64,000 nucleotides of DNA from Candidatus Nomurabacteria bacterium (lineage in GTDB: Bacteria; Patescibacteriota; Minisyncoccia; Phycocordibacterales; UBA918). This document shows, one piece after another, positions 1-64,000 of this stretch. A program made the translations under genes and the position numbers. Numbering within the stretch: the first letter of the stretch is position 1; the number at the start of each line of letters is the position of its first letter. The notes under the pieces are model-generated. The model saw only the letters and a program-made list of their open reading frames with translations, did no database searches and had not been told where the DNA came from. The stretch is from positions 665,778 through 729,777 of the forward strand of contig JACKGH010000001.1 of NCBI GenBank assembly GCA_020632075.1, in the 5' to 3' direction.

Positions 1-65
1 TGCCTTTTGACTCATAACTATGTAGACATCATAGCAAAAAAGTGACCCTTTGGAGATGACGCCTG

Positions 66-659
66 TTAATCTAACAACACCTCTATTTCCTTGTCGATTC
101 CCTCTTTCTTAAACGCTGCTTTTGCGCGATGGATCCGCGCCTTGATCGTACCAGTATTTTCACCGGTGTGCTCGGCTATATCCTGATGCGACCACCGCTC
201 GAGGTAATGCAACCGCAGTACAAGTGCAAAGTGTCCTGGTAAGCGCTCTAAAATACGTTCGATCCCATCACGCTTCTCTTCAAAGCCGCTATGCTCCGCC
301 CACTCGCCGTACATCTGCTCATACTCGGGGTCGATCGCCTGGAAACGTTCGCGTTCTTTCACCAGTTTCTGGTAGCGGGTAAAGGCGGTATTAAGGAGAA
401 TTCGGTACGCCCAAGATGAGAACTTGGCCCCAGACTGTGGCTCGTATTTGTCGGCATTGATGTAGATCTTGGTAAAGGCGTCCTGTACTACCTCTTCTGC
501 ATCACGTGGATCGCGCACTACCCCGCGCACTTTGCGGGTAAAAGGCTCTTGGTAGCGATCAACGATGATCTCAAACAGCCACGGTGAAGATTGTGACTTG
601 GCAAGCACCAACTCATCCTCCCATTCCCGCGCGTCTTCCGTTGAGCTAAATCCTAACAT
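66..659 (-). CDS. RNA polymerase sigma factor, ECF (sigma-70 regions 2 and 4)
   Basis: Region 2 motif DAEEVVQDAFTKIY and C-terminal HTH (DIAEHTGENTGTIKARIHRAK); about 197 aa, typical for ECF sigma factors. Confidence 0.8.
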   Translation of the reverse strand: MLGFSSTEDAREWEDELVLAKSQSSPWLFEIIVDRYQEPFTRKVRGVVRDPRDAEEVVQDAFTKIYINADKYEPQSGAKFSSWAYRILLNTAFTRYQKLVKERERFQAIDPEYEQMYGEWAEHSGFEEKRDGIERILERLPGHFALVLRLHYLERWSHQDIAEHTGENTGTIKARIHRAKAAFKKEGIDKEIEVLLD

Positions 660-762
660 GTCTGCATACTACCACCTCCGCCATATCTGACATCTTCCCT
701 TTTTAATTAGATTTGATATAAATATGGCGTTAATCATAACCGGAGCATAGAGCAACAATCAC

Positions 763-867
763 TGCAGCTCGCTGCCGCCAGATTGAGGACTGGGTCAAAT
801 TCCTCAATCTGGCGAAGCGCCTGCATAAATTCGTAATAGTCGCGCTTTGCGCTCCTTTACTCATTCA
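763..867 (+). promoter_or_regulatory. Structured efp 5' leader element, copy A: 12-bp perfect hairpin (ccagattgagga/tcctcaatctgg) plus a second small hairpin
   Basis: Roughly 90% identical to 24396-24503; the differences inside stems are compensatory; it immediately precedes the efp ATG. Confidence 0.5.
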
Positions 868-1443
868 ATGGCAGTCCTATCCTACAACGAGATCACCCTG
901 AAGAAAGTTATCCTCCACGACGATGAGCCGTATTTGGTGATCGCGACGCACGTATTCCGCAAGCAACAGCGCAAGCCAGTGAACATCACCAAGCTGAAGA
1001 ATCTTAAGTCTGGCCGCGTGGTTGAGGTAACCTTCCACCAAAATGAAACTGTGAACGAGGCTGACCTCGAAACCCGCTCGGTAACCTTCATCTACAAAAA
1101 GCCAGACGAATACTGGTTCCACACTGCAGGCAAGCCAGCTGAGCGCTTTATGCTAAGCGAAGACCTGATCGGAGATCAAGGACGATTTCTGAAGGAACGT
1201 TCAGATATCGATGCACTCCTCTTCAATGACGAAGTCATCAGCCTCAAGTTCCCGATCAAGGTAGAGCTGAAGGTAAAAGAAGCGATGCCAGCTGTTAAAG
1301 GCAACACCTCAAGTGGCGCCCAAAAAGAAGTCACTCTCGAGACAGGCGCAACGATCATGGTACCGATGTTCATCAACGAAGGCGACGTGATCAGTATCAA
1401 TACTGAAACGGGAGAATACTCGGCGCGCGTTGATAAGGCGTAG
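868..1443 (+). CDS. efp: Elongation factor P
   Basis: MAVLSYNE...KLKNLKSG...GEYSARV matches EF-P along its full length; the loop reads RKQQRKP instead of KPGKG. Confidence 0.9.
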   Translation: MAVLSYNEITLKKVILHDDEPYLVIATHVFRKQQRKPVNITKLKNLKSGRVVEVTFHQNETVNEADLETRSVTFIYKKPDEYWFHTAGKPAERFMLSEDLIGDQGRFLKERSDIDALLFNDEVISLKFPIKVELKVKEAMPAVKGNTSSGAQKEVTLETGATIMVPMFINEGDVISINTETGEYSARVDKA

Positions 1444-1454
1444 TTGCATGATGT

Positions 1455-1485
1455 AAAAGGCCGGCCCCTTCGGGGCCGGCCTTTT
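1455..1485. terminator. Bidirectional intrinsic terminator between efp and rpsR
   Basis: aaaaGGCCGGCCCCttcgGGGGCCGGCCtttt, a perfect GC stem flanked by A- and T-tracts. Confidence 0.7.
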
Positions 1486-1500
1486 ACATTTTATTCGAGC

Positions 1501-1701
1501 CTATCGCTGAATATATGGCATAAGAGCCATGAAGCGAGCACGCTTGATCGCACGAGCGAAATTGCGCTGTCCCTTCGCGGTCATACCAGTACGACGGCGA
1601 TTGAACATACGAGCGTGCGGGTTCACATTGCTCTTGAGACGCAACACGTCTTTGTAGTCAACGTGGTGTGCTGGTTGGTTTTTAGTTTCTGTAGTTTCCA
1701 T
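1501..1701 (-). CDS. rpsR: 30S ribosomal protein S18
   Basis: RRRTGMTAKGQRNFARAIKRARFMALMPY signature; part of rpsF-ssb-rpsR synteny. Confidence 0.9.
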   Translation of the reverse strand: METTETKNQPAHHVDYKDVLRLKSNVNPHARMFNRRRTGMTAKGQRNFARAIKRARFMALMPYIQR

Positions 1702-1857
1702 GTTTTATTTGTGAGTTTGTCACAAAGCAAATTTGATTTTAGACCTGGAAATTGCTGGCTGGCGAGGCATCGCGAGAAAATGACACGAGTGGGACACACG
1801 AAGTCCAGCAAGTGTTATTTTACGAAGCGATAACGAAGCCAGCCGGTAATTTACTGT

Positions 1858-2298
1858 CTAAAATGGGATGTCCTCTGGATTGATCTCTTCTTCAGGGTAA
1901 TCCGGTACCGCTGGCGCCTTATCATCTGCTGCGCCAGAACTCTGGCTGCCAGCAGATGGAGCACCTGCCCCACCCCCCTTCGGACCAAACTGTACTCGGT
2001 CGGCGATCACCTCAGTGCGGTACTGCTTCTGACCATCCTTGTCCCAACTGCGAGTCTGCATGCGACCTTCAACATATGCGCCATTACCCTTTGAGAGGTA
2101 CTTTGCGCAGTTTTCAGCCTGCTTTCCAAACACCACAATATTGTGATAGTCAGCCTGCTCTTGCTTCTTTCCATCACGGTCAGTGTAGACACGGTTGGTA
2201 GCAAGCGAGAATGAACAGACATTCATACCGCTTGGAAGAGCTTTCAGTTCTGGATCTCGAGTGAGATTCCCGTAGACCATTGCTTTGTTAAGATACAT
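1858..2298 (-). CDS. ssb: Single-stranded DNA-binding protein
   Basis: OB-fold N-terminus, Gly/Ser-rich linker and acidic C-terminal tail ending DIPF. Confidence 0.9.
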   Translation of the reverse strand: MYLNKAMVYGNLTRDPELKALPSGMNVCSFSLATNRVYTDRDGKKQEQADYHNIVVFGKQAENCAKYLSKGNGAYVEGRMQTRSWDKDGQKQYRTEVIADRVQFGPKGGGAGAPSAGSQSSGAADDKAPAVPDYPEEEINPEDIPF

Positions 2299-2362
2299 AA
2301 TTTCGAATCAGTTATGGGTATTAAGTGAAGCTATTATAGCGTGCACTTCCCCAAAGGTCTAA

Positions 2363-2887
2363 CTAGCTAGCCTTTTCCTCTGATTCTTCTCCTTCTTCAG
2401 TAGTTTCTTCCTCTGAAGCTTCGTCAGACTCATCTTCGGCAGCTTCTTCTGTCTTATCTGCCTCAGCAGCATCAACATCAATGGTCTCAACCTTCTTGTT
2501 CGCTGTTGCCATCGCTTCGTGGTAGAAAAATGGATTTTCTTCCTCAACGTGCGTGAGCTTTACGAGCAAGTGTCGAAGAAGTTCCTTAGTGTGCTCAAGC
2601 ACTTCAGAGATCTCTTCGATCGCTGTTGCTGGAGCTTCAAATCGGACCCATCCAAAGTACGCACTGGTGAACTTTCGATTTCGTCCCTCAAGGTACTTAA
2701 CCAGCTCGTACGCCAGATCGATCCGCGCTGGAGCTTCTTCAACTGTGATGGTGCCACCATGCTTTGTAATTGCGTCTTTCAATGATTGAAAAACAGTAGC
2801 TACTTCCCCTTCAGCAACCGTTGGAAGTACGTGGAAGGCTAACTCGTATGAGTTCGCCTCGGCTGCTGGCATTTCTGTCTTAGACAT
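2363..2887 (-). CDS. rpsF: 30S ribosomal protein S6 with acidic C-terminal tail
   Basis: S6 fold motifs (YELAFHVLP...RIDLAYELVKY); sits upstream of ssb-rpsR. Confidence 0.9.
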   Translation of the reverse strand: MSKTEMPAAEANSYELAFHVLPTVAEGEVATVFQSLKDAITKHGGTITVEEAPARIDLAYELVKYLEGRNRKFTSAYFGWVRFEAPATAIEEISEVLEHTKELLRHLLVKLTHVEEENPFFYHEAMATANKKVETIDVDAAEADKTEEAAEDESDEASEEETTEEGEESEEKAS

Positions 2888-2973
2888 TTATATATATGCC
2901 TTAACTGATAACGGCAGCACTGTACCACAGGCTTAGGTGGCAAACAAGGGGGCGGAGCCGGCCTTGTTAAATT

Positions 2974-3921
2974 ATGCTAAAATACTCCAACATGAAACTT
3001 TCGCACGACGCAGTACTGTACCTCACTGGAGCAATTGCTGTGATCGGTATCATCACCGCAACGTACTTTGGCATGCAAAGCAAGGACCGAGCGGTACAAA
3101 TTGAAAATCTCCTCCAAGAACGTAATGCTCTCCTGCAAAAAAACAACCAGAAAGATTCTGAGCTAGCGGCAGCAAGCAGTACGATCGCTGAACTACATGG
3201 CGAACTAGAAGACTTCAAGGAAGAGCTGGAGGAACTCGCCGATGACTACCGCGATGAACGAAACCGCAATGAAGAATTTGAAGACCAGATCCGTGATCTC
3301 GCCGGTACTCTTGGTGATCTCGACAAACTTGCTAAAACCGATGAAGAACTCCTGGCAAAATATTCAAAGGTGTATTTTCTGAATGAAAACTACATTCCGG
3401 CCAAACTAGAGCAAATCCCAGATAAGTACATTCTGTCTGGCAAGAAGGACCAGTACTTCCATGCTGATGCATACGACCACTTAGAGGATCTATTGAAGGC
3501 GGCCGCAAAAGACGATGTCGATCTAAAAGTAGTGTCTGCCTATCGCTCATTTGACGAACAAACTGATCTGAAAGGACAGTACACACAAGTATACGGCACT
3601 GGCGCAAACGCGTTCTCGGCTGACCAAGGCTATTCAGAACACCAGCTCGGCACCACCGTAGATCTTACTGTTGATTCTGTCGGTGGAGCCTATACCAGCT
3701 TCAAGGATACCGAAGCATACCAGTGGTTGCTTGATAATGCATACAAATACGGTTTCATCCTCTCCTACCCTGAAGATAACGACTTTTACATCTTTGAACC
3801 ATGGCACTGGCGTTTCGTAGGCACTGAACTTGCTCGCGATCTCCACCGTAGCAGTAGCAAGACGTTCTACACCATGGACCAGCGCGAGATAAACGATTAT
3901 CTCCTCAATTTCTTTGACTAG
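2974..3921 (+). CDS. D-alanyl-D-alanine carboxypeptidase, peptidase M15B (VanY-like), with N-terminal TM segment and coiled coil
   Basis: SAYRSFDEQ...GYSEHQLGTTVDL...EPWHWRF matches the zinc D,D-peptidase motifs. Confidence 0.75.
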   Translation: MLKYSNMKLSHDAVLYLTGAIAVIGIITATYFGMQSKDRAVQIENLLQERNALLQKNNQKDSELAAASSTIAELHGELEDFKEELEELADDYRDERNRNEEFEDQIRDLAGTLGDLDKLAKTDEELLAKYSKVYFLNENYIPAKLEQIPDKYILSGKKDQYFHADAYDHLEDLLKAAAKDDVDLKVVSAYRSFDEQTDLKGQYTQVYGTGANAFSADQGYSEHQLGTTVDLTVDSVGGAYTSFKDTEAYQWLLDNAYKYGFILSYPEDNDFYIFEPWHWRFVGTELARDLHRSSSKTFYTMDQREINDYLLNFFD

Positions 3922-3992
3922 AGACTGGACAAGTTAGATAAATTATTGTAATTTCCTATCTGGAAAAACAACGACACAACGAGGCAAAATAG

Positions 3993-4811
3993 ATGTCGAT
4001 TACAACCGTGCCGAAGCTCTTTGACGTTGTCAACATCGTCGCTCAGACAACAGACCTGATCCGAGACAACTTCCGCAACCATAACCACTCGCCCCACCAG
4101 CTACGCTGCATGATCGATGCTGCATTACAAGACTGGGCAACCAATCAAGACCTGGGGTACATAAGCAGTCAAAGTAGTTCATACTCAGGGCAAGACTACG
4201 TCCTTTGCACCGAACCACTAGAGAGTGCTGATAAGTATGTGTACGGCTTCGCTGAAGCGACTACCATCGCCTGTATCATGGAGCGCGCAGGTGATAAGTG
4301 GTTACCACAAGTAGCTGTGATACACGATGCGCTGCACCAATGGACCTGGGCAACAAGTACAGCAACGCTACCACGCACCAACATTTGGCATAAAGGGTAT
4401 CACCCTTCTTCATTTGCCCCGCATCAGGTGCAAGCACCCTACCGCGTGCAGCTGTCGGAAGACCCCTTCTCCCTCTTTGATCTACACGGACTTGAACAGT
4501 CACTGCGATCAAACGGCGACCTGGTCACAATGTCAGACAACACACCAGGGTTGGTCGGTGGACTTATCCGACTAGGAACAGTGCACGGCAACGTGTATAC
4601 AGGCGACAATGCGTGTATTCCTGCCGCTTCAGGACTCATCTTGCGAGACACTTCAGCAGTCATCACTGATCTGGATGGTCAACCGATAGACGGGTTCGAA
4701 CTATGTCTTGATGGTAACTCTGCAAGCTTGCTCGTGCGCAATGGCATGATCATCGCTGCAAACCATCAGGTGAGCACTGCCATCCAACAGACGATTGCGG
4801 GCCAATTCTGA
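3993..4811 (+). CDS. IMPase/FBPase-superfamily protein, degenerate paralog (metal-binding motifs eroded)
   Basis: Aligns to the downstream paralog, but DPLDG has become EPLESADK and the EE metal site is absent. Confidence 0.55.
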   Translation: MSITTVPKLFDVVNIVAQTTDLIRDNFRNHNHSPHQLRCMIDAALQDWATNQDLGYISSQSSSYSGQDYVLCTEPLESADKYVYGFAEATTIACIMERAGDKWLPQVAVIHDALHQWTWATSTATLPRTNIWHKGYHPSSFAPHQVQAPYRVQLSEDPFSLFDLHGLEQSLRSNGDLVTMSDNTPGLVGGLIRLGTVHGNVYTGDNACIPAASGLILRDTSAVITDLDGQPIDGFELCLDGNSASLLVRNGMIIAANHQVSTAIQQTIAGQF

Positions 4812-4822
4812 AAACAACATTC

Positions 4823-4856
4823 CTCGTCCAGTGAAAGCTGGACGAGTTTTTGTTTC
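4823..4856 (+). terminator. Intrinsic terminator
   Basis: ctcgtccag-tgaaa-ctggacgag followed by ttttt. Confidence 0.7.
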
Positions 4857-4860
4857 TGTA

Positions 4861-4889
4861 TTGACGCAAAATGAAATTACTTGTACTAT
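4861..4889 (+). promoter_or_regulatory. Sigma-70-like promoter for the second IMPase-like gene
   Basis: TTGACG, a 17-nt spacer, then TACTAT; the start codon with an AGGAG RBS lies about 45 nt downstream. Confidence 0.5.
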
Positions 4890-4932
4890 CCAAATCAGCT
4901 TTGTAACTTTCATTTCAACCAGGAGCGCAGCA

Positions 4933-5781
4933 ATGCAACTACCTACACGGAACGATATGATCGACGTGGTCGTCGGAGTGATGAGTGTACCGAAAGACCA
5001 TTTTCGCTCCCTCATTCTGGTCGACACGAAAGAAGACGGCACGACCGTAAGTACAGTCGACAAACAGATCAATGACCGACTGCTGGAATGGAGTCGCCGG
5101 TACCAAGATGTCGGTTTTATCGGCGAAGAAGGCAACGACTACCACGGCGAGGATTATATCCTCTGTGCCGATCCGCTTGACGGCAGTGACGCCTTCGCCG
5201 GCGGCAACGGCAATGTCGGTATTGCTCTGACTCGTCTATGTCGCATTGCACACAATCTGTGGCTACCCGAAATCACCGTGGTCGCAGACCCGCTCCACAA
5301 CATGGTATGGACAGCCAGTCAAGACGAGCAGACCGTGGTGGCACGACTAGATCGTGGTCAGATGACAAGACAACAATGTCAAACCACTGATCGCTCGCCA
5401 CGTCGCGTAACGATCTCAACCTGGCCTGGTGTCCCCTTCCATCTCGATGAAGTCCAGCGCGAAGTCATGCGCCGACGTGAACAGTACTTCCAACAGGAAT
5501 TTGGCTGCATCTTGATCCCGAGCGCACTCGTAGCCTCTTGCCTGTGGCAAGCCACTGTTTTTGCCGGTAGTGGTGCGACCGAGTCGATCGCAACTTCCCT
5601 CCTTGTACAGCAAGCCGGAGGAGTGGCAGTAGACTGCTATGGTCAACCACTGATCCACTTCAAACTGGGTGAACGCTATGGCAAGGTCGATTTCATTCTG
5701 GAAGACGGCGCCATCATGGCCGCAAATCAATCGATCGCCGATGACCTGGTGAGGCTCATTCACTCCAAACAAGCTGCGTAG
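4933..5781 (+). CDS. Inositol monophosphatase-family protein (divergent; WD motif replaced)
   Basis: IGEEG...DYILCADPLDGSDAF matches IMPase motif A; the C-terminal region is collinear with IMPases. Confidence 0.6.
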   Translation: MQLPTRNDMIDVVVGVMSVPKDHFRSLILVDTKEDGTTVSTVDKQINDRLLEWSRRYQDVGFIGEEGNDYHGEDYILCADPLDGSDAFAGGNGNVGIALTRLCRIAHNLWLPEITVVADPLHNMVWTASQDEQTVVARLDRGQMTRQQCQTTDRSPRRVTISTWPGVPFHLDEVQREVMRRREQYFQQEFGCILIPSALVASCLWQATVFAGSGATESIATSLLVQQAGGVAVDCYGQPLIHFKLGERYGKVDFILEDGAIMAANQSIADDLVRLIHSKQAA

Positions 5782-5794
5782 CAGCAAAAACCAT

Positions 5795-5833
5795 GGCCCG
5801 TCCAGCATGCTGGACGGGCCTCTTTCTTTTTTG
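5795..5833 (+). terminator. Intrinsic terminator
   Basis: ggcccgtccagc-atg-ctggacgggcc plus tctttctttttt; its stem core is shared with the 4823 terminator. Confidence 0.75.
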
Positions 5834-5849
5834 GTATTCTATAGCACAC

Positions 5850-6824
5850 ATGAACATTTCCATTGCGCTACACGAAGGCTTAGTCGACGGCATTCCAGAA
5901 AAACCAGAACGATTTGTAGAGACCGTTATGTCTGACGTATTCATCTACCCCACCGTAGTGCGCAAGGTGTACAAAGATAACCGCAAAGGCTTCTTCACTG
6001 ACCTACGCGACCTTGAAGTCCGTCGCCAGTACTACGCCGAAGACTTCGCCTGGAACCAAGGTGCTTCGAAAGATATTCACCTTGGACTGCGCGGTGTCCA
6101 ACAGACAGAAGCCGGCGCCTACGAGATCATCGCGGCCGAACTGGCGGACGAATGGTTTATTGAAATGAAACGAGTCCGTGACGACGACACTCTCTTCCGT
6201 CGTCTCAATGAAGGCACTACTACTCGTGAAGATGTCGCTGCTCTCGCTAAAGCACAGACTGAAGCCCTCGATGCTCTAACCGAAGAATACCTCCACACGT
6301 TTGAAGACCTGCTCGCCCGCGGCCTACGCGACCTCTGGCACGCTCGGCTTGATGGTGACTTGCGTATGTTTGGCAAAAACTTCAGTGATCAGATCGCGCC
6401 GGAGCTAACTGACCATCGAGTTGATACGCTCCTCAACTTTTTCCATACTCACGACTACTTCACCAATATGGACCCCGACATGGCATCGGTTGCGATTGAT
6501 AACCACGCCGGAAACGTAGTCTTCCACGAAGAACGTCCGCAATTTATTGATATCCACCTCGCCAAGCGCGACTGGCGCGTGATCGACCGCAACAACAACA
6601 TCGCTCGCATCGCCACTTGTGTGCGCGTCCTCGGTAACAATGAGCTAGCTGACGCCATGTATGAAGCCTACCAAGACCATCATGAGCTAGCACCAGCTGA
6701 AGTAACTGCCTTCCAGGAAGCCTACAATGCGTTCATCAAGGGTTACTACTACACCTATTTGAAACAGCCTGACATTGCAAAGAAATATTTTACGTTTGCA
6801 GATGCGACTTTGGCTGAGCTGTAG
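5850..6824 (+). CDS. Putative phosphotransferase (APH/kinase-like fold)
   Basis: IDNHAGNVVF...FIDIHLAKRDW resembles the HGD-x-NxxN catalytic loop / DFE of APH-like kinases; weak support. Confidence 0.4.
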   Translation: MNISIALHEGLVDGIPEKPERFVETVMSDVFIYPTVVRKVYKDNRKGFFTDLRDLEVRRQYYAEDFAWNQGASKDIHLGLRGVQQTEAGAYEIIAAELADEWFIEMKRVRDDDTLFRRLNEGTTTREDVAALAKAQTEALDALTEEYLHTFEDLLARGLRDLWHARLDGDLRMFGKNFSDQIAPELTDHRVDTLLNFFHTHDYFTNMDPDMASVAIDNHAGNVVFHEERPQFIDIHLAKRDWRVIDRNNNIARIATCVRVLGNNELADAMYEAYQDHHELAPAEVTAFQEAYNAFIKGYYYTYLKQPDIAKKYFTFADATLAEL

Positions 6825-6828
6825 AAAC

Positions 6829-6860
6829 ACAAGGCCGGCCTTCGGGGCCGGCCTTTTGTT
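6829..6860. terminator. Bidirectional terminator (GGCCGGCC hairpin family)
   Basis: aaggccggccttcggggccggcctttt. Confidence 0.7.
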
Positions 6861-6956
6861 TTCTAACTTGTATTGTCTTCGTGCGTTCTCCATTAGCTGC
6901 GCCCGGACTTTTCTGCATCTTCTCCTCGTATCTCAGCGATTTTTTATACACCTCTT

Positions 6957-7715
6957 TCACCATCCACGGCTCGGCGCGCTTGCCGCGGTGTGGCACAGGG
7001 CGACATACGGACAGTCGGTTTCACCGTGGATGAGTTCTAGCGGCGCGTTTTTGATGACCTCGGCGTAGCTGTCGGTCTTCGGAAACGTGATCACCCCAGT
7101 AAACGAAATCGTCCCGCCGAGGTCGAAAAAACGCGCCGCCTCCTCATACGTCCCCGCATAAAAATGCACGTTAAACGGCACCTTCGCGTATTGTTTCAAA
7201 ACATCGTGCACATCTGCGTACACACTACGTCCGGTCGGACTTTCCTTCCCTGGCTGCGGCCCACGAGTATGGATCATCAGCGGTAAGCCAAGCTCATTGG
7301 CAAGCTCGATCTGCGCGATAAACGCTCGCTCTTGCGTTTCGTAACTCCCCTCTGGCGTATGCCAATAGTCAAAACCACACTCACCAACGCCGACCACTTT
7401 GGTACTCTTGGCAAGCTCACGATACAGATCACTATCGAATTCCTCCCCCTTACTCTTGAACGGTTCACCACCCTCACCGATCTCATCTTCATCGTGCATA
7501 CCCGGCACGGTCTGGATCGGATGGAGGCCAATAATTGCGTAGCAATTATTGGCCTCGCTTGCCAACTCCACCGCTCGCTTGCTCGTACTCGCCTTTGTTC
7601 CGACATTGATCACTGCCACATCCTCCTCAGCACATTTCTTCGCCATTTCCAAAGCATCCTCAGCAAAAGCAGAGAGATTAAGGTGTGCATGTGTATCAAT
7701 GTATTTGAAAGACAT
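6957..7715 (-). CDS. tatD: TatD-family metal-dependent DNase/hydrolase
   Basis: IDTHAHL at the N-terminus and GECGFDYW motif; 252 aa. Confidence 0.85.
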   Translation of the reverse strand: MSFKYIDTHAHLNLSAFAEDALEMAKKCAEEDVAVINVGTKASTSKRAVELASEANNCYAIIGLHPIQTVPGMHDEDEIGEGGEPFKSKGEEFDSDLYRELAKSTKVVGVGECGFDYWHTPEGSYETQERAFIAQIELANELGLPLMIHTRGPQPGKESPTGRSVYADVHDVLKQYAKVPFNVHFYAGTYEEAARFFDLGGTISFTGVITFPKTDSYAEVIKNAPLELIHGETDCPYVALCHTAASAPSRGW

Positions 7716-7717
7716 AG

Positions 7718-9205
7718 TTATGATTCAAGTCGTGCAAAGAGATTCTCCGGTTTCTTGTTTGTAAGCACTGCTTCTCTAATAACTCTTGAGGTTTCCGGCA
7801 TGTACGGCTCCAGTTCTACTGCTTTATACCAAAGTTGAATTACCAAGAATTTAATGATTTCTTTTGCGCTCTCAATTTCCTCACCAAGTTCTGATTTAAT
7901 TCTCTTATACGGCTCAGTGACTTGGATCTTTTCGTCAACCGTTTTAATACTCAGACTCATGTACCACTCAATCTGATCATTTCCTGACCAGATGTAATCC
8001 AAGGTTTTTTGAAAATCAAAATTTTTCAATTCTGACAACCCCACTCCTTGATCGTCCAAGAAACTCACGTTTGGCACCTCAACCGGTGCATCGAGGTGCG
8101 TCTCTGCCATTTTCATAATCCGCGCTGTGAGATTACCCAGGCCGTTCACGAGGTTCGCGGTGTACCACTCATCGAGTCGGTCCCAGGTGATGTCGGTGTC
8201 TTCAAATGGATGAACGTGGCGGAGGAGCAAGTAGCGGGTCGCCTCAGTACCATACCGAGCCGTCAGCTCGTACGGACTGATCACATTGCCAAGCGATTTA
8301 CTCATCTTCTGACCACCACTATTGATGAAGCCACCAATGAAGATCTGAGTTGAGGTTGGGAGTTCTGCTGAGAGGAGCATCGCCTGCCAGATAGCGCTCT
8401 GCTGACGAAGATTGTCCTTCCCCGCAAATTGCACCCCTGGCCACCAACCACCGAAGTCGGCTTTTTCTGGCCAGCCAGTCACTGAGATATAGTTGGTGAG
8501 GGCATCGAACCACACGTACATTACATGCTCTTCATCGTCTGGCACTGGTACACCCCAGGCCATCTTGGTCTTGAGGCGCGACACACTGAAGTCTTGCAGG
8601 CCGCCTTCCACAAACTTCTTAATCTCCGCCAAGCGAAAATCTGGCACCACAAAGTCTGCCTGTTCATAGAGGTCAAGGAGTGCCTGCTGATACTTCGAGA
8701 AGCGGAAGAAATAGTTCTCTTCCTCACGCACTTCGATCTCATCATTTGGATGGAGCGGACACTTGCCATGGTCAAGCTCGGAATCAGTCTTCTCAAGCTC
8801 ACACCCCTTGCAGTACTTCACTGCATGGGTCGCCTTGTAGATATCACCCTTCTCCTTGCAACGACGCCACATCTCTTGTGCTGCATGCTTATGATGCTCG
8901 TCAGTCGTGCGCACGAAGTTTGCTTCAGGCAAAATACCAAGCTCAGGCAAAAGCTTCTTGAATTCTTCCGCCAACTCATCGACAAACGACTGCGTATCCT
9001 TCCCAGCTTCCTGCGCTTTGTCGTAGATCTTTTGGCCGTGCTCGTCGGTACCTGTATTTAAAAACACCGGATGCCCCATCAACTTAAAGTACCGGGCGTA
9101 CGCATCGGCGCGCACCAGCTCAGTCGCAAACCCAATATGCGGACTTGAGTTCACATATGGAAGTGTCGTGGTGATGTACTTTGGTGTTTTGTCTGACATA
9201 GTCAA
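7718..9205 (-). CDS. metG: Methionyl-tRNA synthetase
   Basis: Class I HIGH-like region (PYVNSSPHIGF) and KMSKS. Confidence 0.9.
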   Translation of the reverse strand: MTMSDKTPKYITTTLPYVNSSPHIGFATELVRADAYARYFKLMGHPVFLNTGTDEHGQKIYDKAQEAGKDTQSFVDELAEEFKKLLPELGILPEANFVRTTDEHHKHAAQEMWRRCKEKGDIYKATHAVKYCKGCELEKTDSELDHGKCPLHPNDEIEVREEENYFFRFSKYQQALLDLYEQADFVVPDFRLAEIKKFVEGGLQDFSVSRLKTKMAWGVPVPDDEEHVMYVWFDALTNYISVTGWPEKADFGGWWPGVQFAGKDNLRQQSAIWQAMLLSAELPTSTQIFIGGFINSGGQKMSKSLGNVISPYELTARYGTEATRYLLLRHVHPFEDTDITWDRLDEWYTANLVNGLGNLTARIMKMAETHLDAPVEVPNVSFLDDQGVGLSELKNFDFQKTLDYIWSGNDQIEWYMSLSIKTVDEKIQVTEPYKRIKSELGEEIESAKEIIKFLVIQLWYKAVELEPYMPETSRVIREAVLTNKKPENLFARLES

Positions 9206-9238
9206 AATACTCTAGCACAATCGGAGTGAAATGGAACA

Positions 9239-9270
9239 GAAAGGCCGGCCCCTTCGGGGCCGGCCTTTTG
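9239..9270. terminator. Bidirectional terminator, identical core to the 1455 hairpin
   Basis: aaaggccggccccttcggggccggcctttt. Confidence 0.7.
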
Positions 9271-9274
9271 TCTT

Positions 9275-10666
9275 CTACTTCAGTTTTTCTACCAGATCAG
9301 CAATCGCGACTCGCTCCTGCTCGCCCGTATCACGATCACGCACCGTCACGGTATCTTTAAGTGCTGGATCTTCTTCACCAAGCGACTCAAAGTCGATCAC
9401 AATACAATGCGGTGTACCGATCTCATCCTGTCGACGATAGCGCTTCCCGACATTTCCATTGTCGTCCCAAGCCACGTTACCAAATTCCTTCTTCAGCATC
9501 GTAAATACCTCACGCGCCTTTTCTACCAGCTGCGGCTTGTTCTTAAGGAGTGGTGAGACCGCGACGCGGTATGGTGCCAAGTGTGCCGACAACTTCAAAA
9601 AAGTGCGCACTTCACCTCCCATTTCGTCTTCAGTGTATGCTTCACAGAGCACCGCAGTCAGCGCACGCCCTACACCAAACGACGGCTCGAGTACATGCGG
9701 AATAAAACGAGATCCGTCTGGCTCAATATACTCCATCGACACCCCACTTGCTTCCATATGGTTCTTGAGGTCATGATCGGTGCGATATGCAAACCCAGCG
9801 AGTTCATCAAAACCTTTGCCTGGGTAATTGTATTCAAAGTCGATGGTACGCTTTGAATAGTGCGCTAGATCATTTTCTGGCACATCGTACTCGCGAATGT
9901 TTTCGTCAGCTAGACCGATATGACGATGCCAGGCTTGAATATCGAGACGGAGCTTCTCAAACAACTCTTGCCACTCCTCTTCTTTTACAAAATACTCAAT
10001 CTCCATCTGCTCAAACTCCCGCACTCGGAAAAGGAATTCACGCGGCGCAATCTCATTGCGAAATGCCTTACCGATCTGCGCGATGCCAAACGGCATCTTT
10101 GGCGCCATTGAGTCGACGACATTTTTGAAATTCACGAAGATACCCTGCGCAGTCTCGGGACGGAGATATACTTTACCCTCATCACCCGCAGTTGCACCAA
10201 CGCGAGACTCAAACATCATATTGAAATTACGTGCTTTTGAGAGCGCGTTTCCCTTCGGACTCTTTACTCCATTTTCAGTAATAAGTGCATCGATCTCTTC
10301 GAGAGTCTTCCCTTCCGCATCAAGCCCACTGTCTTCAAGCAAGTGATCAGCTCGGAAACGCTCACCTGTTTCAATATCTTCTACGAGCGGATCGCAAAAA
10401 CCAGCTCCGGTATGACCTGATGCCTCCCAGACTTTGGCATTCATTAAAATTGCCGCATCGAGTCCGTACATATCTTCGCGATCATGCACAAACATTTTCC
10501 ACCACTCACGCTTGAGATTATTGTTGAGTGCAACACCAAGTGGACCAAGATCCCAAGTGCCTTTAAGGCCTCCATAGATCTCACTTCCCTGAAACACAAA
10601 ACCACGCCGCTTACACAGCGAAACGACTTTCTCCATTGTTTCTGCAGATTTTTCCATACAAGACAC
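9275..10666 (-). CDS. glyQS: Glycyl-tRNA synthetase (single-chain, class II)
   Basis: MEKVVSLCKRRGFVFQGSEIYGGL N-terminus and class II core motifs. Confidence 0.9.
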   Translation of the reverse strand: MSCMEKSAETMEKVVSLCKRRGFVFQGSEIYGGLKGTWDLGPLGVALNNNLKREWWKMFVHDREDMYGLDAAILMNAKVWEASGHTGAGFCDPLVEDIETGERFRADHLLEDSGLDAEGKTLEEIDALITENGVKSPKGNALSKARNFNMMFESRVGATAGDEGKVYLRPETAQGIFVNFKNVVDSMAPKMPFGIAQIGKAFRNEIAPREFLFRVREFEQMEIEYFVKEEEWQELFEKLRLDIQAWHRHIGLADENIREYDVPENDLAHYSKRTIDFEYNYPGKGFDELAGFAYRTDHDLKNHMEASGVSMEYIEPDGSRFIPHVLEPSFGVGRALTAVLCEAYTEDEMGGEVRTFLKLSAHLAPYRVAVSPLLKNKPQLVEKAREVFTMLKKEFGNVAWDDNGNVGKRYRRQDEIGTPHCIVIDFESLGEEDPALKDTVTVRDRDTGEQERVAIADLVEKLK

Positions 10667-10671
10667 TTTGC

Positions 10672-12627
10672 TTACTGAACAACCTCACCGTTGTCATCTT
10701 GGTAACCCATCTCTGATGAGAGTTCTGTTGTAACAGCTCTCACACTATCTTGCAAGAGGGCGCCCGTAAAGCGATCATTGGCTTTGATACTCTGCTCGTT
10801 TATCAAAATTGGCTTCTGACCAACTTGTGAGATACTTGGTCGAATACTCACCTGGAACAGTAGTTCTTTCCGCTCACCTGCTTTGATATCTCCAATGTTC
10901 CATTGCAATTCCTTCGACACGTTGTTGTACGTCACGATACCCGGCGCATCATATTGATCCAACCAGTTCACGTACACTGGCAGACTTGTCTTCACGATCG
11001 CGTTTGCTAGGTCATTTGCACCGCCTTCAGCAACTAACGCAACAGTGTATGTCGTGGTCTCCCCAACCGTTGGAGGGATCGGACCGCTGTCACCAAACCG
11101 ACCAACATTTCGACCAACTTGCGAGCCAAGCGTAACGCTCGAGGAGTATTTTGCTTCAGCCCGCGAAGTACCGATCAGTGTTTCCTGAGCGCTTGTCTCA
11201 GCCACTCGTCGTGCATAGACATTGACCCTAAGATCAAACGACGCGGTTGAACGTTGTTCTCCAGGTGCAACAGTGAAATGCAGTTGGCGTGTATCACCTG
11301 GCAAAACCTCCTCAAACGAGTCGTTGTTTGACACTTCCCAGCGGACCGTCCCGGTATTGGAATCATAGAAACCTAACGTACTCTCGATCGAATTCTGATC
11401 AAGTGCATTTCCACTTGGCACCACCTCAACCGTCAGGTCGTACACCGTTTCGTCTAGAGTGTTTTTAATACTAACATCTACCGTCGATACATATCCTTCA
11501 GCAATGATCACTTCCCGATCCTTACGTCCGTTGATTGCCACCCCAACATCGATAAACGGGCGCTCGATCTGGAATTCGGTCGAAACTTCAGCCAGATTCG
11601 CACCAACTAAGTACTGATTATCAGGGTTGGCTGGACCAGCATCAAAATTGATCAGCAAGGTCTCTTCGGTCAAACCAGTCACCACTCCCTCAAGTTTGAT
11701 GGTGAATTCTTCTTCAGAATCGAGTCGATCGATCCGCCAGACATTCTCGCCGTAGATCGGAGCTGGATCAGCAGATTCGTAGACAAACCCATTTGGATAC
11801 TGTGCAGTGACCAAAATATTCTCAAGTGGCGTCGACGCGTTCGAAACGGCAGTCAGCGTCACATCGACCAACTGGCCAGAGGCAACCTTCTCAACACTGT
11901 CAACTCGCAATACCAAAGGCGAAGAGCTGATGCGGAGCGTAAATGGATCAGCATCCTTGTAAAACATACCGTTTGAACCGTTGATGCGATATTCAACTGT
12001 TGCCTCGATCACTTTCTCATCATTCTCCTCACCAAAGATCGCTACTTTCACCGGAATATTCTGTACTTCCCCTGGGTAAACATCATTGATCGCGATACGT
12101 TCTTCAAAGAGATTACGTGGGGAGTCTCCAACGGAGCGAGTACCAACTGGATATTTCAAAATAAGGGTTGCAGACTCAATTGCTACAGAGTTTAGGTTGG
12201 TAACTGCGATCTCAAGCGGTAGCACCTCTCCACCACCCAAAAGTGGCTGTCCATCTATTGTCAATTGGATATTGTCGTTTGAGATCTGATTCCCGCCAAG
12301 CAGCACCCAAAGACTGGAAAGGCCAGCCACAATGATGAAGATCAAAAAGCTCATCCCCAGCACAAATGCACGATAGCGACGTCGTGGCTTAGGCAGCACT
12401 GGCTCTTCCATATCTACCGGAGCAGCTGGAGCAGTGGTCTTATCAACCCCCTCACGAAGATCGGTTGTGTGCGGTCGCTCTGGGCGAGTAACGTCCCAGC
12501 TCTGCGAGACTTCGACTTTTTCATCAGTCAATTGATGTCGCGAAACTTGCTCCGCAGCTACATCACGCTGATACAGACGCTGTCGCATGTTCTCGATCTG
12601 TTCCTCAGTGTGCAAAGGTTTCTTCAT
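10672..12627 (-). CDS. Large membrane-anchored extracellular protein (hypothetical)
   Basis: N-terminal TM helix after a charged region; 650 aa of beta-rich repeats with no recognisable catalytic motif. Confidence 0.6.
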   Translation of the reverse strand: MKKPLHTEEQIENMRQRLYQRDVAAEQVSRHQLTDEKVEVSQSWDVTRPERPHTTDLREGVDKTTAPAAPVDMEEPVLPKPRRRYRAFVLGMSFLIFIIVAGLSSLWVLLGGNQISNDNIQLTIDGQPLLGGGEVLPLEIAVTNLNSVAIESATLILKYPVGTRSVGDSPRNLFEERIAINDVYPGEVQNIPVKVAIFGEENDEKVIEATVEYRINGSNGMFYKDADPFTLRISSSPLVLRVDSVEKVASGQLVDVTLTAVSNASTPLENILVTAQYPNGFVYESADPAPIYGENVWRIDRLDSEEEFTIKLEGVVTGLTEETLLINFDAGPANPDNQYLVGANLAEVSTEFQIERPFIDVGVAINGRKDREVIIAEGYVSTVDVSIKNTLDETVYDLTVEVVPSGNALDQNSIESTLGFYDSNTGTVRWEVSNNDSFEEVLPGDTRQLHFTVAPGEQRSTASFDLRVNVYARRVAETSAQETLIGTSRAEAKYSSSVTLGSQVGRNVGRFGDSGPIPPTVGETTTYTVALVAEGGANDLANAIVKTSLPVYVNWLDQYDAPGIVTYNNVSKELQWNIGDIKAGERKELLFQVSIRPSISQVGQKPILINEQSIKANDRFTGALLQDSVRAVTTELSSEMGYQDDNGEVVQ

Positions 12628-12648
12628 AGTGTCTAGTATACCACCGCC

Positions 12649-13224
12649 CTAGAGATGACTCACTGAAACGGCCTGGGTATATAACCGCTCAATTGCACGG
12701 TGCGTTACATCGTCGTGCTGAGCAGATAGTTCACTGATCGATGTGGTACGAATAGATTCTGGGATGCTTTTTTCATCAACATACCCAAGCGCTGCCAAGA
12801 TGCGCACCTGGACAACCATTTGCACGAATGCTCGCTGTTCAAGCGGTCCAGCAAGGACTTCAAGGGCACTGATCACTAGTGCATAGAGCTCTGGATCGGT
12901 TCCTTCTCCGTGCAAAAAGCGACGCAGTAGCCGCACCACACTAACCACGCTCCCGCGCGCGGACTTATCAGTCGCAGAGTGGTAGAAATTCCGCCCCGGT
13001 TCGATACTGCCGATCTTCCAGCCCGCCTTCCCCTTCACGAGTGACACGCGCAAGAGCGAAAAGTCCTGGAGCGCGTACCGCTGCCGCGAGCGTTCTTCCC
13101 GAACACTACGCGCGTCAGCGTACAGCATCCCCGCGTCACGAGTGAATAGCAAATAACTACGATCAGCCGTATTGCGGTCTTTCGTCCCGCACACGAGTGC
13201 TTCAGTGGTGTAGGTTTCGTAGGC
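12649..13224 (-). CDS. recO: DNA repair protein RecO (short form)
   Basis: N-terminal OB-fold pattern (EALVCGTKDRNTADRSYLLFTRDAGML...ARSVRE) and length/architecture typical of compact RecO. Confidence 0.6.
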   Translation of the reverse strand, partial: AYETYTTEALVCGTKDRNTADRSYLLFTRDAGMLYADARSVREERSRQRYALQDFSLLRVSLVKGKAGWKIGSIEPGRNFYHSATDKSARGSVVSVVRLLRRFLHGEGTDPELYALVISALEVLAGPLEQRAFVQMVVQVRILAALGYVDEKSIPESIRTTSISELSAQHDDVTHRAIERLYTQAVSVSHL

Positions 13225-13454
13225 CATAAAATATAACACAATCTGAGTCTCCTAGACCGAAACACTGCCAGAGGCTCAACGTCCTCGCTCCAAGTATCGT
13301 CGCTGCGGATGTTTCGCTACTGGCAGTGCTCAGTCTAGACCCACAAGGATAGAGTTGGGATTGTGTCGGCACTCAGCGAGTAGGGACTATGCGCGGGAGG
13401 GTTTGGCTGGGGCGCGCAAGGAGCGTGTGAGTCGAGTGCCGACCAATTACGACT

Positions 13455-13755
13455 CTATTCTTTTTGAATCTGGAAACTAAACACATAGTCTCCAGCCTTC
13501 ACCTCTTCTCCTTCCGCCTCTGCATACACAACTGCAGACGAGCCGACGGTTTTGGTGAGTAGCTCTTTGTTTGCGTCGATTGCGGCTTGGCCAGCTTCGT
13601 CTGTCTGGATGGTAAGCTCGATCACATCCTTCTGGCGCAAGACCTTCGGTCTTGCGCCGTCCCTGCACCGCTCGCATCAGTTCGCGCACCGCACCTTCGG
13701 CGAGGAGTTCGGGGTAAGGGCTGTATCAAGTCGAACCCAGCCAGACTCTTTTTGT
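13455..13755 (-). pseudogene. ileS: Decayed 3' tail of ileS: conserved C-terminal motifs continue past two in-frame stops (TAG, TGA) and a +1 frameshift
   Basis: The frame continues as PELLAEGAVRELMRAVQGRRKTEGL, then the shifted frame reads KDVIELTIQTDEAG...; these motifs match the conserved IleRS C-terminal segment. Confidence 0.5.
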
Positions 13756-16700
13756 CTAAATTCGCATCGGCAGCACCTGTTTTACGTTTACCTCATCAGC
13801 AATAATACTAATCATTTCTGGTTGCTTCGGGATTTCGGTTTCCGGCAGATAAAGCGCTTGCATTGGTTGACGAACTTTAACTCCAGACTTTGTTCGCGCC
13901 TCAAGCGCCGAACTCACGATCGTTCGTACGGTAACCATCTGACTTAATAATTCTTCATCCACCTCTCTCCCTTCTGGCCACTTACCAAGATGCACACTTT
14001 CCGCATCGTTATCTTCTTTCACTGCCTGCCAGAGATACTCGGCGTAGAATGGCATGGCTGGTGCCATCACGAGCGCGAGCGTACGGAGCGTGTAGCGGAG
14101 TGTCGCGAGCGCTCGGGTTTTGTCTTCAGTATCTTCGCCCTTTAGCCTGTCACGACTGCGTCGCAAGTACCACACTGAAAGATCATCAATAAAATCCGTG
14201 ATCGGCCGAGTCGCCTTATCAAGCTCGTAGCTCTTGTAGCCAGCGGTTGATTCAGCGATCAGCTGATTAAGGCGGGCGACGATCCAGCGATCAAGTACAT
14301 GACTTGAATCGTCGCCCGCCTTCGTCCCATCCGCGAACATCTCATACATTGCGAGCACGTTATGCAAACGACCAATATTCTTTCGTTGTAGCTCAAGCAC
14401 CTCCTTCTCAGAGAAGTTGAGGTCTTCCGCGCGGATCACTGGTGACGAGAGCAAGTAGAAGCGCATCGCATCGATCCCCACTCGGTTCGCCAAATCCATC
14501 GGATCTGGATAGTTCTGAAGCGACTTTGACATCTTCTTGCCGTCTTCTGCGAGCACAAGACCATTTACGATCACCTGCTCGTACGGTGACTTATCAAACA
14601 ACGCCACACCCAAAACAAGCATCGAGTAGAACCAGCCCCGCGTTTGGTCGAGTCCTTCAGCGATAAACTGCGCTGGAAAATTCTCTTTCTCAAAAGAATC
14701 TGCACACGAGAACGGATAATGAAACTGCGCGTACGGCATTGAGCCACTCTCAAACCAACAGTCAAAGACGTCAGGAATTCGCTCCAGCTTCACACCATTC
14801 TCCGCGAGTACGTAATCATCGATGTACGGTCGATGGAAATCGAGCTCGTAGTGATCATTGTGCGGTAGCGGCGCGTATACTAGCTCACGCACTTCGGCAT
14901 TAGCATGATACGCCGCCTCATCCGCAAAGTAGGCTTCAGACTCCTTGAGACTAAGCCCCTTCACAAAACACTCCAAACCAAACAGCGGACCAGCATGACT
15001 CACGATCAAGATCTTCTTGCCAGCATACGTCTCTTCGAGTGATTCGATGAATGCACCCATGCGTACCTGCACATCTCGGCGATTTTCTGAGCCTTCAAGC
15101 TTCTTGGTGAAGCGATTTTCCCATGAGGTGAACTGCGCGTTGTAATCTTTCCACTTGCCACCTTCGTAATCATCACTAAGATCAAGTTCACGAATTCGAT
15201 CATCCTCAAGCACTTCAGCTTCTGGGAATGCAGCAGCAACGATCTCTGCTGTCTCTTTCGTACGCTGAAAACCAGAGTGAATGATGATATCGATCTCTTT
15301 CGGCAAATTTGCCATAGCGGCAGCAACCTGCTCCTTCCCTTCTTCGGTCAGACCATCGACATTTTCTTTGTTGCAGCTGATGATGTGCTTCACGTTGCTT
15401 TCAGCCAAGCCATGGCGCATCGTGAAGTAGGCATTGCCGCTCGTTGGTGCGAACTCCTGCATCTCCTTGAGCGAACCAAACACCTTCACCTCACTGGTCT
15501 CCGGATTCTTCCAGATCGGCAATGGTGCACCCCAATAGCGCTGGCGACTCACTGCCCAGTCGCGCGCACCTTCAAGCCACTTGCCGAAGCGGTTGGTGCC
15601 CACATGCGCCGGTACCCAGCCAACTTTTTCATTGGCTGCCACGAGCTTGTCTTTGATGCTCGGCACATCAACAAACCACGACGTGGTCGCATAGTTGAGA
15701 AGCGGCGTATCACAGCGCCAACAGTGCGGGTAGCTGTGGGTGATCTTTTCTTTGGCGAAGAGTCGTCCCTTGGCGGCCAGCGCCCGTATCACTTCGATGT
15801 CGGCATCCATATGGTTGATCTCCTGCTCCGGCGAATCCTTTGGCTTTACGAGCTGCCCGGCGAAGTCAGTGACGAAATCTTTAAAGTGTCCGCCTTCGTC
15901 GACATGATGAATAAGCGGCAAGCCGTGCTCCTGCCCGAGCTTCATATCGTCTTCACCGTAGGCTGGCGCGATGTGTACGATACCAGTTCCCTCTTCACCG
16001 ACTTCAACGAAGTCTGCGTGGAGCACGGTCCACGCGTTTGGCGCGTCTTCGGTGAGTTGTTCAGCCAGCCACGAGAATGGTGGTTCGACTTTTTTGTCGA
16101 GAAGTTTCGAACCTTTGATTACTTCTTCGACTTTCCATTTTTTACCACCGAAACCATACCAAACATCACCATTTTCAAAAGTGTGTAGTTCTCCTTTCTC
16201 TAATATGTCTTTTGCAAGAATCAAAAACTTCTCCTCTCCTTTACTAACAGGGAAAGGGTCTACACCTTGCTCATACTGTTTTAACCCCTTCCCCATTTCC
16301 ACAACCTTCACGTACTCAAACTCCTCATTCACCGCCAACGCCATATTCCCCGGCAATGTCCACGGAGTGGTCGTCCACGCGAGGAGTGATGTATCTGGCT
16401 CATCCACCAGCGGGAACTCCACAAACACTGAAATATCCTTGATGTCTTTGTAGCCCTGATTTACCTCAAAGTTCGACAACGTCGTCCCGCAACGCGGACA
16501 CAGGTGCATACTCTTGAAGCCTTCGAAGACCAGACCCTTCTCATGAAGCGACTTGAACACCCACCACACGCTCTCAGTGTAGGTGCTATCCATGGTCTTG
16601 TAGTCGTTTTCCATATCGACAAAGCGACCCATGCGTGGAATGACCTTATGCCAATCATCGGCATATTCCATCACCGACTCGCGCGCTGCTTCGTTGAAAT

Positions 16701-17088
16701 TCTTTATGCCGTACTCCTCGATATCACGCTTGGTCGCCAGACCAAGCTTCTTCTCGATCAAGTTCTCGACCGGCAAGCCGTGGCAGTCCCAGCCCCACTG
16801 CCGCCGTACATGGTAGCCCTGCATCGTCCAAAAACGCGGGATCGCGTCTTTCATGGTGCCAGCGAGAATGTGGCCGTAGTGTGGCAAGCCGGTCGCAAAC
16901 GGCGGCCCATCATAAAAAACGTAGTCGCCTTTTGGCGCGTCGCCCGCTGGCTTCTCTAGTGATTTATTAAAAATGTCGTGTTCCTGCCAAAACGCCAAGA
17001 TCGCTTCTTCGCGCTCGGCTACTTCAGATTTGGGAACGTCGACGACTTCAACTGAGTCGTTTTCACGACCGTGCATTTTAGTATTCAT
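13756..17088 (-). CDS. ileS: Isoleucyl-tRNA synthetase (type 2, eukaryote-like) carrying an inserted histidine-phosphatase domain
   Basis: DGPPFATGLPHYGH, WAVSRQRYWGAPLPIW, DVFDCWFESGSMP and KMSKS motifs; about 1110 aa from the MNTKMHG start. Confidence 0.9.
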   Translation of the reverse strand: MNTKMHGRENDSVEVVDVPKSEVAEREEAILAFWQEHDIFNKSLEKPAGDAPKGDYVFYDGPPFATGLPHYGHILAGTMKDAIPRFWTMQGYHVRRQWGWDCHGLPVENLIEKKLGLATKRDIEEYGIKNFNEAARESVMEYADDWHKVIPRMGRFVDMENDYKTMDSTYTESVWWVFKSLHEKGLVFEGFKSMHLCPRCGTTLSNFEVNQGYKDIKDISVFVEFPLVDEPDTSLLAWTTTPWTLPGNMALAVNEEFEYVKVVEMGKGLKQYEQGVDPFPVSKGEEKFLILAKDILEKGELHTFENGDVWYGFGGKKWKVEEVIKGSKLLDKKVEPPFSWLAEQLTEDAPNAWTVLHADFVEVGEEGTGIVHIAPAYGEDDMKLGQEHGLPLIHHVDEGGHFKDFVTDFAGQLVKPKDSPEQEINHMDADIEVIRALAAKGRLFAKEKITHSYPHCWRCDTPLLNYATTSWFVDVPSIKDKLVAANEKVGWVPAHVGTNRFGKWLEGARDWAVSRQRYWGAPLPIWKNPETSEVKVFGSLKEMQEFAPTSGNAYFTMRHGLAESNVKHIISCNKENVDGLTEEGKEQVAAAMANLPKEIDIIIHSGFQRTKETAEIVAAAFPEAEVLEDDRIRELDLSDDYEGGKWKDYNAQFTSWENRFTKKLEGSENRRDVQVRMGAFIESLEETYAGKKILIVSHAGPLFGLECFVKGLSLKESEAYFADEAAYHANAEVRELVYAPLPHNDHYELDFHRPYIDDYVLAENGVKLERIPDVFDCWFESGSMPYAQFHYPFSCADSFEKENFPAQFIAEGLDQTRGWFYSMLVLGVALFDKSPYEQVIVNGLVLAEDGKKMSKSLQNYPDPMDLANRVGIDAMRFYLLSSPVIRAEDLNFSEKEVLELQRKNIGRLHNVLAMYEMFADGTKAGDDSSHVLDRWIVARLNQLIAESTAGYKSYELDKATRPITDFIDDLSVWYLRRSRDRLKGEDTEDKTRALATLRYTLRTLALVMAPAMPFYAEYLWQAVKEDNDAESVHLGKWPEGREVDEELLSQMVTVRTIVSSALEARTKSGVKVRQPMQALYLPETEIPKQPEMISIIADEVNVKQVLPMRI
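14781..15438 (-). other. In-frame histidine phosphatase (phosphoglycerate-mutase family) domain inserted in IleRS between WGAPLPIW and DVFDCWF
   Basis: Carries the RHG-x4-N, SxxxRTxETA (62-like Arg) and VSHAG motifs of branch-1 histidine phosphatases; about 220 aa with no stops. Confidence 0.7.
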
Positions 17089-17119
17089 AGAATTGTAAGT
17101 TATGTGTATCAGACATAGT

Positions 17120-17160
17120 CTCGGTGGTGCGGCTGCCTTTGGCAGCCGCGCCACCGAGAC
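17120..17160. promoter_or_regulatory. 20-bp near-perfect palindrome in the ileS 5' leader
   Basis: gtctcggtggtgcggctgcc-ttt-ggcagccgcgccaccgagac lies about 35 nt upstream of the ileS ATG. Confidence 0.4.
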
Positions 17161-17210
17161 ACGCAACGTATCAGGCTGCTTTTTTATCCTATCACCTATT
17201 CGTATTTTGC

Positions 17211-17242
17211 AAAGACCAAAAAGAGCGCCGAAGCGCTCTATT
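17211..17242. terminator. Bidirectional terminator
   Basis: agagcgc-cgaa-gcgctct with flanking A/T tracts. Confidence 0.6.
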
Positions 17243-17260
17243 TTCTGTTGGCACAAACAA

Positions 17261-17478
17261 TCACTCGAAGTCCAAGTCACCAGCATAGTTACGGTCGCAT
17301 GGCACCGAACCAGCCTGAGGTTGTTGCTGGGGTTGCGGCTGTTGTGTTTGACGCAACCAGGGGACTTGTTGTTGCATCTGTTGGGGACCTTTACCGGTCG
17401 TGGGTAAAGTGTCCAAAAAGGTCTCCTTGATAAGAATCTGATTAGGATCAGTCTCTTCGTCAGTGACACTCTCGTTAG
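17261..17478 (-). CDS. Small Gln/Pro-rich hypothetical protein (72 aa)
   Basis: ORF between two terminators; low-complexity QQPQPQQQPQ run; the ORF-track N-terminal extension overlaps a terminator hairpin, so the start is placed at MTNESV. Confidence 0.35.
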
Positions 17479-17580
17479 TCATCTCTCTGTCCTCGTTTGT
17501 TTGAGTGGGTCTACGTTGTACTACCCTACCTGAAGTATCGAACGACACTGGAGGGTTCGCAAGTGTGCGCAGTGTACAAA

Positions 17581-17612
17581 ACAAAGGCCGGGCGCTTCGC
17601 GCCCGGCCTTTG
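17581..17612. terminator. Bidirectional terminator
   Basis: aaaggccgggcgc-ttc-gcgcccggccttt. Confidence 0.65.
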
Positions 17613-17634
17613 TTTGTGCACTTAATGAGTATCA

Positions 17635-18045
17635 TTACGCAGCTTCTTGCTGTGGAGCACTTTCCTCATCTTGTGCAGCCTTAGCTTCCATTGACCGTAC
17701 CAAATCTGGCGCGTCGATTCCTTCCATGCCAGCAGCTGGAGCGCTATCTGGCTCTAGAGTATGCCGGCCCTGCACAATATCCTCGTTACTATAGTCAGTC
17801 GGTTCGATACCAGGATCGCCCGCCCACTCATCAACCGATTCCATGTCCAAATCGCCGTCTGCCGGCCCTGACTTTCGTTCTGCTTGTAAAACAATATCTT
17901 TATTTGTGAACACCCGCCCTTGCTCTACACCAGCAGCAGGATCGTCTATTTGAAACGCGTCAGGGTTCGCGCCTGTTTCAGCTGCACGTCGAGCCAACTC
18001 ATCCTTTGATGGCAATTCAGGTCCCTTTTTTCCAAATCCAAACAT
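17635..18045 (-). CDS. Acidic, likely disordered hypothetical protein
   Basis: 136-aa ORF rich in D/E/P/A; stop/start overlap with the downstream ORF; no recognisable domain. Confidence 0.5.
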   Translation of the reverse strand: MFGFGKKGPELPSKDELARRAAETGANPDAFQIDDPAAGVEQGRVFTNKDIVLQAERKSGPADGDLDMESVDEWAGDPGIEPTDYSNEDIVQGRHTLEPDSAPAAGMEGIDAPDLVRSMEAKAAQDEESAPQQEAA

Positions 18046-18094
18046 ACAATATATATTACAAAAGTTTTAAACAGTTCTCCTATGATACCAAAAA

Positions 18095-19180
18095 CTACTC
18101 AACCGTCACCTTGATATCCTTTGGTTCTCCCGTTGTATCGATCCGTACCACCTCTCGGCCGAGCACCTGGCCGCGCTTGGTCTCCACGCTACAGCGCCAC
18201 AGACCAGAGAAAAAACTGGTGTTACGAGTGTAGCCTCTATAGCCACCTTCATTAGTACCTGCGATCGTATACCCATATCGAAAATGTTCCTGCCAATCAC
18301 CATTAACATCTTTATATTCCCAACGGTGATAGATATCAGTCTCAAGTTTTGTCGGCGCATACACACGCGCATAACACGCGATCGAACTACCAGTCGGATG
18401 CAGGATCGGTCTCGTCAGCGGCAACCTGCGATACCACGGCTGTTCTTCAGTCTCGATCCGATAGATCTTATTTCCAGTTGGCGCAGTGTAGGTCTCGACT
18501 GATTGCACCATCTCAAGTTGGGTGAGTGAAAGCGGGATCGGTGGGATCAAACTTGTGAAATACAGCGCATTGAATCCGATGTAGATCGAGGCCACAGTGA
18601 AGATCACCCGCTGCGTATTGACCGCCATGAAGTTTGGCACGATCCGAAATAGCACTTGCACCACAAAGGTCACGATCATGAGTGCAATGAGTCCACTCAG
18701 AATGAAAATGCCGTCACCCATCTTCCCAGTAATGACGGGCACAACCAATACGATGTATGAAAAGACTCCGATGAAGTAAAGCGCAATATGATACACGAGT
18801 CGATCAGACCGTTTACTCACGAATTCGTTACCAAAGATCACCGCGAGGATGATGAGCAAAAACGGCGCACTCGCCACCCAATCTCCACTCCGGCCGTAGA
18901 AAATGAGCATTCCAGAGAGCAACCCACCAAATGCGTACTGCATCCCGACTGGCGCAAAACGTTTGAAGAAGCGCGTGAGGAACCCTGGACCACGCTCTGC
19001 CACCCCCACATACAGCAGTAGCAAAGCAGTGGTGGACAATAACGCGTAAAACAACAGGATGAGATTATCAACAAGATTGTCGATCTGATTGAGCAAGATC
19101 GTATCGGTAATAAACCCGAGCACGAACGCCACCGTAAGCCAGTGTCGGTGCAGTAATTTAAATGTAGAACCAACGGTCAT
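18095..19180 (-). CDS. Polytopic membrane protein with C-terminal extracytoplasmic domain (hypothetical)
   Basis: About 7 predicted TM helices, then a 150-aa soluble domain; start placed at MTVGSTF. Confidence 0.6.
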   Translation of the reverse strand: MTVGSTFKLLHRHWLTVAFVLGFITDTILLNQIDNLVDNLILLFYALLSTTALLLLYVGVAERGPGFLTRFFKRFAPVGMQYAFGGLLSGMLIFYGRSGDWVASAPFLLIILAVIFGNEFVSKRSDRLVYHIALYFIGVFSYIVLVVPVITGKMGDGIFILSGLIALMIVTFVVQVLFRIVPNFMAVNTQRVIFTVASIYIGFNALYFTSLIPPIPLSLTQLEMVQSVETYTAPTGNKIYRIETEEQPWYRRLPLTRPILHPTGSSIACYARVYAPTKLETDIYHRWEYKDVNGDWQEHFRYGYTIAGTNEGGYRGYTRNTSFFSGLWRCSVETKRGQVLGREVVRIDTTGEPKDIKVTVE

Positions 19181-19247
19181 AGCAGCATCATACCAAACAA
19201 AAAGCACTCGGACAGAGTCCGAGCGCTGCGTTTGTGTAACGAATACT

Positions 19248-20105
19248 TCATGCGACCAACGACGGTCGCCATTCGTACTCTGGCTCTTGTACAATTTCTT
19301 GGAACCGTGCGAAGAAATCGCAGTACGCATTCTTCGCATCAGGCACCAGATAATCCAAGATATCGACGTGGCCGAAATGTACGTGCGCCAAACGGTCTTG
19401 GCCAGACTGAGTGGTAGAGAGATGCCACAGCGGCTGCTTCTCACCGCGACTGACCCACAGGATCTTCACGCCAAAGAACACAAGCGCAAAGCCAGGTGGC
19501 GGTGAAACCGCCTGGTGCACGGTATCACCTGGACCTTTACACGCCAGAAGCTGTCCCCCTTCATCACCAAAATGGATAGTGAGCAGACTGCGATCGACAT
19601 GCACTTTTGCCCCTGTTTGCTCTACCCCGCTTGGGTAGTACAGACTCCGCAGGGTCGCGGTGCTGTACGGCATCGTCTGTTGCAGACAAGCCCGATATGA
19701 CGCAGCTGCGCCAAGACCATACAGTTCATCGAGCGCGTCCATGATCTGTGCACCAAGACCAGCAGCATAGGAACGCAAGCTGTCATGCAATACCAGGAAC
19801 CTGTAGTCGTCTGGCTGAGGTTTGATCTTGTCCAACTTGATAGCAGCATTCAAGGCTGGGTTACTATGGAAAAACCACTTCCGGTCGTGGTTGCCTCCAT
19901 TACGGACCACGAGTCCGACATCGGCCTCGCTCTCACCCGATAGCTGCACGTGCCACTGATCGACATCATCCAGCCTCACTCGACGAGCGACGAAATCTGG
20001 AAACGAGGCCTTGACCTGCTCGACCCGAGCCTGTTCGATCGGGAACATCGCCCAACCGTTTTCCCAAAGTTCTGTTGCAATGTCACTGAAGTTTTGTTGT
20101 GTCAC
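19248..20105 (-). CDS. 2OG-Fe(II) oxygenase-family protein
   Basis: HVDRS..LTIH (HxD) and distal WHLS...RLAHVHF match the isopenicillin-N-synthase-like 2OG oxygenase pattern. Confidence 0.6.
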   Translation of the reverse strand: MTQQNFSDIATELWENGWAMFPIEQARVEQVKASFPDFVARRVRLDDVDQWHVQLSGESEADVGLVVRNGGNHDRKWFFHSNPALNAAIKLDKIKPQPDDYRFLVLHDSLRSYAAGLGAQIMDALDELYGLGAAASYRACLQQTMPYSTATLRSLYYPSGVEQTGAKVHVDRSLLTIHFGDEGGQLLACKGPGDTVHQAVSPPPGFALVFFGVKILWVSRGEKQPLWHLSTTQSGQDRLAHVHFGHVDILDYLVPDAKNAYCDFFARFQEIVQEPEYEWRPSLVA

Positions 20106-20304
20106 GCTCTTATCTCCACGTCAAGAAATCAATCTGAGTAGAACCATACTACATTCCCCTCGGACTGCAAGGGTAATTAAATTGCCCCGTCACCGCGGTA
20201 GCGGCAACGGGGCTTGGGGATCGAGGTGTTGTGGACCTCGTTCATACTGGACGACTTGTGGTTCCAGTGGCAGCTAGTATAAACGGTCTTGGAAAATTAG
20301 CAAG

Positions 20305-21570
20305 CTAGAATGCCGCCGGTACTGGAAATGCTTCACAGAGCTTTTGCACCTCGGCTTTGATCTGCTCTTTTTCTGCCGTATCGTCCTTTGCCTTAAGCGT
20401 GCGGATCATGAGCTCTGCCAATTGCCTCGCCTCCCCTTCTTGCATACCACGAGTGGTCATTGCTGGGGTACCAAAACGAATACCTGATGGATCGAGCGCA
20501 GAGCGTGTTTCGTCCGCGATCATATTTTTATTCAGTGTAATACCTACTTCATCGAGTACTGATTCTGCTTCCTGTCCAGTGATACTAAGCGATCCATAGA
20601 CATCTGCCAACAAGAGATGATTATCTGTTCCGCCGGCAAGCAGTCTGATATCGTGTGCTTTGAATACTTCCTCCATCGCCTTGGCATTCTTTAAGACCTG
20701 CACCGCGTACTCCTTGAAGCTTGGCTTGAGTGCTTCGCCAAACGCCACCGCCTTGGCAGCAATGATGTGCATGTGTGGCCCCCCTTGAATTCCTGGGAAA
20801 ACCGTCTTATTGATACGCTTTGCAAGCTCAGCACTCTCACGCACCATGATCATACCGCCACGTGGACCACGGAGCGTCTTGTGGGTCGTGGTAGTCATTA
20901 CATCAAAACCGTAGTCAAACGGATTCTTCAGTACCCCAGCTGCAATAAGACCCGCAATGTGGGCCACATCAGCTACGGTATAGGCACCGACTTCCTTCGC
21001 GATTTCCACAAACTTTGCATAGTCGAGTTCACGACTGTACGCTGAGAAGCCAGCGAGGATGATCTTTGGCTTATGCTCAAGTGCCATCGCTCGCAAGTGG
21101 TCATAGTCGATCTCTCCCGTATCAACATCTTTCATTTTGTAACGGACAAAGTTGAAGACTTTATTGATGCTCGTGGTCGGGTGACCGTGGGTGAGGTGCC
21201 CACCGTGTGAGAGGTCCATGCCAAGTACCGTATCACCCGGCTCCATCAAGGCGAAATACATCGCGACATTCGCAGCTGCACCGCCAAGCGGCTGCACGTT
21301 TACATATTCACAATTAAAAAGCTGCTTGGCGCGCTCGATCGCCAAGGTTTCTACCACATCAGTGTACTGCTGGCCGCCATAGTAGCGTTTGCCGGGATAA
21401 CCTTCGGCGTACTTATTGGTAAGCACTGAACCCTCTGCCTCACGTACCGCAAGACTGACGTAGTTCTCACTCGGGATCAATTCGATCCCCGTTCGCTCCC
21501 GCTCTTCTTCTCCGATGAGTGCTTCGTAGACTTCTGTATCCTGCGCTTTTATGTGTTGATATTCGTTCAT
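20305..21570 (-). CDS. glyA: Serine hydroxymethyltransferase
   Basis: GYPGKRYYGG, HGGHLTHG, TTTTHKTLRGPRGG PLP-lysine motif. Confidence 0.95.
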   Translation of the reverse strand: MNEYQHIKAQDTEVYEALIGEEERERTGIELIPSENYVSLAVREAEGSVLTNKYAEGYPGKRYYGGQQYTDVVETLAIERAKQLFNCEYVNVQPLGGAAANVAMYFALMEPGDTVLGMDLSHGGHLTHGHPTTSINKVFNFVRYKMKDVDTGEIDYDHLRAMALEHKPKIILAGFSAYSRELDYAKFVEIAKEVGAYTVADVAHIAGLIAAGVLKNPFDYGFDVMTTTTHKTLRGPRGGMIMVRESAELAKRINKTVFPGIQGGPHMHIIAAKAVAFGEALKPSFKEYAVQVLKNAKAMEEVFKAHDIRLLAGGTDNHLLLADVYGSLSITGQEAESVLDEVGITLNKNMIADETRSALDPSGIRFGTPAMTTRGMQEGEARQLAELMIRTLKAKDDTAEKEQIKAEVQKLCEAFPVPAAF

Positions 21571-21666
21571 AACTATTTAAAAATTAGCTGAGTAACTGCT
21601 CTACAGAAAGTGAACGAATAGGATTAGATCATGGTCGAGTTTGTTAGTGTGAGCAGTATAGCATAG

Positions 21667-21704
21667 AAAAATGGGCGGGCCCCGAAGGGGCCCGCCCATT
21701 TTTC
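21667..21704. terminator. Bidirectional terminator
   Basis: aaaaatgggcgggcccc-gaa-ggggcccgcccattttt. Confidence 0.7.
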
Positions 21705-21713
21705 TACCCCTCC

Positions 21714-22100
21714 TTATGCATGACTCAGGTCTTCAGCTTCAATGATGTTGGCTCGTTCTACTTTCTGTATCAGCAATCGTGCGACCACATCACCAGGCGC
21801 AAACACCTTAGTCTCGGGACTATGATTGGTCACCTCAAGCACGATCTCATCTCGATAACTCGAATCTACCAACGCAGCCGTGACCGTGACCGTGTGACCG
21901 ATCGCCATACTCTTTGGATCCTTGATCCAACCAATGTACCCCACCGGAATTGCCACCGCTACCCCAGTCGAGACCGCTACCTTTGCTCCCGGTTCTACCG
22001 GCACTTCAAACTGTGAAAACAGATCAATTCCTGGACTAGCACTGCGCGCATACGCTGGCAACTTTGCTTGTTCAGTGAGACGCTTGATGAGAATTTCCAT
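21714..22100 (-). CDS. dut: dUTP diphosphatase
   Basis: SPGIDL and DSSYRDEI motifs of trimeric dUTPase; 128 aa. Confidence 0.85.
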   Translation of the reverse strand: MEILIKRLTEQAKLPAYARSASPGIDLFSQFEVPVEPGAKVAVSTGVAVAIPVGYIGWIKDPKSMAIGHTVTVTAALVDSSYRDEIVLEVTNHSPETKVFAPGDVVARLLIQKVERANIIEAEDLSHA

Positions 22101-22110
22101 AGGCTAATGA

Positions 22111-22773
22111 TTAATCGAGTAACGGTCGAACCAGTCCGTACAATTCGGTATTGATATTATCTTTGCTCCGCAATTTATCATCCATCATACAATTGACGAT
22201 GCGCCACTTCTCTAAGTCAGCAATATTTTCTGCACAGTTCTGGATGGCTGCCTGATACACCGCATCGGTCTCCGTGTGCCCAAGCTGTGGCTTCCGTTCG
22301 TCGGTCGTGAGCAGCGCGTGGCGCATTTCTGCTGGCATGTTGAGATATGCGACCATATCGGGACGCGGGATCTTGAACACATCGTACTCAAGTCGCTGCA
22401 GCCACAGCAGAAATGCGCCACGCTTATCAACATCAGATATTTTCGCCCCTTGATGCAGCATGTTAGCGGTCACGTAGCGATCAAGAATGACATGCTTCCC
22501 TTCTTCTAACCAAGACATCAATAGCTCACGTGCTTCAAAACGATCGCCAGCAAAGAGGATCGCGGACAAACGCGGATCGAGATCGACAAAATTACCGTGT
22601 GTCTCGTCGAGCCACTCACGAATGTACCCACCGAAGAAGGAGTCATCATAGCGAGGAAACTCCAACGTCTCGATCTGCATCCCCTCGTTCCGGAGTCGCT
22701 CCACGAGCATTTTGGTCTGCGTTGCCTTTCCAGCACCGTCAGCCCCTTCGATCACGATCAATTTACCTGACAT
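22111..22773 (-). CDS. tmk: Thymidylate kinase
   Basis: P-loop IVIEGADGAGKAT, DRY motif and LID region. Confidence 0.9.
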   Translation of the reverse strand: MSGKLIVIEGADGAGKATQTKMLVERLRNEGMQIETLEFPRYDDSFFGGYIREWLDETHGNFVDLDPRLSAILFAGDRFEARELLMSWLEEGKHVILDRYVTANMLHQGAKISDVDKRGAFLLWLQRLEYDVFKIPRPDMVAYLNMPAEMRHALLTTDERKPQLGHTETDAVYQAAIQNCAENIADLEKWRIVNCMMDDKLRSKDNINTELYGLVRPLLD

Positions 22774-22815
22774 AAAACTATTGAACTTTTGCTCAATAGT
22801 ACCACACTGCCAGAA

Positions 22816-23817
22816 CTACTCTGCTGCCTCTTCAGTCTTTTCGTGAATTTTTTTATTGAAACCACCGACAACTGCCATCTCTGCCTTGATCGGCGGATGT
22901 GATTCGTAGTTATTGAGCGTTACATGCTCTGGAGCAAACGTATCCAGCGACGTAACTGAATCATCAATCGTGACCGTTGGGAATGGCAGTGGCTCACGAG
23001 AGATCTGTTCCTTTGCTTGCTCAATGTGATTTTCATAGATATGCACATCACCAAAGGTATGCACAAACTCCCCGGCTTCGTAGCCCGTGATCTTCGCCAA
23101 GATCTCGGTGAGTAGCGCGTAGCTTGCGATATTGAACGGTACCCCAAGGAAGATATCTGCTGAACGCTGGTACAGCTGCAAGCAGAGTTTCCCGTGATTG
23201 ATATTCACTTGGTACATGTTGTGACAGATCGGAAAACGACACGCCTCACCAGGCTTCGCCATACCATACAAGTATTCAGGGTTCCAACTATTCACAATCG
23301 CGTTGTGGCAACTCGGATCAGCTTTGATCTCGTCTACCACCCACTGTAGCTGATCAACCCCACCACCATCCTTGCGTGGCCAGTTACGCCACATCTCACC
23401 GTAGATACGCGGCAAGTTTCCGTGTTGCTCCGCAAAGTCGTCATCGGTTTCGATCTTCTCGATGAACTCTTCTTTGGTAAGTTCAGGCCAACCCTTCTTT
23501 TCGCGCTTGTCATTATAGATACGAAGCGGATAATCGTCCCAAATATGCACTTTGTTATCTACCAAGTACTTAATGTTGGTCTGTCCAGACAGGAACCAAT
23601 ACAACTCATGCAGTACTCCACGCCAGTACACCTTCTTGGTAGTGAGGAGCGGTAGTCCTTGACTGAGATCATACCGCATCTGCTTGCCAAACAGGCTGTA
23701 GGTTACATCACCAGTATCTGCATCTTCCTGTCGACTACCAGTGTCGATGAGTTCCTGCATCAGATCTAAGTATTGGTACTCTGGGTGTTTTTTCTCCATA
23801 GTGCTATTTTTTATCAT
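22816..23817 (-). CDS. thyA: Thymidylate synthase (ThyA) with N-terminal extension
   Basis: RFPICHNMYQV...LYQRSADIFLGVPFNIASYALL, catalytic Cys present. Confidence 0.9.
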   Translation of the reverse strand: MIKNSTMEKKHPEYQYLDLMQELIDTGSRQEDADTGDVTYSLFGKQMRYDLSQGLPLLTTKKVYWRGVLHELYWFLSGQTNIKYLVDNKVHIWDDYPLRIYNDKREKKGWPELTKEEFIEKIETDDDFAEQHGNLPRIYGEMWRNWPRKDGGGVDQLQWVVDEIKADPSCHNAIVNSWNPEYLYGMAKPGEACRFPICHNMYQVNINHGKLCLQLYQRSADIFLGVPFNIASYALLTEILAKITGYEAGEFVHTFGDVHIYENHIEQAKEQISREPLPFPTVTIDDSVTSLDTFAPEHVTLNNYESHPPIKAEMAVVGGFNKKIHEKTEEAAE

Positions 23818-24361
23818 CCATTAAATCTCGGCCACTAAAGTTGCTCCCCCAATTATCCTTGCCTCGTGCTTCGTTGGCGTAGTTTCCATTTGGCTTGCTA
23901 GAAAGTTTTGAAAACGTCAGCTGCGCGATCTCCATTCCCGGACGCAAAATGATCGGTACGTTGTTGAGGTTGCAGAGTTCAAAGGTGATGTGAAGGAAAT
24001 GTCCGGGATTGATGAGACCAGCCGTGTTGTGGATCATAAGTCCTACGCGCGCGAGCGAAGACTTCCCTCCCACCTGTACGAGGTAATGATTGGAACCAAA
24101 GTATTCTTTAGAGATACCAAGCACTGACACACCAGGATGCAGTACAAACTCACCACCATCTTCCACTTCGATCTCACGTGTCTTGGCGTAGATCTTTCGT
24201 GCTGGGTCGACCATGTGCGTGGCATGTTCATCGTTCACCACAAACTTATTCCCGAGCAAAATGTCATAACTCGCTGGCTGCAAGCGTGCCTTATCAAACG
24301 GCTCGAGTGTGATCTCTTCTGCTTCAACGGCTTTTACGATATCGACGTCAGAAAGAAACAT
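23804..24361 (-). CDS. dcd: dCTP deaminase
   Basis: dUTPase-like fold with the dcd-specific C-terminal segment; 185 aa. Confidence 0.85.
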   Translation of the reverse strand: MFLSDVDIVKAVEAEEITLEPFDKARLQPASYDILLGNKFVVNDEHATHMVDPARKIYAKTREIEVEDGGEFVLHPGVSVLGISKEYFGSNHYLVQVGGKSSLARVGLMIHNTAGLINPGHFLHITFELCNLNNVPIILRPGMEIAQLTFSKLSSKPNGNYANEARGKDNWGSNFSGRDLMDDKK

Positions 24362-24395
24362 ATAAAAGTGATTTAGTAATAATTTTCAGTTGCTT

Positions 24396-24503
24396 TGCAG
24401 CTCGCTACAGCCAGATTTAGGACTGGGACAAAAGTCCTAAATCTGGCTAAGCGCCTGCATAAATTCGCAATAGTCGCCTTACGGCTCGTTTGCTCATTCA
24501 ACA
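24396..24503 (+). repeat. Copy B of the efp-leader element, including a 7-codon pseudo-start (MKVLSVP*) mimicking the efp N-terminus
   Basis: ccagatttaggac/gtcctaaatctgg stem with compensatory changes versus copy A; conserved core ggctaagcgcctgcataaattcgcaatagtc. Confidence 0.5.
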
Positions 24504-25168
24504 ATGAAGGTCTTATCAGTGCCGTAGTAGTCGGGCCAGTTTTGGTTGTAGAAGTCGAACATGCGGGCGAGGCGGTTTTGACTTAGCTCTTCAACTTCGA
24601 GCTCTGCCATCAAACTATCAAGTTCACTTCGTACCGCATCCGCCTCGCCCGCGTCCGGCACGATCTTTTCAAACTCTGCCAGGTACCCGTAGCCAGCATT
24701 ACGGTCGATGCACACATTCGCTCCTTTGTATGCGTACTCTTCTCGTTCGCGCGACCACTTGGCTTGGTAGACATAGCCAGCCTCTTGCACCAAAGCATCG
24801 AGCTCATCGAGGGTGATCGAAACTGGTTCTTCAAACTCCATGCGCTGTATGCTGTTTGAGCTTGTCCCACCATCGATCGAAGCCTTCACCACAAGCAACA
24901 CCTCATTATCACGCTGACGGGTACGTACCGAACAGTCACTACCTCTCTCTGCGATCGTCTCAAACTTCTCAAGCTGTTCACCAGTGAATAGATGCTGTAC
25001 TTTTTCAAACAACTGCTTGATATCACCGCCCTCAAAATAATGATTGAGCTGCTTGTTGGTCGATACACATGCACAAGCCGGGTCAAGCTCCTGCATCTTT
25101 TGCTTCAGTGCGTCGGCGCGCTCTTTTTCGCCAAGAAGTGACTTAACCTCGATTTCAAAGTGTGACAT
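24494..25168 (-). CDS. CYTH-domain triphosphate tunnel metalloenzyme
   Basis: N-terminal MSHFEIEVK matches the EIE(V/R)K signature of CYTH/class IV adenylyl cyclase/ThTPase. Confidence 0.7.
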   Translation of the reverse strand: MSHFEIEVKSLLGEKERADALKQKMQELDPACACVSTNKQLNHYFEGGDIKQLFEKVQHLFTGEQLEKFETIAERGSDCSVRTRQRDNEVLLVVKASIDGGTSSNSIQRMEFEEPVSITLDELDALVQEAGYVYQAKWSREREEYAYKGANVCIDRNAGYGYLAEFEKIVPDAGEADAVRSELDSLMAELEVEELSQNRLARMFDFYNQNWPDYYGTDKTFIVE

Positions 25169-25259
25169 AGGGCAAAGATAGAAATTAGCGGGTTCATTAT
25201 ACCAGGCGAAAAAGAGCGCGCTAAAAGACAAGCGTCCGCAGCTGTGTCATAATCACCCT

Positions 25260-25772
25260 ATGCAAACCGCACCCATCGTGATCGTCTCCGGCATGAGCAA
25301 AAAAGATCGTGCTATTGGCTATCAAAATCAGCTCCTCTGGCATGTGCCCGCTGACCTCAAACGCTTCAAGACACTTACCATGGGCCACCCCATCATCATG
25401 GGTCGCAAGACCTTTGAGTCTATTCTTGAAATTCTCGGGAAACCACTACCTGGAAGAACAAACATTGTGATCACTCGTGACACTGACTATCATTACGAAG
25501 GAGCCAAAGTAGCCCACTCGCTCGAGGAAGCAATTGAGGTCGCTCAGTCCGAGAACCCAACCGAGATCCATATCGGTGGCGGCGCCCAGCTATATGAACA
25601 AGCCCTGCCACTAACATCGCGACTGCATATCACTTGGTACTTAGACGAAAAAGAAGGCGATGCCTTCTTCCCTGCTTTTGAGGACGAATTTGAGATCGAT
25701 ACCGAACACCCGGCACAAGAGTTTGAAGGAGTTGCGTACCAGTGGGTAGACTACGTCAGAAAGTCTTCGTAG
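25260..25772 (+). CDS. folA: Dihydrofolate reductase
   Basis: IVIVSGMS...LLWHVPADLKRFKTLTMGHPIIMGRKTFESI...TRD. Confidence 0.9.
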   Translation: MQTAPIVIVSGMSKKDRAIGYQNQLLWHVPADLKRFKTLTMGHPIIMGRKTFESILEILGKPLPGRTNIVITRDTDYHYEGAKVAHSLEEAIEVAQSENPTEIHIGGGAQLYEQALPLTSRLHITWYLDEKEGDAFFPAFEDEFEIDTEHPAQEFEGVAYQWVDYVRKSS

Positions 25773-26461
25773 AGCACGCGAAAGGTGTCTTCCGCAAATG
25801 GGCAAAATAACTGGTCGCGCTGATTCCCTTCTGCGAATCTAAGATCCGGCACTGCTCGCACAATTGCCACTGGCGTGCACTCATCGACTTCTCCCATCAC
25901 CACGACTGCTGCAGCCGCAATACCATCGACGATATTCGAACGCTCCACTCGTATCTTACGTCCGAAGAGGTCTTCACGACCAATATGATCATGGAGCGGA
26001 CTGACCCCCCAGAAGCCGATCGCAGCACCAACGGCGCCAAAGCGGCATGGTTCAGAACGTGAGTCGGTAATGATCACACCAATGTTCTTAAGATTGAAAC
26101 GTTTCTTGAGATACGTATATACCGCCTCTGCGCTCACAAAGGGATCCTGAGGTAGCAGCGTATAGTAGCCATCACTATTGCTCTGATCCACTCCTGCACT
26201 TGAGACAAAGACATTATTGGTGATCGTGAGCGGCGCGTGCCAGTACGGACGAGGGATCATCACCTGCGCTTCGGCGGCAATGTGTGCCTCCTTATCAAAC
26301 ACTTCCTTTGCCACACAACGCCCTTCATTGATCGCAACCACTTTTGAAGAGACACAGACAACATCCCCTTCTTGGACATCAGTCAGGCTCTCATCAAGCA
26401 CCGAAAACAGATCGTCCTTGGGTGGCTGGAGCACTCGCGTCTTGATACCAATAATTTGCAT
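25751..26461 (-). CDS. CofE-like gamma-glutamyl ligase family protein (candidate non-canonical folylpolyglutamate synthase)
   Basis: Collinear with the F420-0:gamma-glutamyl ligase family; adjacent to and convergent with folA. Confidence 0.55.
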   Translation of the reverse strand: MQIIGIKTRVLQPPKDDLFSVLDESLTDVQEGDVVCVSSKVVAINEGRCVAKEVFDKEAHIAAEAQVMIPRPYWHAPLTITNNVFVSSAGVDQSNSDGYYTLLPQDPFVSAEAVYTYLKKRFNLKNIGVIITDSRSEPCRFGAVGAAIGFWGVSPLHDHIGREDLFGRKIRVERSNIVDGIAAAAVVVMGEVDECTPVAIVRAVPDLRFAEGNQRDQLFCPFAEDTFRVLYEDFLT

Positions 26462-26488
26462 CCGGCAAGTATAGCGGGTTTTGGGAAA

Positions 26489-26522
26489 AGCAAAAGGCCG
26501 GCGCGAAGCGCCGGCCTTTTGC
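26489..26522. terminator. Bidirectional terminator
   Basis: caaaaggccggcgc-gaa-gcgccggccttttg. Confidence 0.7.
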
Positions 26523-26538
26523 TTTTGAGAAGAGATGA

Positions 26539-26964
26539 TTAATCAACCACCTTTACTCCCATTGAGTAACAAGTACCCTCTACCGTCTTCATTGCAGCTT
26601 CGATAGAAGCAGCGTTGAGGTCTGGCATCTTTTCCTCTGCCACCTCACGCACTTGCGCTTTGGTGATCGTACCAGCCTGAGAGACAGTGTTCTTTCCAGA
26701 ACCGCTCTGCTTGCCGATCTTCTTAAGGATAAGGCGTGACATTGGTGATACCTTTACCACGAAATCAAAACTTCGATCGTCATAGACATTGATCACACAA
26801 GGGACCACTTCGCCCATACGCTCACGAGTTTGCTCATTGAACTGGTTTACGAATTCACCGATGTTGATACCCGCCTGACCAAGTACCGGACCAAGTGGTG
26901 GAGCTGGCGTAGCCTTTCCACCAATCGCCTGCACTTTTACCTGCTTGATTAGCTGTTTTGCCAT
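26539..26964 (-). CDS. rplK: 50S ribosomal protein L11
   Basis: MAKQLIKQVKVQAIGGKATPAPPLGPVLGQAGIN. Confidence 0.95.
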   Translation of the reverse strand: MAKQLIKQVKVQAIGGKATPAPPLGPVLGQAGINIGEFVNQFNEQTRERMGEVVPCVINVYDDRSFDFVVKVSPMSRLILKKIGKQSGSGKNTVSQAGTITKAQVREVAEEKMPDLNAASIEAAMKTVEGTCYSMGVKVVD

Positions 26965-27039
26965 TTTGTTTTTACGTTAAAACTTTTGGTAACGAGCATG
27001 TTCCATAACCACACTCATTTAGAAGCCCGCGTAGAATAC

Positions 27040-27078
27040 AAGAGAAAAGCCCGTTTTGCAAGCAAAACGGGCTTTTCT
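27040..27078. terminator. Terminator/attenuator between nusG and rplK
   Basis: gaaaagcccgttttgc-aagc-aaaacgggcttttctc. Confidence 0.6.
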
Positions 27079-27090
27079 CTGAAGTGTTAG

Positions 27091-27636
27091 TTACACTCGC
27101 TTAACCTGCAAAAAGTCTAATTCAACTGGCGTCTCGCGACCAAACATGCTCACGAGCACCTTCACCTTTCCACTTGCTTCATCAACCTCACCGACCTTCC
27201 CTTCCAGATCTTTAAATGGACCATCAGCGATCAGTACGAGGTCACCAATTGAAAGATCTACCTTATGTTTCACCGTATCACTTTCCATCTGGCGCATGAG
27301 TGAGTTGTACTCAGCTTCTGAGAGTGGCACTGGCTGGGTACCACTACCAACGAATCCGGTTACGCGAGGAGTGTTTCGAACCACGAACCACGATTCATCG
27401 TCTACGATCATGTCTACGAGTACGTATCCAGGGTAGATGCGCTCTTCTTCGGTCACTCGCTTCCCTCCCTTCACACGGATCTTCTTTTCGGTTGGCACCA
27501 CCACGGCGAAGATCTTGTCGTTCATGTTGAGCGAATCAATACGCTGCTTGAGGTTACGCGCTACCGCATTCTCGTACCCAGAGTATGTGTGAATGGCGTA
27601 CCAGTGACGCTCACCAGTGTTCTGTTGTTTAGCCAT
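27091..27636 (-). CDS. nusG: Transcription termination/antitermination factor NusG
   Basis: NGN domain (HWYAIHTYSGYE) and C-terminal KOW. Confidence 0.9.
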   Translation of the reverse strand: MAKQQNTGERHWYAIHTYSGYENAVARNLKQRIDSLNMNDKIFAVVVPTEKKIRVKGGKRVTEEERIYPGYVLVDMIVDDESWFVVRNTPRVTGFVGSGTQPVPLSEAEYNSLMRQMESDTVKHKVDLSIGDLVLIADGPFKDLEGKVGEVDEASGKVKVLVSMFGRETPVELDFLQVKRV

Positions 27637-27643
27637 ATGAAAA

Positions 27644-27826
27644 CTAGTTAACAACCATCTTCACCAATTCTGAGAAGATGAAATCGAATGCGCCAGTAAA
27701 GAGTGACACTGCAACAGAGATGATGATCACCAAAATGGTGTACATCATTGCCTGGTGCTGAGTTGGCCACGATACCTGCTTGAGTTCAGCTGCGGTATTG
27801 CGAAAATATTGAATAAGTGAAGACAT
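27644..27826 (-). CDS. secE: Preprotein translocase subunit SecE
   Basis: 60 aa with a single TM helix, immediately upstream of nusG (conserved secE-nusG-rplK order). Confidence 0.8.
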   Translation of the reverse strand: MSSLIQYFRNTAAELKQVSWPTQHQAMMYTILVIIISVAVSLFTGAFDFIFSELVKMVVN

Positions 27827-27907
27827 GTAAAGATGATTAATTTTGCCAAATTTAAAACCCCTCCCGGGGCTCTATTACGCATTATCATACTCCGAATGGA
27901 GAAAAAG

Positions 27908-27939
27908 TAAAGGGCCGGCAGCGAAGCTGCCGGCCCTTT
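27908..27939. terminator. Bidirectional terminator
   Basis: aaagggccggcagc-gaa-gctgccggcccttt. Confidence 0.7.
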
Positions 27940-27954
27940 ACTTTTCACCCCAAT

Positions 27955-28749
27955 TTACCGAACCTGGTACACCAAGGTCACCTGAGCAGTCGTAGTCTCT
28001 TCCCCAACCGGCATCTCAGCCCCACCAAAACCAGCCTCTTCCGCCATATCATCCATAGCCATTGCGCGTGACTGGTAGAACATCGGCGCATATCCACCAT
28101 TCTCAGAGTAGCCAGACAATCGTACGATCTCTACCCCAAGCTGAGCCGCTAATACTTCTGCCTTTGCTTGCGCATCAGCAATAGCAAGTGCTCGTGCTTC
28201 TGCTTGGATCGCTTCTGGCTCATCGATTGTGAATCGTAAATCACTAATGTTAGTAGCTCCACGTTCACCAACACCAGCGATGAGCGCACCAGCCTTATCG
28301 GTCTGACGAACTCTAACTGTTACTGACTGAGTCGCCTCATACCCATCTTCTACGCGCTCACCTGGAGGACAATATGATCCAACTGGACACAAACGTTCTT
28401 CATAGCGCCAGCGAGGGTACAAATTGTAGTTTTGTACCTTAACATCCTTATCCTCAATTTCTTGCTCCCGCAGGTAAGCCAAAATATCATTGATTTTTGT
28501 ACCAGAAATTTCTTGTGCTTCAGCAGCTGTCTCTCCTTGAGCAGTGACTGAAAAAGTAAACTGGCCAAGATCTGGCTTCGCTTCAACCTCACCCTCACCC
28601 ATCACCTGAATAGTAGCCGGGGCTGGATTCAAGAAATCAACTTTTGCAAAGTTCAGTATTGCATACGAAAACAATGCAAGCACTGCCATAAGCAACACAA
28701 GCATACCTAATACACGAGTATGCATTGCGTTAAAAAAACCATCGTTCAT
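27955..28749 (-). CDS. SIMPL-domain (DUF541) secreted protein
   Basis: Signal anchor, then the SIMPL pattern (...GYEATQSVTVRV...TAQVTLVYQV). Confidence 0.75.
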   Translation of the reverse strand: MNDGFFNAMHTRVLGMLVLLMAVLALFSYAILNFAKVDFLNPAPATIQVMGEGEVEAKPDLGQFTFSVTAQGETAAEAQEISGTKINDILAYLREQEIEDKDVKVQNYNLYPRWRYEERLCPVGSYCPPGERVEDGYEATQSVTVRVRQTDKAGALIAGVGERGATNISDLRFTIDEPEAIQAEARALAIADAQAKAEVLAAQLGVEIVRLSGYSENGGYAPMFYQSRAMAMDDMAEEAGFGGAEMPVGEETTTAQVTLVYQVR

Positions 28750-28760
28750 ACAGATAAAAT

Positions 28761-29705
28761 TTAAAATGCTGCTAACTTCTCCCTGATCACTCGCCGCACT
28801 GATTGGCCAAACGATTCTTCATACCCACATACTGTATAGTATGCTGCCAGATCATCTGCCGACAAGGTCGGTGTCGAGCTATTTTCTTCAAGTAAATAGT
28901 ACATGAGGGATGACTCTCCTTCAACATGATCGATACCAAGTGCATGGCCAAATTCATGTGCCAACACCGTCACCAGCTCAGCTTCTGATGAGAACTTGTA
29001 GATGTTTATTTCATCAAGCTGATAGTCTCCTTGCGTGAATTCTCGCTCAAATCCGAATTGCTGATTGTACCGAGCAACGCCCTGATTGTACGAAGAGACA
29101 AGCTGATTCCCTCGTTCACTAAGCTCATTGATACGATTTGCAAGTGAGTTTAGTTCGGTTGCAGTGGTAGACAACTGATCAGCAGATTTACTTAATGCAA
29201 CACGTTCCTCCTCAAGCGTCTCGAATACCTCTGGCGGCGCTCCCCCACGATCGTTATACTTCGTTACTTCAGCATTGTAACGAGCCAGGCGCGACTCATA
29301 CTCAGCCGCTCGATTCTCGTAATTTTTCTTTAGCGACTCATATTCAGACTGTAGCTGTGCGACGGTCGCCAAGACCTCATCATTCTTCTCCCGTTGTGCA
29401 TCGAGCGCTGCTCGTTGTGCCGCTTCTGAATCAGCTGCCGCCTGTCGCTCATCAAATACAAAGTTTACCGGAAAGGCCGCACTAGGATCATACTGGAACA
29501 AGTCTCGCCCTACCGCTTCTTCCCACACAGCTTCGGCAGCAGCTATCTGCGTCAAAGCAGCTTCTTCAGACAACTCAAACGATGGATCGAGTGTCCCCAG
29601 TCGATAGGAAAGCGGCACCGGGCACACTGCCGCTGCTGACTGATACCAGTACACCCCCACACCAAAGAAGACGATCAGGAGTGCGATGAAAAATTGGACA
29701 CGCAT
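28761..29705 (-). CDS. Membrane-anchored metzincin-type zinc metalloprotease with coiled-coil insert
   Basis: HEFGHALGIDH (HExxHxxGxxH) and a downstream Met-turn candidate (SLMYY). Confidence 0.7.
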   Translation of the reverse strand: MRVQFFIALLIVFFGVGVYWYQSAAAVCPVPLSYRLGTLDPSFELSEEAALTQIAAAEAVWEEAVGRDLFQYDPSAAFPVNFVFDERQAAADSEAAQRAALDAQREKNDEVLATVAQLQSEYESLKKNYENRAAEYESRLARYNAEVTKYNDRGGAPPEVFETLEEERVALSKSADQLSTTATELNSLANRINELSERGNQLVSSYNQGVARYNQQFGFEREFTQGDYQLDEINIYKFSSEAELVTVLAHEFGHALGIDHVEGESSLMYYLLEENSSTPTLSADDLAAYYTVCGYEESFGQSVRRVIREKLAAF

Positions 29706-29911
29706 AGGTTACCTACATAATCATATCAAAAGCAGAAATACAAACGGCGCCCAGCGGGGACTGCGTAGTCGCGATACGTAGTCCCTGGTGGGCGCCGCTA
29801 TGCGAGCGTGAAGCTCGTTATAGAAACATGTTCGCAAGAGCGTAGCTCTTACGTGCTCACATTGTACCTTATTTTGCATCCAACAAGGAAAAAGCTGTGC
29901 ACAACTGCATG

Positions 29912-30304
29912 CTACCCCAAGATATTTTCAGTATTGGCTCCTGGCGCCACATCGTACACCTCAGTCAAAGTCACTCGGATCAACCCGTGCAAGGTTCGAT
30001 CAGGAAAGCGCTCTTTCATTTGAATGATCGCTGCTTCATAGGCTGGCCCATGTGTTTCATACGTTGCAATCCCCTTCAGTTGCACGCCAACAAAATCTCG
30101 CCAACAGGCGACTGCTACCGCTTCGTCGGTCTGCACATTTTCTTTGGTCTTGTGCATAAAAAAATCATACAGAAACAATTCATTTCCGATCAGCTGCCAC
30201 ACCGAGACGGGCACCACATTGATCCCGTGCGGACCAGTAGTCGCCAACACCATCGACTGCGCCCCCATGATCACTTCTTGGAGTTTTTTCTTCATTAGAT
30301 ACAT
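29912..30304 (-). CDS. Pyridoxamine 5'-phosphate oxidase-like FMN-binding protein
   Basis: 130-aa split-barrel pattern (MVLATTGPHGINVVPVS...). Confidence 0.7.
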   Translation of the reverse strand: MYLMKKKLQEVIMGAQSMVLATTGPHGINVVPVSVWQLIGNELFLYDFFMHKTKENVQTDEAVAVACWRDFVGVQLKGIATYETHGPAYEAAIIQMKERFPDRTLHGLIRVTLTEVYDVAPGANTENILG

Positions 30305-30403
30305 TGTATTAAATGAGTAAATGAGCGCAAGCGACTATTACGAATTTAGTTCTCAATTCGCCCCTTCCCTAGGGCGAATTGCTAGAACATACGAATCCAA
30401 CGC

Positions 30404-30435
30404 AAAACACGGCGGCCCTTCGGGCCGCCGTGTTT
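30404..30435. terminator. Bidirectional terminator after nrdA
   Basis: aaaacacggcggccc-ttcg-ggccgccgtgttt. Confidence 0.7.
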
Positions 30436-30444
30436 ACATCATAC

Positions 30445-32139
30445 TTACTTCTCCAAATTCTCTCGATCTTTCTCTGCCAACTTCTTGCGCGCCATCTGCT
30501 GTGCCGCGTTCATTGAGTGTTGGTAGTACAAACTCTTTACACCTTGCTTCCACGCCTTGATGTAGAGTTGATTGATATCCTTGGCTGGAATGTCTGGTGG
30601 CACCATCACGTTGAGTGACTGCCCTTGGTCGATGTACTGCTGTCGATCCCCTGCCTGATCAATGATCTTACCCTGGTGGATTTCAGGGAACGTACGGTAC
30701 ACCGCCTTCTCTTCCTCGCTCAAGAAATCAAGATGCTGCACTGATCCGTCATTGTCGCGGATACTATCCCAGACGTGCTTCACGTCCTGCTCCTTTTCTG
30801 CGAGCAACTTCTGGAGGTTTGGATTTTTGATCGTTACCTTCATCTTCGCTACGTCCTTCACGTAGCAGTTAGACCAGATCGGTTCGATTCCCTGTGATAC
30901 CTGTCCGAGAATAAATGCAGAAGAAGTCGTCGGTGCGATCGCCAAGAGAGTCGTATTGCGACGTCCGTATCCCTTGAGGATCTCTGGCTCACCAAGCTCT
31001 TTTGCAAGTTCCTTAGTAGCTGCTTCTGCTTTTTCAAACATAAGCTTGAAGACTTCTTTGTTGAGTTCAGCTGCCTCATCACTCTCAAACGGCAAGTTCT
31101 TTGCCTGGAGGAGTGAGTGGTACCCAAGTACCCCGAGTCCAAGCGCGCGGTTTGCTTTTGCAAAGGCGTGCGCGCGTGACATGAATTCAAACGCTCGTCG
31201 CTTCTCCGGATCCTCACTATCACGCATCGCCTCAAGCTTCAAAATAAAGTCTTCCATTACTGCATCAAGGAACGCGATCATGGTCTCAATCAGATCAGTA
31301 TCTTTCCAATCGTGGTAGTGCAGCAAGTTGACTGACGAGAGACAGCACACGAATGACCAATCTTCCTTGCTTGGGAGCATGATCTCGCTACACATGTTTG
31401 AGGCGTAGATCTTGAGGTCTTTATCTTTATATACTTCCGGCCGCACCTTGTTGGCGTTGTCGGTATACATGATGTATGGATACCCCATTTCACCACGACG
31501 CTGAATGATACGAGCCCAGATCTTGCGCTTGTCCTCATCGCCGTCGATCATTTCTTCCATCCACTTGTCCCCTACCGTGACCCCGTGGGTGAGTTTCTGG
31601 ATCGGATTACCTTCGGTACCAATATCAAGGAACTCCATAATATCTGGATGTTCAGCTGGCAAGTACGGCGAGAAGTGCCCACGGCGTACTGAACCTTGAC
31701 TCACCACGTCCACGAGTGTCTCGAAGAGCTGCATGAAGTGTACTGAACCAGACGAGTGGCCATTGCCACCAGAGATACCAGCACCACGCTCGCGCACTGC
31801 ACCGAAGTACCCAGAACAACCGCCACCAAACTTACTCATCATGCCCACCTCAGCATTGGTAAAGAGGATGCTACCCATATTGTCGTCGACGTATGAACCG
31901 AAACAACTGATCGGCAGACCTTTATCAATACCGAAGTTAGACCACACTGGCGATGCGAGTGAGATCCATCCCTTCGACATATATTCGTAGAATTTGTCCG
32001 CAAAACCTTTGCGTCCAAGAATCTCTTCAGCTTTGTCAGCGATCACCTTGATGCGATCCTCTGCCGTTTGGCCTTCGGCTAAATATCCTCGGGCTAAAAA
32101 CGCGCGACTATTTTCGTTCAGCCAGTACCAGGGTTCCAT
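30445..32139 (-). CDS. nrdA: Class I ribonucleotide reductase alpha subunit lacking an ATP cone
   Basis: NMCSEIMLP, the C-terminal Tyr pair (SLYYQ), and a PFL-like barrel; 564 aa with no N-terminal cone. Confidence 0.9.
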   Translation of the reverse strand: MEPWYWLNENSRAFLARGYLAEGQTAEDRIKVIADKAEEILGRKGFADKFYEYMSKGWISLASPVWSNFGIDKGLPISCFGSYVDDNMGSILFTNAEVGMMSKFGGGCSGYFGAVRERGAGISGGNGHSSGSVHFMQLFETLVDVVSQGSVRRGHFSPYLPAEHPDIMEFLDIGTEGNPIQKLTHGVTVGDKWMEEMIDGDEDKRKIWARIIQRRGEMGYPYIMYTDNANKVRPEVYKDKDLKIYASNMCSEIMLPSKEDWSFVCCLSSVNLLHYHDWKDTDLIETMIAFLDAVMEDFILKLEAMRDSEDPEKRRAFEFMSRAHAFAKANRALGLGVLGYHSLLQAKNLPFESDEAAELNKEVFKLMFEKAEAATKELAKELGEPEILKGYGRRNTTLLAIAPTTSSAFILGQVSQGIEPIWSNCYVKDVAKMKVTIKNPNLQKLLAEKEQDVKHVWDSIRDNDGSVQHLDFLSEEEKAVYRTFPEIHQGKIIDQAGDRQQYIDQGQSLNVMVPPDIPAKDINQLYIKAWKQGVKSLYYQHSMNAAQQMARKKLAEKDRENLEK

Positions 32140-32189
32140 AGATGTACAGAAAATTTATTCGTTACTAAAGTTGCGACAGTATACAAGAC

Positions 32190-33503
32190 CTAGAAGAGGT
32201 CATCACTAGTGACACTCGCTGATCGTTTGTTGTAATTGATCGAACGCTTGTGGAAGAAGTCGACATGCTTGGTTGCGATCACTTCGTTGTCGAACCAGTC
32301 AGTCTCATCGAGCAGCGCCTCGCTTACCTCGAAGATGCGTGGCAAACCAATCGCAACCAATGAATTATTGAGACGATTCTTCACAAACTCCTTTACATTT
32401 GCAGCAGGCATAAAGTCGAGTTCGCCTTGTTCGAAGATCCAGTCAATAATCGCTTCCTCTGCTTCATATGCGTCTTCACATGCCTTGATCAGGGTCTTGG
32501 TGCACTTTTCATCAAACCATTCTGGATGCTCCTTCTTGATGATATTGATCACATCAATTCCAAAGAGACCATGAATTTGCTCTTCCTTTGAGGTTGCTTC
32601 CACTGCGTTACTGATACCCTTGAACAAGTTCTTGTGCTTGTTGAAGCTCATCATGATGAGGAACTGTGAGAAAAGCGATACATGCTCAACAAACAGTGCA
32701 AAGAGCAGGATCGCATGAGCATATTCCCGGTTTTCACTATTCTTTGAGAGCTCGATCACCTTTTCCAAGTAATCCATTCGATTCTGAATGACTGGAATGT
32801 CTTTGATCTTCTTGAACTCATCGTTGAGACCAAGGATCTCCAAGAGGTGTGAGTAGGCATCGGTGTGACGAACCTCAGACTCTGCGAAGGTAGCACCAAC
32901 TGCACCGATCTCTGGCTTTGGCAGCTTCTTGTAGATATCGCCCCAGAAGGTCTTCACAGCAACCTCGATCTGCGCAATCGCAAGCATAGAATTGCGGATG
33001 GCATTTTGTTCTGCCGGAGTGACATTCACATGAAAATCTTGGATATCGGAGGTGAAATTGAATTCAGTGTGAAGCCAGTAAGAGTGCCGAATGGCATCTA
33101 CGTATTCGTACAGCTCAGGATATTCATACGGCTTGAGGTTTTGCCGCTTGGCAAAAATATCCCGTTCGCGCATTTTTTTGCGCTCGTTACGGTAAATGAT
33201 GTATGCCTTAGCAGTATCATAGTAATCCTTTTCCATCAGGGCCTGTTCAACCAGATCCTGGATCTCTTCCACAGCAGGATTACCATCGATACACTTCTTG
33301 GCGAGTGGGTCATCGGGTGCGGCAGTACCAGCCTGCACACACATCGCGACTACTTTTTGATGGGCCAACTCCGCGACATCTTTAGCAGCGTCTCGATTCC
33401 CTTCCCCGGTCTCTGCCAGGGCCTTAGCTATCGCATTTTCAATTTTTACGATATCAAAAGGTTGGATCGAGCCGTCACGCTTTCGGATATTTTGGATCTC
33501 CAT
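32190..33503 (-). CDS. nrdB: Class I RNR beta (radical-generating, ferritin-like) subunit with N-terminal ATP-cone domain
   Basis: N-terminal IRKRDGSIQPFDIVKIENAI (ATP cone), then the metal ligands EVRH, EHVS and EEQIHG of R2. Confidence 0.85.
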   Translation of the reverse strand: MEIQNIRKRDGSIQPFDIVKIENAIAKALAETGEGNRDAAKDVAELAHQKVVAMCVQAGTAAPDDPLAKKCIDGNPAVEEIQDLVEQALMEKDYYDTAKAYIIYRNERKKMRERDIFAKRQNLKPYEYPELYEYVDAIRHSYWLHTEFNFTSDIQDFHVNVTPAEQNAIRNSMLAIAQIEVAVKTFWGDIYKKLPKPEIGAVGATFAESEVRHTDAYSHLLEILGLNDEFKKIKDIPVIQNRMDYLEKVIELSKNSENREYAHAILLFALFVEHVSLFSQFLIMMSFNKHKNLFKGISNAVEATSKEEQIHGLFGIDVINIIKKEHPEWFDEKCTKTLIKACEDAYEAEEAIIDWIFEQGELDFMPAANVKEFVKNRLNNSLVAIGLPRIFEVSEALLDETDWFDNEVIATKHVDFFHKRSINYNKRSASVTSDDLF

Positions 33504-33960
33504 AGCAAATCTTAACTAATTTCGTGTTGGTTACGAGTAATCACTTTTTCGGATGATTGCGGACAGGCATAATTGGTGGAAGACAACACCAGTCGGTATG
33601 TACCAACTGATCAATTAGGTCCACGCGCAATCAAGGTCGCGACAAACACACCGCCATGTATTTTTATGGCTCATGAACTCTTCTTGGCTTAAGAGGAGTC
33701 GGTGTGTCTTACCTCCGACACACGATACTTCGTGTGGTTACCCCATCTTACCACCCTATACGTTTTTCATCAGAGACTGACACACCGATAAATAAGGGTA
33801 TTTTCGCGGTTGCGCGCTAGAATCTGTGGATAACTAGTGCACAGCAAAAATAGAAATTATGAATACACTTTTGCCAATATATACAGGCGATTTATTTTGT
33901 TTCACATTCATGAGTTTTCTTGACAATACGTTTGTAGATACCATTTTTTACAAGGGAAAT
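33504..33960 (-). promoter_or_regulatory. Long (about 455-nt) structured 5' leader of nrdB-nrdA with ACAC...GTGT palindromes
   Basis: No ORF; it contains ACACGAAGTATCGTGT and GTGTGTC-n8-GACACAC inverted repeats. Confidence 0.3.
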
Positions 33961-33995
33961 GTAAAACCGGCGGGCCCGAAGGGCCACCAGTTTCT
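33961..33995 (-). terminator. Terminator of mscL (imperfect hairpin plus U-tract on minus strand)
   Basis: aaactggtggccc-ttcg-ggcccgccggtttt. Confidence 0.55.
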
Positions 33996-34008
33996 CAACG
34001 AAGAGCAT

Positions 34009-34401
34009 TTATCGCTTCAAACTATCGCGGATCTCACGAAGTAGCTTCACCTCTTCAGACGGTTCCGCTGGCTTCTCTGGTTCTGGTGCCTTTTCTTCTT
34101 CCATAGCACCCTGTGCCTTATTAATAGCCTTCACCACAACAAAGATCGCAAGTGCGATGATGATAAAATCAACTACAGACTGAATGAATGCTCCGTACGC
34201 AACGGTCGCATCCCCCACCATAACTGACATGCCAGAGAAGTCCTTGCCTCCAAGGAGCACTCCAACAAGCGGCATAATGATACTGTCGACAAGTGCAGAC
34301 ACGATCTTGCCAAATGCAGCACCAATAACGACTGCAACAGCTAGATCGACCACATTGCCCTTCATGGCAAAAGCCTTGAATTCATTAATAAATCCCTTCA
34401 T
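34009..34401 (-). CDS. mscL: Large-conductance mechanosensitive channel
   Basis: [34 protein letters not shown]. Confidence 0.9.
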
Positions 34402-34448
34402 ACGTATTTACCTTACGTTACTAAATATATAAAAGTATAGCTCAGTTT

Positions 34449-35588
34449 TTAGTGACTGTGACCATGTCCGTGTGCGCAGGGCGATGTTTCGGGCTCTTCG
34501 TCAACTTTATGCTTGCTGAAGTACCAGGCAGCTACTGCGGTAGTAGCAGGCACTGCAAGCATCAAACCAATACTACCTACCAAAATGCGCACGATCTCAG
34601 CCGCCACCACTTCTTGATTGACCGAAAGCAGAAGTGAACTCTCAGCGCGCACATACAATAGTATGAGTGGCAGTGACACCCCAACATACGCCAGCGCGAG
34701 CGTATTTACGAGCGATCCAATATGATCACGACCAACGGTGATCGCCCGCTGATATAGATCACTGAACTGAAATGCTGGATTAGCGTGTTTCAACTGTTCA
34801 ACCACTGACGCCTGCGTGATCGACACATCATCAAGGACACCCAAGATACCGATGATGATGCTCCCAAGAAGCAATCCGGCGAGATCAAGTGAACCATTAG
34901 TGGCGAAGTTTAAGTACACCGATGCATCTGAACCAAAACCAGACAAGCGCATGGTCGTGGTAGAGAGCCACGCAATGAGACACGTGACCACCACCGCACT
35001 AAATGTACCCACAAACGCAATGATCGAGCGTGGTGTAAAGCCATGTGTCCCGAAAAGCACCAGCGCGAGAATGCCGCCGGCAATGACCACGCTCGCGAGC
35101 ACAGGATCGTACCCTGCCAAAAGCGCTGGCATAAGCAGGAAGAAGATCGCAAAGATGCTCGCTGCGAGCGATAGCAGCGCTCGCACTCCCTGCCACCGCG
35201 CCAAGACAAGCAGCAAAATCACAAACAAACCAGCCAAAATTGCCAAGACTGGCCGCCGTTCAAAGTCTGCGTAGGTAATATACTCATCACCGGAAATGGT
35301 CACGGTACGATTCACAAAGATATGATCCCCGGCTTCAAGCGGCACAAACTCATGCTCAAAACGCACCACTTCCCCAGCTCGTTCACCTTCACGCAGTACT
35401 GCACGTACTTCCTGGACGGTTGCAAATGCATCCGTACCCGTGATCTCACGTTCATGCTCACTGACGATCTCAAGCACATCTGCTCGCACCTGTTCTTTGA
35501 AATCTTGATGCACTTCCTGTGCATCAGCACCAAACGGCAGCCACAGGAAAAGTAGTATGCACCATTTAGAAAATGAGTTTTGCCACAT
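34449..35588 (-). CDS. YibE/F-family membrane protein with C-terminal His-rich tail
   Basis: Signal peptide, a soluble domain, then about 8 TM helices collinear with YibE/F; ends CAHGHGHSH. Confidence 0.7.
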   Translation of the reverse strand: MWQNSFSKWCILLFLWLPFGADAQEVHQDFKEQVRADVLEIVSEHEREITGTDAFATVQEVRAVLREGERAGEVVRFEHEFVPLEAGDHIFVNRTVTISGDEYITYADFERRPVLAILAGLFVILLLVLARWQGVRALLSLAASIFAIFFLLMPALLAGYDPVLASVVIAGGILALVLFGTHGFTPRSIIAFVGTFSAVVVTCLIAWLSTTTMRLSGFGSDASVYLNFATNGSLDLAGLLLGSIIIGILGVLDDVSITQASVVEQLKHANPAFQFSDLYQRAITVGRDHIGSLVNTLALAYVGVSLPLILLYVRAESSLLLSVNQEVVAAEIVRILVGSIGLMLAVPATTAVAAWYFSKHKVDEEPETSPCAHGHGHSH

Positions 35589-35781
35589 AAAAACCAACTC
35601 CGGCGCCAAGCACGAAGGTGAAAAAGAGGGTTACTAGCAATGATGGCTGATCCATACTGAGTAGTATACCCGAGGTACTATAACGAGCCCTCGACTTTTG
35701 CCGAAAAAATAGGTATAAATACTGCCACCACGGCCGGCGGCGAGTGGGAGCCTCCGCTCTCCGCCGCCGGCCTCGGCACCT

Positions 35782-35854
35782 GGCGGCTATAGTATAACGG
35801 TTAGTGCATCGGTTTGTGGTACCGAAAGTTCGGGTTCGATTCCCGGTAGCCGCC
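35782..35854 (+). tRNA. tRNA-His (GTG) with encoded G-1
   Basis: G-1/C73 pairing, anticodon loop TTGTGGT, T-loop GTTCGATTCC; a GC-rich hairpin lies just upstream. Confidence 0.85.
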
Positions 35855-36052
35855 CAGCATTTTGAAGATTATTTTACAGAGCTTTTCTGGATACCCTACT
35901 GAGAGGATCGAACTAGGTTAAACATAGTCTACTCCCTGCTTAGGTATTCCTATTTTAAGAAAAGCTGGTATAGTGTAATTAATGACGTAAATCTTGTGTG
36001 GAGCTCAATGCGAGTAAGTGTCGTTGTTCCGGCATCGAAACATGAGGTGTCA

Positions 36053-36082
36053 TGAAGAAAGCCCTACGGGGCTTTTCTTCGT
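36053..36082. terminator. Terminator after the DUF3800 gene
   Basis: gaagaaagcccc-tacg-gggcttttcttc. Confidence 0.5.
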
Positions 36083-36083
36083 T

Positions 36084-36704
36084 CTACTGTCCAAAATTCT
36101 TTCTAGGGAACTTCACTGACGTAGCAATGTTTATACTTTTATACAAATTTGTTTTCCCGTATTTGTATCTTTGGAAAATTGTATTTGCATAAAAATCTGC
36201 CAACTGTATAAGCCTAATTTGTTTCGAATCATTATAGCTAAGATGTTGCAATTTGAACGGATACTGCTCTTTCTCTATTCTAAGTCTAAGGTAGTTTTGT
36301 AAATTATGCTGTGTTGTAACCTTAACTGTTCTGTCATCAAAAAATATGCAAATATCTTCGGTATTACCATTGAAAATCTCCTCAAACAAAAAACCACACA
36401 TGTAGTTAAATAATGTGTTTTTGTCTTCAAAAAGACCTCTTTTCCATATCTGTTCCTTGTCTAACACCAGATAGTGAACTTTATGGTCGTTTGTTTTAGT
36501 GAGCGTGTTTAGGAACACTTGCCTCTCTGGGAAAGACAACTTTGATGCCTTTATTTCTTCTAAAGAATTATTTTTCAGATATTCCTTTAGGAAATTTTTT
36601 ATCCTATTTTTTCCAGTCACCTCAACGGCTGAAATAACAAAGTATCTGTTTTTACTTTGGGGACCCAGATCACCAGATTCATCTACATAGAATGTTCTCA
36701 CCAC
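36084..36704 (-). CDS. DUF3800-domain protein in low-GC context
   Basis: N-terminal FYVDESGDLG and C-terminal IQLADFYAN signatures of DUF3800; the gene and flanks are markedly AT-rich compared with their neighbours. Confidence 0.75.
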   Translation of the reverse strand: MVRTFYVDESGDLGPQSKNRYFVISAVEVTGKNRIKNFLKEYLKNNSLEEIKASKLSFPERQVFLNTLTKTNDHKVHYLVLDKEQIWKRGLFEDKNTLFNYMCGFLFEEIFNGNTEDICIFFDDRTVKVTTQHNLQNYLRLRIEKEQYPFKLQHLSYNDSKQIRLIQLADFYANTIFQRYKYGKTNLYKSINIATSVKFPRKNFGQ

Positions 36705-36970
36705 CAGATAATAATCTTATGGGTGAGATAAATCAAACCTTGTGAATTCAGGAATAAAGATAGTCGTATCGTTCTTGGTCTCAAACACAGTTCGAACGTC
36801 CTCTACGACGTCGCCCATCATAAAATCTCTTTTATTTTCAATGCTTTTTATTTGTGCCTACTGTCAGTAGTGGAACCAAGTATTTACAAATAGAAATTTT
36901 CTTATATTGTTCAACCAGCTTTCGGTCGCATTTGACCAAACAAGTTCAACGAAATCTGGGGGTGAGCAAA

Positions 36971-37348
36971 ATGCCAACCGTACTCCTGCAATACCATGAC
37001 CGTAAAGAGGTCGGTATGAAAATATTACTCGATACACTTGCAGAGAACCTGCCGAGGATTGTAGCAGAACAAATGAACATTCCCGGCCGTGAGCTGCACG
37101 ACGGCGGCGTGAGTGAGCAAGAGATACTCTTTGACGCTCAACCGTACTCAAAGTACGCCCGTAACACAAACGGGTTGCAAATCACTGTGCGTGCCCATCG
37201 TTTTGAAGAGCGCTTGGCTCGTATCGACGAGATGGCTGAGGCGATCAAAGAAGGTGTTGTTAAGTTCCTGCGCAGGCGTAGAATCGAACACACACTCAAG
37301 ATCGCTGTAGAGGTCGATCTGGTCGATATGGGATACGCAACCACCTAA
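36971..37348 (+). CDS. Tautomerase-superfamily-like protein (Pro-1 after Met)
   Basis: Starts MPTVLLQYH...; about 125 aa; weak similarity to long tautomerases (CHMI/MIF-like). Confidence 0.45.
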   Translation: MPTVLLQYHDRKEVGMKILLDTLAENLPRIVAEQMNIPGRELHDGGVSEQEILFDAQPYSKYARNTNGLQITVRAHRFEERLARIDEMAEAIKEGVVKFLRRRRIEHTLKIAVEVDLVDMGYATT

Positions 37349-37368
37349 ACCCTGAAGGAGGCAATAAG

Positions 37369-37719
37369 ATGCCCGTGATCAAAGTATGGTGTCTTCCTGA
37401 ATCGGAAGAAGCAAAGCTCAACGAGCTCCATCAGGGTATCGTGCGTGCAGTCGCGAGTGTACCCGAGATTGGCGTGAGTGATGAGAAAGACATCACCTGC
37501 CTCTTCCCCACTGACATGATGAAATACGGGCTTGGCACCGAGATCATTGTGGAGGTCACTGGCCTCTACGACAAACCCGAGCGTACCGAAGAAGTCCGCA
37601 ATCAGCTCGCAGCCCGTATCGGCGAAGCGGTACACTCTCAGTACCCCGATACGGAACTGGTGGAATGCTTCGTGTCCCCATTCAATCCAGCACAGGGATT
37701 TTGGTCTTCGAGACAGTAG
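37369..37719 (+). CDS. Tautomerase-superfamily-like protein (Pro-1)
   Basis: MPVIKVWCLPESEEAKLNELHQGIVRAVASV...EIIVEV resembles the 4-OT/tautomerase beta-alpha-beta pattern. Confidence 0.5.
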   Translation: MPVIKVWCLPESEEAKLNELHQGIVRAVASVPEIGVSDEKDITCLFPTDMMKYGLGTEIIVEVTGLYDKPERTEEVRNQLAARIGEAVHSQYPDTELVECFVSPFNPAQGFWSSRQ

Positions 37720-37738
37720 ATCAGCCCTGCGTGACTAA

Positions 37739-37780
37739 TAGCCACCCTTTTCGTTTCTGTGAAAGGGTGGCTTTTTTTAT
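37739..37780 (+). terminator. Classic rho-independent terminator
   Basis: agccaccctttt-cgtttctgtg-aaagggtggct plus ttttttta. Confidence 0.8.
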
Positions 37781-37888
37781 TTCATAATAATCCGAGCCTC
37801 CTCCAACTACCCCACTGTCATCTCCTCAAACTTCGACCTCTCAAAGAAAACGGGAGGATATCAGATCGAAGTTGCCTGACTCGATCTT

Positions 37889-37917
37889 CAGAGCGCCATT
37901 TGGCGCTCTTGTTTTTA
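37889..37917 (+). terminator. Second terminator about 110 nt downstream (possible sRNA 3' end)
   Basis: agagcgcc-atttg-gcgctct plus tgttttt. Confidence 0.5.
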
Positions 37918-37956
37918 CAAAAAGACACTAATGTACTATTGTTTTGAAACACAGCA

Positions 37957-39126
37957 ATGAAAGTCGTTTACGCAAATCAAACCCCACCGGAGTCGTGGTC
38001 ATCAGCCATCTTCTTGGCTGGACCAACACCACGAGCAGAGACTACCGTGCCTTCATGGCGCCCAGATGCATTGCAGTATCTTGAGCACCTTGGCTACGAT
38101 GGCGTGGTGTTTGTCCCCGAAGATGAGAACGGAACCTGGCAGCATGATTACATCGACCAGATCGAATGGGAAGAAATGTGCCTACACTTTTCTGATGTCA
38201 TCCTCTTCTGGATACCGCGTGATCTAGCTGAGATGCCTGCCTTCACCACCAACGATGAGTGGGGGTTCTGGAAAGCGAAGGACCCAATGAAGCTGGTACT
38301 TGGCACCCCTCCCAACGCACCGAAGGTTCGGTATCAACGCTACTACGCCGATAAACTACACATCCCGACCCACGACACCCTGCAAGCCACTTGTGCTGCG
38401 GCGATCAAAAAGCTCGGCGACACGAGTAACACCACTCGCCAAACTGGTGAACGATCTGTACCACTACACATTTGGCGCACGCCATCATTCGAGAGTTGGT
38501 ACATGAATCTGATCGACGTCGGGAATCGGCTCGATGACGCAAAGGTTGAGTGGGTCTTCCGCACGAACAACGAAATACCAGTGCTCTTTTTCTGGATCCT
38601 CACCGTCGATATCTACATCAGTACTGAAGACCGTCACAAGACCTGCGAAGTGGTGATCGCCCGCCCCGATATATCGACCATACTATTATACGAACGACGC
38701 ACTCCGATTCGCGACAGTCGCATAGTGGTCGTGAAAGAATTTCGCAGCCCGGTTTCTAATGGTGCAGGTTATGTGCTCGAACTGCCAGGTGGCTCTTCGT
38801 GGAAAGCAGAACAAGATCCACTTGAGATCGCTATCGAAGAATGTCATGAGGAAGTAGGACTACACCTACCTCCCGACCGTTTCGTCACCCACCAAACACG
38901 GCAGATAGCCGCAACCGCCCTGGCCCACCGAGCACATCTATTCAGTGCTGAGTTGTCACCAGCTGAGATGGAGGAAGTTGCCAAGAACGCCCATGTGGTA
39001 CGCGGAGTTGCAGCAGACACTGAATACACCCGTGCGATCGTCATGACCTACGGCGAACTACTTGATAGTACCAATGTTGACTGGTCGATGCTTGGTATGG
39101 TCGCTTCTGTTTTTTACTTAAAATGA
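37957..39126 (+). CDS. Fusion protein: nucleoside 2-deoxyribosyltransferase/Rcl-like N-domain plus Nudix hydrolase C-domain
   Basis: N-terminal AIFLAGP...TTNDEWGFWKAKDPMKLVL (NDT-like T-x2-E-x-G...KP); C-terminal GSSWKAE-x8-EECHEEVGL, a degenerate Nudix box. Confidence 0.6.
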   Translation: MKVVYANQTPPESWSSAIFLAGPTPRAETTVPSWRPDALQYLEHLGYDGVVFVPEDENGTWQHDYIDQIEWEEMCLHFSDVILFWIPRDLAEMPAFTTNDEWGFWKAKDPMKLVLGTPPNAPKVRYQRYYADKLHIPTHDTLQATCAAAIKKLGDTSNTTRQTGERSVPLHIWRTPSFESWYMNLIDVGNRLDDAKVEWVFRTNNEIPVLFFWILTVDIYISTEDRHKTCEVVIARPDISTILLYERRTPIRDSRIVVVKEFRSPVSNGAGYVLELPGGSSWKAEQDPLEIAIEECHEEVGLHLPPDRFVTHQTRQIAATALAHRAHLFSAELSPAEMEEVAKNAHVVRGVAADTEYTRAIVMTYGELLDSTNVDWSMLGMVASVFYLK

Positions 39127-39136
39127 TCGTCTTCTA

Positions 39137-39170
39137 AAAAAGCCCACAGCTGAAAAGCTGTGGGGCATTT
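39137..39170. terminator. Bidirectional terminator
   Basis: aaaaaagcccacagc-tgaaaa-gctgtggggcatttt. Confidence 0.7.
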
Positions 39171-39184
39171 TACTTGTTGAACAT

Positions 39185-39898
39185 CTAGGGTACGAACTGC
39201 ATCGAAACCCGGAAGGCACGATTGCTCTGTCGCGTGACGCTCGGATCATCCGGATCAAATACCTCGCGAGCACAGATCTCGAAGACCGCTGCCATATCGT
39301 CATGTGACTGCTCATTCTCCCGTGCACGCAGCCGGCGGCGATATGCCGGATCGAGGAACTTCCGCAGATCGTCTTTTGCGATCAGATCGATCCGGATTGT
39401 CTTGAAGTCTCCTTCTCGTGCCAGCGTGATACACGCGTATGATTCCTTGTGAATAACCGGCAACTGATGCATTCGGCGCAAGTGACCTTCAGCCGTCAGG
39501 GTCGAACAGTTGTCGACCACTTTTTTGCCGAGTGTTCGTTGCTGTACATCAAGCGCAAGATCGATGAACGTATCATCTGCGTTGTCGGTGCTTGAGCACT
39601 TCGCGGCAGCTGCAACAGCTTTCGCAAGGATCGGGTTCGGAAACACCTGAGCGATCGGTCGTGATGCCACGACAGTCCGAGGTTTCATGAGCACTCGCCC
39701 GTCGTCGGTTGGTTCGAAGTAGTTCGAGACCATCAAGACGACGTCCGTCATGTCACCATTCTTGAATTTTTTCCTGTCTCGGAAATACAACAAGAGAATT
39801 GGTACCAAGACCATCAGCGCCGAAGGTACGGACTTGGCGACACTCAACAGCAGCTCCCGCACAAATTCAATACTCAGCAGACCTTCAAACAAACTCAT
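39185..39898 (-). CDS. Hypothetical protein with N-terminal TM anchor
   Basis: 237-aa ORF with coding-like composition; no recognisable motif. Confidence 0.5.
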   Translation of the reverse strand: MSLFEGLLSIEFVRELLLSVAKSVPSALMVLVPILLLYFRDRKKFKNGDMTDVVLMVSNYFEPTDDGRVLMKPRTVVASRPIAQVFPNPILAKAVAAAAKCSSTDNADDTFIDLALDVQQRTLGKKVVDNCSTLTAEGHLRRMHQLPVIHKESYACITLAREGDFKTIRIDLIAKDDLRKFLDPAYRRRLRARENEQSHDDMAAVFEICAREVFDPDDPSVTRQSNRAFRVSMQFVP

Positions 39899-40269
39899 AC
39901 AGCCTCCTTTTGGCTTTATGGTGAGTCACAAAAAACTGATGCAAGAATAACACGAAAATGTTATACGTCAATACTCTTCCAACCAAGCCTTTACTGAAGG
40001 GATCGAGGAGACATAACCAAAAACCACCGCTTACGCGGTGATTTTCTAACGTTCAAGTAATTTCGATCAGCTGACAGCTGAGCATACTCAGGACCACTGA
40101 TGAAAGAGGCGTACCGCAGCAATACGTATGATGCAAGCTAGATATTGTGATTGGTATCGTGTACCTAAAGTAGCAACGATTGCATATAATGCTTGCTTGG
40201 TGCTGCGGGCAGGTCTGCCTCACCCCTGCTCACTTGTTACTACTCTTCACTCGCAAAAATATTTCATCA

Positions 40270-41349
40270 CTATTCCGCCGGCACCAAGTTCAGCACCGTT
40301 ACCTGATTCCTTGAGCCAAGCCGCATTGGCGGACCCCAGGTCCCGGTGCCGGGTGTGACATGGAGCGACTTTCCTTCCTCGGTGTTGAGGCCATTGATAT
40401 ATGGAAATGCGAGCTTCACAAGCAAGGTAAACGGCCAGATCTGGCCATTGTGCGTGTGCCCAGAGAGCATCAGCCCGACACCCTTCTGCCTCGCTACTGC
40501 CCAGTCTGCTGGTGAGTGATACATGAGAATAGTCGGCATGCCTAGCGCAAGCTCGAGCGAGTCGAGTACCTCGGCGAGCGATGTACCGCGGAGGCTCTGA
40601 CGGTCATTCACTCCGATGAGCTGGATGCCTTGCCAGTCGATCTTCTCATTTGCGAGCAAAGTGAGGTCAAGCGGTGCGACTGTGTCGGCCACTAGCTTCA
40701 GCCCTTCGTACTCTTCGTGATTACCATTAGAAAAATAGCTTGGCGCCTCAAGGTCGTTTAGTGGCTCGAGGATACTCGTATCGATCGGCGCCGAGCCGTC
40801 AAAGAGATCTCCCGTGATCAGCACCAAGTCTGACTTCGCGGCATTGGTCGCTTCAACCACGCGGCGCAAGTACTCACTCTGGTGCACCGTCCCCACATGG
40901 ATATCGGCGAGATGCACGATGCGTACCGGCTGCTCGAGATGCTCCACTGCCACGGTGTATTCCTTGGTCGTGAGCGCGTGTCCGGCAAAAAGCGCATGGA
41001 CCGACGCACCTGCGACCAACACCACCAAACCGATCACCACTCCCCGCGACTCAAAGCCGGTCACCATGTACTGGAGCTGATACACCAGCATCGTCGAAAA
41101 CAGCAAGAACACCACCCCGAGCCACGTCGCCGCGGCGAAGTATAAGTAGTCGGCCCAGAGCCCGCCGATGGTCCGCACCGCTGCACTCGCAAGCAGGTAC
41201 GACGACGCCAACAGCCCCAACCACACCGGCCAGTATGGTAGCGTCAGTCCAAACACCCTCGACAGCGGCACCCACGCGATCACGTGCATCAGGAACATCA
41301 CCGCCCACACGATACTGATAAAGATGATGAAGGAAAATATGCCGGTCAT
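40270..41349 (-). CDS. Membrane-bound calcineurin-like metallophosphoesterase
   Basis: N-terminal TM helices; HLADIHVG...GDLFDGS...GNHE phosphoesterase motifs. Confidence 0.8.
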   Translation of the reverse strand: MTGIFSFIIFISIVWAVMFLMHVIAWVPLSRVFGLTLPYWPVWLGLLASSYLLASAAVRTIGGLWADYLYFAAATWLGVVFLLFSTMLVYQLQYMVTGFESRGVVIGLVVLVAGASVHALFAGHALTTKEYTVAVEHLEQPVRIVHLADIHVGTVHQSEYLRRVVEATNAAKSDLVLITGDLFDGSAPIDTSILEPLNDLEAPSYFSNGNHEEYEGLKLVADTVAPLDLTLLANEKIDWQGIQLIGVNDRQSLRGTSLAEVLDSLELALGMPTILMYHSPADWAVARQKGVGLMLSGHTHNGQIWPFTLLVKLAFPYINGLNTEEGKSLHVTPGTGTWGPPMRLGSRNQVTVLNLVPAE

Positions 41350-41440
41350 GATAGTAGTATACGCAGTGTTACCAAAGTTGAATACATAAATTTGTCAGAC
41401 TAAACCTTCCTTCTTCCTTAACCAGGTATATAATGAACTC

Positions 41441-41632
41441 ATGTTTCGGATCATTACAGGAGTCGCGGTCATGGCATTCGGACTATGGCTCATATATATG
41501 TATTCCGCGGGGATCTTTGCCACCCTCTATGGGTTGGTCATAACTGGCGTTGGCGTAGCGATCCTGCTGAACAAAAAAGAAGACGAGATCGAGAAAATTA
41601 CCAAAGATACACATAACAATCAGCAACCATGA
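41441..41632 (+). CDS. Small two-TM membrane protein, translationally coupled to ybjQ-like gene
   Basis: 63 aa with two hydrophobic helices; ATGA overlap with the next ORF. Confidence 0.45.
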   Translation: MFRIITGVAVMAFGLWLIYMYSAGIFATLYGLVITGVGVAILLNKKEDEIEKITKDTHNNQQP

Positions 41633-41952
41633 GCAATATCATTGTCACCACTTCCATCGACGTACCCGGGCGCGAGATCAGCGAAGTATTAGGGGTCGCA
41701 AAGGGTAACACTGTTCGCGCACGAAACATCGGCCGTGATATTGGCGCCGGCCTTAAGAGTATCGTCGGCGGCGAAGTGAAGACTTATACCGAAATGACCA
41801 CCGCTGCACGTGACGAGGCATACAATCGCATGGTCAATCACGCAATCGAGATGGGTGCCGATGCGATCATCGCCATGCAATTCTCAACTTCCATGGTCAT
41901 GGCCGGCGCAGCTGAAATGCTTGCGTATGGCACCGCAGTGAAACTTAAGTAA
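41629..41952 (+). CDS. YbjQ/UPF0145 (DUF74) family protein
   Basis: MSNIIVTTSIDVPGREI...GADAIIAMQF matches the family along its full length. Confidence 0.8.
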   Translation: MSNIIVTTSIDVPGREISEVLGVAKGNTVRARNIGRDIGAGLKSIVGGEVKTYTEMTTAARDEAYNRMVNHAIEMGADAIIAMQFSTSMVMAGAAEMLAYGTAVKLK

Positions 41953-41963
41953 GATTATGATTT

Positions 41964-41998
41964 AAAACGGGGCGCTCCCTTTGGGAGCGCCCCGTTTT
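41964..41998. terminator. Perfect palindromic terminator
   Basis: aaaacggggcgctccc-ttt-gggagcgccccgtttt. Confidence 0.8.
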
Positions 41999-42046
41999 AA
42001 ATCACACACATTGCCAGCGTCATTCAGTACGGTATAGTGCAATCAT

Positions 42047-42505
42047 ATGAACAGCAAGAAAATTGGCATCATTCTGTTTGTGTTAGTGGTACTCATTATC
42101 ATTATTTTCATGACCACCAACAAGCAGACCTCCGAGGCGCCAGCCGTGACCGATAACACATCTCCGGCACCTGCAGAACAAAGCGACCAAGGTGAACTAT
42201 CATTCATCGAATCACTCACCAACATTGGTACTGATATCAGCTTCGTACACGTAGTGCCTGGCGAATACAGTGAGGTGTACTTACTCATTCGCGGCGGCAC
42301 CCCGGGAGAGACCAAACTTGTGACCCTCGAAGGTCCAGGAATGGTTAGCGACAACGATCAGATGGCCACTTTCGATGAGAATGGTGAAGCTCGTTATACT
42401 TGGCGGATCAATCGCTACGGTGAATACAGTGCGTACGAAGACCACTACAACCCAGTCACTGAAGAAGATGAACCTGAATTTATTCGATCAGTAGTGGTCA
42501 ACTAG
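42047..42505 (+). CDS. Secreted/membrane-anchored hypothetical protein
   Basis: N-terminal signal anchor; 152 aa; acidic. Confidence 0.55.
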   Translation: MNSKKIGIILFVLVVLIIIIFMTTNKQTSEAPAVTDNTSPAPAEQSDQGELSFIESLTNIGTDISFVHVVPGEYSEVYLLIRGGTPGETKLVTLEGPGMVSDNDQMATFDENGEARYTWRINRYGEYSAYEDHYNPVTEEDEPEFIRSVVVN

Positions 42506-42552
42506 AATTCTAGTTACTAAACCGAGTCAGGAAACATGACATAATAAGCATC

Positions 42553-43308
42553 ATGAGACAACGATTCTCGTCACTCTACTTTAAGCAAGGCTCTATTCCA
42601 CCAGCCCTCCTTACCGCCTCAGCACTAGTGGGGTTACTCACTATATTGAGTATAAATATCCTCCCCATCGAAACAACCCCAACAGCTGAAATGCGCATCG
42701 AGCCAAGAGAAAAAATCCTACTTAAGGGGGACACTTTTACTGTCAATATTGTTGTGGAATCTTCAGAACCAACCAACGTCTTTGCTGGAGAAGTTCATTT
42801 TGATCCTGAAATTCTGTACATCAAAGGCATTGACTATAACACCTCCATCGCAGATCTTTGGGCAGAGCTACCTTGGTACAGCAACGGTGACGGTACGCTG
42901 AAGTTTGCTGGCGGCACCACAAGAGCCGGCGGTTTCTCTGGCTCAGACACACTCATCACCATCGAGTTTGAAACGTTGCGCGAAGGAGATGGGATCATAT
43001 CCATCCACACACCACGCGTCTTGCGTCATGACGGACTCGGCACCGATATAGAGCTAGCCCAGTCACGAGACGCCCTCTTCACCGTTGCAGAAACGATGCC
43101 TAACCTCATCACAGAAAAAAGTGAGGAATCAACATACCGAGTAGCAGAATCAGCTCCTTCTACCGACCTCAACGGTGACGGCAAACAATCCTTAGCTGAC
43201 ATCAGCATTTTCATGCTCCACATCACTAGTGATGATCCGCAGTATGATTTCAATCTAGACGGTGACGTGACCATTAAGGATCTTAATATTCTCCTTGATG
43301 CAGAATAG
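42553..43308 (+). CDS. Cohesin-like domain protein with C-terminal dockerin repeats
   Basis: C-terminal DLNGDGKQSLADISIF...DFNLDGDVTIKDLNILL (two Ca-binding dockerin segments); cohesin-like beta-sandwich region upstream. Confidence 0.65.
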   Translation: MRQRFSSLYFKQGSIPPALLTASALVGLLTILSINILPIETTPTAEMRIEPREKILLKGDTFTVNIVVESSEPTNVFAGEVHFDPEILYIKGIDYNTSIADLWAELPWYSNGDGTLKFAGGTTRAGGFSGSDTLITIEFETLREGDGIISIHTPRVLRHDGLGTDIELAQSRDALFTVAETMPNLITEKSEESTYRVAESAPSTDLNGDGKQSLADISIFMLHITSDDPQYDFNLDGDVTIKDLNILLDAE

Positions 43309-43318
43309 TGCAAGAAAA

Positions 43319-43347
43319 AGAAAAAGCCGCTTGATAAGCGGCTTTCT
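43319..43347. terminator. Bidirectional terminator
   Basis: aaaaagccgc-ttgataa-gcggcttt. Confidence 0.65.
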
Positions 43348-43349
43348 CT

Positions 43350-44021
43350 TTATAGATTCCGCAACATAATACGCATCTCATTGATCTCCTCTGACTGAGT
43401 CTTAATGATATTCGCAGCCAGGTTCTTGATCTCGTCATGTTCGATGTGCGGCTCGACACTGCGTGCCATCATGATCGCTCCCATATGGTGCATGATCATA
43501 TCGCTGAGGAACGCACGATCGATCGCTTCCCCACTCAAGCCTTCGAGCTCACGCATCATCTCGTGATACGAACCATTATCCTGATACGCTTCACCGTACC
43601 AGTTTTGGTACCACTCCTTCATCTCAGCGATCTCTCGCTCCTGCGCCACGATAATATTTTCTACCAACGCTTTGATCTCTGGTGTGGTGGCGCCCCGTGC
43701 GAGCACTTCCTTCGCCGTATCCACCGCTTCCTGATGATGTGGGATCATACCAGCGAGAAACTCTTTTTCTGAACTCACCGTCATGTCCATCATGCCCATA
43801 TGCATAGAATGATCAACCTCATCATTCCAAGCACCCATCATACCCATGCCACCGTACTCCCAATCATCTGCTTCAAGGTCACGGCGATCGTCGGATCGAC
43901 CATACTTCTCATGCCCATACCGGTCACCATCATGCCAATCGGCAGCTTGACCCACACAGTAGCCAAAAATACCACCCACCAACAGTGCGATGATGCCGAT
44001 CAAAATTGTGTCTTTTTTCAT
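43350..44021 (-). CDS. DUF305-domain protein (secreted four-helix-bundle, HH motifs)
   Basis: Two FLxxMIPHH / FLSDMIMHH repeats characteristic of DUF305; signal anchor. Confidence 0.8.
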   Translation of the reverse strand: MKKDTILIGIIALLVGGIFGYCVGQAADWHDGDRYGHEKYGRSDDRRDLEADDWEYGGMGMMGAWNDEVDHSMHMGMMDMTVSSEKEFLAGMIPHHQEAVDTAKEVLARGATTPEIKALVENIIVAQEREIAEMKEWYQNWYGEAYQDNGSYHEMMRELEGLSGEAIDRAFLSDMIMHHMGAIMMARSVEPHIEHDEIKNLAANIIKTQSEEINEMRIMLRNL

Positions 44022-44074
44022 GCTTTCTAGTACGCAGAATTGAGCAAAACCTTGCAGCTGCTATACTGCAATTC

Positions 44075-45466
44075 ATGACCAAACCATACGCCCGATCACT
44101 CTTCATCTTCCGTCGCGACCTGCGCCTTGAGGACAATCTCGGACTGCTGGCCCTGCTCGAACAAAGTAAGGAGGTTATTCCGGCGTTCATCTTCGACCCA
44201 CGCCAGATCGACACCACGCAAAACGAATACTTCAGTGCCAATGCGTTTCAGTTTCTGCACCGCTCTCTGCTCGAGCTTGAAGCAGCCCTCCAAGCGCGCG
44301 GATTGAAGCTGTATGTCTTTCATGGTGATCCGGCTGAAGTGGTCGAAAGCCTGATCACGAGCGACGGCGTACGGGCGGTCTTTGTGAATAAAGACTACAC
44401 ACCGTTTGCGCGCACCCGCGACAAGCAAATCGCCGATATCTGCGAAACACACGACGTGGTGTTTGAGCGACATGACGACATCGCCCTTTCACCACTTGAG
44501 GAGATCCGCACCAATGAAGGAAAATTGTATTCGGTATTCACACCGTTTATGAAAAAAGCCATGACGTATGAGGTAGCCAAGCCGCGGAAAAATAATTTTG
44601 ATAATTATTTTTCCGCGGCTTTAGAGACACACACGCGTAACCTCAATGACTTCGCACCCAAAGAACCAAACGATCAACTCCTCATCAAGGGCGGGCGCGC
44701 TGAAGCACTTGAGCTGCTACGCGGCGGCTATCTCCCGCAGTACAAAGACCGGCGCAACCTCCTCGCTGAAGACGGAACCTCCAAGCTATCGGTACATCAT
44801 AAGTTTGGCACTCTTTCGATCCGCGAAACGTTCCACCACGCAATCGAACACGCAGGGGCCCACAGCCAGTTTATCTCCGAGCTCTACTGGCGCGACTTCT
44901 ACTACTACATCGCCTACCATTTCCCGATCGTCTTCAAAAGATCATTTCTGCCCTGGGCCAACAACCTCAAGTGGATCAATGACAAAGCACAGTTTGAAAA
45001 ATGGTGTGCCGGCCAAACCGGCGTGCCCATGGTCGATGCCGCCATGCGCGAACTCAATACCACCGGTTGGATGCACAACCGCTCCCGTATGATCGTCGCA
45101 TCGTACCTCACGAAAAATCTCCTTATCGATTGGCACTGGGGTGAGAAGTACTTTGCGCAAACGCTCGTCGACTACGACCCGGCACAAAATAACGGCGGTT
45201 GGCAGTGGAGTGCCTCAACGGGTGCCGATCCGAGACCGCTGCGTATCTTCAATCCATACACCCAAGCAACCAAGTACGATGCTAATGCTGCGTACATATA
45301 CAAATGGATTCCCGAACTACAGGACGTCCCCACCACCAAACTCACCGATGGTAAAACCCAAGACTTCAGCACGCTCGCGCCCGACTACCCTGCTCCCCTA
45401 GTAGATCAAAAAGAAAGCTATCACCGCGCCCTGGCGGCGTACAAAGCAGCAAAACAAACAAACTAA
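44075..45466 (+). CDS. phrB: Deoxyribodipyrimidine photolyase
   Basis: N-terminal alpha/beta domain; FAD-binding GWMHNRSRMIVASYL...DYDPAQNNGGWQW. Confidence 0.9.
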   Translation: MTKPYARSLFIFRRDLRLEDNLGLLALLEQSKEVIPAFIFDPRQIDTTQNEYFSANAFQFLHRSLLELEAALQARGLKLYVFHGDPAEVVESLITSDGVRAVFVNKDYTPFARTRDKQIADICETHDVVFERHDDIALSPLEEIRTNEGKLYSVFTPFMKKAMTYEVAKPRKNNFDNYFSAALETHTRNLNDFAPKEPNDQLLIKGGRAEALELLRGGYLPQYKDRRNLLAEDGTSKLSVHHKFGTLSIRETFHHAIEHAGAHSQFISELYWRDFYYYIAYHFPIVFKRSFLPWANNLKWINDKAQFEKWCAGQTGVPMVDAAMRELNTTGWMHNRSRMIVASYLTKNLLIDWHWGEKYFAQTLVDYDPAQNNGGWQWSASTGADPRPLRIFNPYTQATKYDANAAYIYKWIPELQDVPTTKLTDGKTQDFSTLAPDYPAPLVDQKESYHRALAAYKAAKQTN

Positions 45467-45495
45467 AAAAAGCCGTGGTATACCACGGCCTTTCG
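45467..45495. terminator. Bidirectional terminator
   Basis: aaaaaaagccgtggta-ta-ccacggcctttc. Confidence 0.65.
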
Positions 45496-45505
45496 TAAGG
45501 AACAC

Positions 45506-46975
45506 TCAGAAACGTTCCACGAAGTCTGCCACTGCTGACCGCTCACTACCCTGCAAGATAACGTGCGCACCAAGCGGACTCGGCATGAAACGATTCGCCC
45601 ACACGGACAGCCCATTGTCTGTTTCGGTCAGGTACTTCGCATCGATCTGCTTCACATTCCCGAGGACGACTATCTTAGACCCAAAGCCGACCCGCGAGAT
45701 CAGAGTCCGCATGTCTTTTGGGGTTAGATTCTGGCCCTCATCAAGAATGATATACCGCTTGAACAGGGTCCGACCACGCATGAACGAGGTCGACTTCAGA
45801 TCAATGCGGCTACGCAACATCTCCATACTAGCACCTTTCATACCGGTTGCATGGAGTCCATCCGCACACTTATCATCCTCCCATTCATGCGTGATAACTT
45901 CTAAGTTATCGGTTACCGCACCCATCCATGGTTGCATCTTCTCTGCTTCAGTACCAGGCAAGAAGCCAATATCCTCTCCAGACGGCACAGTGGCACGGGT
46001 CGCGATCATCCGAGTGTAGATCCGCTCATTAAAGATCTGTTCAAGACCGCAGACTAGAGCAATGAGGGTCTTGCCCGAACCGGCAATCCCGTTGAGAAAC
46101 ACCACTGGCAAATGCGGATCAAGACACAAGTGCATGGCGTATGCCTGATGCATGTTTCTTGGGTGAATACCGAAGGCTTCGCGACGCTGACGTTGCCAAT
46201 CCGGGATCTGCAACACTGTCGCTCTCGTACCACTCGTTTCCAGCACACGATAGAGTTTCCCTGATTCGAACTCCTCTCCAATGACCAGTCCCTGATTGGG
46301 ATACCAGCTTCCTACCAGTTCATGCTCAAACGTAGTGACAGATCCATAACGGCTATCCTGTTGCGACTCCGCAAACTGTACTTCTGACCAAAAACCTTCT
46401 GGCAAGTGTTGCATACCAGTGGTCGCAAGGACGTCGATATCCTCAAGCGATACTGCTTCATTTCGATAGTCCTGTACCTCGATACCTAACATACGCGCTT
46501 TGTTACGCAAACTTATATCCTTGGTGACCAAGATGACAGGTCGAGGACCGCCACCACGCCCATTTCCTCGCCGATCTTTCTCAGCCAATGCGTAGCGCAA
46601 GATCGAGTTGTCATATTTGTCATCATCAAAGACAAACGGTAACTCGATCTTTCTTGCCTCTTCCGTCTGTAGGTACAATTGTCCAGTTGCGCCATACTTC
46701 TCGGTCAACTCACACAGACCATCAAGTTGGATCTGAGCCACTAGACCTTCATGATTGGCAGCACCGTTGTAGTTTTGCATCAGTCCATCAAGATTTCGAA
46801 TGGCTTGCCGCGTATTACGATTCTTTTCGAGCACGCCACTCTTGTGATTATCAAGCTCTTCCGACACCTTGAGCGGAATCGCCACAATGTGGCGACCAAA
46901 CTTGAGTAGTGCATCTGGGTCATGCATGAGCACGTTGGTGTCGAGGATATACTGCTTCTGTTGTTTGTGTCCCAT
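45506..46975 (-). CDS. PhoH-family ATPase with N-terminal PIN domain (YlaK-like)
   Basis: PIN acidic residues (ILDTNVLMHD); Walker A GIAGSGKT and the PhoH core. Confidence 0.85.
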   Translation of the reverse strand: MGHKQQKQYILDTNVLMHDPDALLKFGRHIVAIPLKVSEELDNHKSGVLEKNRNTRQAIRNLDGLMQNYNGAANHEGLVAQIQLDGLCELTEKYGATGQLYLQTEEARKIELPFVFDDDKYDNSILRYALAEKDRRGNGRGGGPRPVILVTKDISLRNKARMLGIEVQDYRNEAVSLEDIDVLATTGMQHLPEGFWSEVQFAESQQDSRYGSVTTFEHELVGSWYPNQGLVIGEEFESGKLYRVLETSGTRATVLQIPDWQRQRREAFGIHPRNMHQAYAMHLCLDPHLPVVFLNGIAGSGKTLIALVCGLEQIFNERIYTRMIATRATVPSGEDIGFLPGTEAEKMQPWMGAVTDNLEVITHEWEDDKCADGLHATGMKGASMEMLRSRIDLKSTSFMRGRTLFKRYIILDEGQNLTPKDMRTLISRVGFGSKIVVLGNVKQIDAKYLTETDNGLSVWANRFMPSPLGAHVILQGSERSAVADFVERF

Positions 46976-47104
46976 AGGACCTCCTGTAATAGAACATTCG
47001 TACTGCCCACAGCATACTGACCAATGGGCGTTCCGCAACTACACAAACCGTCAGATGTTTGCTGTTATACTTTACATATTTATTCATCTAATCATTCATT
47101 ATCC

Positions 47105-47548
47105 ATGAATCAAGCACAACTTCGCCAAACGATCATCGACTTCCTCAACCAACACCGTAAGGCAGTCTTCTCAATTCTTGATGAAAAGGGTCTTCCGACC
47201 ACGTCCCTCATGCTCTATGTGATCGACGATGAGCTCAATGTCTTCTTCGGTACTCGCAAAGCATTTTCAAAATATCAGCACATTATCGATAATCCAGTCG
47301 TATCACTTTCGGTGATCGAAGAAGTGGTTGACCCACTGAAGGTCGTCGACATTCGCGGTGACGTTACACAACTTTCGCCAGAAGACCAAGAAAAGGTACA
47401 CTCGTTTTTCAAAGAGAAGAATCCAGCGAAGTACTACGTCGAAGGAGCCGAAGATTTTGTCATGTTCAAACTCACGCCTCATTTCGTACGCTGGCTCGAT
47501 GCCGCCAGTGGTGAACTATCGATCGTTGATCTGAGTGAGATCAGATAA
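47105..47548 (+). CDS. Pyridoxamine 5'-phosphate oxidase-like protein (general stress protein 26-like)
   Basis: FMN-binding split-barrel pattern; 147 aa. Confidence 0.7.
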   Translation: MNQAQLRQTIIDFLNQHRKAVFSILDEKGLPTTSLMLYVIDDELNVFFGTRKAFSKYQHIIDNPVVSLSVIEEVVDPLKVVDIRGDVTQLSPEDQEKVHSFFKEKNPAKYYVEGAEDFVMFKLTPHFVRWLDAASGELSIVDLSEIR

Positions 47549-47558
47549 CATACAGACA

Positions 47559-47588
47559 CAAAAAAACCGGAGCGTTTGCTCCGGTTTA
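47559..47588. terminator. Bidirectional terminator shared by the PNPOx-like gene and the Ubl operon
   Basis: aaaaaaaccggagc-gtttg-ctccggttt. Confidence 0.75.
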
Positions 47589-47611
47589 CTTCTGTTTAGG
47601 AACTTGAGGAA

Positions 47612-47830
47612 TCAGGAACCCTGCGGACGTTCCGTCAGGGTAAGAACCGCGTCGGGCGGAACGTGTGCATCCAGCGACACCTCCTTACCGTTCATGGTGA
47701 CCTTCATGTTGTTCGGGTCACGACCAGCCGCTTGCAGCACCGCTGCTACCGATGCGCCGGAGTCTTCGACCGACACGACTTTCTCACTACTCTCCCCGGC
47801 ACGGGGATGAACTTTCACGATCACTTTCAC
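47612..47830 (-). CDS. Ubiquitin-like beta-grasp protein (ThiS/MoaD-like) ending Gly-Ser
   Basis: 72 aa, MKVIVKV...VTMNGKEV...PDAVLTLTERPQGS; last gene of a 3-gene operon with an E1-like gene. Confidence 0.55.
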   Translation of the reverse strand: MKVIVKVHPRAGESSEKVVSVEDSGASVAAVLQAAGRDPNNMKVTMNGKEVSLDAHVPPDAVLTLTERPQGS

Positions 47831-47848
47831 TACACTTCACCTCTCTGG

Positions 47849-48511
47849 TTACAGTTTAACCACCTCGAACGTGTCAGACTTCAGCGGCCGACACGTGACT
47901 TTTTGGCCAGTTTGCCAATACCGCGCTACCGTCGATGCAACACACGCTGCAACGTGCAGTGACGCAAAGATCACACCATGGAATCCGCAAGTCTGCGGTG
48001 CCGCCTTATCTTCGGGCGGTAATGAACGCTCGTACTCCTCACGGTCTCTTCCATTTTTAGGATTCACCGCGTAGACCTCAGCATACGCAGCCGAGGTACG
48101 CGTGTCAACGAGCAGATCGTGTGAGAACCTCTGCTGCAGCAGTTGCTTCCAGATCAACTTGCGTGCAGGGATCGTATCCACCGAAGCAATGACGGTGACC
48201 CCTTTCGGCAGTGGACCACCTGAGTACATCTCAGGCACCACTTTGATCTCGACGCCTGCCAACTCCCTGACTCGCTCTCGCAACACTTCCACCTTTAGGC
48301 GGGCAGTGTCGGCACCGGTGTAGAGTGACATCGATCCATTGTGTGACGCGACCGTGTCACCGTCGATGACCGTGATGTCGCTGACACCCATTTTCGCGAG
48401 GGCCAAAGTGACCCAACTACCTATCGCACCAGCCCCGATCACAACCACCGGCCGTGCCAGGCGTGGATCGAACAGGTTCATTTGATGAGCGAAGTTTTCT
48501 GCCATTGTCAC
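47849..48511 (-). CDS. Minimal E1-like (ThiF/MoeB-family) adenylyltransferase
   Basis: VVVIGAGAIGSWVTLALAKMGVSDITVIDGDTV Rossmann nucleotide-binding motif; 220 aa, no CxxC zinc module or rhodanese domain. Confidence 0.7.
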   Translation of the reverse strand: MTMAENFAHQMNLFDPRLARPVVVIGAGAIGSWVTLALAKMGVSDITVIDGDTVASHNGSMSLYTGADTARLKVEVLRERVRELAGVEIKVVPEMYSGGPLPKGVTVIASVDTIPARKLIWKQLLQQRFSHDLLVDTRTSAAYAEVYAVNPKNGRDREEYERSLPPEDKAAPQTCGFHGVIFASLHVAACVASTVARYWQTGQKVTCRPLKSDTFEVVKL

Positions 48512-49953
48512 TCCTTTATTTCCAGCAATCCAAGTTGCACATCGCCTTCGTATCCTACAAAGACCCCCTCAAGATCATGAACCTGCTTCGAATCATCTCC
48601 GAACACAGGCCATTCTTCGATCTTCGCGTCAGCCAATGATTCATCATAGCCATTCTGCAGCCAATCAAGGATAAGGCAAATGAGATCTTCGTCTTGCCCA
48701 GAGGTCAGCAACTCATCAACTTCATTTGTGACGTTGCCGAAGCAGACCGAACCGGAGGCACCGATGTGCGGATGCGGAACGAGCGTCGGATGCGGCAAAC
48801 ACTTGGACCAAACGTGCACCTTCTGATACCGACTGATCCGAATGATGAACCGACCGAGATATCGCTCTACCCCTGCAGCATCCTGCACGACCACGTCTTT
48901 GGTATGCACATGCAAATACGTACTATCGGGGTGCTCAAGGTAGTCGATCAAAGGGTGTGTGCGGAGCACTTCCCAACCCTCCAATGCTGACTGATCAACA
49001 ACCTCAAAAATGCCTTTGCTTTTCTGCGCCAGCATCAACCGACGTTCGAGCAACAGTTCAGCAATAATGCGTCGATAATTGGCGATCCGCTCATCGACCC
49101 GCTTGACCTTGGCGTCCACATTATCGTGCAACCTTTGGATCATGCTCACGAGGTACTGTCCGTACTCTTCTGCGGTCTCAAGGCGTTTAGTCAGCAACTC
49201 GACCTTGTCTCGTGCGGTAAAAACTCGCCAGGCATATCCAAGCGCTACGGCAAACAAATCGGTGCCATTAGCTGCAAGCAGATGCAGAGAGTCATCATCG
49301 ACCGGCACGAATAGATACAACGTTGTACCGACCACCTGACCGATCCGCTGATTAAAGCGGTCGTGCACAACCAATCCATATCCGTGAGCAACTCCCGGTA
49401 CAGCCACTTCGTGTCCTGACGGTTGTAGGCGCACATCATCAACGTGGGTTGCAACGAATTCCTGATTTTCACCAGGTGGCACTGCGCCCAAAACGATATG
49501 CACGGTGTCAGAATCATTGTACGGATACTGCACTGAACCATGCGAACACAGATGTAGGTGCACGTGCTTACCCGAAACAAATGCCAATTTCAGTAGCGTA
49601 TCTTGCATCGCTTCCAAGATCGGTTCGTACGTCATTCGCTTGAATTCTGATCCGTGATCGATAGCTGTCTCGACATGTGGTGCATCGCCCTGGTCAAAGA
49701 AATACGCCTCGCGATCTGTCGAGATCAATCTATTATCGACACGTTCACGCACCAATAACCGAGCCACCACTTCTGGACTACATTCGAGCAGTCCATTCAG
49801 AGTTTCACTATCGAGGTCAAGCGGATATCCCTTGATCGAGAATCCATTGATGTACACGATCGTAAGTGGTACCGGCAATCCTTCAAATGCCGACCCCACC
49901 CAGAACTGTTCTGGGATAAAGATCTTCTTCATATTTTGATTCCTCACTATCAA
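48508..49953 (-). CDS. Multidomain protein with C-terminal E2-like (UBC-like) domain and unassigned N-terminal domain
   Basis: C-terminal HPHIGASGSVCFGNV resembles the E2 HPN-x3-G-x-C active-site motif, with a downstream ICLILDWL helix; 4-nt overlap with the E1-like gene. Confidence 0.55.
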   Translation of the reverse strand: MIVRNQNMKKIFIPEQFWVGSAFEGLPVPLTIVYINGFSIKGYPLDLDSETLNGLLECSPEVVARLLVRERVDNRLISTDREAYFFDQGDAPHVETAIDHGSEFKRMTYEPILEAMQDTLLKLAFVSGKHVHLHLCSHGSVQYPYNDSDTVHIVLGAVPPGENQEFVATHVDDVRLQPSGHEVAVPGVAHGYGLVVHDRFNQRIGQVVGTTLYLFVPVDDDSLHLLAANGTDLFAVALGYAWRVFTARDKVELLTKRLETAEEYGQYLVSMIQRLHDNVDAKVKRVDERIANYRRIIAELLLERRLMLAQKSKGIFEVVDQSALEGWEVLRTHPLIDYLEHPDSTYLHVHTKDVVVQDAAGVERYLGRFIIRISRYQKVHVWSKCLPHPTLVPHPHIGASGSVCFGNVTNEVDELLTSGQDEDLICLILDWLQNGYDESLADAKIEEWPVFGDDSKQVHDLEGVFVGYEGDVQLGLLEIKE

Positions 49954-50064
49954 AGTTCAAAGGTTCAAATTCGAGTGTGAAAATACTTCATAAAACGCAC
50001 TATGTCAATATCAAATAAAACATTTGACAGCGTCTATTTCAAAATAGTCTGTTATCCTTACTGC

Positions 50065-51192
50065 ATGATACGAACTGAAATTGTCATTGCCTTTTTAACC
50101 CTGATCGTTATTGGCGCATCGCTGATGCTCTTTTTTCACTTGCATCCACAAAACACACCAATACCTGAACCAGCTCTTGCACCGAGCAGCACTCCCGCAG
50201 TAGCAGCAAGTACAACTGGGCTGATTCTGCCTGCGGTGAGCCTGGAAGAAAAAATTGGCCAACTCATAATGATCGGTCATTGGGCTGATCAACCACTCGC
50301 AAGCACAACGGACCTGATCGCCAACTACCACCTTGGCAGTGTGATCATCATGAGCGCACCGGAAGTAGCAAGTACTACTCGGGAGTGGGTCGCAACCTGG
50401 CAAGCAGTATCTTCGAGCACACTGTTGATTGGAGTCGATCAAGAAGGCGGCCCAGTCACTAGGTACAAAGATGGCTTCATACAAACAAGCCAGAGGGAGA
50501 TCAAGGATACCGCCACTGCATACGAGGTTGGAACACTGCGTGGAGCAGAATTATCTGATCTTGGTATCAATCTAAACTTTGCACCCGTACTCGATAGCGC
50601 AACTCACCCTGAGTCATTTATGTACTCTCGGGTCTTCCCGAACAGTTCCCTTAGCGCAGAATTAGCAGCGGCAATGATCGAAGGCATGAAAGAAAATGGT
50701 GTTGCTGCAGCTCCAAAACACTTTCCTGGCCACCCAGATACAAGCGATGACTCACATACTACGTTACCCACCGCAGACATTACCCTGGAAGAACTACCCG
50801 AACACACTGTTATCTTTACTGAACTCTTTGCCGCACACACACCGCAAGCGCTCATGACCGCGCACGTCCTCTTCCCAAAAATAGACGGATACCCTGCGAC
50901 ACTCTCACCATTTTTCCTTAGCACCTACCTGCGCGACGAACTTGGCTACCAGGGGGTCGTGATCACTGATGATCTAAGTATGGATGCGATCGACAACACT
51001 TGGACCGTCGAAGCAGCAGCCGTGCAGGCGATCAAGGCCGGCGCCGACATAGTGCTCTTAGCTGCAGAGCCTCAGTCAGTGTCATCGGTAACTCAAGTCC
51101 TTCTCGATGCTGTCGGCGCCGGCACCCTTCCCCAAACTCGCATCGACGAAAGCTATGACCGAGTCCTAAAGCTCAAACAAACTATAGACTGA
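50065..51192 (+). CDS. nagZ: Beta-N-acetylhexosaminidase, glycoside hydrolase family 3
   Basis: GH3 N-domain motifs (KHFPGHP...D) and a TM/signal N-terminus. Confidence 0.8.
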   Translation: MIRTEIVIAFLTLIVIGASLMLFFHLHPQNTPIPEPALAPSSTPAVAASTTGLILPAVSLEEKIGQLIMIGHWADQPLASTTDLIANYHLGSVIIMSAPEVASTTREWVATWQAVSSSTLLIGVDQEGGPVTRYKDGFIQTSQREIKDTATAYEVGTLRGAELSDLGINLNFAPVLDSATHPESFMYSRVFPNSSLSAELAAAMIEGMKENGVAAAPKHFPGHPDTSDDSHTTLPTADITLEELPEHTVIFTELFAAHTPQALMTAHVLFPKIDGYPATLSPFFLSTYLRDELGYQGVVITDDLSMDAIDNTWTVEAAAVQAIKAGADIVLLAAEPQSVSSVTQVLLDAVGAGTLPQTRIDESYDRVLKLKQTID

Positions 51193-52078
51193 CCTCGATC
51201 TCATTTTTGATCGATCGCAAGTATGCATACTGATCAAAGAAATCAACCTTCTTTGAAGCGATGGCACCTGAGACAGGTTTATTCAAGATGTAAAACAAGA
51301 ACGATTCAGCAAAATCCTCTTCTGGATTTTGCGCGGCATAGTCAGACACAAATGTACTCTTGTGAATCTGGTAGTAATCATACCCCGATCCGAACGGATC
51401 ATCGGAGTGAGCATAGCGCTCTGCCCTGTCTAGATCTGCACTTGACCAAAATGTTTTAGCGAAGACTGCTAAGTATGCATTAGCCTTTGGACAGCCATGA
51501 ATCTCAAAGTAATCGACACAGTGAGCCGAGGCGGGCTTAGCGACACCAGGAATCTCTTCGTATGCCACGAGATGTGCCAGCTCATGAATAATAAGTTCTG
51601 CATTGGCCTCCGAAGTTGGATCATCGAGCATATCCTCATGCACCGCATATGACCAGTACTCATGACGTGGCGGGATCGTCTCTACAAACGCATCAAAAGT
51701 TGCTTCGTCACCCCCAAACACAATCGCTCGTTTAATGAATGAGTCGTACGCACTCGGAAACAACGCAAACATCTGTGTGAAGTACGCACGATGAGCCGCA
51801 TTTGGAATAGATGTCACAACACTTTGATCAGGCAATTCGTAAGCCGCCACCACGTCGACAGTGGCAGAAAGGCCCGACAACTGCTGGGGCGCTTCAACTT
51901 CAACTTGTTGACGCGAAGCTAACTCCGCCTGCAAAACAGCGATCTGCTGCTGCAGCTGCTCAATAAGCTGCAAGAGTAAGGCTCGGTACGCAGCATCTGT
52001 GGTCTGTGCATGGGTAGCAGTTGGCACGAATACACAACCGAGCAATGCGACTGCAATTAGAAATGTTCGTTTTTTCAC
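51182..52078 (-). CDS. Secreted zinc-metalloprotease-like protein (HExxH)
   Basis: Signal peptide; HELAHL motif; otherwise unassigned. Confidence 0.55.
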   Translation of the reverse strand: MKKRTFLIAVALLGCVFVPTATHAQTTDAAYRALLLQLIEQLQQQIAVLQAELASRQQVEVEAPQQLSGLSATVDVVAAYELPDQSVVTSIPNAAHRAYFTQMFALFPSAYDSFIKRAIVFGGDEATFDAFVETIPPRHEYWSYAVHEDMLDDPTSEANAELIIHELAHLVAYEEIPGVAKPASAHCVDYFEIHGCPKANAYLAVFAKTFWSSADLDRAERYAHSDDPFGSGYDYYQIHKSTFVSDYAAQNPEEDFAESFLFYILNKPVSGAIASKKVDFFDQYAYLRSIKNEIEVSL

Positions 52079-52087
52079 CTCACCATC

Positions 52088-53374
52088 TTAGCGGATTTCG
52101 CCGTATGACACCACCTGCACCGGCAAGATGATCACAAACCGAGCCCCTTCGTTCTCTTTTGAATCAACAGTGATCGTACCTCCAAGCAGCTCAACTGACT
52201 GCTTCACCACATACAGACCAAGTCCCGTACCCTCAGTCTGATGTGACCGGGCGTTGCTGGCTCGAAAGAATTTTGTAAACAGATTATCAAGTTCAGATTC
52301 TGGAATACCGATACCATTGTCCGCTACAACGATCTGGAGCTGCTCCCCAATGAGTTGGTATGAGAATACTAACGTACCGTTTGGCACCAGGTACTTCACT
52401 GCATTCGAAACCAAGTTACTCACAATGATATGGAACAATCGACTGTCAGTCTTAATGACCAAGTTCGGCGGATCATCCTGTCGATTAACAGTCAGTTGTT
52501 TGCTGGTGATCTTTTCCGCAAATTCATCTTCGATGCTCGTGAAGAATTCTGTGAGATTTGTATCTTCTGACTGCGCTGCAAACGTGCCCATTTCCAATTT
52601 TGATACACTCAAAAAATCATTGATCAGACTGATCATACGGAAGACATTCCGTTCGATCTTATCCAGATACCTTCCCTGCTTTTCGGTCCGTGCTGTTAGA
52701 TTTTTACTCAACAACTCAACATTCCACCGGATCGCTGCGATCGGCGTACGCAACTGGTGCGTCGCAAGAGCAACGAATTCTGACTTGGCGGTATCGATCC
52801 GCTTCTGTTCGGTCACATCAACCAGCTCCATCAGTCGCTGCCCTTCAACCCGGTGGTTGTACACCGAGAGTTCCACCCAAAGTGGAGTACCAACAAATGG
52901 CTGTATCACTACTTCGACTCCTTTCATGGTCAGTCCCGCAGCCACCTTTCCTTGAACGATCCCCGGATCGATCTCATCAGTGCCCTGCATAAGACTGAAG
53001 ATATTTGAACCTTCCATGGTACTGACCTGTCCGCCAAGCAGTTTCACTGCCGCCGGATTACTATCAATGATCGTTCCATCATTAAGGATCGAAAGATACG
53101 CTACCGGACTGTTCTCATACAGAGAACTAAAGACGTCATCTTGAAGATATCCCGCTTGCGAAATCGAGATCTCGACCATAACGTCGATCTTATGCTGCAC
53201 AAAGAGGAGCATCATGAGGAGTAAAACAAGTATGCCGATCCCGCCGAAGACGGCATACCACGCAAGACTGTTCGTCACGAACAACCATACAAAAACGCCA
53301 GTGAATCCAAGGGCTAGAAACAAGAGTATACGCTCGATCCAACGAAACTGATGTATTTGACTATCCGACGGCAT
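52088..53374 (-). CDS. Sensor histidine kinase (two TM helices, PAS, HisKA, HATPase_c)
   Basis: H-box ATHQLRTPIAAI; N, G1 and G2 boxes (DNGIGIP...GTGLGL). Confidence 0.85.
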   Translation of the reverse strand: MPSDSQIHQFRWIERILLFLALGFTGVFVWLFVTNSLAWYAVFGGIGILVLLLMMLLFVQHKIDVMVEISISQAGYLQDDVFSSLYENSPVAYLSILNDGTIIDSNPAAVKLLGGQVSTMEGSNIFSLMQGTDEIDPGIVQGKVAAGLTMKGVEVVIQPFVGTPLWVELSVYNHRVEGQRLMELVDVTEQKRIDTAKSEFVALATHQLRTPIAAIRWNVELLSKNLTARTEKQGRYLDKIERNVFRMISLINDFLSVSKLEMGTFAAQSEDTNLTEFFTSIEDEFAEKITSKQLTVNRQDDPPNLVIKTDSRLFHIIVSNLVSNAVKYLVPNGTLVFSYQLIGEQLQIVVADNGIGIPESELDNLFTKFFRASNARSHQTEGTGLGLYVVKQSVELLGGTITVDSKENEGARFVIILPVQVVSYGEIR

Positions 53375-53459
53375 GATAGCTATATAGTACCAGCTTCAGA
53401 TCAGTAATCGCTATGCAATTTGTCGCAATTGAGCATAATCATGCTATTATCAGGCTACT

Positions 53460-53831
53460 ATGGAAAAGAAAATACTGCTCGTAGAAGACGAACCCGACAT
53501 CCGAGAAGCAATGGCTGAAGCGATTGCAGACGCTGGCTTTGCGGTTGTTACTGCCGAAAACGGCCAAGCTGGACTTTCTACTGCGCTTGCAGAACATCCA
53601 GACCTGATCTTGCTCGATATTGTGATGCCAATCATGGACGGACATAGTATGCTCGAACAACTCCGACAAGACCCTTGGGGCAAAACCGTCAAAGTCATCA
53701 TGCTCACCTCAATGGATGATGTGCAAAATATCGCCGATGCACACGAAGGTTCGATCACCGACTACTTGATCAAAGCACACAGCAGTCTCGACGATATCGT
53801 CGCTAAAGTAAAACTTGAGGCGTACGTCTAA
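53460..53831 (+). CDS. Single-domain response regulator (CheY-like receiver)
   Basis: ILLVEDEP...LILLDIVMP with the phospho-acceptor Asp; no output domain. Confidence 0.85.
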   Translation: MEKKILLVEDEPDIREAMAEAIADAGFAVVTAENGQAGLSTALAEHPDLILLDIVMPIMDGHSMLEQLRQDPWGKTVKVIMLTSMDDVQNIADAHEGSITDYLIKAHSSLDDIVAKVKLEAYV

Positions 53832-53844
53832 CAACAAATAAAAA

Positions 53845-53881
53845 GCGGCCAAGGAACAAGTTCCTTGGCCGCGTTGTTTTT
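53845..53881. terminator. Bidirectional terminator
   Basis: gcggccaaggaac-aa-gttccttggccgc plus gttgttttt. Confidence 0.8.
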
Positions 53882-54514
53882 CTACCGACGATCCCAATCT
53901 CCCGGATGTTCTCGACCACGCATTTCGCCAGCATGATGATGATCAGGTGTCCGTTCAGGTCGCACCATCGGTGCTTGTGCGCAAAACTTTGCCTGCCAAG
54001 CATCTTCGACATTGCCGAAGCTCAGCTGGTGGCCGTAAACACGCACGTCATCTTTGCGCGTGACGCGCTCACGGCAGATGCGATGTGGCTCAGCTTCTTC
54101 GACCGGATACAACTTCCCTGCTGTCCAGTGGACCTGGTCGCCCATTTTGGTCAGTCGTCCCCGGACCCGGATCTGCTCATCAGGGTGTGCAACGCGCCAA
54201 ACTTCGACCCAAAAATGCTTGGTCTTGAGAAACCCCCAGAAACCAACGTCGTGGTAACCCCAGACACCACGACGTGCAGCTTCAGCCGCGTCGTAGATGA
54301 AGGTCCGACCCGGATCCATGATGAAACAACCGTATTCGTCTTTGACGATGTCACTGCCTGTGTTGAGGTTGTAGATCTGCATCACGTTGGTGACCCGATC
54401 GAGCGTGTGCTGCAGATTTTCGAGTTGCGGGCACGAGAATCGACTGTTTGGCGTATCAAGTGCCTGAGCACCCGATGCAACTAACAGCAAAATCAAACTG
54501 AGAATGTAACGCAT
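53882..54514 (-). CDS. Secreted hypothetical protein (GC-rich, Trp/His-rich)
   Basis: Signal peptide MRYILSLILLLVASGAQA; no recognisable domain. Confidence 0.5.
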   Translation of the reverse strand: MRYILSLILLLVASGAQALDTPNSRFSCPQLENLQHTLDRVTNVMQIYNLNTGSDIVKDEYGCFIMDPGRTFIYDAAEAARRGVWGYHDVGFWGFLKTKHFWVEVWRVAHPDEQIRVRGRLTKMGDQVHWTAGKLYPVEEAEPHRICRERVTRKDDVRVYGHQLSFGNVEDAWQAKFCAQAPMVRPERTPDHHHAGEMRGREHPGDWDRR

Positions 54515-54616
54515 GACGCGTCCTCCGTGGCTATCAGATGAAGAAAAGATCGAACGAACGTAAGATCACTTTTTATGATTACAACATGAAAAATAAAAAT
54601 ATGCAATGTTTGATCA

Positions 54617-55060
54617 CTAGAGCGATTCTATGAAACGCTTAGCCTCAACAAACATCTCTTTGGTGTCCCGATAGTCCAACCGATCGATCACTGACGCCAG
54701 TGGATACCACCCTGCTTCTTTGACCTCCTGCATATCAAGCACTGGCGTAACAGTGGTGCCGATGACGCCGATAAAGAATATCACTCGTTTCTCTATCTTT
54801 TCACCGTCGTGCACAAATGAATATGCGACAGTGAATGTCGGTTCCGTTAAGAATCGTTCCGCCTCCAATCCTGTCTCCTCTTTGAGCTCTCGCTCTGCGG
54901 TTTGGCGAGGCGTCTCGCCTTCTTCCGGATGACCCTTTGGCAGTATCCAATACGAGTTATTGCCGATACGACTAAACTGGTGGATCAGAAAGACCTCCCA
55001 ACTGTTCTCCTTTGGTCGAATCGGGATGATCCCATATGACACATCTTGTTTGGTTTTCAT
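54617..55060 (-). CDS. Nudix hydrolase
   Basis: Canonical Nudix box GHPEEGETPRQTAERELKEETGL. Confidence 0.85.
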   Translation of the reverse strand: MKTKQDVSYGIIPIRPKENSWEVFLIHQFSRIGNNSYWILPKGHPEEGETPRQTAERELKEETGLEAERFLTEPTFTVAYSFVHDGEKIEKRVIFFIGVIGTTVTPVLDMQEVKEAGWYPLASVIDRLDYRDTKEMFVEAKRFIESL

Positions 55061-55075
55061 GTGCATGCAGTATAG

Positions 55076-55110
55076 CAAAAGCGGGGCCGACTTCGTCGGC
55101 CCCGCTTTTG
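55076..55110 (-). terminator. Hairpin terminator following the duplicated tRNA-Leu 3' segment
   Basis: aaagcggggccgac-ttcg-tcggccccgcttt. Confidence 0.6.
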
Positions 55111-55115
55111 CATTT

Positions 55116-55134
55116 TGTGTCCAGGACTGGAGTT
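55116..55134 (-). repeat. Direct repeat of the last 19 nt of tRNA-Leu (att-like scar)
   Basis: gtgtccaggactggagttg is identical at 55116-55134 and 55311-55329. Confidence 0.55.
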
Positions 55135-55266
55135 GGTCACTCTCATGGATTTTTATTTCACAAGCTCATAAAAATCTCATTCGCTCGACCCCCACTCGGC
55201 GACTCCGACTCACTTTGTTTCGTCGGGCTTCGCGTCGCCTCGGTTCAACCCCAATCCTGTCCGCAA

Positions 55267-55307
55267 AAACAAAGACGCCGGAACGGTCGTTCCGGCGTCT
55301 TTGTTTT
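55267..55307 (-). terminator. tRNA-Leu terminator
   Basis: acaaagacgccggaacg-gtcg-ttccggcgtctttgtttt. Confidence 0.7.
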
Positions 55308-55311
55308 GCAG

Positions 55312-55395
55312 TGTCCAGGACTGGAGTTGAACCAGCACGGGAAAACTCCCACTACCCCCTCAAGGTAGCGCGTCTACCAATTTCGCCACCTGGAC
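55312..55395 (-). tRNA. tRNA-Leu (GAG), type II long variable arm
   Basis: GTCCAGGTGGCGAAATTGGTAGACGC...CTTGAGG anticodon loop...GGTTCAACTCCAGTCCTGGACA; close to E. coli tRNA-Leu. Confidence 0.85.
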
Positions 55396-55455
55396 AGAAG
55401 ATGTATACATCATTGAGGTCGGGCCATTATGCCTGATGTTGCTTGATATTTCAAG

Positions 55456-56316
55456 CTACTTGGTCGCCCAAGCCCGCGGATCACCCACAAACGCACAAAG
55501 CTCATCGTGCACCGCTGGAGTGGAGACGAGGATCAAATGACGAGCTGTAAGGTCTTGGTATAAGTCTCTGATCGCTCCATCGTACCGCTGCCACCGTCCA
55601 TCTATATACAGGCTGATCGGTGCCCCAGCTGCCTTGGCGAGATAGAGACCCGCAGCAGTATCCCATGGACTACTAAGAAGACTGATCACCCCGTCGAGTC
55701 GGCCGGCCGCGACATACGCAAACTCCAAGAGTCCGGCGCTGAACGAACTACTTTTTCCATACTTGATACCAAGCGCTTGAATGAGGTTGTACTTCGCTGG
55801 CAAGATCCATGGCTCAGCTTTTGAAGACAGTACGTTGATGGCAAGCCGACCACCCACCTTCCCTTCGCGAAACGTCGTCAGTCGCTGATTTTCATAGACA
55901 CCATCTTCCATGATCGACGCAAAGGTCTGACCAGAAATTGGATTATGTACGATCGCAAACGACCCTTCTGGGCCAGCGCCAAGTCTCGTAGCTGTAATAC
56001 TAAAAAGTGGAATCTTCCGCACAAAGTTTTCGGTCCCGTCGATCGGGTCGATGTACCATACATAGCCAGACGTACCAGACACATCATCACCTTCCTCCCC
56101 CACGATCGCATCATATGGAAAATACTCTGCCACAAAATCACGCAAGAGCACCTCGGTATCCGTGTCGATCTTTGTCACCACCGAGCCATCAGACTTTTCA
56201 TCAAAGTCGGCAGCATCATTGAAATACGTGCGAGCTGACTGACCGGCAGCTTCTATCGTCTCAATAAGTGACGCAAATTTTTCGTCCGTTTTCATAGAGT
56301 GAGTGCAGTGTAGCAC
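55456..56316 (-). CDS. suhB: Inositol monophosphatase family protein (canonical motifs)
   Basis: IVGEEGDD...YIDPIDGTENF...WDTAAG. Confidence 0.85.
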   Translation of the reverse strand: MLHCTHSMKTDEKFASLIETIEAAGQSARTYFNDAADFDEKSDGSVVTKIDTDTEVLLRDFVAEYFPYDAIVGEEGDDVSGTSGYVWYIDPIDGTENFVRKIPLFSITATRLGAGPEGSFAIVHNPISGQTFASIMEDGVYENQRLTTFREGKVGGRLAINVLSSKAEPWILPAKYNLIQALGIKYGKSSSFSAGLLEFAYVAAGRLDGVISLLSSPWDTAAGLYLAKAAGAPISLYIDGRWQRYDGAIRDLYQDLTARHLILVSTPAVHDELCAFVGDPRAWATK

Positions 56317-56455
56317 AGTCGGGGCGCGGGCTTCGCCCGCGCCCCGACTGTGCCCTAATCATAAAAAATGTAAGGCTTTCATTTTTGCTGCGTCATAATA
56401 AGTGTAGGAAAGGTAATACCTACGTTTAATTACCTGTAACTAATACAGAACCACC

Positions 56456-58372
56456 ATGAATATAACAACCCTTAGAAAGGGCATGGTTGGTGGTGTCATC
56501 GCGCTTTCGCTCGTGTTCATCACCATCCCTGTCCCCCGAGCTGAAGCTGCGACCTATGCAGAACTGCAAGCTCAAATTCAATCATTATTAGTACAAATAA
56601 CCAAACTCCAAGCACAGCTTCGTGCCATGCAAAATGGGGGTCTTTTGTGTAGTGTGCCACAATCTGATCTCGCGATCGGTAGTCGCGGTGCAGACGTTAC
56701 TGCGCTGCAAAACTTCCTGATTAGCCGTGGCTACACGATCCCTGCTGGAGCCACAGGCTACTACGGTACACAAACACAAAGCGCCCTGCGACTGTTTCAG
56801 ATCAACCAAGGGATCAGTCCGGCCTTGGGATACAATTACGGACAACAAACCCGCGCTCGTGTGACAGCACTATGTACACCAGTATCAACCCCACAACCGA
56901 CTCCAACACCAACCCCACAGCCTGAGCCAGAACCACCACTTAGCGGCGAAGCGTCACTGGAACGCTTCACGGTAAACGATGGTAATGACACTGACCTTGA
57001 AGAGGGTGACAAAAACGCTGAGATCATGGAAGTATCATTCCGAGTCGAAGATGGTGACGCAAGACTCAATCGTCTGGAAGTGGGCTTCACCCCAGACCCA
57101 GCAAATGACGAGATGGATCCATGGGATACCTTCGATACCGTATCTGTCTGGAGCGGCAACACCCGCATAGCGAGTGTCGATGCTTCTGATGAGGACAACT
57201 GGAACGAAGACTCTCCAAACGATGGAGATTACACTCTTCGCATTCCAGGAATTGACTGGAAGATGCGTGAGGGTCGCGAGATAGAACTTACCGTCCGCGC
57301 TAGTGTACAAAATAGTGTACGCGGCACCGACAATGGTGAGATCTGGACCACCTTCATTCCAGATGATGGCATTCGTGCCCTTGATGCAGATAAAGCTGCA
57401 CTCTACATTGGCGACACTGCTGACGCAGTAACCCTCAACATCGATGAAGCAGGTGCTTCAGATGAGTTGATCGTACGACGCTCTGATGAAGACCCAGACG
57501 CTTCAGTCCTGCGACTTGAAGATGACCGAAACTCTGGGTACATGGAAGTATTCGCCTTTGATCTCGATACTGATGACAGCGAGAATGATATCGATATCTA
57601 CGAACTTCCAATCGAGTTTACCGTCAACAACGGAACCCTCAGCGACTTTGTTCGCAACGCACGACTTATCGTGGATGGTGAAACCTACACTGACGAAACC
57701 ATTACCGATGGCGCCACTGGTCTTATCACCTTCAACTTCGATCGTGGCGATCTGACTATCGATGCTGGTGACCGCGTCACTGCTTCTGTCGAGATCGAAT
57801 TCCGTGCCCTTGATGCAATGTACGAAGGCACAACTATTGTTGGACATGTGAATGCTGACGATATCGACGCGGAAGGGGCCGATGATCTAGACACAAACCA
57901 GCTCCAAAGTGCAGCTACAGGCGAAATGCATTTGCTCTACACTAAGGGATCTGATGTTGAGAGTGACTACGCCACAGCGGTAGTAACCACTCAAGATGGC
58001 TCAACTAACGATTATGTCACCTTTAGTATCACCGTGAACGTGACCGCCTTTGGACAGGATGTGTACATTCCAATCGGTGCAAGTGGTGTCACCTATCAGC
58101 TGCAAGACGCGATCGGCAACGCACTATCTGCCTCAGGTACTCCAGTTGTGACCTCGAGTACTGACGAGGAAGGAAGTTACTTCTACATTCCAGAAGGCAG
58201 TACAGAATCACTCACCCTAACGGTAACGTATATTCCAGGTGTCGCGAACACCAATGCTCGACTCCAGCTCATCAGCGTCAACTACAATGACACTGCTGCA
58301 GCGCCAGATCAAAGCTGGATCGCGCTTCCTAAGAATGCATACCGCACCCCAACTAAGACGATCGTAAATTAG
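56456..58372 (+). CDS. Secreted Asp-rich surface protein with putative peptidoglycan-binding (PG_binding_1) domain
   Basis: Signal peptide, a coiled coil, then the GSRGADVTALQNFLISRGY...GYYGTQTQSALRLFQ PGBD-like pattern, then about 450 aa of acidic beta-rich sequence. Confidence 0.65.
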   Translation: MNITTLRKGMVGGVIALSLVFITIPVPRAEAATYAELQAQIQSLLVQITKLQAQLRAMQNGGLLCSVPQSDLAIGSRGADVTALQNFLISRGYTIPAGATGYYGTQTQSALRLFQINQGISPALGYNYGQQTRARVTALCTPVSTPQPTPTPTPQPEPEPPLSGEASLERFTVNDGNDTDLEEGDKNAEIMEVSFRVEDGDARLNRLEVGFTPDPANDEMDPWDTFDTVSVWSGNTRIASVDASDEDNWNEDSPNDGDYTLRIPGIDWKMREGREIELTVRASVQNSVRGTDNGEIWTTFIPDDGIRALDADKAALYIGDTADAVTLNIDEAGASDELIVRRSDEDPDASVLRLEDDRNSGYMEVFAFDLDTDDSENDIDIYELPIEFTVNNGTLSDFVRNARLIVDGETYTDETITDGATGLITFNFDRGDLTIDAGDRVTASVEIEFRALDAMYEGTTIVGHVNADDIDAEGADDLDTNQLQSAATGEMHLLYTKGSDVESDYATAVVTTQDGSTNDYVTFSITVNVTAFGQDVYIPIGASGVTYQLQDAIGNALSASGTPVVTSSTDEEGSYFYIPEGSTESLTLTVTYIPGVANTNARLQLISVNYNDTAAAPDQSWIALPKNAYRTPTKTIVN

Positions 58373-58389
58373 TAACCAATAAATAAAAA

Positions 58390-58420
58390 GAGCGGGGCCC
58401 AAAGGGCCCCGCTCTCTTTC
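58390..58420. terminator. Bidirectional terminator
   Basis: aagagcggggccc-aaa-gggccccgctctt. Confidence 0.7.
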
Positions 58421-58429
58421 TTGAAAGAC

Positions 58430-59032
58430 TTAGTCCTTCTTCACTTCAGTTGCTTCTTCAGCTGGAGCTTCTTCTGAAGTCTCCTCAGCTGGAGCGGCGT
58501 CTTCTGCTGGAGTTTCCGCTGCAGCTGCTTCAGCAGCTTTTGCTTCCTCCTCAGCCTTCTTGGCAGCTTCTGCTTCCGCTGCCCTAGCAGCCTCTTCTTC
58601 TGCCTGCTTTGCTTCTGCTTCAGCACGTGCTGCAGCTTCTGCTTCAGACTCAGTAGACATAGAAACAAGGCTCATTCGACGCATCTGACGCTTGATCTCA
58701 CGATTTACCTTCTCGCGGATGTAATAGAGCTTCGCGCGGCGCACCTTCGCACGCTTCACGATCTCGAGCTTGTCGATAAGTGGTGAGTAGAGCGGGAAGA
58801 TCTTTTCGATCCCAACACCACTTGATGCCTTACGAACCGTAAAGGTAGCACCTGCTTCATCACCGTGCTTTCGAGCCAATACGAGGCCCTCAAAAACCTG
58901 GATACGGGTCTTCCCCTTTTCATCCACGATCTTTTGGTGAACGCGCACAGTATCACCAGCCTTGATGCCAAGTGACTTACGTTCTTCCATATTTACGGGT
59001 GACACTGTCACTCCTGCCATTGCTGCTTTCAT
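58430..59032 (-). CDS. rplS: 50S ribosomal protein L19 with about 85-aa Ala/Glu/Lys-rich C-terminal extension
   Basis: L19 core ([26 protein letters not shown]...[10 protein letters not shown]), then a low-complexity [16 protein letters not shown] tail. Confidence 0.85.
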
Positions 59033-59198
59033 AATATGTTTCTTTAATAAATTAAACGAATGAGCCGTTTAAAACGTGCCACAATCTACCATAAACATCC
59101 TTGGTTCGCAACACTTTCGGCCAGGTCTTACGATATTGCGTTTATGCGCAACTATGGTACGGTCATGGTGAAATTGTTCCACTTGGAGTTCTCTACAA

Positions 59199-60275
59199 AT
59201 GCATAGAAATATTCCGAAGATCGTCATTACTGGCGGACCTTGCGGCGGCAAAACCACCGCCCTCGCCAAAATCGTCGCCTGGTGTCTTGAGCACGGGTTT
59301 TACCCACTGCTCTCGCCAGAAGCAGCCACACTCCTGATGGAGTCTGGTATCGAACGGGACCACCCGCGATTCCAGGAATTCATCTGGCGCGAAACACAAC
59401 ACGCCATGCAGCTGCGACTCGAAGCAGCACTGCTGTACAAAAACCCCGTACTCATCTTCGACCGAGCCTTCGCCGATAGCCTGGCATACATGTCGACTGA
59501 TGGAGCAAAACAGCTCATGGACGAATTTGGCTTCACGATAAAGGACGTGCGTGATCAGTTTTCCGGTGTCATCTTCTTGCGTACCGCAGCCAACGGCGCT
59601 GCTGAACACTACACCACCGAGAACAACGCGAAGCGCAGCGAAAGTGCCGAAGAAGCCTGTGCCACCGACTGGCGGACTGAGATGGCTTGGACCGGCACGC
59701 CACACCTGCATCTCATTGAAAATGTACCTGGTCAAACATTTGATCAGAAGATCAACCGGGCGCTGCAGGCACTCGCTCGCACACTTGGCGTACCCGAACC
59801 GCTGGAGATCGAGCGCAAATTTCTCATCCACGATCCACAGTCGATTATTCTGCCTGAGAGCGCCACACCGATCACTATCATCCAGCACTACCTGGTCGGC
59901 AATGGATCAAACGAGCGGGTTCGCGCGCGTGGTCAGGATGACAACTACCTGTACTTCCACACCATCAAGGAAGAAGTAGCGCCAGGCACCTTCATCGAGA
60001 CCGAGCGGCACATCAGTCGCCAGGAGTACGACGACCTGATGGTCCGTCGTGACTATGGTCGGCAGCCGATCATCAAAACGAGAAACTGCTTCTCATATAA
60101 TGGGCGATACTGCGAACTTGATGTCTTCCATGGCCGCCGTGAAGGCTTGGTCATGCTTGAGATCGAAGTCGCTAGTATGGATGAGACCGTCTCGGTACCG
60201 CCATACCTTGGTGAGTACACTGAAGTGACCGGTAAGAGGGAATATTCAAACTATGAACTGTCGCTGGCTGCGTAA
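59199..60275 (+). CDS. Fusion of P-loop NTPase/kinase (AAA_28/NadR-like) and C-terminal CYTH triphosphate-tunnel domain
   Basis: Walker A ITGGPCGGKTT; C-terminal half begins LEIERKFLI (CYTH signature). Confidence 0.7.
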   Translation: MHRNIPKIVITGGPCGGKTTALAKIVAWCLEHGFYPLLSPEAATLLMESGIERDHPRFQEFIWRETQHAMQLRLEAALLYKNPVLIFDRAFADSLAYMSTDGAKQLMDEFGFTIKDVRDQFSGVIFLRTAANGAAEHYTTENNAKRSESAEEACATDWRTEMAWTGTPHLHLIENVPGQTFDQKINRALQALARTLGVPEPLEIERKFLIHDPQSIILPESATPITIIQHYLVGNGSNERVRARGQDDNYLYFHTIKEEVAPGTFIETERHISRQEYDDLMVRRDYGRQPIIKTRNCFSYNGRYCELDVFHGRREGLVMLEIEVASMDETVSVPPYLGEYTEVTGKREYSNYELSLAA

Positions 60276-60287
60276 GCACCAGAACGC

Positions 60288-60316
60288 ATCGCGCGCCTAC
60301 CCGGCGCGCTTTTTTC
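60288..60316 (+). terminator. Intrinsic terminator
   Basis: gcgcgcc-taccc-ggcgcgc plus tttttt. Confidence 0.6.
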
Positions 60317-60377
60317 TTGACAATCACCTGCCCCAGACTATAGTGACGATTGGCTCGAATCGCATAGGAGAAATCAT

Positions 60378-60695
60378 ATGCCAAACAAAATGACGTTCGA
60401 AGGCTACCTGGAAGTATTCAAAAGCGAACACTTATCAGACCTGCTCATTCTGTTTTTCCTGATCAAAATGACCGACGATGAAACTGGACTCAGGCTGTCT
60501 GACGCCCAGACAGACGTGATCCGTGACACCGTCCGAGAGCATCACCCCGAAGCATGGATTATGCATCGAGCGATGATGCTTGAATGGTTTGATCTTGGCA
60601 CCAATCGAGAGACTATTGCTCATGAACTCGAACTATCCGAAAGCGCAAGCTATCTCGATATCGCACGAGAGCAAGAACGAGTCGAGTGCACCTGA
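60378..60695 (+). CDS. Small hypothetical protein
   Basis: 105-aa ORF with a GGAG RBS and a terminator directly downstream. Confidence 0.4.
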   Translation: MPNKMTFEGYLEVFKSEHLSDLLILFFLIKMTDDETGLRLSDAQTDVIRDTVREHHPEAWIMHRAMMLEWFDLGTNRETIAHELELSESASYLDIAREQERVECT

Positions 60696-60699
60696 CACA

Positions 60700-60728
60700 A
60701 AACCAGCGCCGAGCGCTGGTTTTTTATT
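60700..60728. terminator. Bidirectional terminator
   Basis: aaaaccagcgc-cgag-cgctggtttttt. Confidence 0.65.
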
Positions 60729-61497
60729 CTTGAATCCGATCAACTGCTTGTTCGATCTCAGGCGGCACCGGCGCGATAAAGCGCTGTTCTTCCCCACTTG
60801 GTAGTGTTAGCTCGAGCACATGCGCATGGAGTGCAAGTCGCTCAAGCTCCAGATTATTTGAACCGTCGATCTTATGCGACGCGTAGAGCCCATCCATCAC
60901 GATCGGTCGATCGATCGCCCGTAGGTGTACCCGAAGCTGGTGTGTCCGGCCGGTCTTTGGAATGAGCTTCACATATGAAAATGGCTCGTCTTGATATTCC
61001 CCCATGCCGATCCGCTCGAAGTCAGTGATCGCTTCGCGCCGCACTCCCTTCGCACCACGCTCGGCGCTCCGCCGGCGCGAGTCTTTGGCGCTGCGCCCGA
61101 TCGGACGATTGATCGTACCCCACCGATCATTCATCCGTCCGTACACGAGCGCACGATACTCCTTGTATACTGCACGATCTTTAAAAAGCTTTTTCAAATA
61201 CTGGTGCGCTTCTTGGGTCTTGGCGAGAATGAGGATGCCTGATGTCTCGCGATCGAGGCGATGCACCACACCTGAGCGATTGAGCTCGGTACCTTGTGGT
61301 GAGTAGCCCGGTTCACCGACGCTGGCAGCCGAAGGCTGCCAGCGAAGAAACCACTCGACCACCGTCGGTGCTTCGGTCTTGCCGTCTTCGTGAGTCAGCC
61401 AGCCATACGGCTTGCTGATCACTAGCACTGCGTCATCTTCATAGATGACTGTTGGCTCTAGATTATTTTCCTTTCCGTCGTTCACGAGATTCATATT
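60724..61497 (-). CDS. RluA-family pseudouridine synthase
   Basis: HRLDRETSGILILAK catalytic Asp motif. Confidence 0.8.
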   Translation of the reverse strand, partial: NMNLVNDGKENNLEPTVIYEDDAVLVISKPYGWLTHEDGKTEAPTVVEWFLRWQPSAASVGEPGYSPQGTELNRSGVVHRLDRETSGILILAKTQEAHQYLKKLFKDRAVYKEYRALVYGRMNDRWGTINRPIGRSAKDSRRRSAERGAKGVRREAITDFERIGMGEYQDEPFSYVKLIPKTGRTHQLRVHLRAIDRPIVMDGLYASHKIDGSNNLELERLALHAHVLELTLPSGEEQRFIAPVPPEIEQAVDRIQE

Positions 61498-62158
61498 CGC
61501 CCAGTATGTCGTCAAAGTCATCTTTCGTCAAAGCCGGCCAATGTTTGTCGAGAAACATCAGCTCACTATAGACCGACCGCCAGGTCATAAAATTTGATAG
61601 ACGGTGCTCACCGCCTGGGCGCACGATCACGTCTGGATCTGGCATATCGGCAGTCCAAAGCAATTTTTCAAAACTCTCTTCTGTCACCGTTTCCCCAGCA
61701 GCGATTGCAGCATTCACTGCTTCAACGATCTCTGCTCGCCCCCCATACGAAAGCGCGATCCAGATAGTTGTCTTGGCGTCAGACCGTTCAGCGTTTTGTG
61801 CTTCCAAGCGATCCATTTGCTGCTGTATGTCTTCCGCAAAATCTTTTCGGCGACCAACGATCCGTACCTTTACCGGAGCTTCGTTCTCAGCATTTGCTTG
61901 TTCACCCACCTGTCGTAGCCATTCTCGAAAGAGATCCATGAGGTACTCCACCTCCTCCTCGCTCCGCTTCCAGTTCTCAGTCGAGAAGGCATAATACACC
62001 GCGTGAGCAATCCCCGCGTCGCGAACCCAGCGGATCGAGTCAGACATTACTTCTCCACCGCGCTTATGCCCCTCAAAGGTCGGCAGCCCCTGCTCCTTGG
62101 CCCAGCGACGATTGCCGTCCATGATAAAGCCAATACATGTAATGGTCGTTTGTGACAT
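61463..62158 (-). CDS. uppS: Undecaprenyl-diphosphate synthase (cis-isoprenyl transferase)
   Basis: IGFIMDGNRRWA and YAFSTENWKR motifs. Confidence 0.9.
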   Translation of the reverse strand: MSQTTITCIGFIMDGNRRWAKEQGLPTFEGHKRGGEVMSDSIRWVRDAGIAHAVYYAFSTENWKRSEEEVEYLMDLFREWLRQVGEQANAENEAPVKVRIVGRRKDFAEDIQQQMDRLEAQNAERSDAKTTIWIALSYGGRAEIVEAVNAAIAAGETVTEESFEKLLWTADMPDPDVIVRPGGEHRLSNFMTWRSVYSELMFLDKHWPALTKDDFDDILGEYESRERRKGK

Positions 62159-62163
62159 AGCGC

Positions 62164-62433
62164 TTAATGTAACACAGAAAACTCGTCGTAGGTTTTGGAG
62201 ACACTTCCCCATTCGACTGCCACACTTTCCACCTGCGACATAAGCGAGCCTTCGTGCAAGTACTCAACAAATGCCTTCAGTACGTCTGCCTGTCCTTGTG
62301 CCACCACTGTCACTGATCCATCGGATTCATTTCGCACAAACCCGACCAACTCCAGCTCAGTCGCAGACTCTTGCGCGTACATTCGATACGCAACTCCTTG
62401 CACGGCACCTGTGATCACTGCTCGCATTTCAAT
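62164..62433 (-). CDS. acyP: Acylphosphatase
   Basis: VTGAVQGVAYR...GFVRNESDGSV motifs. Confidence 0.75.
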   Translation of the reverse strand: MEMRAVITGAVQGVAYRMYAQESATELELVGFVRNESDGSVTVVAQGQADVLKAFVEYLHEGSLMSQVESVAVEWGSVSKTYDEFSVLH

Positions 62434-62516
62434 CATGCGCAGTAGTATACATTGCATTCATACATGATACGAGGTATAAATCTGTCCTTACCAAAGACAA
62501 CGAGAGGAGGAAAGGA

Positions 62517-62684
62517 ATGAAACACGGTAAGAATGCGGCACCTGCAAAAGCACCCAGCTATCGCGCACCCCAAGGGCCAACGATCGTCATCGACATGAGA
62601 CAGCATCATTCCCCGGGAGCTGCTCGACGTGCACAGCTTGAAGAGGCAGCACACCAAAACACTGCTCGCTATCGCCCACGGTAG
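62517..62684 (+). CDS. Unlisted small basic protein (55 aa)
   Basis: AGGAGG RBS 7 nt upstream of the ATG; ORF MKHGKNAAPAKAPSYR...; a terminator follows at 62706; below the 60-aa cut-off of the ORF track. Confidence 0.4.
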   Translation: MKHGKNAAPAKAPSYRAPQGPTIVIDMRQHHSPGAARRAQLEEAAHQNTARYRPR

Positions 62685-62705
62685 CGAAGCAGCTCAACCC
62701 ACATC

Positions 62706-62738
62706 AGCCGGTCTACTAACGACCGGCTTGTTTTTTTC
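62706..62738 (+). terminator. Intrinsic terminator
   Basis: agccggtc-tactaac-gaccggct plus tgttttttt. Confidence 0.7.
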
Positions 62739-62774
62739 TAAAAATTGGGTACGATAGTGCCTACATTCAAATAT

Positions 62775-62847
62775 GCGCGATTAGCTCAGTTGGTAGAGCA
62801 GCTCGTTTACACCGAGAAGGTCGGGAGTTCAAGTCTCTCATCGCGCA
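62775..62847 (+). tRNA. tRNA-Val (TAC)
   Basis: GCGCGAT acceptor, D-arm GCTCAGTTGGTAGAGC, anticodon loop TTTACAC, T-loop GTTCAAGTC; one G:A mismatch at 27:43. Confidence 0.8.
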
Positions 62848-63004
62848 CTACGAAAATGAGCTTTTACCGGGCTCGTTTTTTGATACATATACAAAGCGGC
62901 AACTTTAAAACAACTATTTACAAATTGAAGTTTTGCTATATTGTGCAAACAGCCTTGGCTTCTTTGCCGAGAGTTCTACATCAAACAAACTGAGGAGATA
63001 TAAA

Positions 63005-63580
63005 ATGAAAGTAGCTCTTTATCCTGGACATCACTCACTGCCATTTTGGCACCGTCCTCAACAGCCAGAAGTACTTTTTGACGAAAGTATGGCTGACAAA
63101 AACGTCGTCTTCGAAGTTGTTGAGAGGATCGATGAAGACCGAGGAAGATATGTAACAAATGAGGTGCCGGCTAAAGATTTTTGGATCTGGCCCATCCTTA
63201 AAGGATTGTCGGATGTTGACCTACCACTACTGGCACACGTATCCTTTCCTTTTGATAAAGGTACGGAAACGTTTTCTTTACCGAAGCGAGTCTGGATACA
63301 AATCTCAACCTTACCTGATGAGGTTGATCAAGACGGAATTCCAGTGGTGGTGGTAGACGGCGAAGTACAAGTTGCACATCTCTGGGGTGGAGACAACAGA
63401 ACGCACACCCCCTACCAACTACTCGGGAAAGAGCCTGTCGATAATGAACAGACACCCGAGTTCTGGACACAATACATCTTAGCGCGATTGGTGGAAGCGA
63501 AACACGCCACCATAAGAGAGGCGGACGAAGCTTGTAAAATAGCCGCATCTGCTGCAGAAAAGTATGCTGTAGTGCCTTGA
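63005..63580 (+). CDS. Hypothetical protein
   Basis: 191-aa ORF with a GAGGAG RBS; no recognisable motif. Confidence 0.5.
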   Translation: MKVALYPGHHSLPFWHRPQQPEVLFDESMADKNVVFEVVERIDEDRGRYVTNEVPAKDFWIWPILKGLSDVDLPLLAHVSFPFDKGTETFSLPKRVWIQISTLPDEVDQDGIPVVVVDGEVQVAHLWGGDNRTHTPYQLLGKEPVDNEQTPEFWTQYILARLVEAKHATIREADEACKIAASAAEKYAVVP

Positions 63581-63602
63581 ATACACAGACGGTGCTTAAC
63601 TG

Positions 63603-63640
63603 GACCCAAGGAAACTTGGGTCATTTTCTTTTAGAAAATC
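63603..63640 (+). terminator. Intrinsic terminator
   Basis: ggacccaag-gaaa-cttgggtc plus attttctttt. Confidence 0.55.
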
Positions 63641-63659
63641 TAACGTCGTCCCTCATCGT

Positions 63660-63700
63660 GCATTAAAAAAGCGCGCCCGAGGAGGACGCGCTGCGACTGC
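63660..63700. terminator. Bidirectional terminator
   Basis: aaaaaagcgcg-cccgaggagga-cgcgct. Confidence 0.6.
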
Positions 63701-63712
63701 ACGATGGCAATC

Positions 63713-64000
63713 TTACGGATGTGCGTTGGTCAGCAGATAGGCGCTATCGACGACGCGAAGCTCACCTTCCGGATCATTCACCTCCACTTCGAACTTCACT
63801 CCTTCACAGTGACCAGGCTTGAAGCGGGAAAACTTGGAGGCAGTCTCTTCCCCGATGTTTTCATAGACCGTAGCATCCTTGCCAACAATCAAGATGTGAC
63901 GATGACCTGCGGCGATCGCCGAGACAATGCTCTGCAGCACTGCTTCCTTTTCGGCGGCGATCACCTCGCCGTTGTCGCCAGCGATGATCTGTGCTGTCTT
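63713..64000 (-). CDS. C-terminal part of a gene continuing beyond the window (possibly YfcE-like phosphoesterase)
   Basis: The ORF runs off the window edge; IIAGDNGEV...GHRHILIVGKDA weakly resembles the C-terminus of MJ0936/YfcE phosphodiesterases. Confidence 0.35.
   Translation of the reverse strand, partial: KTAQIIAGDNGEVIAAEKEAVLQSIVSAIAAGHRHILIVGKDATVYENIGEETASKFSRFKPGHCEGVKFEVEVNDPEGELRVVDSAYLLTNAHP

Follow-up and report, generated by a model that had tools for sequence, protein, structure and literature searches.

A family of structured repeats dispersed between genes of Candidatus Kaiserbacteria and related Paceibacteria

Introduction

Why should a structured sequence of about one hundred base pairs, directly abutting the start codon of efp, be found again between the CYTH gene and dcd of the same 64-kb window (the whole stretch of DNA analysed here)? 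In the initial annotation, the first copy was proposed to control the translation or transcription of efp and the second to have arisen from the 5′ end of efp by duplication and decay, with a small structured RNA family among the other candidate functions. The last of these proposals came close: the two sequences, together with a third one, are members of a dispersed, previously undescribed family of structured intergenic repeats of Candidatus Kaiserbacteria and related Paceibacteria. A full-text search of the literature returned nothing on interspersed structured repeats in Patescibacteria, bacteria whose genomes are tiny, whose regulation is little known and for which no genetics exists. In this context, the family represents a new structured motif for RNA-family databases and, as exemplified by the copy at the CYTH-dcd junction, a marker of recent genome change. 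Its recognition also removes the attractive but mistaken idea of a leader or riboswitch of efp, and poses a tractable question, namely what keeps a 20-nt unpaired core identical across very different base compositions.

Copies of the element in the window

Copy A (763..867) occupies the spacer between an ECF sigma-factor gene (66..659, minus strand) and efp (868..1443, plus strand), and scores 113 bits (E 6e-23) with the covariance model CM R1. Copy B (24396..24500), which scores 110 bits with the same model, is located between the CYTH stop codon and dcd. For both, the minus strand would be the likelier sense strand. The two structured copies are real and lie where they had been placed, with the right-hand end of the element, CTCATTCA, falling at 867 in copy A and at 24500 in copy B; their identity, previously put at about 90%, amounts to 83.5% over 763..867 and 24396..24503. 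The conserved core already recognized, GCGCCTGCATAAATTCGYAATAGTC, is present in the window at exactly two positions, where shuffled sequences predict none.

The CYTH stop codon (24494-24496) overlaps the end of copy B and is a UGA provided by the conserved AAUGAG of its minus strand. At the other side, comparison of empty and filled sites delimits an A/T-rich tail of 34 nt (24362..24395, minus strand), which spans the gap up to the dcd ATG (24359-24361) and has counterparts at the loci L006 and L024/L025 of other assemblies. The alleged mimic of the efp start, the string ATG AAG GTC TTA TCA GTG CCG TAG, does exist, but it lies outside the element (24504..24527), matches the efp start at 10 of 18 bases and is the reverse complement of the last CYTH codons (..YGTDKTFI.., minus strand). 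A set of 120 homologues, of 224 aa except for a minority with longer called starts, conserves the CYTH C-terminus YYGTDKTF[IV][IV]E*; being the antisense of these conserved codons, the string is not a decayed efp start.

Copy C (30305..30391; 51 bits, E 2e-9, CM R1) is inverted relative to the other two, its plus strand being the equivalent of their likelier sense strand. It is more divergent: the long hairpin is shortened (AATTCGCCC/GGGCGAATT) and the core reads CTAAATTCGTAATAGTCG...CTCATTTACTCATTTAA. It is positioned past the terminator of the RNR gene (30445..32139, minus strand) and 5 nt ahead of the ATG of a PNPOx-like gene (29912..30304, minus strand), so that its plus strand is antisense to both neighbours. 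With filters off, CM R1 detects exactly these three copies in the window.

Structure and covariation

Copies A and B have the same make-up, one long and one short hairpin together with an invariant core. Specifically, in plus-strand coordinates of copy A, P1 pairs 763-767 with 821-825 and 770-773 with 816-819, P2 pairs 776-789 with 801-814 around a loop at 790-800, P3 pairs 826-830 with 863-867 and 833-836 with 857-860, and P4 pairs 842-845 with 849-852, the invariant core being located at 817-841. The long hairpin, correctly reported for both copies, continues further outward than had been described, up to TGCAG/CTGCA and with two internal loops. Across the family the element measures 105-140 bp, has two hairpins and is a mosaic of two modules, that is, a core hairpin of ~50 nt (P3-P4) and a long, freely covarying hairpin (P1-P2). 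The near-invariant parts of P3-P4 are the internal loops UAGUCG / CUCNUU and the flanking AUAAAUUCG.

As previously noticed, the differences between copies A and B preserve pairing: in the long stem a G/C pair of copy A becomes T/A in copy B and an additional C-G at the stem base becomes A-T, both changes being compensatory, while the second hairpin differs in sequence and not in structure (gcgc-ttt-gcgc in copy A, gcc-ttac-ggc in copy B). In addition, the Y of TTCGYAAT tracks the R of TTTRCTC. Both strands of the two copies fold far better than shuffled sequences, with z values from -5.1 to -6.7. In an alignment of 26 distinct copies, 30 of the 36 base pairs are changed on both sides, and 91% of the cells are paired, against 74% after shuffling and 31-40% in slid controls. 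Half-compensatory G.U cells are scarce, about 9 versus 137 double changes, and this fits complementarity being kept on both strands. No conserved reading frame was found in the element, as the hairpin lengths vary out of frame across copies. These data support the earlier suggestion that selection would act on a base-paired structure rather than on a simple protein operator. Two further proposals were discarded, namely a small minus-strand ORF (MSK...), whose frame is broken by the A/B differences in hairpin length, and a pseudoknot between the P2 loop and CUCNUU, for which no correlation is observed among copies.

Distribution of the family

A search of relatives with the covariance model finds the family beyond efp. 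More than 25 further copies are present in Kaiserbacteria/Paceibacteria assemblies; they occur in either orientation, and the loci that they adjoin, 15 or more, are unrelated to each other, with secE-nusG, lysS, secA, obg, rplJ-rplL, rplW-rplB, RNR and dcd-thyA among the neighbouring genes. Extra copies are detected by CM R1 in L005, L010, L017 and L020 (two each) and in L032 (three); two 20-kb Kaiserbacteria loci and the viral contigs searched contain none. The core of 20-22 nt is present in 7 species genomes and 19 metagenome contigs, and its 20-nt form is identical across lineages with 25-52% G+C, a degree of identity that exceeds what is usual for selfish repeats and hints that a conserved cellular factor recognizes the core. 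On the strength of the copy number and of the strong covariation, the motif can be regarded from sequence data as a well-supported new structured family. Moreover, it shares the general attributes of interspersed repeats, being non-coding, multi-copy and polymorphic at orthologous sites.

Gain and loss at orthologous sites

Presence/absence polymorphism is observed at four orthologous sites. The CYTH-dcd junction is filled only in the window and empty in five relatives (GAATAAT|ATG); where the CYTH protein is 76-88% identical, a single nucleotide separates its stop codon from the dcd ATG. Copy B is no degenerate duplicate of the efp leader; it is a recent, lineage-specific insertion, which brought the 34-nt tail with it and split a presumably translationally coupled CYTH-dcd pair. 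The sigma-efp site is filled at the orthologous position in L006, L013 and L041 and empty in L039/L040, with a spacer of just 43 nt where efp is 87% identical; at efp, the element would represent an old insertion in the sigma-efp spacer. The spacer upstream of secE-nusG (27655..27700, no strand assigned) is filled in L005 and L032 and empty in the window, as judged by alignment and by the lack of a CM hit with filters off. Likewise, L032 has a copy at dcd-thyA where the window has none. In the RNR spacer of L005 and L009 a copy abuts the RNR stop codon, in the orientation opposite to that of copy C.

A stop codon is found at the junction of the element with CYTH in the window, with RNR in L005 and L009 and with dcd in L032, where dcd is lengthened by about 25 aa through the element. 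In other words, the conserved UGA/UAA of the element often serves as the stop codon of the upstream gene. Terminal inverted repeats are absent, the ends TGCAGCTCGC... and ...TTTRCTCATTYA not being inverted copies of each other, and the flanks of copies A and B have no inverted or direct repeats in common. Comparison of copy B with the five empty sites reveals at most an ambiguous target duplication of 1-2 nt (AT). On the minus strand, every copy has the pentamer T(R)AAT ahead of the element; it coincides with native flank at two sites and moves with the element at two others (L032, L041), and in this analysis of three junction sites it is ambiguous between target and element end.

Comparison with known families

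At the gathering threshold, a scan of the whole window with Rfam 15 returned only 3 tRNAs; no riboswitch, leader, sRNA or ribozyme family was reached. In E-value mode copies A, B and C gave hairpin noise only, the best match being folP RNA with 20 bits versus a gathering score of 99. A PyrR-binding loop found no Rfam match, and comparison by eye discarded the cores of the K-turn, sarcin-ricin and hammerhead motifs, each of which departs at a defining position (the 3-nt bulge is missing; C stands in place of A14; there is no three-way junction). The likeness to the 23S rRNA GTPase-centre sequence CGUAAUAG is an 8-mer at chance level. Integron attC sites, DGR TR/VR, retrons and type III antitoxin repeats were rejected with no cassettes, coding VR, RT or toxin nearby, and a gene-specific cis-regulatory leader, of efp or otherwise, was rejected for lack of a constant position, orientation or coherent gene set.

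As for transposases, no Y1_Tnp was recorded among the flanking genes scanned or listed for the window and the loci, and a tblastn search of 265 kb with an approximate IS608 TnpA query gave no match, which is weak negative evidence. A Y1 transposase gene does exist in the related Kaiserbacteria genome L039, flanked by a different, unrelated REP family. Some observations sit uneasily with a mobile repeat: the 20-nt core is unusually conserved, no transposase was found near any copy, and copies are not numerous (3 per 64 kb, and none in the two 20-kb loci mentioned above).

ERIC sequences (enterobacterial repetitive intergenic consensus, also termed IRU) are imperfect palindromes of ~127 bp, found at transcribed intergenic or UTR sites in either orientation, polymorphic at orthologous sites, highly conserved across genera and characterized by compensatory stems. 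The Kaiserbacteria repeat resembles them in its imperfectly palindromic build and size (about 100-130 bp), transcribed-type intergenic/UTR location, both orientations, presence/absence at orthologous sites, unusually strong conservation across genera and stems kept by compensatory change. Unlike ERIC, it lacks terminal inverted repeats and shows no TA duplication, it is built of two modules with a separable 50-nt core also found in tandem arrays, its host phylum is Patescibacteria, and there is no sequence similarity. With the RAYT-mobilised REP/BIME and the IS200/IS605-derived PATEs it shares extragenic hairpins devoid of terminal inverted repeats or clear target duplications, mosaic modules, an almost purely Watson-Crick covariation and sites behind stop codons and terminators; as in PATEs, the hairpins are close to both ends. 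Whereas a REP is an imperfect palindrome of 20-40 bp headed by a conserved GTAG, the present repeat is three times longer, has two hairpins and lacks GTAG, and no Y1 transposase was found linked to it. The pairing of the short junction T(R)AAT with an internal segment recalls the guide/cleavage-site pairing of IS608, although the partner is on the other side of the hairpin. Finally, like Correia/NEMIS and Rickettsia palindromic elements (RPEs), it is a small structured repeat at gene ends, providing stop codons or altered termini and probably co-transcribed with neighbouring genes; yet it shows neither the terminal inverted repeats and TA duplication of Correia elements nor the in-frame insertion within genes of RPEs.

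Origin and possible function

Taken together, the reading that we favour, with a probability of roughly 60%, is a structured repeat that is mobile or recombines, like REP, ERIC or IS200/IS605-derived elements, and that is transcribed within mRNAs. The element, which lands in short spacers beside housekeeping genes, would spread as a non-autonomous mobile or recombining unit, and it would be passively transcribed within neighbouring mRNAs, either between cistrons or in a UTR. Its stems would stay complementary because spreading requires hairpin formation and/or because the mRNA tolerates or benefits from it. A single-stranded (HUH/Y1-type) route of mobilisation is, at this stage, a guess.

A tentative alternative is that the element is a functional cis-acting RNA motif, whose invariant P3-P4 internal loops might be bound by a conserved protein or constitute a small ribozyme or processing site, and which many mRNAs would have acquired, behind stop codons or in front of genes, for processing, 3′-end stability or reinitiation, mobility being secondary. 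The core, in fact, remains invariant while all four helices covary, it is found alone or in tandem without the long hairpin (L018, L014, L026, L032), a stop codon recurs at the base of P3, and the minus strand often carries GNRA-type P4 loops (GUAA) and a tandem G.A in P3; moreover, the genome is SD-poor, with an SD-like motif in 8 of 43 genes. The minus strand is co-directional with neighbouring genes at about 14-15 independent loci versus about 4 for the plus strand, and in 25 of 26 copies it folds more stably than the plus strand, with a mean difference of 6 kcal/mol. This orientation bias and these folding energies favour the view that the structured transcript, also when passively produced, would correspond mostly to the strand opposite to that read in the initial annotation. 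Nevertheless, one of the oppositely oriented copies sits inside the rplW-rplB operon, the orthologous sites of close relatives function without the element, G.U pairs make up just 2-5% of the predicted pairs, the neighbouring genes form no coherent set, and matches were obtained neither to Rfam families nor to known ribozyme cores.

More speculative, and rather unlikely, is the idea that P3-P4 is a new functional nucleic-acid module, either a small catalytic or protein-recognised RNA marking gene ends or the recognition end of a new hairpin-guided mobile element. If the former were true, the hosts of such a marker would be the SD-poor, largely leaderless Kaiserbacteria; if the latter, pairing of the internal AUUUA with the junction T(R)AAT would define a sequence-guided inserter aimed at stop-codon contexts.

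It is improbable that the element is an independent small RNA gene on the plus strand, endowed with a -10-like TAnnnT that would travel with it about 10-12 nt before P1, and acting as a leader into efp or the PNPOx-like gene at some sites and as an antisense into convergent genes elsewhere. Such a box does recur at near-fixed distance 5′ of P1 in many copies at different loci (window copy B, whose tail carries TAATTT on the plus strand 10 nt before P1; L005; L010, twice; L004/L011; L013; L024/L025; L027), and good boxes lie 12 nt ahead of P1 at the efp loci L006 (AATAAT) and L013 (TATATT). In the window genome, -10 boxes are found 6-8 nt ahead of many ATGs, a placement that suggests -10-driven, leaderless-type promoters. 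However, the box of copy A is poor (CATAGA), in most copies transcription of this strand would meet no terminator beyond the element and would continue straight into antisense coding sequence, the plus-strand fold is the weaker one in all but one of the 26 copies, and TAnnnT is common by chance in A/T-rich spacers, several of the cases being orthologous. A promoter scan found no sigma-70 site at copies A and B.

Control of efp, with copy B as a decayed duplicate bearing a remnant of the efp start, is hardly credible: although copy A abuts the efp ATG and this arrangement is kept in L006, L013 and L041, the family is spread over unrelated genes, the efp genes of L039/L040 lack the element, the flank of copy B is conserved CYTH coding sequence and the tail inserted with it is unrelated to the flank of copy A.

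An identity as intrinsic terminator was also discarded, as the hairpins have no U tract, with no T run behind either of them on either strand; the real terminators of the window genome belong to a separate GGCCGGCC...TTTT family.

A new family of structured repeats

The initial annotation described two copies of a structured element, A and B. Copy A (763-867) lies between the ECF sigma factor gene and efp, and copy B (24396-24500) between the CYTH gene and dcd. Both are present as described, and the 25-nt core that they share occurs twice in the window, with 0 occurrences expected by chance. Their identity, first estimated at about 90%, is 83.5% when measured over the same coordinates; the majority of the differences are compensatory and sit at paired positions. 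The long hairpin is present, but it is bigger than originally drawn, with the layout TGCAG-CU-CGCU-RC-[13-16 bp stem]...[stem]-R-AGCG-C-CUGCA. A second domain, in which AUAAAU/AUUYA and GYAA/UURC pairings enclose a short hairpin, makes up the 3′ half of the element. Both copies fold far better than shuffled sequence on both strands (z of -5 to -6.7). The original observation holds, and is a good deal stronger than first reported.

Copies A and B are members of a repeat family. With one genome per species, 22 core bases are matched exactly in seven Patescibacteria assemblies, and 20 core bases in 19 additional metagenome contigs; all core-bearing matches have an identical architecture and differing stem sequences. 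A covariance model trained on 18 copies detects a second or third copy at several loci and, in the window, copy C (30305-30391), on the strand opposite to A and B; run without filters, it reports three copies in the window and no more. In a model-guided alignment of 26 distinct copies, paired cells amount to 91%, against 74% for shuffled sequence and 31-40% when partners are slid. Two-sided changes are observed in 30 of 36 pairs, and half-compensatory G.U states are scarce (about 9 cells versus 137 double changes). None of the Rfam families matches copy A, B or C, and the structured repeat family is a new one.

The family is modular. The core of about 50 nt is also found without the long hairpin and in tandem, as in L018, where three 53-nt units follow one another, with related arrangements in L014, L026, L017 and L032 (L-numbers denote loci or contigs of related Kaiserbacteria and Paceibacteria assemblies or metagenomes). 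In L014, the arms of the P3 helix, part of the core hairpin, have a wholly different sequence and keep their complementarity. The long hairpin exists in at least three apical types. In the alignment, copy A is closest to copies from other loci of other genomes and not to its orthologues, which points to subfamilies and replacement. The A/T-rich L014 contig carries, immediately 5′ of its core array (2500-2700), a second, unrelated repeat set (attgcgaagcaatccag... / gattgcttcgtcattctttctcgcaaagac).

Gain, loss and junctions of the element

Copies adjoin ECF sigma/efp, CYTH/dcd, RNR/PNPOx-like, secE-nusG, class I lysS, secA, obg, rplJ-rplL, the 3′ side of rplL, rplW-rplB, dcd-thyA and others, genes with no pathway in common. 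Proteins identical to the CYTH and efp products of the window are recorded for Candidatus Kaiserbacteria. Moreover, orthologous sites differ in presence or orientation, and thus the element moves, or gets copied, into new sites. The CYTH-dcd junction is empty in five relatives (CYTH 76-88% identical), where the stop and the dcd ATG lie 1 base apart (GAATAAT|ATG), and holds 133 additional bases in the window, that is, copy B and a 34-nt tail. The sigma-efp spacer is occupied in the window, L006, L013 and L041, and is empty and 43 nt long in L039 and L040 (efp 87% identical). The site upstream of secE, occupied in L005 and L032, is cleanly empty in the window; the dcd-thyA junction is occupied in L032, whereas in the window dcd overlaps thyA. 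The spacer downstream of RNR carries a copy in the window and in L005/L009, but that of the window is inverted relative to the others and lies at the other end.

The L032 dcd (10677-11291) is about 25 residues longer than in relatives, with a lysine-rich tail (...KSTKRSGKPKKKYK*) and the UGA of the inserted repeat core as its stop. Here, the element has reshaped the C-terminus of a protein.

Copies A and B have no flanking sequence in common, terminal inverted repeats are absent from the element, and neither the A and B flanks nor the comparison of copy B with the empty sites shows a clear duplication. A T(R)AAT pentamer at the minus-strand 5′ end pairs with an internal AUUUA, a pairing that covaries in divergent copies (UGCUU/AAGUA, UAAGC/GCUUA). 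At the sites of copy B and secE, the native flank has this same pentamer; in L032 and L041, the pentamer of the element adjoins a second one. The pentamer may be a target, an element end or a recombination core.

Taken together, the most fitting description of the family is that of a structured repeat, dispersed and prone to insertion. Its behaviour is nearest to that of ERIC, REP/BIME and IS200/IS605-derived hairpin elements, but it differs from each of them in defining features: it has no terminal inverted repeats, no clear target-site duplication, no GTAG head and, among the flanking genes examined, no linked transposase. Selfish spread alone is no explanation for the 20-nt unpaired core, which is identical across lineages of 25-52% G+C; this identity leaves room for a role in the host or for a step that involves specific recognition, a reading that we consider rather unlikely. 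In the Kaiserbacteria assembly GCA_020632135.1, L039 (243-1320) carries a gene (296-967) for a 223-aa Y1_Tnp (RAYT-like) protein with copies of another palindromic repeat (TGCGGAGGAAAGGCCTTCGCAA) on both sides. This layout, seen here in a CPR genome, resembles a REPtron. The TGCGGAGGAAAGGCCTTCGCAA repeat is absent from the window.

Strand and relation to neighboring genes

The strand complementary to that on which A and B were first read is co-directional with neighboring genes at about 14-15 independent loci, and the reader's strand at about 4; at sigma/efp, the flanking genes diverge. In 25 of 26 copies, the RNA of the complementary strand also has the more stable fold, with a mean difference of 6 kcal/mol. 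On this strand, a P3 pair that is A.C on the other strand in half of the copies becomes G.U, P4 loops are frequently GUAA, and a conserved AAUGAG gives the gene upstream its stop codon, as for CYTH in the window, RNR in L005 and dcd in L032. An AAUAAG variant supplies the RNR stop in L009, and at several further loci a stop lies inside the first bases of the element. A strict reading of the element as an RNA has against it that wobble pairs are rare on both strands and that some copies, including one inside the S10 operon, are oriented the other way. On the reader's strand, many copies have a TAnnnT box 10-12 nt 5′ of the long hairpin, and most copies lack a terminator 3′ of the element.

The proposal of an efp-specific control element is wrong, since copies adjoin unrelated genes and the efp site is empty in L039 and L040. 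What was taken for a mimic of the efp start past copy B consists of the final CYTH codons in reverse complement. The CYTH C-terminus, YYGTDKTF[IV][IV]E*, is kept in 120 of the 120 homologues listed, which are 224 residues long except for a minority with longer called starts. The string matches the efp start at 10 of 18 bases, and in other copies the AACA 3′ of CTCATTC is part of the tail of the element itself. The likeness is a coincidence.

Other features of the window

Among 43 gene starts surveyed in the window, a Shine-Dalgarno-like motif is seen at only 8; at many, a TAnnnT -10 box ends 6-8 nt 5′ of the ATG, as in TATAAT-GAACTC-ATG (the starts include 41441, 42047, 42553, 40270-41349, 52088-53374 and 25260). 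These two features suggest that leaderless mRNAs would be common in this Kaiserbacteria genome. A 49-bp direct repeat (36874-36922 and 62908-62956; 82% identical), containing TATTTACAAAT...TATATTG, looks like a promoter; each copy lies 3′ of a tRNA gene (tRNA-His, 35783-35855; tRNA-Val, 62775-62848) and 5′ of + strand ORFs. Adjoining tRNA-His, a minus-strand ORF (36084-36704) that begins VVRTFYVDESGDLGP..., putatively DUF3800-like, may mark a small integrated island. Finally, G+C-rich bidirectional terminator hairpins of nearly the same sequence (AAAGGCCGGCCCCTTCGGGGCCGGCCTTTT) form a family in the window, with members at 1456-1485, 6825-6862, 9240-9269, 17583-17612, 21671-21700, 26488-26525 and 27910-27939, two of which are 100% identical across 30 nt.

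What the first reader, a model, noticed from the sequence alone, without database searches (positions are those of the whole stretch)
14781..15438. Isoleucyl-tRNA synthetase carries an in-frame ~220-aa histidine-phosphatase (phosphoglycerate-mutase family) domain insertion
Seen: between the conserved IleRS segments WAVSRQRYWGAPLPIW and DVFDCWFESGSMP (normally about 30-40 residues apart) lies an uninterrupted insert. It carries the branch-1 histidine-phosphatase catalytic core: RHG-x4-N (FTMRHGLAESN), the Arg-containing SGFQRTKETA motif, and the second catalytic His in ILIVSHAGPL. Established knowledge: these motifs define the PGM/histidine phosphatase superfamily, and the insertion site lies in the catalytic core upstream of the KMSKS motif, in the segment between the ISRQR and VLDVWFESG motifs. 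Inference: this is a domain acquisition inside an essential aaRS. It could act on phosphorylated nucleotides (for example Ap4A/ppGpp-like products or 2',3'-cyclic/3'-phospho tRNA ends) or be a moonlighting module. I am not aware of this architecture being described.
Basis: partly seen in the sequence, partly recalled or inferred. Interest (0 to 1): 0.7.

Follow-up and report, generated by a model that had tools for sequence, protein, structure and literature searches.

The report
Phosphatase domain inside isoleucyl-tRNA synthetase
The enzyme that loads isoleucine onto tRNA in this tiny Patescibacteria (CPR) bacterium carries a complete phosphatase, which looks active, spliced into its catalytic core. 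Hundreds of related species share the trait, and valyl-tRNA synthetase of another CPR group has the same kind of insert, so there appears to be an unexplained link between a phosphatase and tRNA charging.

Summary
The ileS gene (13756-17088, minus strand) encodes a type-2 IleRS with a branch-1 histidine phosphatase of about 200 aa (Pfam His_Phos_1, E 1e-27) inserted in frame in the CP3 subdomain, between WAVSRQRYWG and DVFDCWFESG.

It is not a mis-join:
- All 120 closest IleRS homologues carry the insert.
- Up to 389 species-representative genomes carry it, and the 80 examined are all labelled Patescibacteria.
- dN/dS against the nearest relative is about 0.03.
- The catalytic residues R558, H559, R609, E634 and H698 are invariant.

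New findings:
- Free-standing homologues of about 190 aa lie directly upstream of an insert-less ileS (argS-phosphatase-ileS) in 36 of 42 informative metagenome loci. The pairing therefore exists both as operon neighbours and as an insertion.
- A separate clade of the same phosphatase type sits at the homologous site in ValRS of Peregrinibacteria and Gracilibacteria.
- Copies occur in tandem (up to four) and in other loops around KMSKS, and every full-length copy keeps the catalytic residues.

The substrate is unknown. The fold is closest to small-molecule phosphatases (PhoE, iPSP). I found no description of this architecture in the searchable literature. I class it as a new variant of known kinds, of real interest to aaRS specialists.

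The parts
13756..17088 (-). ileS coding sequence as it reads in the window (1110 aa): a type-2, eukaryote-like isoleucyl-tRNA synthetase with an internal phosphatase domain
   Evidence: ORF. (Pfam tRNA-synt_1, His_Phos_1, Anticodon_1). (NCBIfam TIGR00392 ileS equivalog, 857.9 bits against a cut-off of 621.4). (identical to P0009 in NCBI, on a 1.0-Mb contig). (best PDB matches are cytoplasmic-type IleRS, E 5e-204, against S. aureus type 1, E 5e-88).
15448..17088 (-). N-terminal IleRS part (aa 1-547): first half of the Rossmann fold with HYGH (aa 70-73, 16870-16881), the CP1 editing domain (TTTPWTLP, GTGIVHIAPAYGEDD), CP2, and the start of CP3 including WAVSRQRYWG (aa 511-520, 15529-15558)
   Evidence: Direct reading of the translation. 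Alignment to 7d5c. Domain names from C. albicans IleRS (PMC7191050).
14842..15447 (-). The insert relative to insert-less IleRS (aa 548-749). The phosphatase fold proper is aa ~550-741 (14866-15441) and the Pfam His_Phos_1 match is aa 557-721 (14926-15420).
   Evidence: boundaries. (AlphaFold model of the domain, pLDDT 91.7, pTM 0.88). (Foldseek TM 0.72-0.74 to iPSP1 4ij5 and PhoE 1h2e). (dN/dS 0.03 against L004).
15412..15417 (-). Codons of R558-H559 (RHG motif; H559 is the predicted phospho-accepting nucleophile)
   Evidence: Invariant in 46 full-length homologues and in 20 diverse inserts. R and H are kept in every copy that covers this part of the domain among the 150 cluster representatives.
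15262..15264 (-). Codon of R609 (second phosphate-binding Arg, in the SGFQRT motif)
   Evidence: Invariant. Aligns with R59 of PhoE in the profile alignment.
15187..15189 (-). Codon of E634 (predicted general acid/base, RIRELD)
   Evidence: Invariant. Glu, or Asp in a few copies, across nearly all copies.
14995..14997 (-). Codon of H698 (second catalytic His, ILIVSHAG)
   Evidence: Invariant.
13756..14841 (-). C-terminal IleRS part (aa 750-1110): rest of CP3 (DFHRPYID), DVFDCWFESG (aa 773-782, 14743-14772), EGLDQTRGWF, KMSKS (aa 852-856, 14521-14535) and the anticodon-binding helical domain
13455..13755 (-). Out-of-frame remnant of the IleRS C-terminal domain (Pfam DUF5915), broken by at least 2-3 indels. 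It is intact in all close homologues.
   Evidence: tblastn of homologue C-termini hits two frames. (DNA alignment with L004 shows 1-nt indels). (coordinates). (homologues are 1160-1220 aa and carry PF19302; the window protein lacks it).
12649..13239 (-). recO-like gene immediately downstream. It belongs to the conserved neighbourhood (argS-[phosphatase]-ileS-recO-DUF11 protein) shared with loci that carry the free-standing phosphatase.
   Evidence: RecO_N. (the same order in L001 and in the standalone loci).

Best explanation
SHOWN.
- The window's ileS encodes a complete type-2 IleRS. A whole branch-1 histidine phosphatase of the PhoE/iPSP type, about 195 residues, is inserted in frame at the tip of the CP3 subdomain. 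In Thermus and in some CPR relatives this is the zinc-knuckle hairpin between the ISRQR helix and the DVWFxSG strand. The site lies about 100 residues upstream of KMSKS.
- The insert is a fixed, selected trait of Kaiserbacteria-like Patescibacteria.
- The insert equals a full free-standing enzyme. In related CPR lineages that enzyme is encoded directly upstream of, and usually overlapping, an insert-less ileS (argS-phosphatase-ileS).
- A separate clade of the same phosphatase type sits at the homologous CP3 site in ValRS of Peregrinibacteria and Gracilibacteria.
- Copies have multiplied (up to four) and also occupy loops just before and just after KMSKS. Every full-length copy keeps the catalytic Arg-His...Arg...Glu...His set.

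INFERRED.
- The domain folds independently, because its first and last strands are neighbours in the fold, and it works as a phosphomonoesterase through a phospho-histidine (H559) intermediate.
- Its persistent genetic coupling to IleRS (first as operon neighbour, then as an internal domain) and its convergent placement around the synthetic active site of two class Ia synthetases suggest that its substrate is tied to aminoacylation.
- My preferred guess, held with low confidence, is that it removes a phosphate from an adenosine-type ligand that would otherwise block the adenylate/A76 pocket. Candidates are a 3'(2')-phosphorylated or pyrophosphorylated tRNA CCA end, or a 3'-phospho-nucleotide or PPi-like product. 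Tethering would raise its local concentration at the enzyme it serves.
For: - Domain identity and fold: Pfam E 1e-27. AlphaFold pLDDT 91.7 and Foldseek TM ~0.73 to iPSP1, PhoE and GpgP. Profile against PDB, E 8e-24 to 4ij5.
- Clean insertion. CP3 assignment from PMC7191050.
- Conservation: 120 of the 120 best homologues carry PF00300. Of 514 pattern hits in species-representative genomes, 389 encode a relative, and the best 80 are full length. 321 clusters at 50% identity score E<=1e-30.
- Selection: dN/dS 0.03. Catalytic residues invariant.
- IleRS is intact: TIGR00392 above cut-off, with HIGH, KMSKS and editing motifs present.
- Operon link: 50 standalone genes found. ileS is adjacent downstream in 36 of 42 informative loci, and argS is adjacent upstream in 30 of 35. 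argS lies directly upstream of the insert-bearing ileS in 18 embedded loci and within 4.5 kb in 29 more.
- ValRS: 73 of 120 relatives carry 1-4 copies, with a clean insert at the homologous site.
- Additional sites B and C and tandem copies.
- Separate ValRS clade of the domain.
Against: - No biochemical data exist, and the substrate is unknown.
- The nearest solved relatives are small-molecule phosphatases (phosphoserine, glucosyl-3-phosphoglycerate, riboflavin-pathway and alpha-ribazole phosphatases), not RNA or protein phosphatases.
- The free-standing form shows that covalent tethering is not required.
- Two insert-less valS loci had no phosphatase neighbour, so the operon pattern was not replicated for ValRS.
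- The full-length AlphaFold model was too poor (pTM 0.48) to tell whether the phosphatase pocket faces the synthetic site.
- Only IleRS and ValRS are affected. A general PPi or tRNA-end function would be expected in more synthetases.
- No hit to known defence-system models.
Confidence: 0.6

Rival explanations
1. Hitch-hiking housekeeping enzyme. The domain is an ordinary small-molecule phosphatase with no mechanistic link to tRNA charging. In streamlined CPR genomes it was first packed into the argS-ileS operon and later slipped into a tolerant surface loop of IleRS. Being encoded there only guarantees co-expression.
For: - Its closest solved relatives are metabolic phosphatases.
- Free-standing orthologues with the same invariant residues exist and presumably act in trans.
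- The insertion sits in a variable peripheral subdomain, CP3, which differs in topology between IleRS types (PMC7191050).
- P0208 shows that CPR IleRS tolerates other foreign domains, namely an IS200-like domain and a GNAT domain.
Against: - A different clade of the domain was captured independently at the homologous site in ValRS.
- Further copies lie in loops that flank KMSKS.
- Tandem arrays of up to four copies all keep the catalytic set in the part present.
- The gene is very consistently adjacent to ileS, often overlapping it, across loci of 27-47% GC.
Confidence: 0.28
2. Built-in protein phosphatase. The module reverses inhibitory phosphorylation of the synthetase itself, near the KMSKS loop. 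The analogy is to HipA-type kinase toxins that phosphorylate class I synthetases (my own knowledge: HipA acts on GltX and HipT on TrpS).
For: - All insertion sites (A, B, C) bracket the KMSKS loop.
- Copy-number expansion resembles an arms race.
- From my own knowledge, the His_Phos superfamily includes protein phosphatases (SixA, PGAM5, Sts-1).
Against: - There is no evidence here for such kinases.
- The nearest relatives are small-molecule enzymes.
- No match to defence or conflict models.
- The free-standing form is a constitutive operon member.
Confidence: 0.07
3. Non-catalytic module. The phosphatase fold has been co-opted as a structural spacer or as a sensor that binds a phospho-ligand and regulates IleRS without turnover.
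For: Domain insertions in synthetases often serve RNA binding or regulation (general knowledge). The insert diverges faster than the IleRS core: 53% against 74% mean identity to the window protein.
Against: The full catalytic set (R558, H559, N565, R609, E634, H698) is invariant or nearly so in every full-length copy examined, including tandem copies and the ValRS copies. Pseudo-enzymes normally lose such residues.
Confidence: 0.04
4. Artefact or selfish element: an assembly chimera, an intein, or another mobile insertion that is removed or is decaying.
For: The same gene shows frameshifts at its 3' end, so the assembly is not error-free.
Against: - The same insert occurs at the same site in hundreds of independently assembled genomes, on contigs up to 1 Mb.
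- The reading frames are uninterrupted at 1160-1270 codons.
- dN/dS is 0.03.
- Pfam finds no intein, Hint or homing-endonuclease match.
- The junction lacks the nucleophile an intein needs after its C-terminal Asn (here HN|D).
Confidence: 0.01

Closest known systems
Free-standing branch-1 histidine phosphatases of the PhoE / iPSP / GpgP / CobC group (B. stearothermophilus PhoE 1h2e; H. thermophilus phosphoserine phosphatase iPSP1 4ij5)
   Same: About 200 aa with the same alpha/beta fold (Foldseek TM ~0.73). The same catalytic residues: RHG...N, Arg, Glu, His. Profile E 8e-24 to 4e-22. CPR genomes encode free-standing orthologues of the insert, about 190 aa.
   Different: Here the enzyme is not a separate protein but an internal domain of IleRS. 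It reaches no NCBIfam equivalog cut-off (best is dPGM_arch, 70 bits against 225), so its substrate cannot be transferred by homology.
Type-2 (eukaryote-like) IleRS: T. thermophilus 1ile, C. albicans 6ldk, S. cerevisiae 7d5c, P. megaterium IleRS2 8c8u
   Same: All core domains and motifs are present (HIGH, CP1 editing, CP2, CP3, KMSKS, helical anticodon-binding domain). E 5e-204 to 2e-191. Passes the ileS equivalog model.
   Different: About 200 extra residues with their own catalytic centre lie inside CP3. The CP3 zinc ligands are lost in this lineage. The C-terminal domain is out of frame in the window.
Catalytic or accessory domains nested in synthetase cores: the CP1 editing domain of IleRS/ValRS/LeuRS, the INS editing domain of bacterial ProRS, the leucine-specific domain of LeuRS, and NCBIfam 'ileS_w_GNAT' (NF040702)
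   Same: These are precedents for a second folded domain, sometimes catalytic, inserted into a loop of the aminoacylation domain or fused to IleRS.
   Different: The nested catalytic domains (CP1, INS) are hydrolases that act on aminoacyl-tRNA or adenylate. None is a phosphatase. The window protein does not match ileS_w_GNAT (331 bits against a cut-off of 1999).
Fusions of His_Phos_1 with nucleic-acid or nucleotide enzymes: mycobacterial Rv2228c-type bifunctional RNase H/acid phosphatase (NF005567) and MutT1 Nudix-histidine phosphatase (NF052459)
   Same: A PhoE/CobC-like histidine phosphatase is covalently joined to an enzyme of RNA or nucleotide metabolism. The insert hits NF005567 at E 1.4e-16, below its cut-off.
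   Different: Those are end-to-end fusions, not insertions into a catalytic core. The partner enzyme is different, and they are not found in CPR synthetases.

Membership tests
Histidine phosphatase superfamily, branch 1 (Pfam PF00300 His_Phos_1) | Sequence matches the family HMM above the curated gathering score | tested here: met
   97.3 bits (insert alone) and 92.5 bits (whole protein) against a cut-off of 21.7.
Histidine phosphatase superfamily, branch 1 (Pfam PF00300 His_Phos_1) | RHG motif with the nucleophilic His, second Arg, acid/base Glu and second His | tested here: met
   R558-H559-G560, N565, R609, E634 and H698 are invariant in 46 full-length homologues and in 20 diverse inserts. 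They are kept, with conservative Glu-to-Asp exchanges, in nearly all copies among 150 cluster representatives.
Histidine phosphatase superfamily, branch 1 (Pfam PF00300 His_Phos_1) | Mixed alpha/beta fold of the dPGM/PhoE type | tested here: met
   AlphaFold model with pLDDT 91.7 and pTM 0.88. Foldseek E 1e-12, TM 0.72-0.74 to 4ij5, 1h2e and 4qih.
Histidine phosphatase superfamily, branch 1 (Pfam PF00300 His_Phos_1) | Phosphatase (or mutase) activity through a phospho-histidine intermediate | not testable with these tools
   Requires an enzyme assay.
Cofactor-dependent phosphoglycerate mutase (dPGM) proper | Reaches a dPGM equivalog model, and carries the mutase-type motifs around the catalytic Glu (ERHYG) and the second His (HGNSLR) plus a C-terminal tail (motifs recalled from my own knowledge) | tested here: not met
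   The best dPGM model (NF038349) scores 70 bits against a cut-off of 225. The sequence reads IRELDLSDDYEG and VSHAGPLFG, and the domain ends right after the last strand. It groups with phosphatase-type members.
Isoleucine-tRNA ligase (NCBIfam TIGR00392 ileS, equivalog) | Whole-protein score above the equivalog cut-off | tested here: met
   857.9 bits against 621.4.
Isoleucine-tRNA ligase (NCBIfam TIGR00392 ileS, equivalog) | Class I signature motifs HIGH and KMSKS, and the CP1 editing-site motifs | tested here: met
   HYGH at aa 70-73, KMSKS at aa 852-856, WTTTPWTLPGN and GTGIVHIAPAYGEDD (translation). All are invariant in homologues.
Isoleucine-tRNA ligase (NCBIfam TIGR00392 ileS, equivalog) | Complete C-terminal tRNA-binding domain (PF19302 in type-2 enzymes) | tested here: not met
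   It is absent from the 1110-aa reading frame. Its remnants lie in other frames at 13455-13755. All close homologues have it. This is probably a sequencing or assembly indel artefact, but that was not resolved.
Isoleucine-tRNA ligase (NCBIfam TIGR00392 ileS, equivalog) | It is the cell's only (essential) IleRS, with isoleucylation activity | not testable with these tools
   Only 64 kb of the ~1.0-Mb genome is available, and no tool fetches the rest. Activity needs an assay.
Intein / Hint-domain insertion | Hint or intein domain, N-terminal Cys/Ser with C-terminal His-Asn followed by Cys/Ser/Thr | tested here: not met
   Pfam finds no intein, Hint or LAGLIDADG match. The junction reads ...PLPHN|DHYELD, with Asp at the +1 position.
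ileS_w_GNAT (NCBIfam NF040702) | Score above the exception-model cut-off, with a GNAT domain | tested here: not met
   330.9 bits against 1999. The window protein has no GNAT domain.
Known anti-phage defence proteins (PADLOC-DB) | Match to any defence-system model | tested here: not met
   No hit for the insert. The standalone P0206 gave only a marginal, unrelated hit (E 5e-4).

The most novel reading that the evidence does not exclude
The phosphatase is a dedicated, previously unrecognised partner activity of the branched-chain class Ia synthetases in CPR bacteria. It would be an extra chemical step in tRNA charging or quality control, for example removal of a blocking 3'(2')-phosphate or pyrophosphate from the tRNA CCA end, or of an inhibitory phospho-nucleotide at the synthetic site. 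It would have been recruited first as an operon partner of ileS and then repeatedly built into the IleRS and ValRS catalytic cores.
Probability: 0.25. Interest if true: 0.85.

Novelty: new variant of a known kind. Interest (0 to 1): 0.68.

Why it matters
Aminoacyl-tRNA synthetases are among the best-studied enzymes, and their nested domains (the editing domains) define how translation stays accurate. A second, apparently active catalytic centre of a completely different chemistry, a phosphomonoesterase, turns up inside the catalytic core of IleRS. It appears independently in ValRS. It is also an overlapping operon partner of ileS in lineages that lack the insert. Together these are classic Rosetta-stone evidence for a functional link that nobody has explained.

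If the link is real, it would reveal a new step or a new vulnerability in tRNA charging in the Candidate Phyla Radiation, a huge and poorly understood part of bacterial diversity. It would also give a directly testable system: one recombinant protein, one point mutant (H559A), and a short list of substrates.

If the link is only co-expression, the case is still a striking example of how far genome streamlining can push domain nesting into an essential enzyme.

Tried and rejected
- Geometry of the two active sites. The full-length AlphaFold model had pTM 0.48 and a poorly modelled Rossmann core, and coordinates are not exposed. I could not measure the distance or orientation between H559 and the adenylate pocket.
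- A short-query protein search with the insert found only 8 hits, because the index is word-based. The full-length query and the exhaustive profile search were needed.
- Misassembly, intein and pseudogene readings were rejected.
- A dPGM (mutase) identity was rejected.
- A link to defence systems was not found: PADLOC gave nothing.
- Replication of the operon pattern for ValRS failed. Two insert-less valS loci (L164-L167) have no phosphatase neighbour. That is only two lineages, so the result is not conclusive.
- Seven literature queries found nothing relevant. The AARS Online database paper does not mention any phosphatase. One further query was rejected for syntax.
- I could not test whether the genome holds a second, insert-less ileS, or a free-standing copy of the phosphatase outside the 64-kb window. 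Within the window there is none.
- The name 'Candidatus Saccharibacteria' on many binchicken MAGs is the submitter's label. I did not treat it as taxonomy.
Full report
**What is in the sequence**

The minus strand holds one long ORF, 13756..17469. Its N-terminus as conserved in homologues starts at the ATG at 17088 (MNTKMHGREND...), which gives a protein of 1110 aa.

Pfam finds a split class I synthetase catalytic domain (tRNA-synt_1, E 3e-137) and Anticodon_1 (E 3e-32). Between the two halves it finds His_Phos_1 at aa 557-721 (E 3.5e-26, 92.5 bits against a cut-off of 21.7). The insert alone gives E 1.2e-27. NCBIfam places the whole protein in the ileS equivalog (857.9 bits against 621.4).

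HYGH, KMSKS and the CP1 editing motifs are intact, so this is an IleRS with an extra domain and not a wreck. Base composition shows no sharp break at the insert.

**Where exactly the insert sits**

Against solved eukaryote-type IleRS (7d5c/9wqs), query residues 316-547 align with chain residues 272-492, and query 750-1106 with chain 499-882. Against an insert-less CPR IleRS (L105), query 552 aligns with 480 and query 750 with 483.

So about 200 residues (aa 548-749, nt 14842-15447) replace a linker of 2-6 residues.

In the C. albicans IleRS structure paper this region is the CP3 subdomain (residues 473-534). It joins CP2 to the second half of the Rossmann fold and carries a zinc motif in Thermus IleRS (PMC7191050). 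Insert-less CPR relatives and a minority of insert-bearing ones keep the CxxC...CxC ligands on either side of the insertion point. The window's lineage has lost them.

**It is real and selected**

- The identical protein is in NCBI on a 1.0-Mb contig.
- All 120 best homologues (64-81% identical, many on contigs of 0.1-1 Mb from different projects) have the same architecture.
- A scan of one genome per species found 514 pattern hits, of which 389 encode a relative of the insert. The best 80 are full-length matches in Patescibacteria-labelled MAGs (Kaiserbacteria, Paceibacteria, 'Nomurabacteria' HK-STAS-PATE), with uninterrupted ORFs of 1160-1270 codons.
- An exhaustive profile search found 321 clusters at 50% identity with E<=1e-30.
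- Against the closest relative (L004), synonymous sites are nearly saturated (pS 0.67). The insert has pN 0.049 (dN/dS ~0.03), against 0.064 for the rest of the gene.
- The insert diverges faster than the core overall (53% against 74% mean identity). Even so, N552, R558, H559, N565, T581, G584, S605, R609, E634, E668, R676 and H698 are invariant.

**What kind of phosphatase**

An AlphaFold model of the domain is confident (pLDDT 91.7, pTM 0.88). Its nearest solved neighbours are small-molecule phosphatases of about 200 aa:
- H. thermophilus phosphoserine phosphatase iPSP1
- B. stearothermophilus PhoE
- mycobacterial glucosyl-3-phosphoglycerate phosphatase
- a riboflavin-pathway phosphatase
- CobC
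- TIGAR

These match at TM ~0.7 and profile E 8e-24 to 1e-13. The domain reaches no equivalog model and lacks mutase-type motifs. It is therefore a phosphatase of unknown substrate.

**New: the same enzyme is an operon partner of ileS elsewhere**

The profile search also returned complete proteins of about 190 aa that start at Met and end right after the last strand of the fold. A metagenome scan with these returned 80 loci. Fifty carry a free-standing ORF of 188-235 codons (stop to stop), and 30 are IleRS-embedded.

- Downstream: of the 42 standalone loci with at least 600 bp of downstream DNA, 36 have an insert-less ileS starting within -120..+150 nt on the same strand, usually overlapping. 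The neighbour passes TIGR00392 (686 bits against 621).
- Upstream: of the 35 with upstream DNA, 30 have argS directly upstream.
- Shared neighbourhood: further downstream come recO and a DUF11 protein, exactly as in the window.
- Embedded loci: argS lies directly upstream of the insert-bearing ileS in 18 of 87 informative cases, and within 4.5 kb in 29 more.

So the pairing of phosphatase and IleRS exists in two forms, neighbour and insert. The simplest history is that the upstream gene was copied into CP3.

**New: ValRS, other sites, tandem copies**

- One representative, P0239, is a ValRS with two copies.
- Among its 120 best relatives (Peregrinibacteria, Gracilibacteria and others), 59 have one copy, 12 have two, one has three, one has four and 47 have none.
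- A matched pair (P0285, 1134 aa, against P0303, 900 aa) shows a clean insert of about 210 aa between WCISRQIWWGHQIP and DEDTLDTWFSS. This is the site homologous to the IleRS site.
- In a neighbour-joining tree, all ValRS copies cluster together at about 25% identity to the IleRS and standalone group. That suggests a separate capture followed by intragenic duplication (a rough tree).
- Some IleRS carry copies between DxWFxSG and KMSKS, or just after KMSKS, or in tandem at CP3.
- Every full-length copy keeps the R-H...N...R...E...E...R...H signature.

**How it most likely works**

Shown: the insert is an independently folding, conserved phosphatase that looks catalytically competent, nested in an intact IleRS.

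Inferred: it acts as a phosphomonoesterase through phospho-H559. The operon linkage, the insertion and the convergent placement around the synthetic site of two class Ia enzymes together suggest that its substrate is connected with aminoacylation.

My preferred guess, held with low confidence, is that it clears a phosphorylated adenosine-type ligand from the adenylate/A76 pocket. Candidates are a 3'(2')-phosphorylated or pyrophosphorylated CCA end, a 3'-phospho-nucleotide, or a PPi-like product.

The main rival, at about 0.28, is a housekeeping small-molecule phosphatase that merely hitch-hikes for co-expression. The small-molecule character of its structural neighbours and the existence of the trans-acting form support that rival. 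A protein-phosphatase role or a non-catalytic role is less likely. Artefact and intein readings are excluded.

**Limits**

- The full-length model was too poor to give inter-domain geometry.
- I could not inspect the rest of the genome for a second ileS.
- Two insert-less valS loci showed no phosphatase neighbour.
- PADLOC gave nothing.

**Comparison with what is known, and novelty**

Both parts are well-known families, and synthetases are known to nest extra domains: CP1 and INS editing domains, the leucine-specific domain, and an NCBIfam model for IleRS with GNAT.

I found no paper describing a phosphatase in any synthetase, in seven full-text queries and in the AARS Online overview. The architecture sits unremarked in databases under generic names.

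I class it as a new variant of a known kind. The finding is robust and, for synthetase specialists, surprising.

Noticed in passing
window 13455-13755 (minus strand), just 3' of the ileS stop at 13756: The C-terminal domain of IleRS (Pfam DUF5915, present in all 1160-1220-aa homologues) is out of frame here. Pieces homologous to it lie in two frames, and alignment with the closest relative L004 (intact 1227-codon ORF) shows single-base indels. This is either residual long-read assembly error or recent decay. NCBI annotates the truncated 1110-aa product.
   Followed up: partly
L002 4701-8100 (NCBI GCA_027024305.1, JALVSO010000054.1), the same gene as in L003 (ENA ERZ23491057): This distant ileS with a phosphatase insert is a single 1104-codon ORF only if UGA is read through. 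Eight of nine in-frame UGA codons align with invariant Trp in homologues, so UGA appears to mean Trp (code-4-like) and not Gly as in Gracilibacteria and Absconditabacteria. Other ORFs of the locus also contain in-frame UGA. A 2021 survey lists bacterial UGA-to-Trp only for Mollicutes and insect endosymbionts (PMC8629427). The organism's taxonomy was not determined.
   Followed up: partly
protein P0208 (1066 aa, from the representative search): An IleRS that carries an IS200-like Y1 transposase domain (Pfam Y1_Tnp, aa 340-461) within its CP1 region, as well as the phosphatase insert and a C-terminal GNAT acetyltransferase domain. It is either a remarkable multi-insert synthetase or a chimeric gene call.
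   Followed up: no
window 16144-16296 (aa ~265-315 of IleRS): About 50 extra residues (VEMGKGLKQYEQGVDPFPVSKGEEKF...GDVWYGFGG) lie within the CP1 editing domain. They have no counterpart in yeast IleRS or in the insert-less CPR IleRS L105 (gaps). This is a second, smaller lineage-specific insertion.
   Followed up: no
window 7718-10666 (minus strand): Two more synthetase genes lie close downstream of ileS-recO-DUF11: a class II enzyme (tRNA-synt_2b + HGTP_anticodon, 9275-10666) and a short MetRS (7718-9205, 495 aa). Neither carries a phosphatase domain. A class II synthetase follows the DUF11 protein in L001 as well.
   Followed up: no
L082 1588-2232 (minus strand), next to ileS at 2315-5968: One genome with the insert-bearing ileS also has a diverged free-standing His_Phos ORF (215 codons, E 3e-15 to the insert profile), divergently transcribed right next to ileS.
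   Followed up: no
L001 4720-8242 (NCBI GCA_034680565.1, JAXOUH010050088.1): A distant ileS with the insert is called as three genes because of one in-frame stop (at a conserved Ser codon position) and one frameshift just after HRPYID. This is probably assembly error or a pseudogene. A Pif1-like helicase and a HAD/HD hydrolase pair flank it.
   Followed up: no
proteins P0129, P0239, P0278 and relatives (ValRS): Some ValRS carry, besides the CP3-site copy, a further phosphatase copy after the QWF(I/V)xV motif (post-CP1). In P0239 an additional ~240-aa segment (aa ~640-880) lies between the two copies and was not identified.
   Followed up: partly

Follow-up and report, generated by a model that had tools for sequence, protein, structure and literature searches.

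The window analysed here, a 64,000-nucleotide stretch of a 1.18-Mb Patescibacteria genome (99.7% complete), carries a two-gene class I ribonucleotide reductase (RNR) operon on its minus strand. The upstream gene, nrdB (32190..33503), encodes a 437-residue beta subunit that combines an in-frame ATP-cone with a class Id R2 protein (NrdBi), as identified from the open reading frame (ORF), Pfam, similarity to 5olk and a structural model. According to the ORF coordinates, a 50-nt spacer (32140..32189, minus) separates it from nrdA (30445..32139), which encodes a cone-less class Id alpha subunit (NrdAi) of 564 residues, identified by its ORF, Pfam, TIGR02510 and 6dqx. An intrinsic terminator, consisting of a hairpin and a T-run (30404..30432, minus), begins 13 nt past the nrdA stop codon; its hairpin has a folding energy of -31.8 kcal/mol (z -6.1), and the element is absent from the output of a consensus scan for sites of terminator and promoter type. 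A PNPOx-like ORF at 29912-30304, considered as a superoxide source for cofactor assembly, lies behind this terminator, and we make no claim for it. The order nrdB then nrdA recurs in all 78 named loci at which both genes were found, and also in 10 of 10 loci of a separate set.

The initial annotation had placed the ATP-cone on beta, described alpha as cone-less and noted the beta-before-alpha order, and this description holds in every part. The Pfam scan finds the cone at NrdB residues 5-110 (33174..33491, minus; PF03477, 75.6 bits against a cut-off of 25.8, E 4.7e-21) and the ferritin-like R2 core at residues 120-393 (32325..33146, minus; Ribonuc_red_sm, 208 bits), both within one continuous 437-residue ORF rather than with the cone on a separate upstream ORF, and it finds no ATP-cone in the 564-residue alpha. 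The motifs quoted for the two proteins are present as well: ESEVRH, VEHVS and EEQIH in R2, and in NrdA NMCSE from residue 248 and the Tyr pair at 538-539. The further suggestion that this genome uses a rarer architecture stands as far as the type is concerned, with all sequence-level features of cone-on-beta NrdAi/NrdBi enzymes in place, but the rarity needs qualifying: of 401 genomes taken from across the phylum, 5 have a cone-on-beta class Id enzyme, but so do 39 of the 43 species of this genus. Across the GTDB species genomes, at least 579 candidate stretches encode a relative. The cone-on-beta claim is correct but not new, because the architecture was published in 2018 (PMC5794259) and the link between it and a beta-alpha gene order followed in 2022 (PMC9669993). 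Taken alone, the layout adds one more lineage to a published enzyme type.

Several comparisons bear on the class of the enzyme. The best PDB match to NrdB is the cone-bearing NrdB 5olk (E 3e-172, aligned over residues 2-437), and the further matches are all class Id (6sf4, 3e-153; 8dq3, 3e-120; 6cwo, 4e-101), with the next class at 1e-22; Foldseek ranks the structural relatives in the same order. By these matches NrdB groups with characterised NrdBi proteins and not with Ia, Ib, Ic or Ie. An AlphaFold model of NrdB fits 5olk with a TM of 0.83-0.85, the cone having pLDDT values of 82-95. From residue 8 the cone carries a KRDG motif, the ligands to the metals are E180, E210/H213 (ESEVRH), E273 (VEHVS) and E308/H311 (EEQIH), Tyr217 lies at the radical-site position, and the beta C-terminus for alpha binding is kept. 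In L. blandensis NrdB, the published account singles out Glu170, Lys174, Trp177, Tyr207, Glu263 and Thr294 (PMC5794259); these correspond to E180, K184, W187, Y217, E273 and T304 here, all invariant in an alignment of 48 sequences. The same account places the cone-cone tetramer interface at Asp73, residue 76, Met80, Lys89, Ile92, Ile93 and Arg95 (PMC5794259), and NrdB keeps the residues of this dATP-induced beta4 interface as D83, E86, M90, K99, I102, I103 and R105. Class Id beta subunits are characterised by an Mn2(IV,III) cofactor, the lack of a tyrosyl radical and independence of NrdI; a search of this nearly complete genome gave no match to the NrdI family. Sequence and model thus support assignment to the class Id (manganese-type) NrdAi/NrdBi enzymes with the cone on beta. 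Very probably, beta holds a dimanganese cofactor and the cone is an on/off switch, with beta a dimer with ATP and a tetramer with dATP. If the enzyme behaves like its L. blandensis homologue, the cofactor would reside on beta; with ATP, the beta dimer would form an active alpha2beta2 complex, and with dATP, of which two molecules bind per cone in enzymes of this type, cone-cone contacts would build a beta tetramer in which alpha is trapped in unproductive complexes.

The cone matches an 88-position profile over 106 residues because it contains a 13-residue insertion between helix 2 and strand 3 (33291..33341, minus), which appears as a 13-residue gap in 5olk and is flanked by Cys55 and Cys71. 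This insertion could alter the behaviour of the cone.

The region upstream of nrdB contains several candidate regulatory elements. A perfect DnaA box, TTATCCACA (33825..33833, minus), is the only one in the 64-kb window. Of 40 genus loci, 28 have a perfect box no more than 520 nt upstream of nrdB, and 36 have one when a single mismatch is allowed; none of five outgroups has a perfect box. Conservation across the aligned upstream regions is highest at a hairpin in the leader whose loop carries GGAGG (33702..33723, minus); this hairpin is recognised from alignment conservation rather than from hairpin-specific statistics. Covariation points to a second leader RNA element (33555..33626, minus), in which an 11-bp outer stem surrounds a variable hairpin together with a CUUCCACC stretch: across 20 sequences the paired cells amount to 94.5%, five pairs show compensatory changes, and none of 500 shuffles reached its covariation score, these statistics covering the 72-nt 3' element only. 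Neither at the gathering threshold nor with E values of up to 5 did Rfam yield a family in the leader, and the 36 upstream regions, when aligned over the whole leader, were too gappy for a consensus structure. A promoter-like -35/-10 pair lies upstream of the DnaA box (33876..33905, minus); it is a consensus match only (9/12), and the region holds no more such sites than shuffled sequences do. Since no NrdR was found in this genome, we propose, at somewhat less than even confidence, that transcription may be tied to replication through the conserved DnaA box and the structured leader.

The C-terminal Cys-x-x-Cys tail of a class I alpha re-reduces the active-site disulfide after each turnover, and to our knowledge reviews and primary papers place this Cys pair, with its coupling to thioredoxin or glutaredoxin, on every class I alpha. 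The body of NrdA fits its family. Pfam identifies Ribonuc_red_lgN at residues 6-73 and the barrel domain (329 bits), membership in TIGR02510 is well above threshold (742.7 bits versus a cut-off of 602.25; NCBIfam), and its PDB matches are the class Id alphas 6dqx (E 1e-210) and 6dqw (E 2e-181). Residues C79, N248, C250, E252 and C265 are kept in all 113 aligned NrdAi sequences, and the Tyr dyad, Y538 and Y539, is invariant. The canonical Cys pair is absent: the 24 residues past YYQ at the C-terminus (30445..30519, minus) contain no Cys at all. The same is true of 38 of the 39 genus NrdA proteins with a readable C-terminus, none of which has a Cys after YYQHSMNAAQ. Beyond the genus clade, C-x2-3-C-[EQ]-[AGS] closes each of the 68 NrdAi with a readable end in named genomes, as well as those of all six other Patescibacteria loci. 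No remnant of the tail (C-x-x-C-E-[AG]) was detected in any frame within 240 nt 3' of nrdA. Read-through or frameshifting at the nrdA stop was ruled out, there being no remnant in any frame and a terminator after the stop codon. A compensating new Cys elsewhere in NrdA was also rejected: C108 alone is specific to tail-less proteins, but it is found in only 29 of 41 of them, and C266 is also present in tail-bearing proteins. Judged by its sequence, the alpha of this lineage has lost its redox tail.

The sole tail-bearing member among the 39 genus proteins, that of genome G447, is nested among tail-less NrdA in the tree (SH-aLRT 100). Monophyly of the tail-less proteins is rejected by an AU test with the tail columns removed (p 3e-8), the tested group having been chosen after the tree was seen. 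The tree supports repeated loss of the alpha tail, in two or three events; the count of 38 tail-less genomes does not represent 38 independent events, because all of them fall within one genus clade.

Loss of the tail might mark the start of pseudogenisation of a decaying or accessory class Id pair, with a class III enzyme supplying dNTPs. The genome does encode a class III NrdD with its own ATP-cone on contig 2 (PF13597, 514 bits), and class Id is patchy in the phylum. This explanation is nevertheless very improbable: both genes are intact in the 39 genus species that have them, at 67-86% identity, the catalytic, radical-transfer and metal residues are all invariant, beta keeps its alpha-binding C-terminus, and the operon retains a conserved leader and DnaA box.

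A candidate for the missing tail is encoded elsewhere. About 262 kb from the nrd operon and unlinked to it, a minus-strand gene (G000:C1:403295-403603) encodes a 103-residue glutaredoxin (Grx)-like protein; the gene downstream of it encodes what we take to be a ribosome hibernation factor. Pfam assigns residues 3-79 to GST_N_3 (52.8 bits) and Glutaredoxin (49.2 bits), with the C-P-x-C motif CPFC at residues 10-13. The AlphaFold model has a beta-alpha-beta-alpha-beta-beta-alpha Grx fold (pLDDT 82-93) followed by a disordered extension of about 24 residues whose low pLDDT (43-48) would fit a flexible arm. This extension ends in KPRVHVGGSTCTSCEG, the class Id alpha-tail motif. Across the genus, the tail motif ..PR[VI]H..C-x-[SA]-C-E-G-stop is encoded in trans in all 38 tail-less genomes, as a Grx-like fusion in 27 (including this genome) and as a free ORF of 36-44 residues in 11. 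The DNA pattern used for the free ORFs detects only C-x-x-C-E-[GA]-stop and has a background of 0-3 matches per genome, so each match was judged by inspection of the ORF; a brute-force list of genome frames ending near C-x-x-C (at least 373, mostly noise) was replaced by family searches and this stricter pattern. G447, which kept its cis tail, has a tail-less Grx of 76 residues and lacks a free ORF, and the two genus genomes without class Id (G464 and G466) gave no trans-tail match; the scan covered genomes other than the outgroups G107 and G028. The tail Cys, Glu and Gly residues are invariant in 26 of 26 aligned fusions, of which the tail is the best-conserved part, and the best 120 database homologues of the Grx-tail protein all end in C-x-x-C-E-G. 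In one fusion, the tail NVCISCEG is identical to the last eight NrdA residues in three other lineages.

Two relatives, G469 and G472, have a class Ia-like NrdA ending in C-E/D-S/A-C-Q, and their Grx tail ends in C-x-x-C-Q, which suggests that the tail tracks the resident reductase. Because cis and Grx tails occur together in both genomes, the trans tail is more than a plain substitute, and its main function may lie elsewhere; its coexistence with a tailed class Ia-like alpha also means that more than one reductase could be served or regulated by it.

An alternative is that the enzyme is an ordinary cone-on-beta class Id RNR in which a small, free redoxin or some low-molecular-weight thiol re-reduces the tail-less alpha directly, while the Cys-tailed Grx and the mini-ORFs perform other thiol chemistry and resemble alpha tails because short C-x-x-C ends are common. 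The lack of linkage between the Grx-tail gene and nrd agrees with this, as do the doubly tailed G469 and G472, a second small Grx-like gene in this genome (G000:C2:35811-35990), and Grx homologues with other Cys ends (..VCP[VI]E, a single Cys) in genera of the family without class Id; RNR active sites have also been reported to be directly reducible by small dithiols in vitro (PMC4520616). The pattern within the genus is hard to reconcile with it, the motif being present in 38 of 38 tail-less genomes, in none of one tail-bearing genome and in neither of the two without class Id. The likeness also extends beyond C-x-x-C, to PR[VI]H upstream, E-G-stop downstream and, at most, an identical 8-mer; the Grx tail reads C-x-x-C-Q in genomes whose resident NrdA has that ending, and conservation in the fusion peaks at the tail. 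We regard direct reduction as unlikely, though it is the strongest of the alternatives.

The shuttle role could instead have passed to the Cys55/Cys71 pair of the beta cone. This pair is present at all 40 genus loci with a constant spacing of 16, neither G079, G315, G107 and G028 nor L. blandensis has it in the cone, and an N-terminal redox addition to NrdB that reduces the enzyme is described for Facklamia ignava (PMC6187632). This idea lost ground once the trans-tail ORFs came to light, and also because G447 combines the cone pair with a retained alpha tail. The trans-tail ORFs account better for the distribution, and in the model Cys55 is predicted to lie within an extended helix (H37-60) of confident fold (pLDDT 84-91) rather than on a flexible arm, leaving the cone pair an improbable substitute.

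The explanation that best covers these observations, and one we consider probable by a modest margin, is a class Id nrdB-nrdA operon with its cone switch on beta, an alpha that has lost its tail, and a tail supplied in trans. On slightly better than even grounds, the redox tail may act in trans through the Grx-tail protein, which would itself be recharged through a thioredoxin-reductase-like flavoprotein, a gene for which is present in this genome. The extension would reach into the active site of alpha, where the C79-C265 disulfide is the putative target, and become oxidised; it would then be recharged by its own Grx domain, which the flavoprotein would reduce. Classical dithiol self-recharge cannot apply to all fusions, because the Grx motif is C-x-x-S in 5 of 26 and S-x-x-C in one. 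A complex prediction for NrdA and the Grx-tail protein scored 0.26 and 0.28, below the mark of 0.32, which in a run with no control pairs counts neither for nor against an interaction. The broader proposal, a class I RNR without a covalent redox tail, in which the tail is a diffusible product and the cis tail was lost at least twice, we hold to be evenly balanced. The diffusible tail would be fused to its Grx-like reductant in some genomes and be a free peptide of about 40 residues in others; the trans tail would have come first, rendering the cis tail of a horizontally acquired class Id alpha dispensable, so that it was lost at least twice. A literature search found no description of a trans-acting class I RNR redox tail.

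If a class I tail is indeed supplied in trans, the shuttle would be a separable module, a class I counterpart of NrdJb, and a 564-residue alpha with a partner of 103 or about 40 residues would offer a simple system for studying how a tail finds its active site. It would also serve as an annotation warning for ultra-small bacteria, in which very small ORFs with a Cys tail, and proteins labelled 'glutathione S-transferase N-terminal domain', may be essential to dNTP synthesis. Repeated loss within the genus offers a ready comparative test, because G447 has a cis tail and lacks the trans tail.

Among known systems, the closest is the NrdAi/NrdBi enzyme of L. blandensis (5OLK, 6SF4/6SF5; PMC5794259), whose NrdB shows about 60% identity over the whole beta (Foldseek). 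As far as the published account describes it, the two share a cone on beta, a cone-less alpha, nrdB upstream, the same metal ligands, the Lys/Trp/Tyr/Thr signature and the cone-cone interface residues. Each genome has a second RNR, class II in L. blandensis and a cone-bearing class III here. Unlike L. blandensis, the present enzyme has the 13-residue cone insertion with two conserved Cys, an alpha without the C-terminal Cys pair, and a 1.18-Mb Patescibacteria host in which no NrdR was found. The alphas of Actinobacillus ureae and Flavobacterium johnsoniae (6DQX, 6DQW) have a similarly minimal architecture of about 560-585 residues, compared without their last 7-11 residues and hence without the tail region; the reported median length of NrdAi is 564 residues (PMC9669993).

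The Grx::ATP-cone::NrdB protein of Facklamia ignava (PMC6187632) is likewise described as belonging to class Id, with a beta that bears the cone and a dedicated glutaredoxin reductant; in its operon, 46 nt separate nrdB from nrdA. In that enzyme Grx and beta form one fused chain, whereas here the Grx is separate, encoded far away and equipped with an alpha-like tail. The F. ignava alpha keeps a C-terminal Cys, as the printed reverse primer translates to ..L-A-C-E-A-stop (PMC6187632); the alpha here has none. In the NrdJa/NrdJb enzyme of Pseudomonas aeruginosa, a thiol-exchange module with C-terminal Cys is reported on a separate polypeptide, and the catalytic chain alone is active only with an artificial reductant (PMC4520616); a separate module of this kind is what we predict here from sequence. 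The P. aeruginosa enzyme is class II, and its NrdJb is described as a tightly bound subunit encoded beside nrdJa (PMC4520616), whereas the present enzyme is class I, and its putative module, a 24-residue redoxin tail or a free peptide of 36-44 residues, is encoded off the operon.

The nrdB gene (32190..33503, minus strand) is a 437-aa ORF combining an ATP-cone with an R2 domain, and is separated by a 50-nt spacer from nrdA (30445..32139, minus strand), a 564-aa ORF for a large chain without a cone. The initial annotation had claimed a class I ribonucleotide reductase (RNR) with the cone on the beta subunit (NrdB), a cone-less alpha subunit (NrdA) and beta-before-alpha gene order. The order is confirmed, with nrdB upstream of nrdA, both on the minus strand, and both ORFs exactly as first called. 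The Pfam scan proposed in the same annotation was run and scores an ATP-cone at the NrdB N-terminus within the same ORF (residues 5-110, 75.6 bits versus a cut-off of 25.8), followed by a small-chain RNR domain (residues 120-393, 208 bits); in NrdA it finds the large-chain all-alpha and barrel domains and no cone. NrdA scores 742.7 bits in NCBIfam TIGR02510 (cut-off 602.25), and its nearest solved structures, 6dqx and 6dqw, are class Id alpha subunits. The nearest solved structure to beta is 5olk, the cone-bearing NrdB of Leeuwenhoekiella blandensis (E 3e-172, residues 2-437 aligned), on which the AlphaFold model of beta (mean pLDDT 83; 82-95 in the cone) superposes with a TM score of 0.83-0.85. 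The cone on beta and the cone-less alpha are confirmed.

The residues reported for the L. blandensis metal site (Glu170, Lys174, Trp177, Tyr207, Glu263 and Thr294) and for its dATP-induced cone-cone interface (Asp73, residue 76, Met80, Lys89, Ile92, Ile93 and Arg95) (PMC5794259) correspond, via the 5olk alignment, to E180, K184, W187, Y217, E273 and T304, and to D83, E86, M90, K99, I102, I103 and R105, in the window NrdB. The metal-site set shows no variation across 48 aligned cone-bearing NrdBi sequences. With both sets matching the L. blandensis enzyme, the cone-on-beta class I interpretation stands. Burnim et al. describe beta-borne cones as almost confined to beta-alpha operons; they count 70 of 104 NrdAi with the beta-alpha order and put the median NrdAi at 564 aa, the same length as the window NrdA (PMC9669993). 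Among GTDB species genomes, at least 579 candidate stretches encode a relative; in the best 80, which were retained, nrdB precedes nrdA at all 78 named loci having both genes. The cone-on-beta layout has been in print since 2018 (PMC5794259), and the window is another case of this published type. We found neither NrdI nor NrdR in the genome.

Two further features of the locus were observed. Within the cone, Cys55 and Cys71 flank 13 inserted residues (33291-33341, minus strand), and both cysteines are present in 40 of 40 genus loci; in the AlphaFold model, helix 2 is predicted to be lengthened to residue 60 and followed by a short helix. Two related loci (L078 and L079) have C-D-G-Y-C directly before strand 3 instead of this pair, and cones of other Patescibacteria carry one or two cysteines within the same loop. 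Downstream of nrdA, past its terminator, lies an ORF for a 130-aa PNPOx-like flavoprotein (29912-30304, minus strand; PF01243, 31.9 bits).

The host genome (1,183,919 bp in two contigs, 99.7% complete) has only one class I/II barrel gene; its second reductase, NrdD, belongs to class III and also carries a cone. A third cone-bearing gene, outside the window on contig 1 (fetched locus L003:1489-2325, plus strand), encodes a 278-aa protein that carries an ATP-cone (34.8 bits) and an AF1548-like domain at its C-terminus and weakly matches an Mrr-type nuclease. In the window's genus, 39 of 43 species have a full-length cone-bearing NrdBi; it was also found in 2 of 37 genomes belonging to the family's other genera, and in 5 of 401 genomes sampled phylum-wide. 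Each of the 120 best NrdB homologues in the database shares at least 80% identity with it, the named ones being Candidatus Kaiserbacteria, Nomurabacteria, Parcubacteria and similar; named relatives among the GTDB matches listed include many Flavobacteriaceae, some Gammaproteobacteria, one Erysipelothrix and many Patescibacteria groups. Our literature search found nothing on a cone-on-beta class Id enzyme in Patescibacteria or Parcubacteria.

About 500 nt of non-coding sequence lies upstream of nrdB, including the only perfect DnaA box in the window (33825-33833, minus strand), which precedes the nrdB start by about 320 nt. Of 40 genus loci, 28 have a perfect box no more than 520 nt upstream of nrdB, versus none of five outgroups, and the number rises to 36 when one mismatch is allowed. 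In E. coli, nrd operons are under DnaA regulation, and the predicted box suggests DnaA-linked nrd control in this NrdR-less genome. The upstream region also holds a long, conserved, structured leader RNA (33555-33775, minus strand), whose predicted fold is better than 200 of 200 shuffles (z -2.7). The leader contains a hairpin whose loop holds GGAGG (33702-33723, minus strand) and a 3' element supported by covariation (33555-33626, minus strand), in which both a variable hairpin and a CUUCCACC stretch lie inside an 11-bp stem. In 20 sequences picked by motif match in both arms (both motifs occur in 21 of 40 loci), 94.5% of cells in this stem are paired and five pairs show compensatory changes. 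No Rfam family was found in the leader.

A redox-active pair of cysteines at the NrdA C-terminus is stated for all class I enzymes in the Facklamia paper (PMC6187632), and likewise for class I in general by Burnim et al. (PMC9669993). The window NrdA has 24 residues past its Tyr-Tyr pair, none of them cysteine. We sampled the nrd loci of 39 genus relatives and six other Patescibacteria. The C-terminus could be read in 39 genus NrdA, and 38 of these have no cysteine beyond YYQHSMNAAQ; the sole tail-bearing one, from genus member G447, ends ..KICVSCEA. All six outgroup NrdA end C-x2-3-C-E-(A/G) or C-V-V-C-E. At the named loci (best 80 of at least 579), 68 of 71 readable NrdA ends fit C-x2-3-C-[EQ]-[AGS], and the three that do not are all in the genus clade. 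No remnant of the tail motif was found in any frame in the 240 nt downstream at the tail-less loci; in the window, a terminator-like hairpin with a T-run starts 13 nt past the nrdA stop codon (-31.8 kcal/mol, z -6.1). Residues C79, N248, C250, E252 and C265 are kept in 113 of 113 aligned NrdA; given these intact catalytic residues, the active-site disulfide of the tail-less enzyme still needs reduction.

In a quick LG+G4 tree of 114 NrdA sequences, the genus clade has an SH-aLRT support of 99 and includes three tail-bearing rows, with the G447 sequence nested beside four tail-less ones (support 100). When the tail columns are left out, placing all tail-less sequences in one clade is rejected by an AU test (delta lnL 111, p 3e-8), for a group chosen post hoc, after tree inspection. 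The nesting and the rejection together argue that the cis tail, that is, the tail on NrdA itself, was lost at least twice, with the same caveat that the group was defined post hoc. As a separate observation, the GGG-x-S loop of NrdA has Cys in place of Thr at residue 108 (31816-31818, minus strand) in 29 of 41 tail-less versus 0 of 72 tail-bearing sequences.

A glutaredoxin search of the genome, combined with frame inspection, identified a 103-aa glutaredoxin-like (Grx) protein, P0124, encoded about 262 kb from the window (contig C1:403295-403603, minus strand). Residues 3-79 match Glutaredoxin and GST_N_3, with CPFC at 10-13, and the final 24 residues end in the alpha-tail motif of class Id, ..KPRVHVGGSTCTSCEG. 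In the model, pLDDT is 82-93 for the Grx fold and 43-48 for the C-terminal extension. All of the best 120 database homologues of this fusion end C-x-x-C-E-G; they are annotated as glutaredoxin 3 or GST N-terminal domain proteins. The database copy of P0124 from this genome is 85 aa long (100% identity, 83% coverage) and its start would fall past the CPFC motif; as the homologues favour the 103-aa start, the shorter one was probably set too far downstream.

Such tails recur across the genus. Of the 38 tail-less genomes, 27 encode a Grx whose tail ends C-x-[SA]-C-E-G, with one C-E-S-C-E and one C-E-A-C-E-A as variant ends. The remaining 11 were searched for C-x-x-C-E-[GA]-stop using a degenerate pattern, and each of these genomes without a Grx fusion has a free ORF of 36-44 codons with an N-terminal (F)DFDLP motif and, as in the fusions, an end of the form ..PR[VI]H..S-x-C-[VIT]-[SA]-C-E-G. 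The distribution is complementary: the motif is present in trans, on a separate ORF, in 38 of 38 tail-less genomes and not in G447, where the 76-aa Grx has no tail and the sole pattern match is its own nrdA. Two genus members without class Id, G464 and G466, gave zero matches to the tail pattern. The outgroup scan covered G401, G420, G079 and G315, excluding G107 and G028, and matched only their own NrdA tails or noise frames.

In 26 aligned fusions both tail cysteines and the following Glu and Gly are invariant, and the second cysteine of the Grx domain itself is substituted in several. One fusion ends NVCISCEG, identical to the last eight NrdA residues in three other lineages among the best 80 of at least 579 relatives, and an NrdA with a long-linker tail from another lineage ends ..VVHVSENICTSCEA. 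At the level of sequence, the likeness of fusion to alpha tail exceeds the two cysteines alone.

Tails also occur beside other reductases. A class Ia-like NrdA roughly 955 aa long is encoded in three genus members without class Id (G469, G472 and G464) and bears a tail of its own (..RLHVAEDAVCESCQ, ..KLHIAEEAVCDACQ and ..PRLHVAGDSVCEACE). The Grx tail of G469 and of G472 likewise ends C-x-x-C-Q, so a Grx tail can co-occur with a cis tail, and the shared ending argues that the Grx tail type follows the resident reductase. The class Ia-like tail (L242-L244), of the form ..[RK]LH[VI]A..VC-x-x-C-[QE], is similar to the trans tails and shares the PR/LH motif with them. In genera of the family without class Id, the Grx family often carries a single-Cys extension (..VCP[VI]E, ..VCMLE or ..CIPKELL; L203-L219) in place of C-x-x-C-E-G.

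From these sequence patterns we somewhat favor a trans-acting redox tail that serves the tail-less alpha. We consider the main alternative, that the tailed Grx and free peptides have no relation to the reductase, unlikely. If the tail does act in trans, it would enter the alpha active site like the tethered tail of other class I enzymes and carry the disulfide away. Where tail and Grx are fused, the adjoining Grx domain would recharge the tail and could itself be reduced by a TrxR-like flavoprotein, a gene for which is present in the genome (contig C2:6356-7255). The tailed Grx was probably in the lineage before or at the acquisition of class Id, and its presence may have made the cis tail dispensable.

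In the non-subscription literature searched, we found neither a tail-less class I alpha nor a trans tail described. If this class I reductase does work with a redox tail detached from it, for which we judge the chances slightly better than even, it would be a variant that we did not find in print. The published precedent for a separate thiol-exchange module is the split class II RNR of P. aeruginosa, whose NrdJb subunit is reported to mediate thiol-disulfide exchange and to be essential in vivo (PMC4520616).
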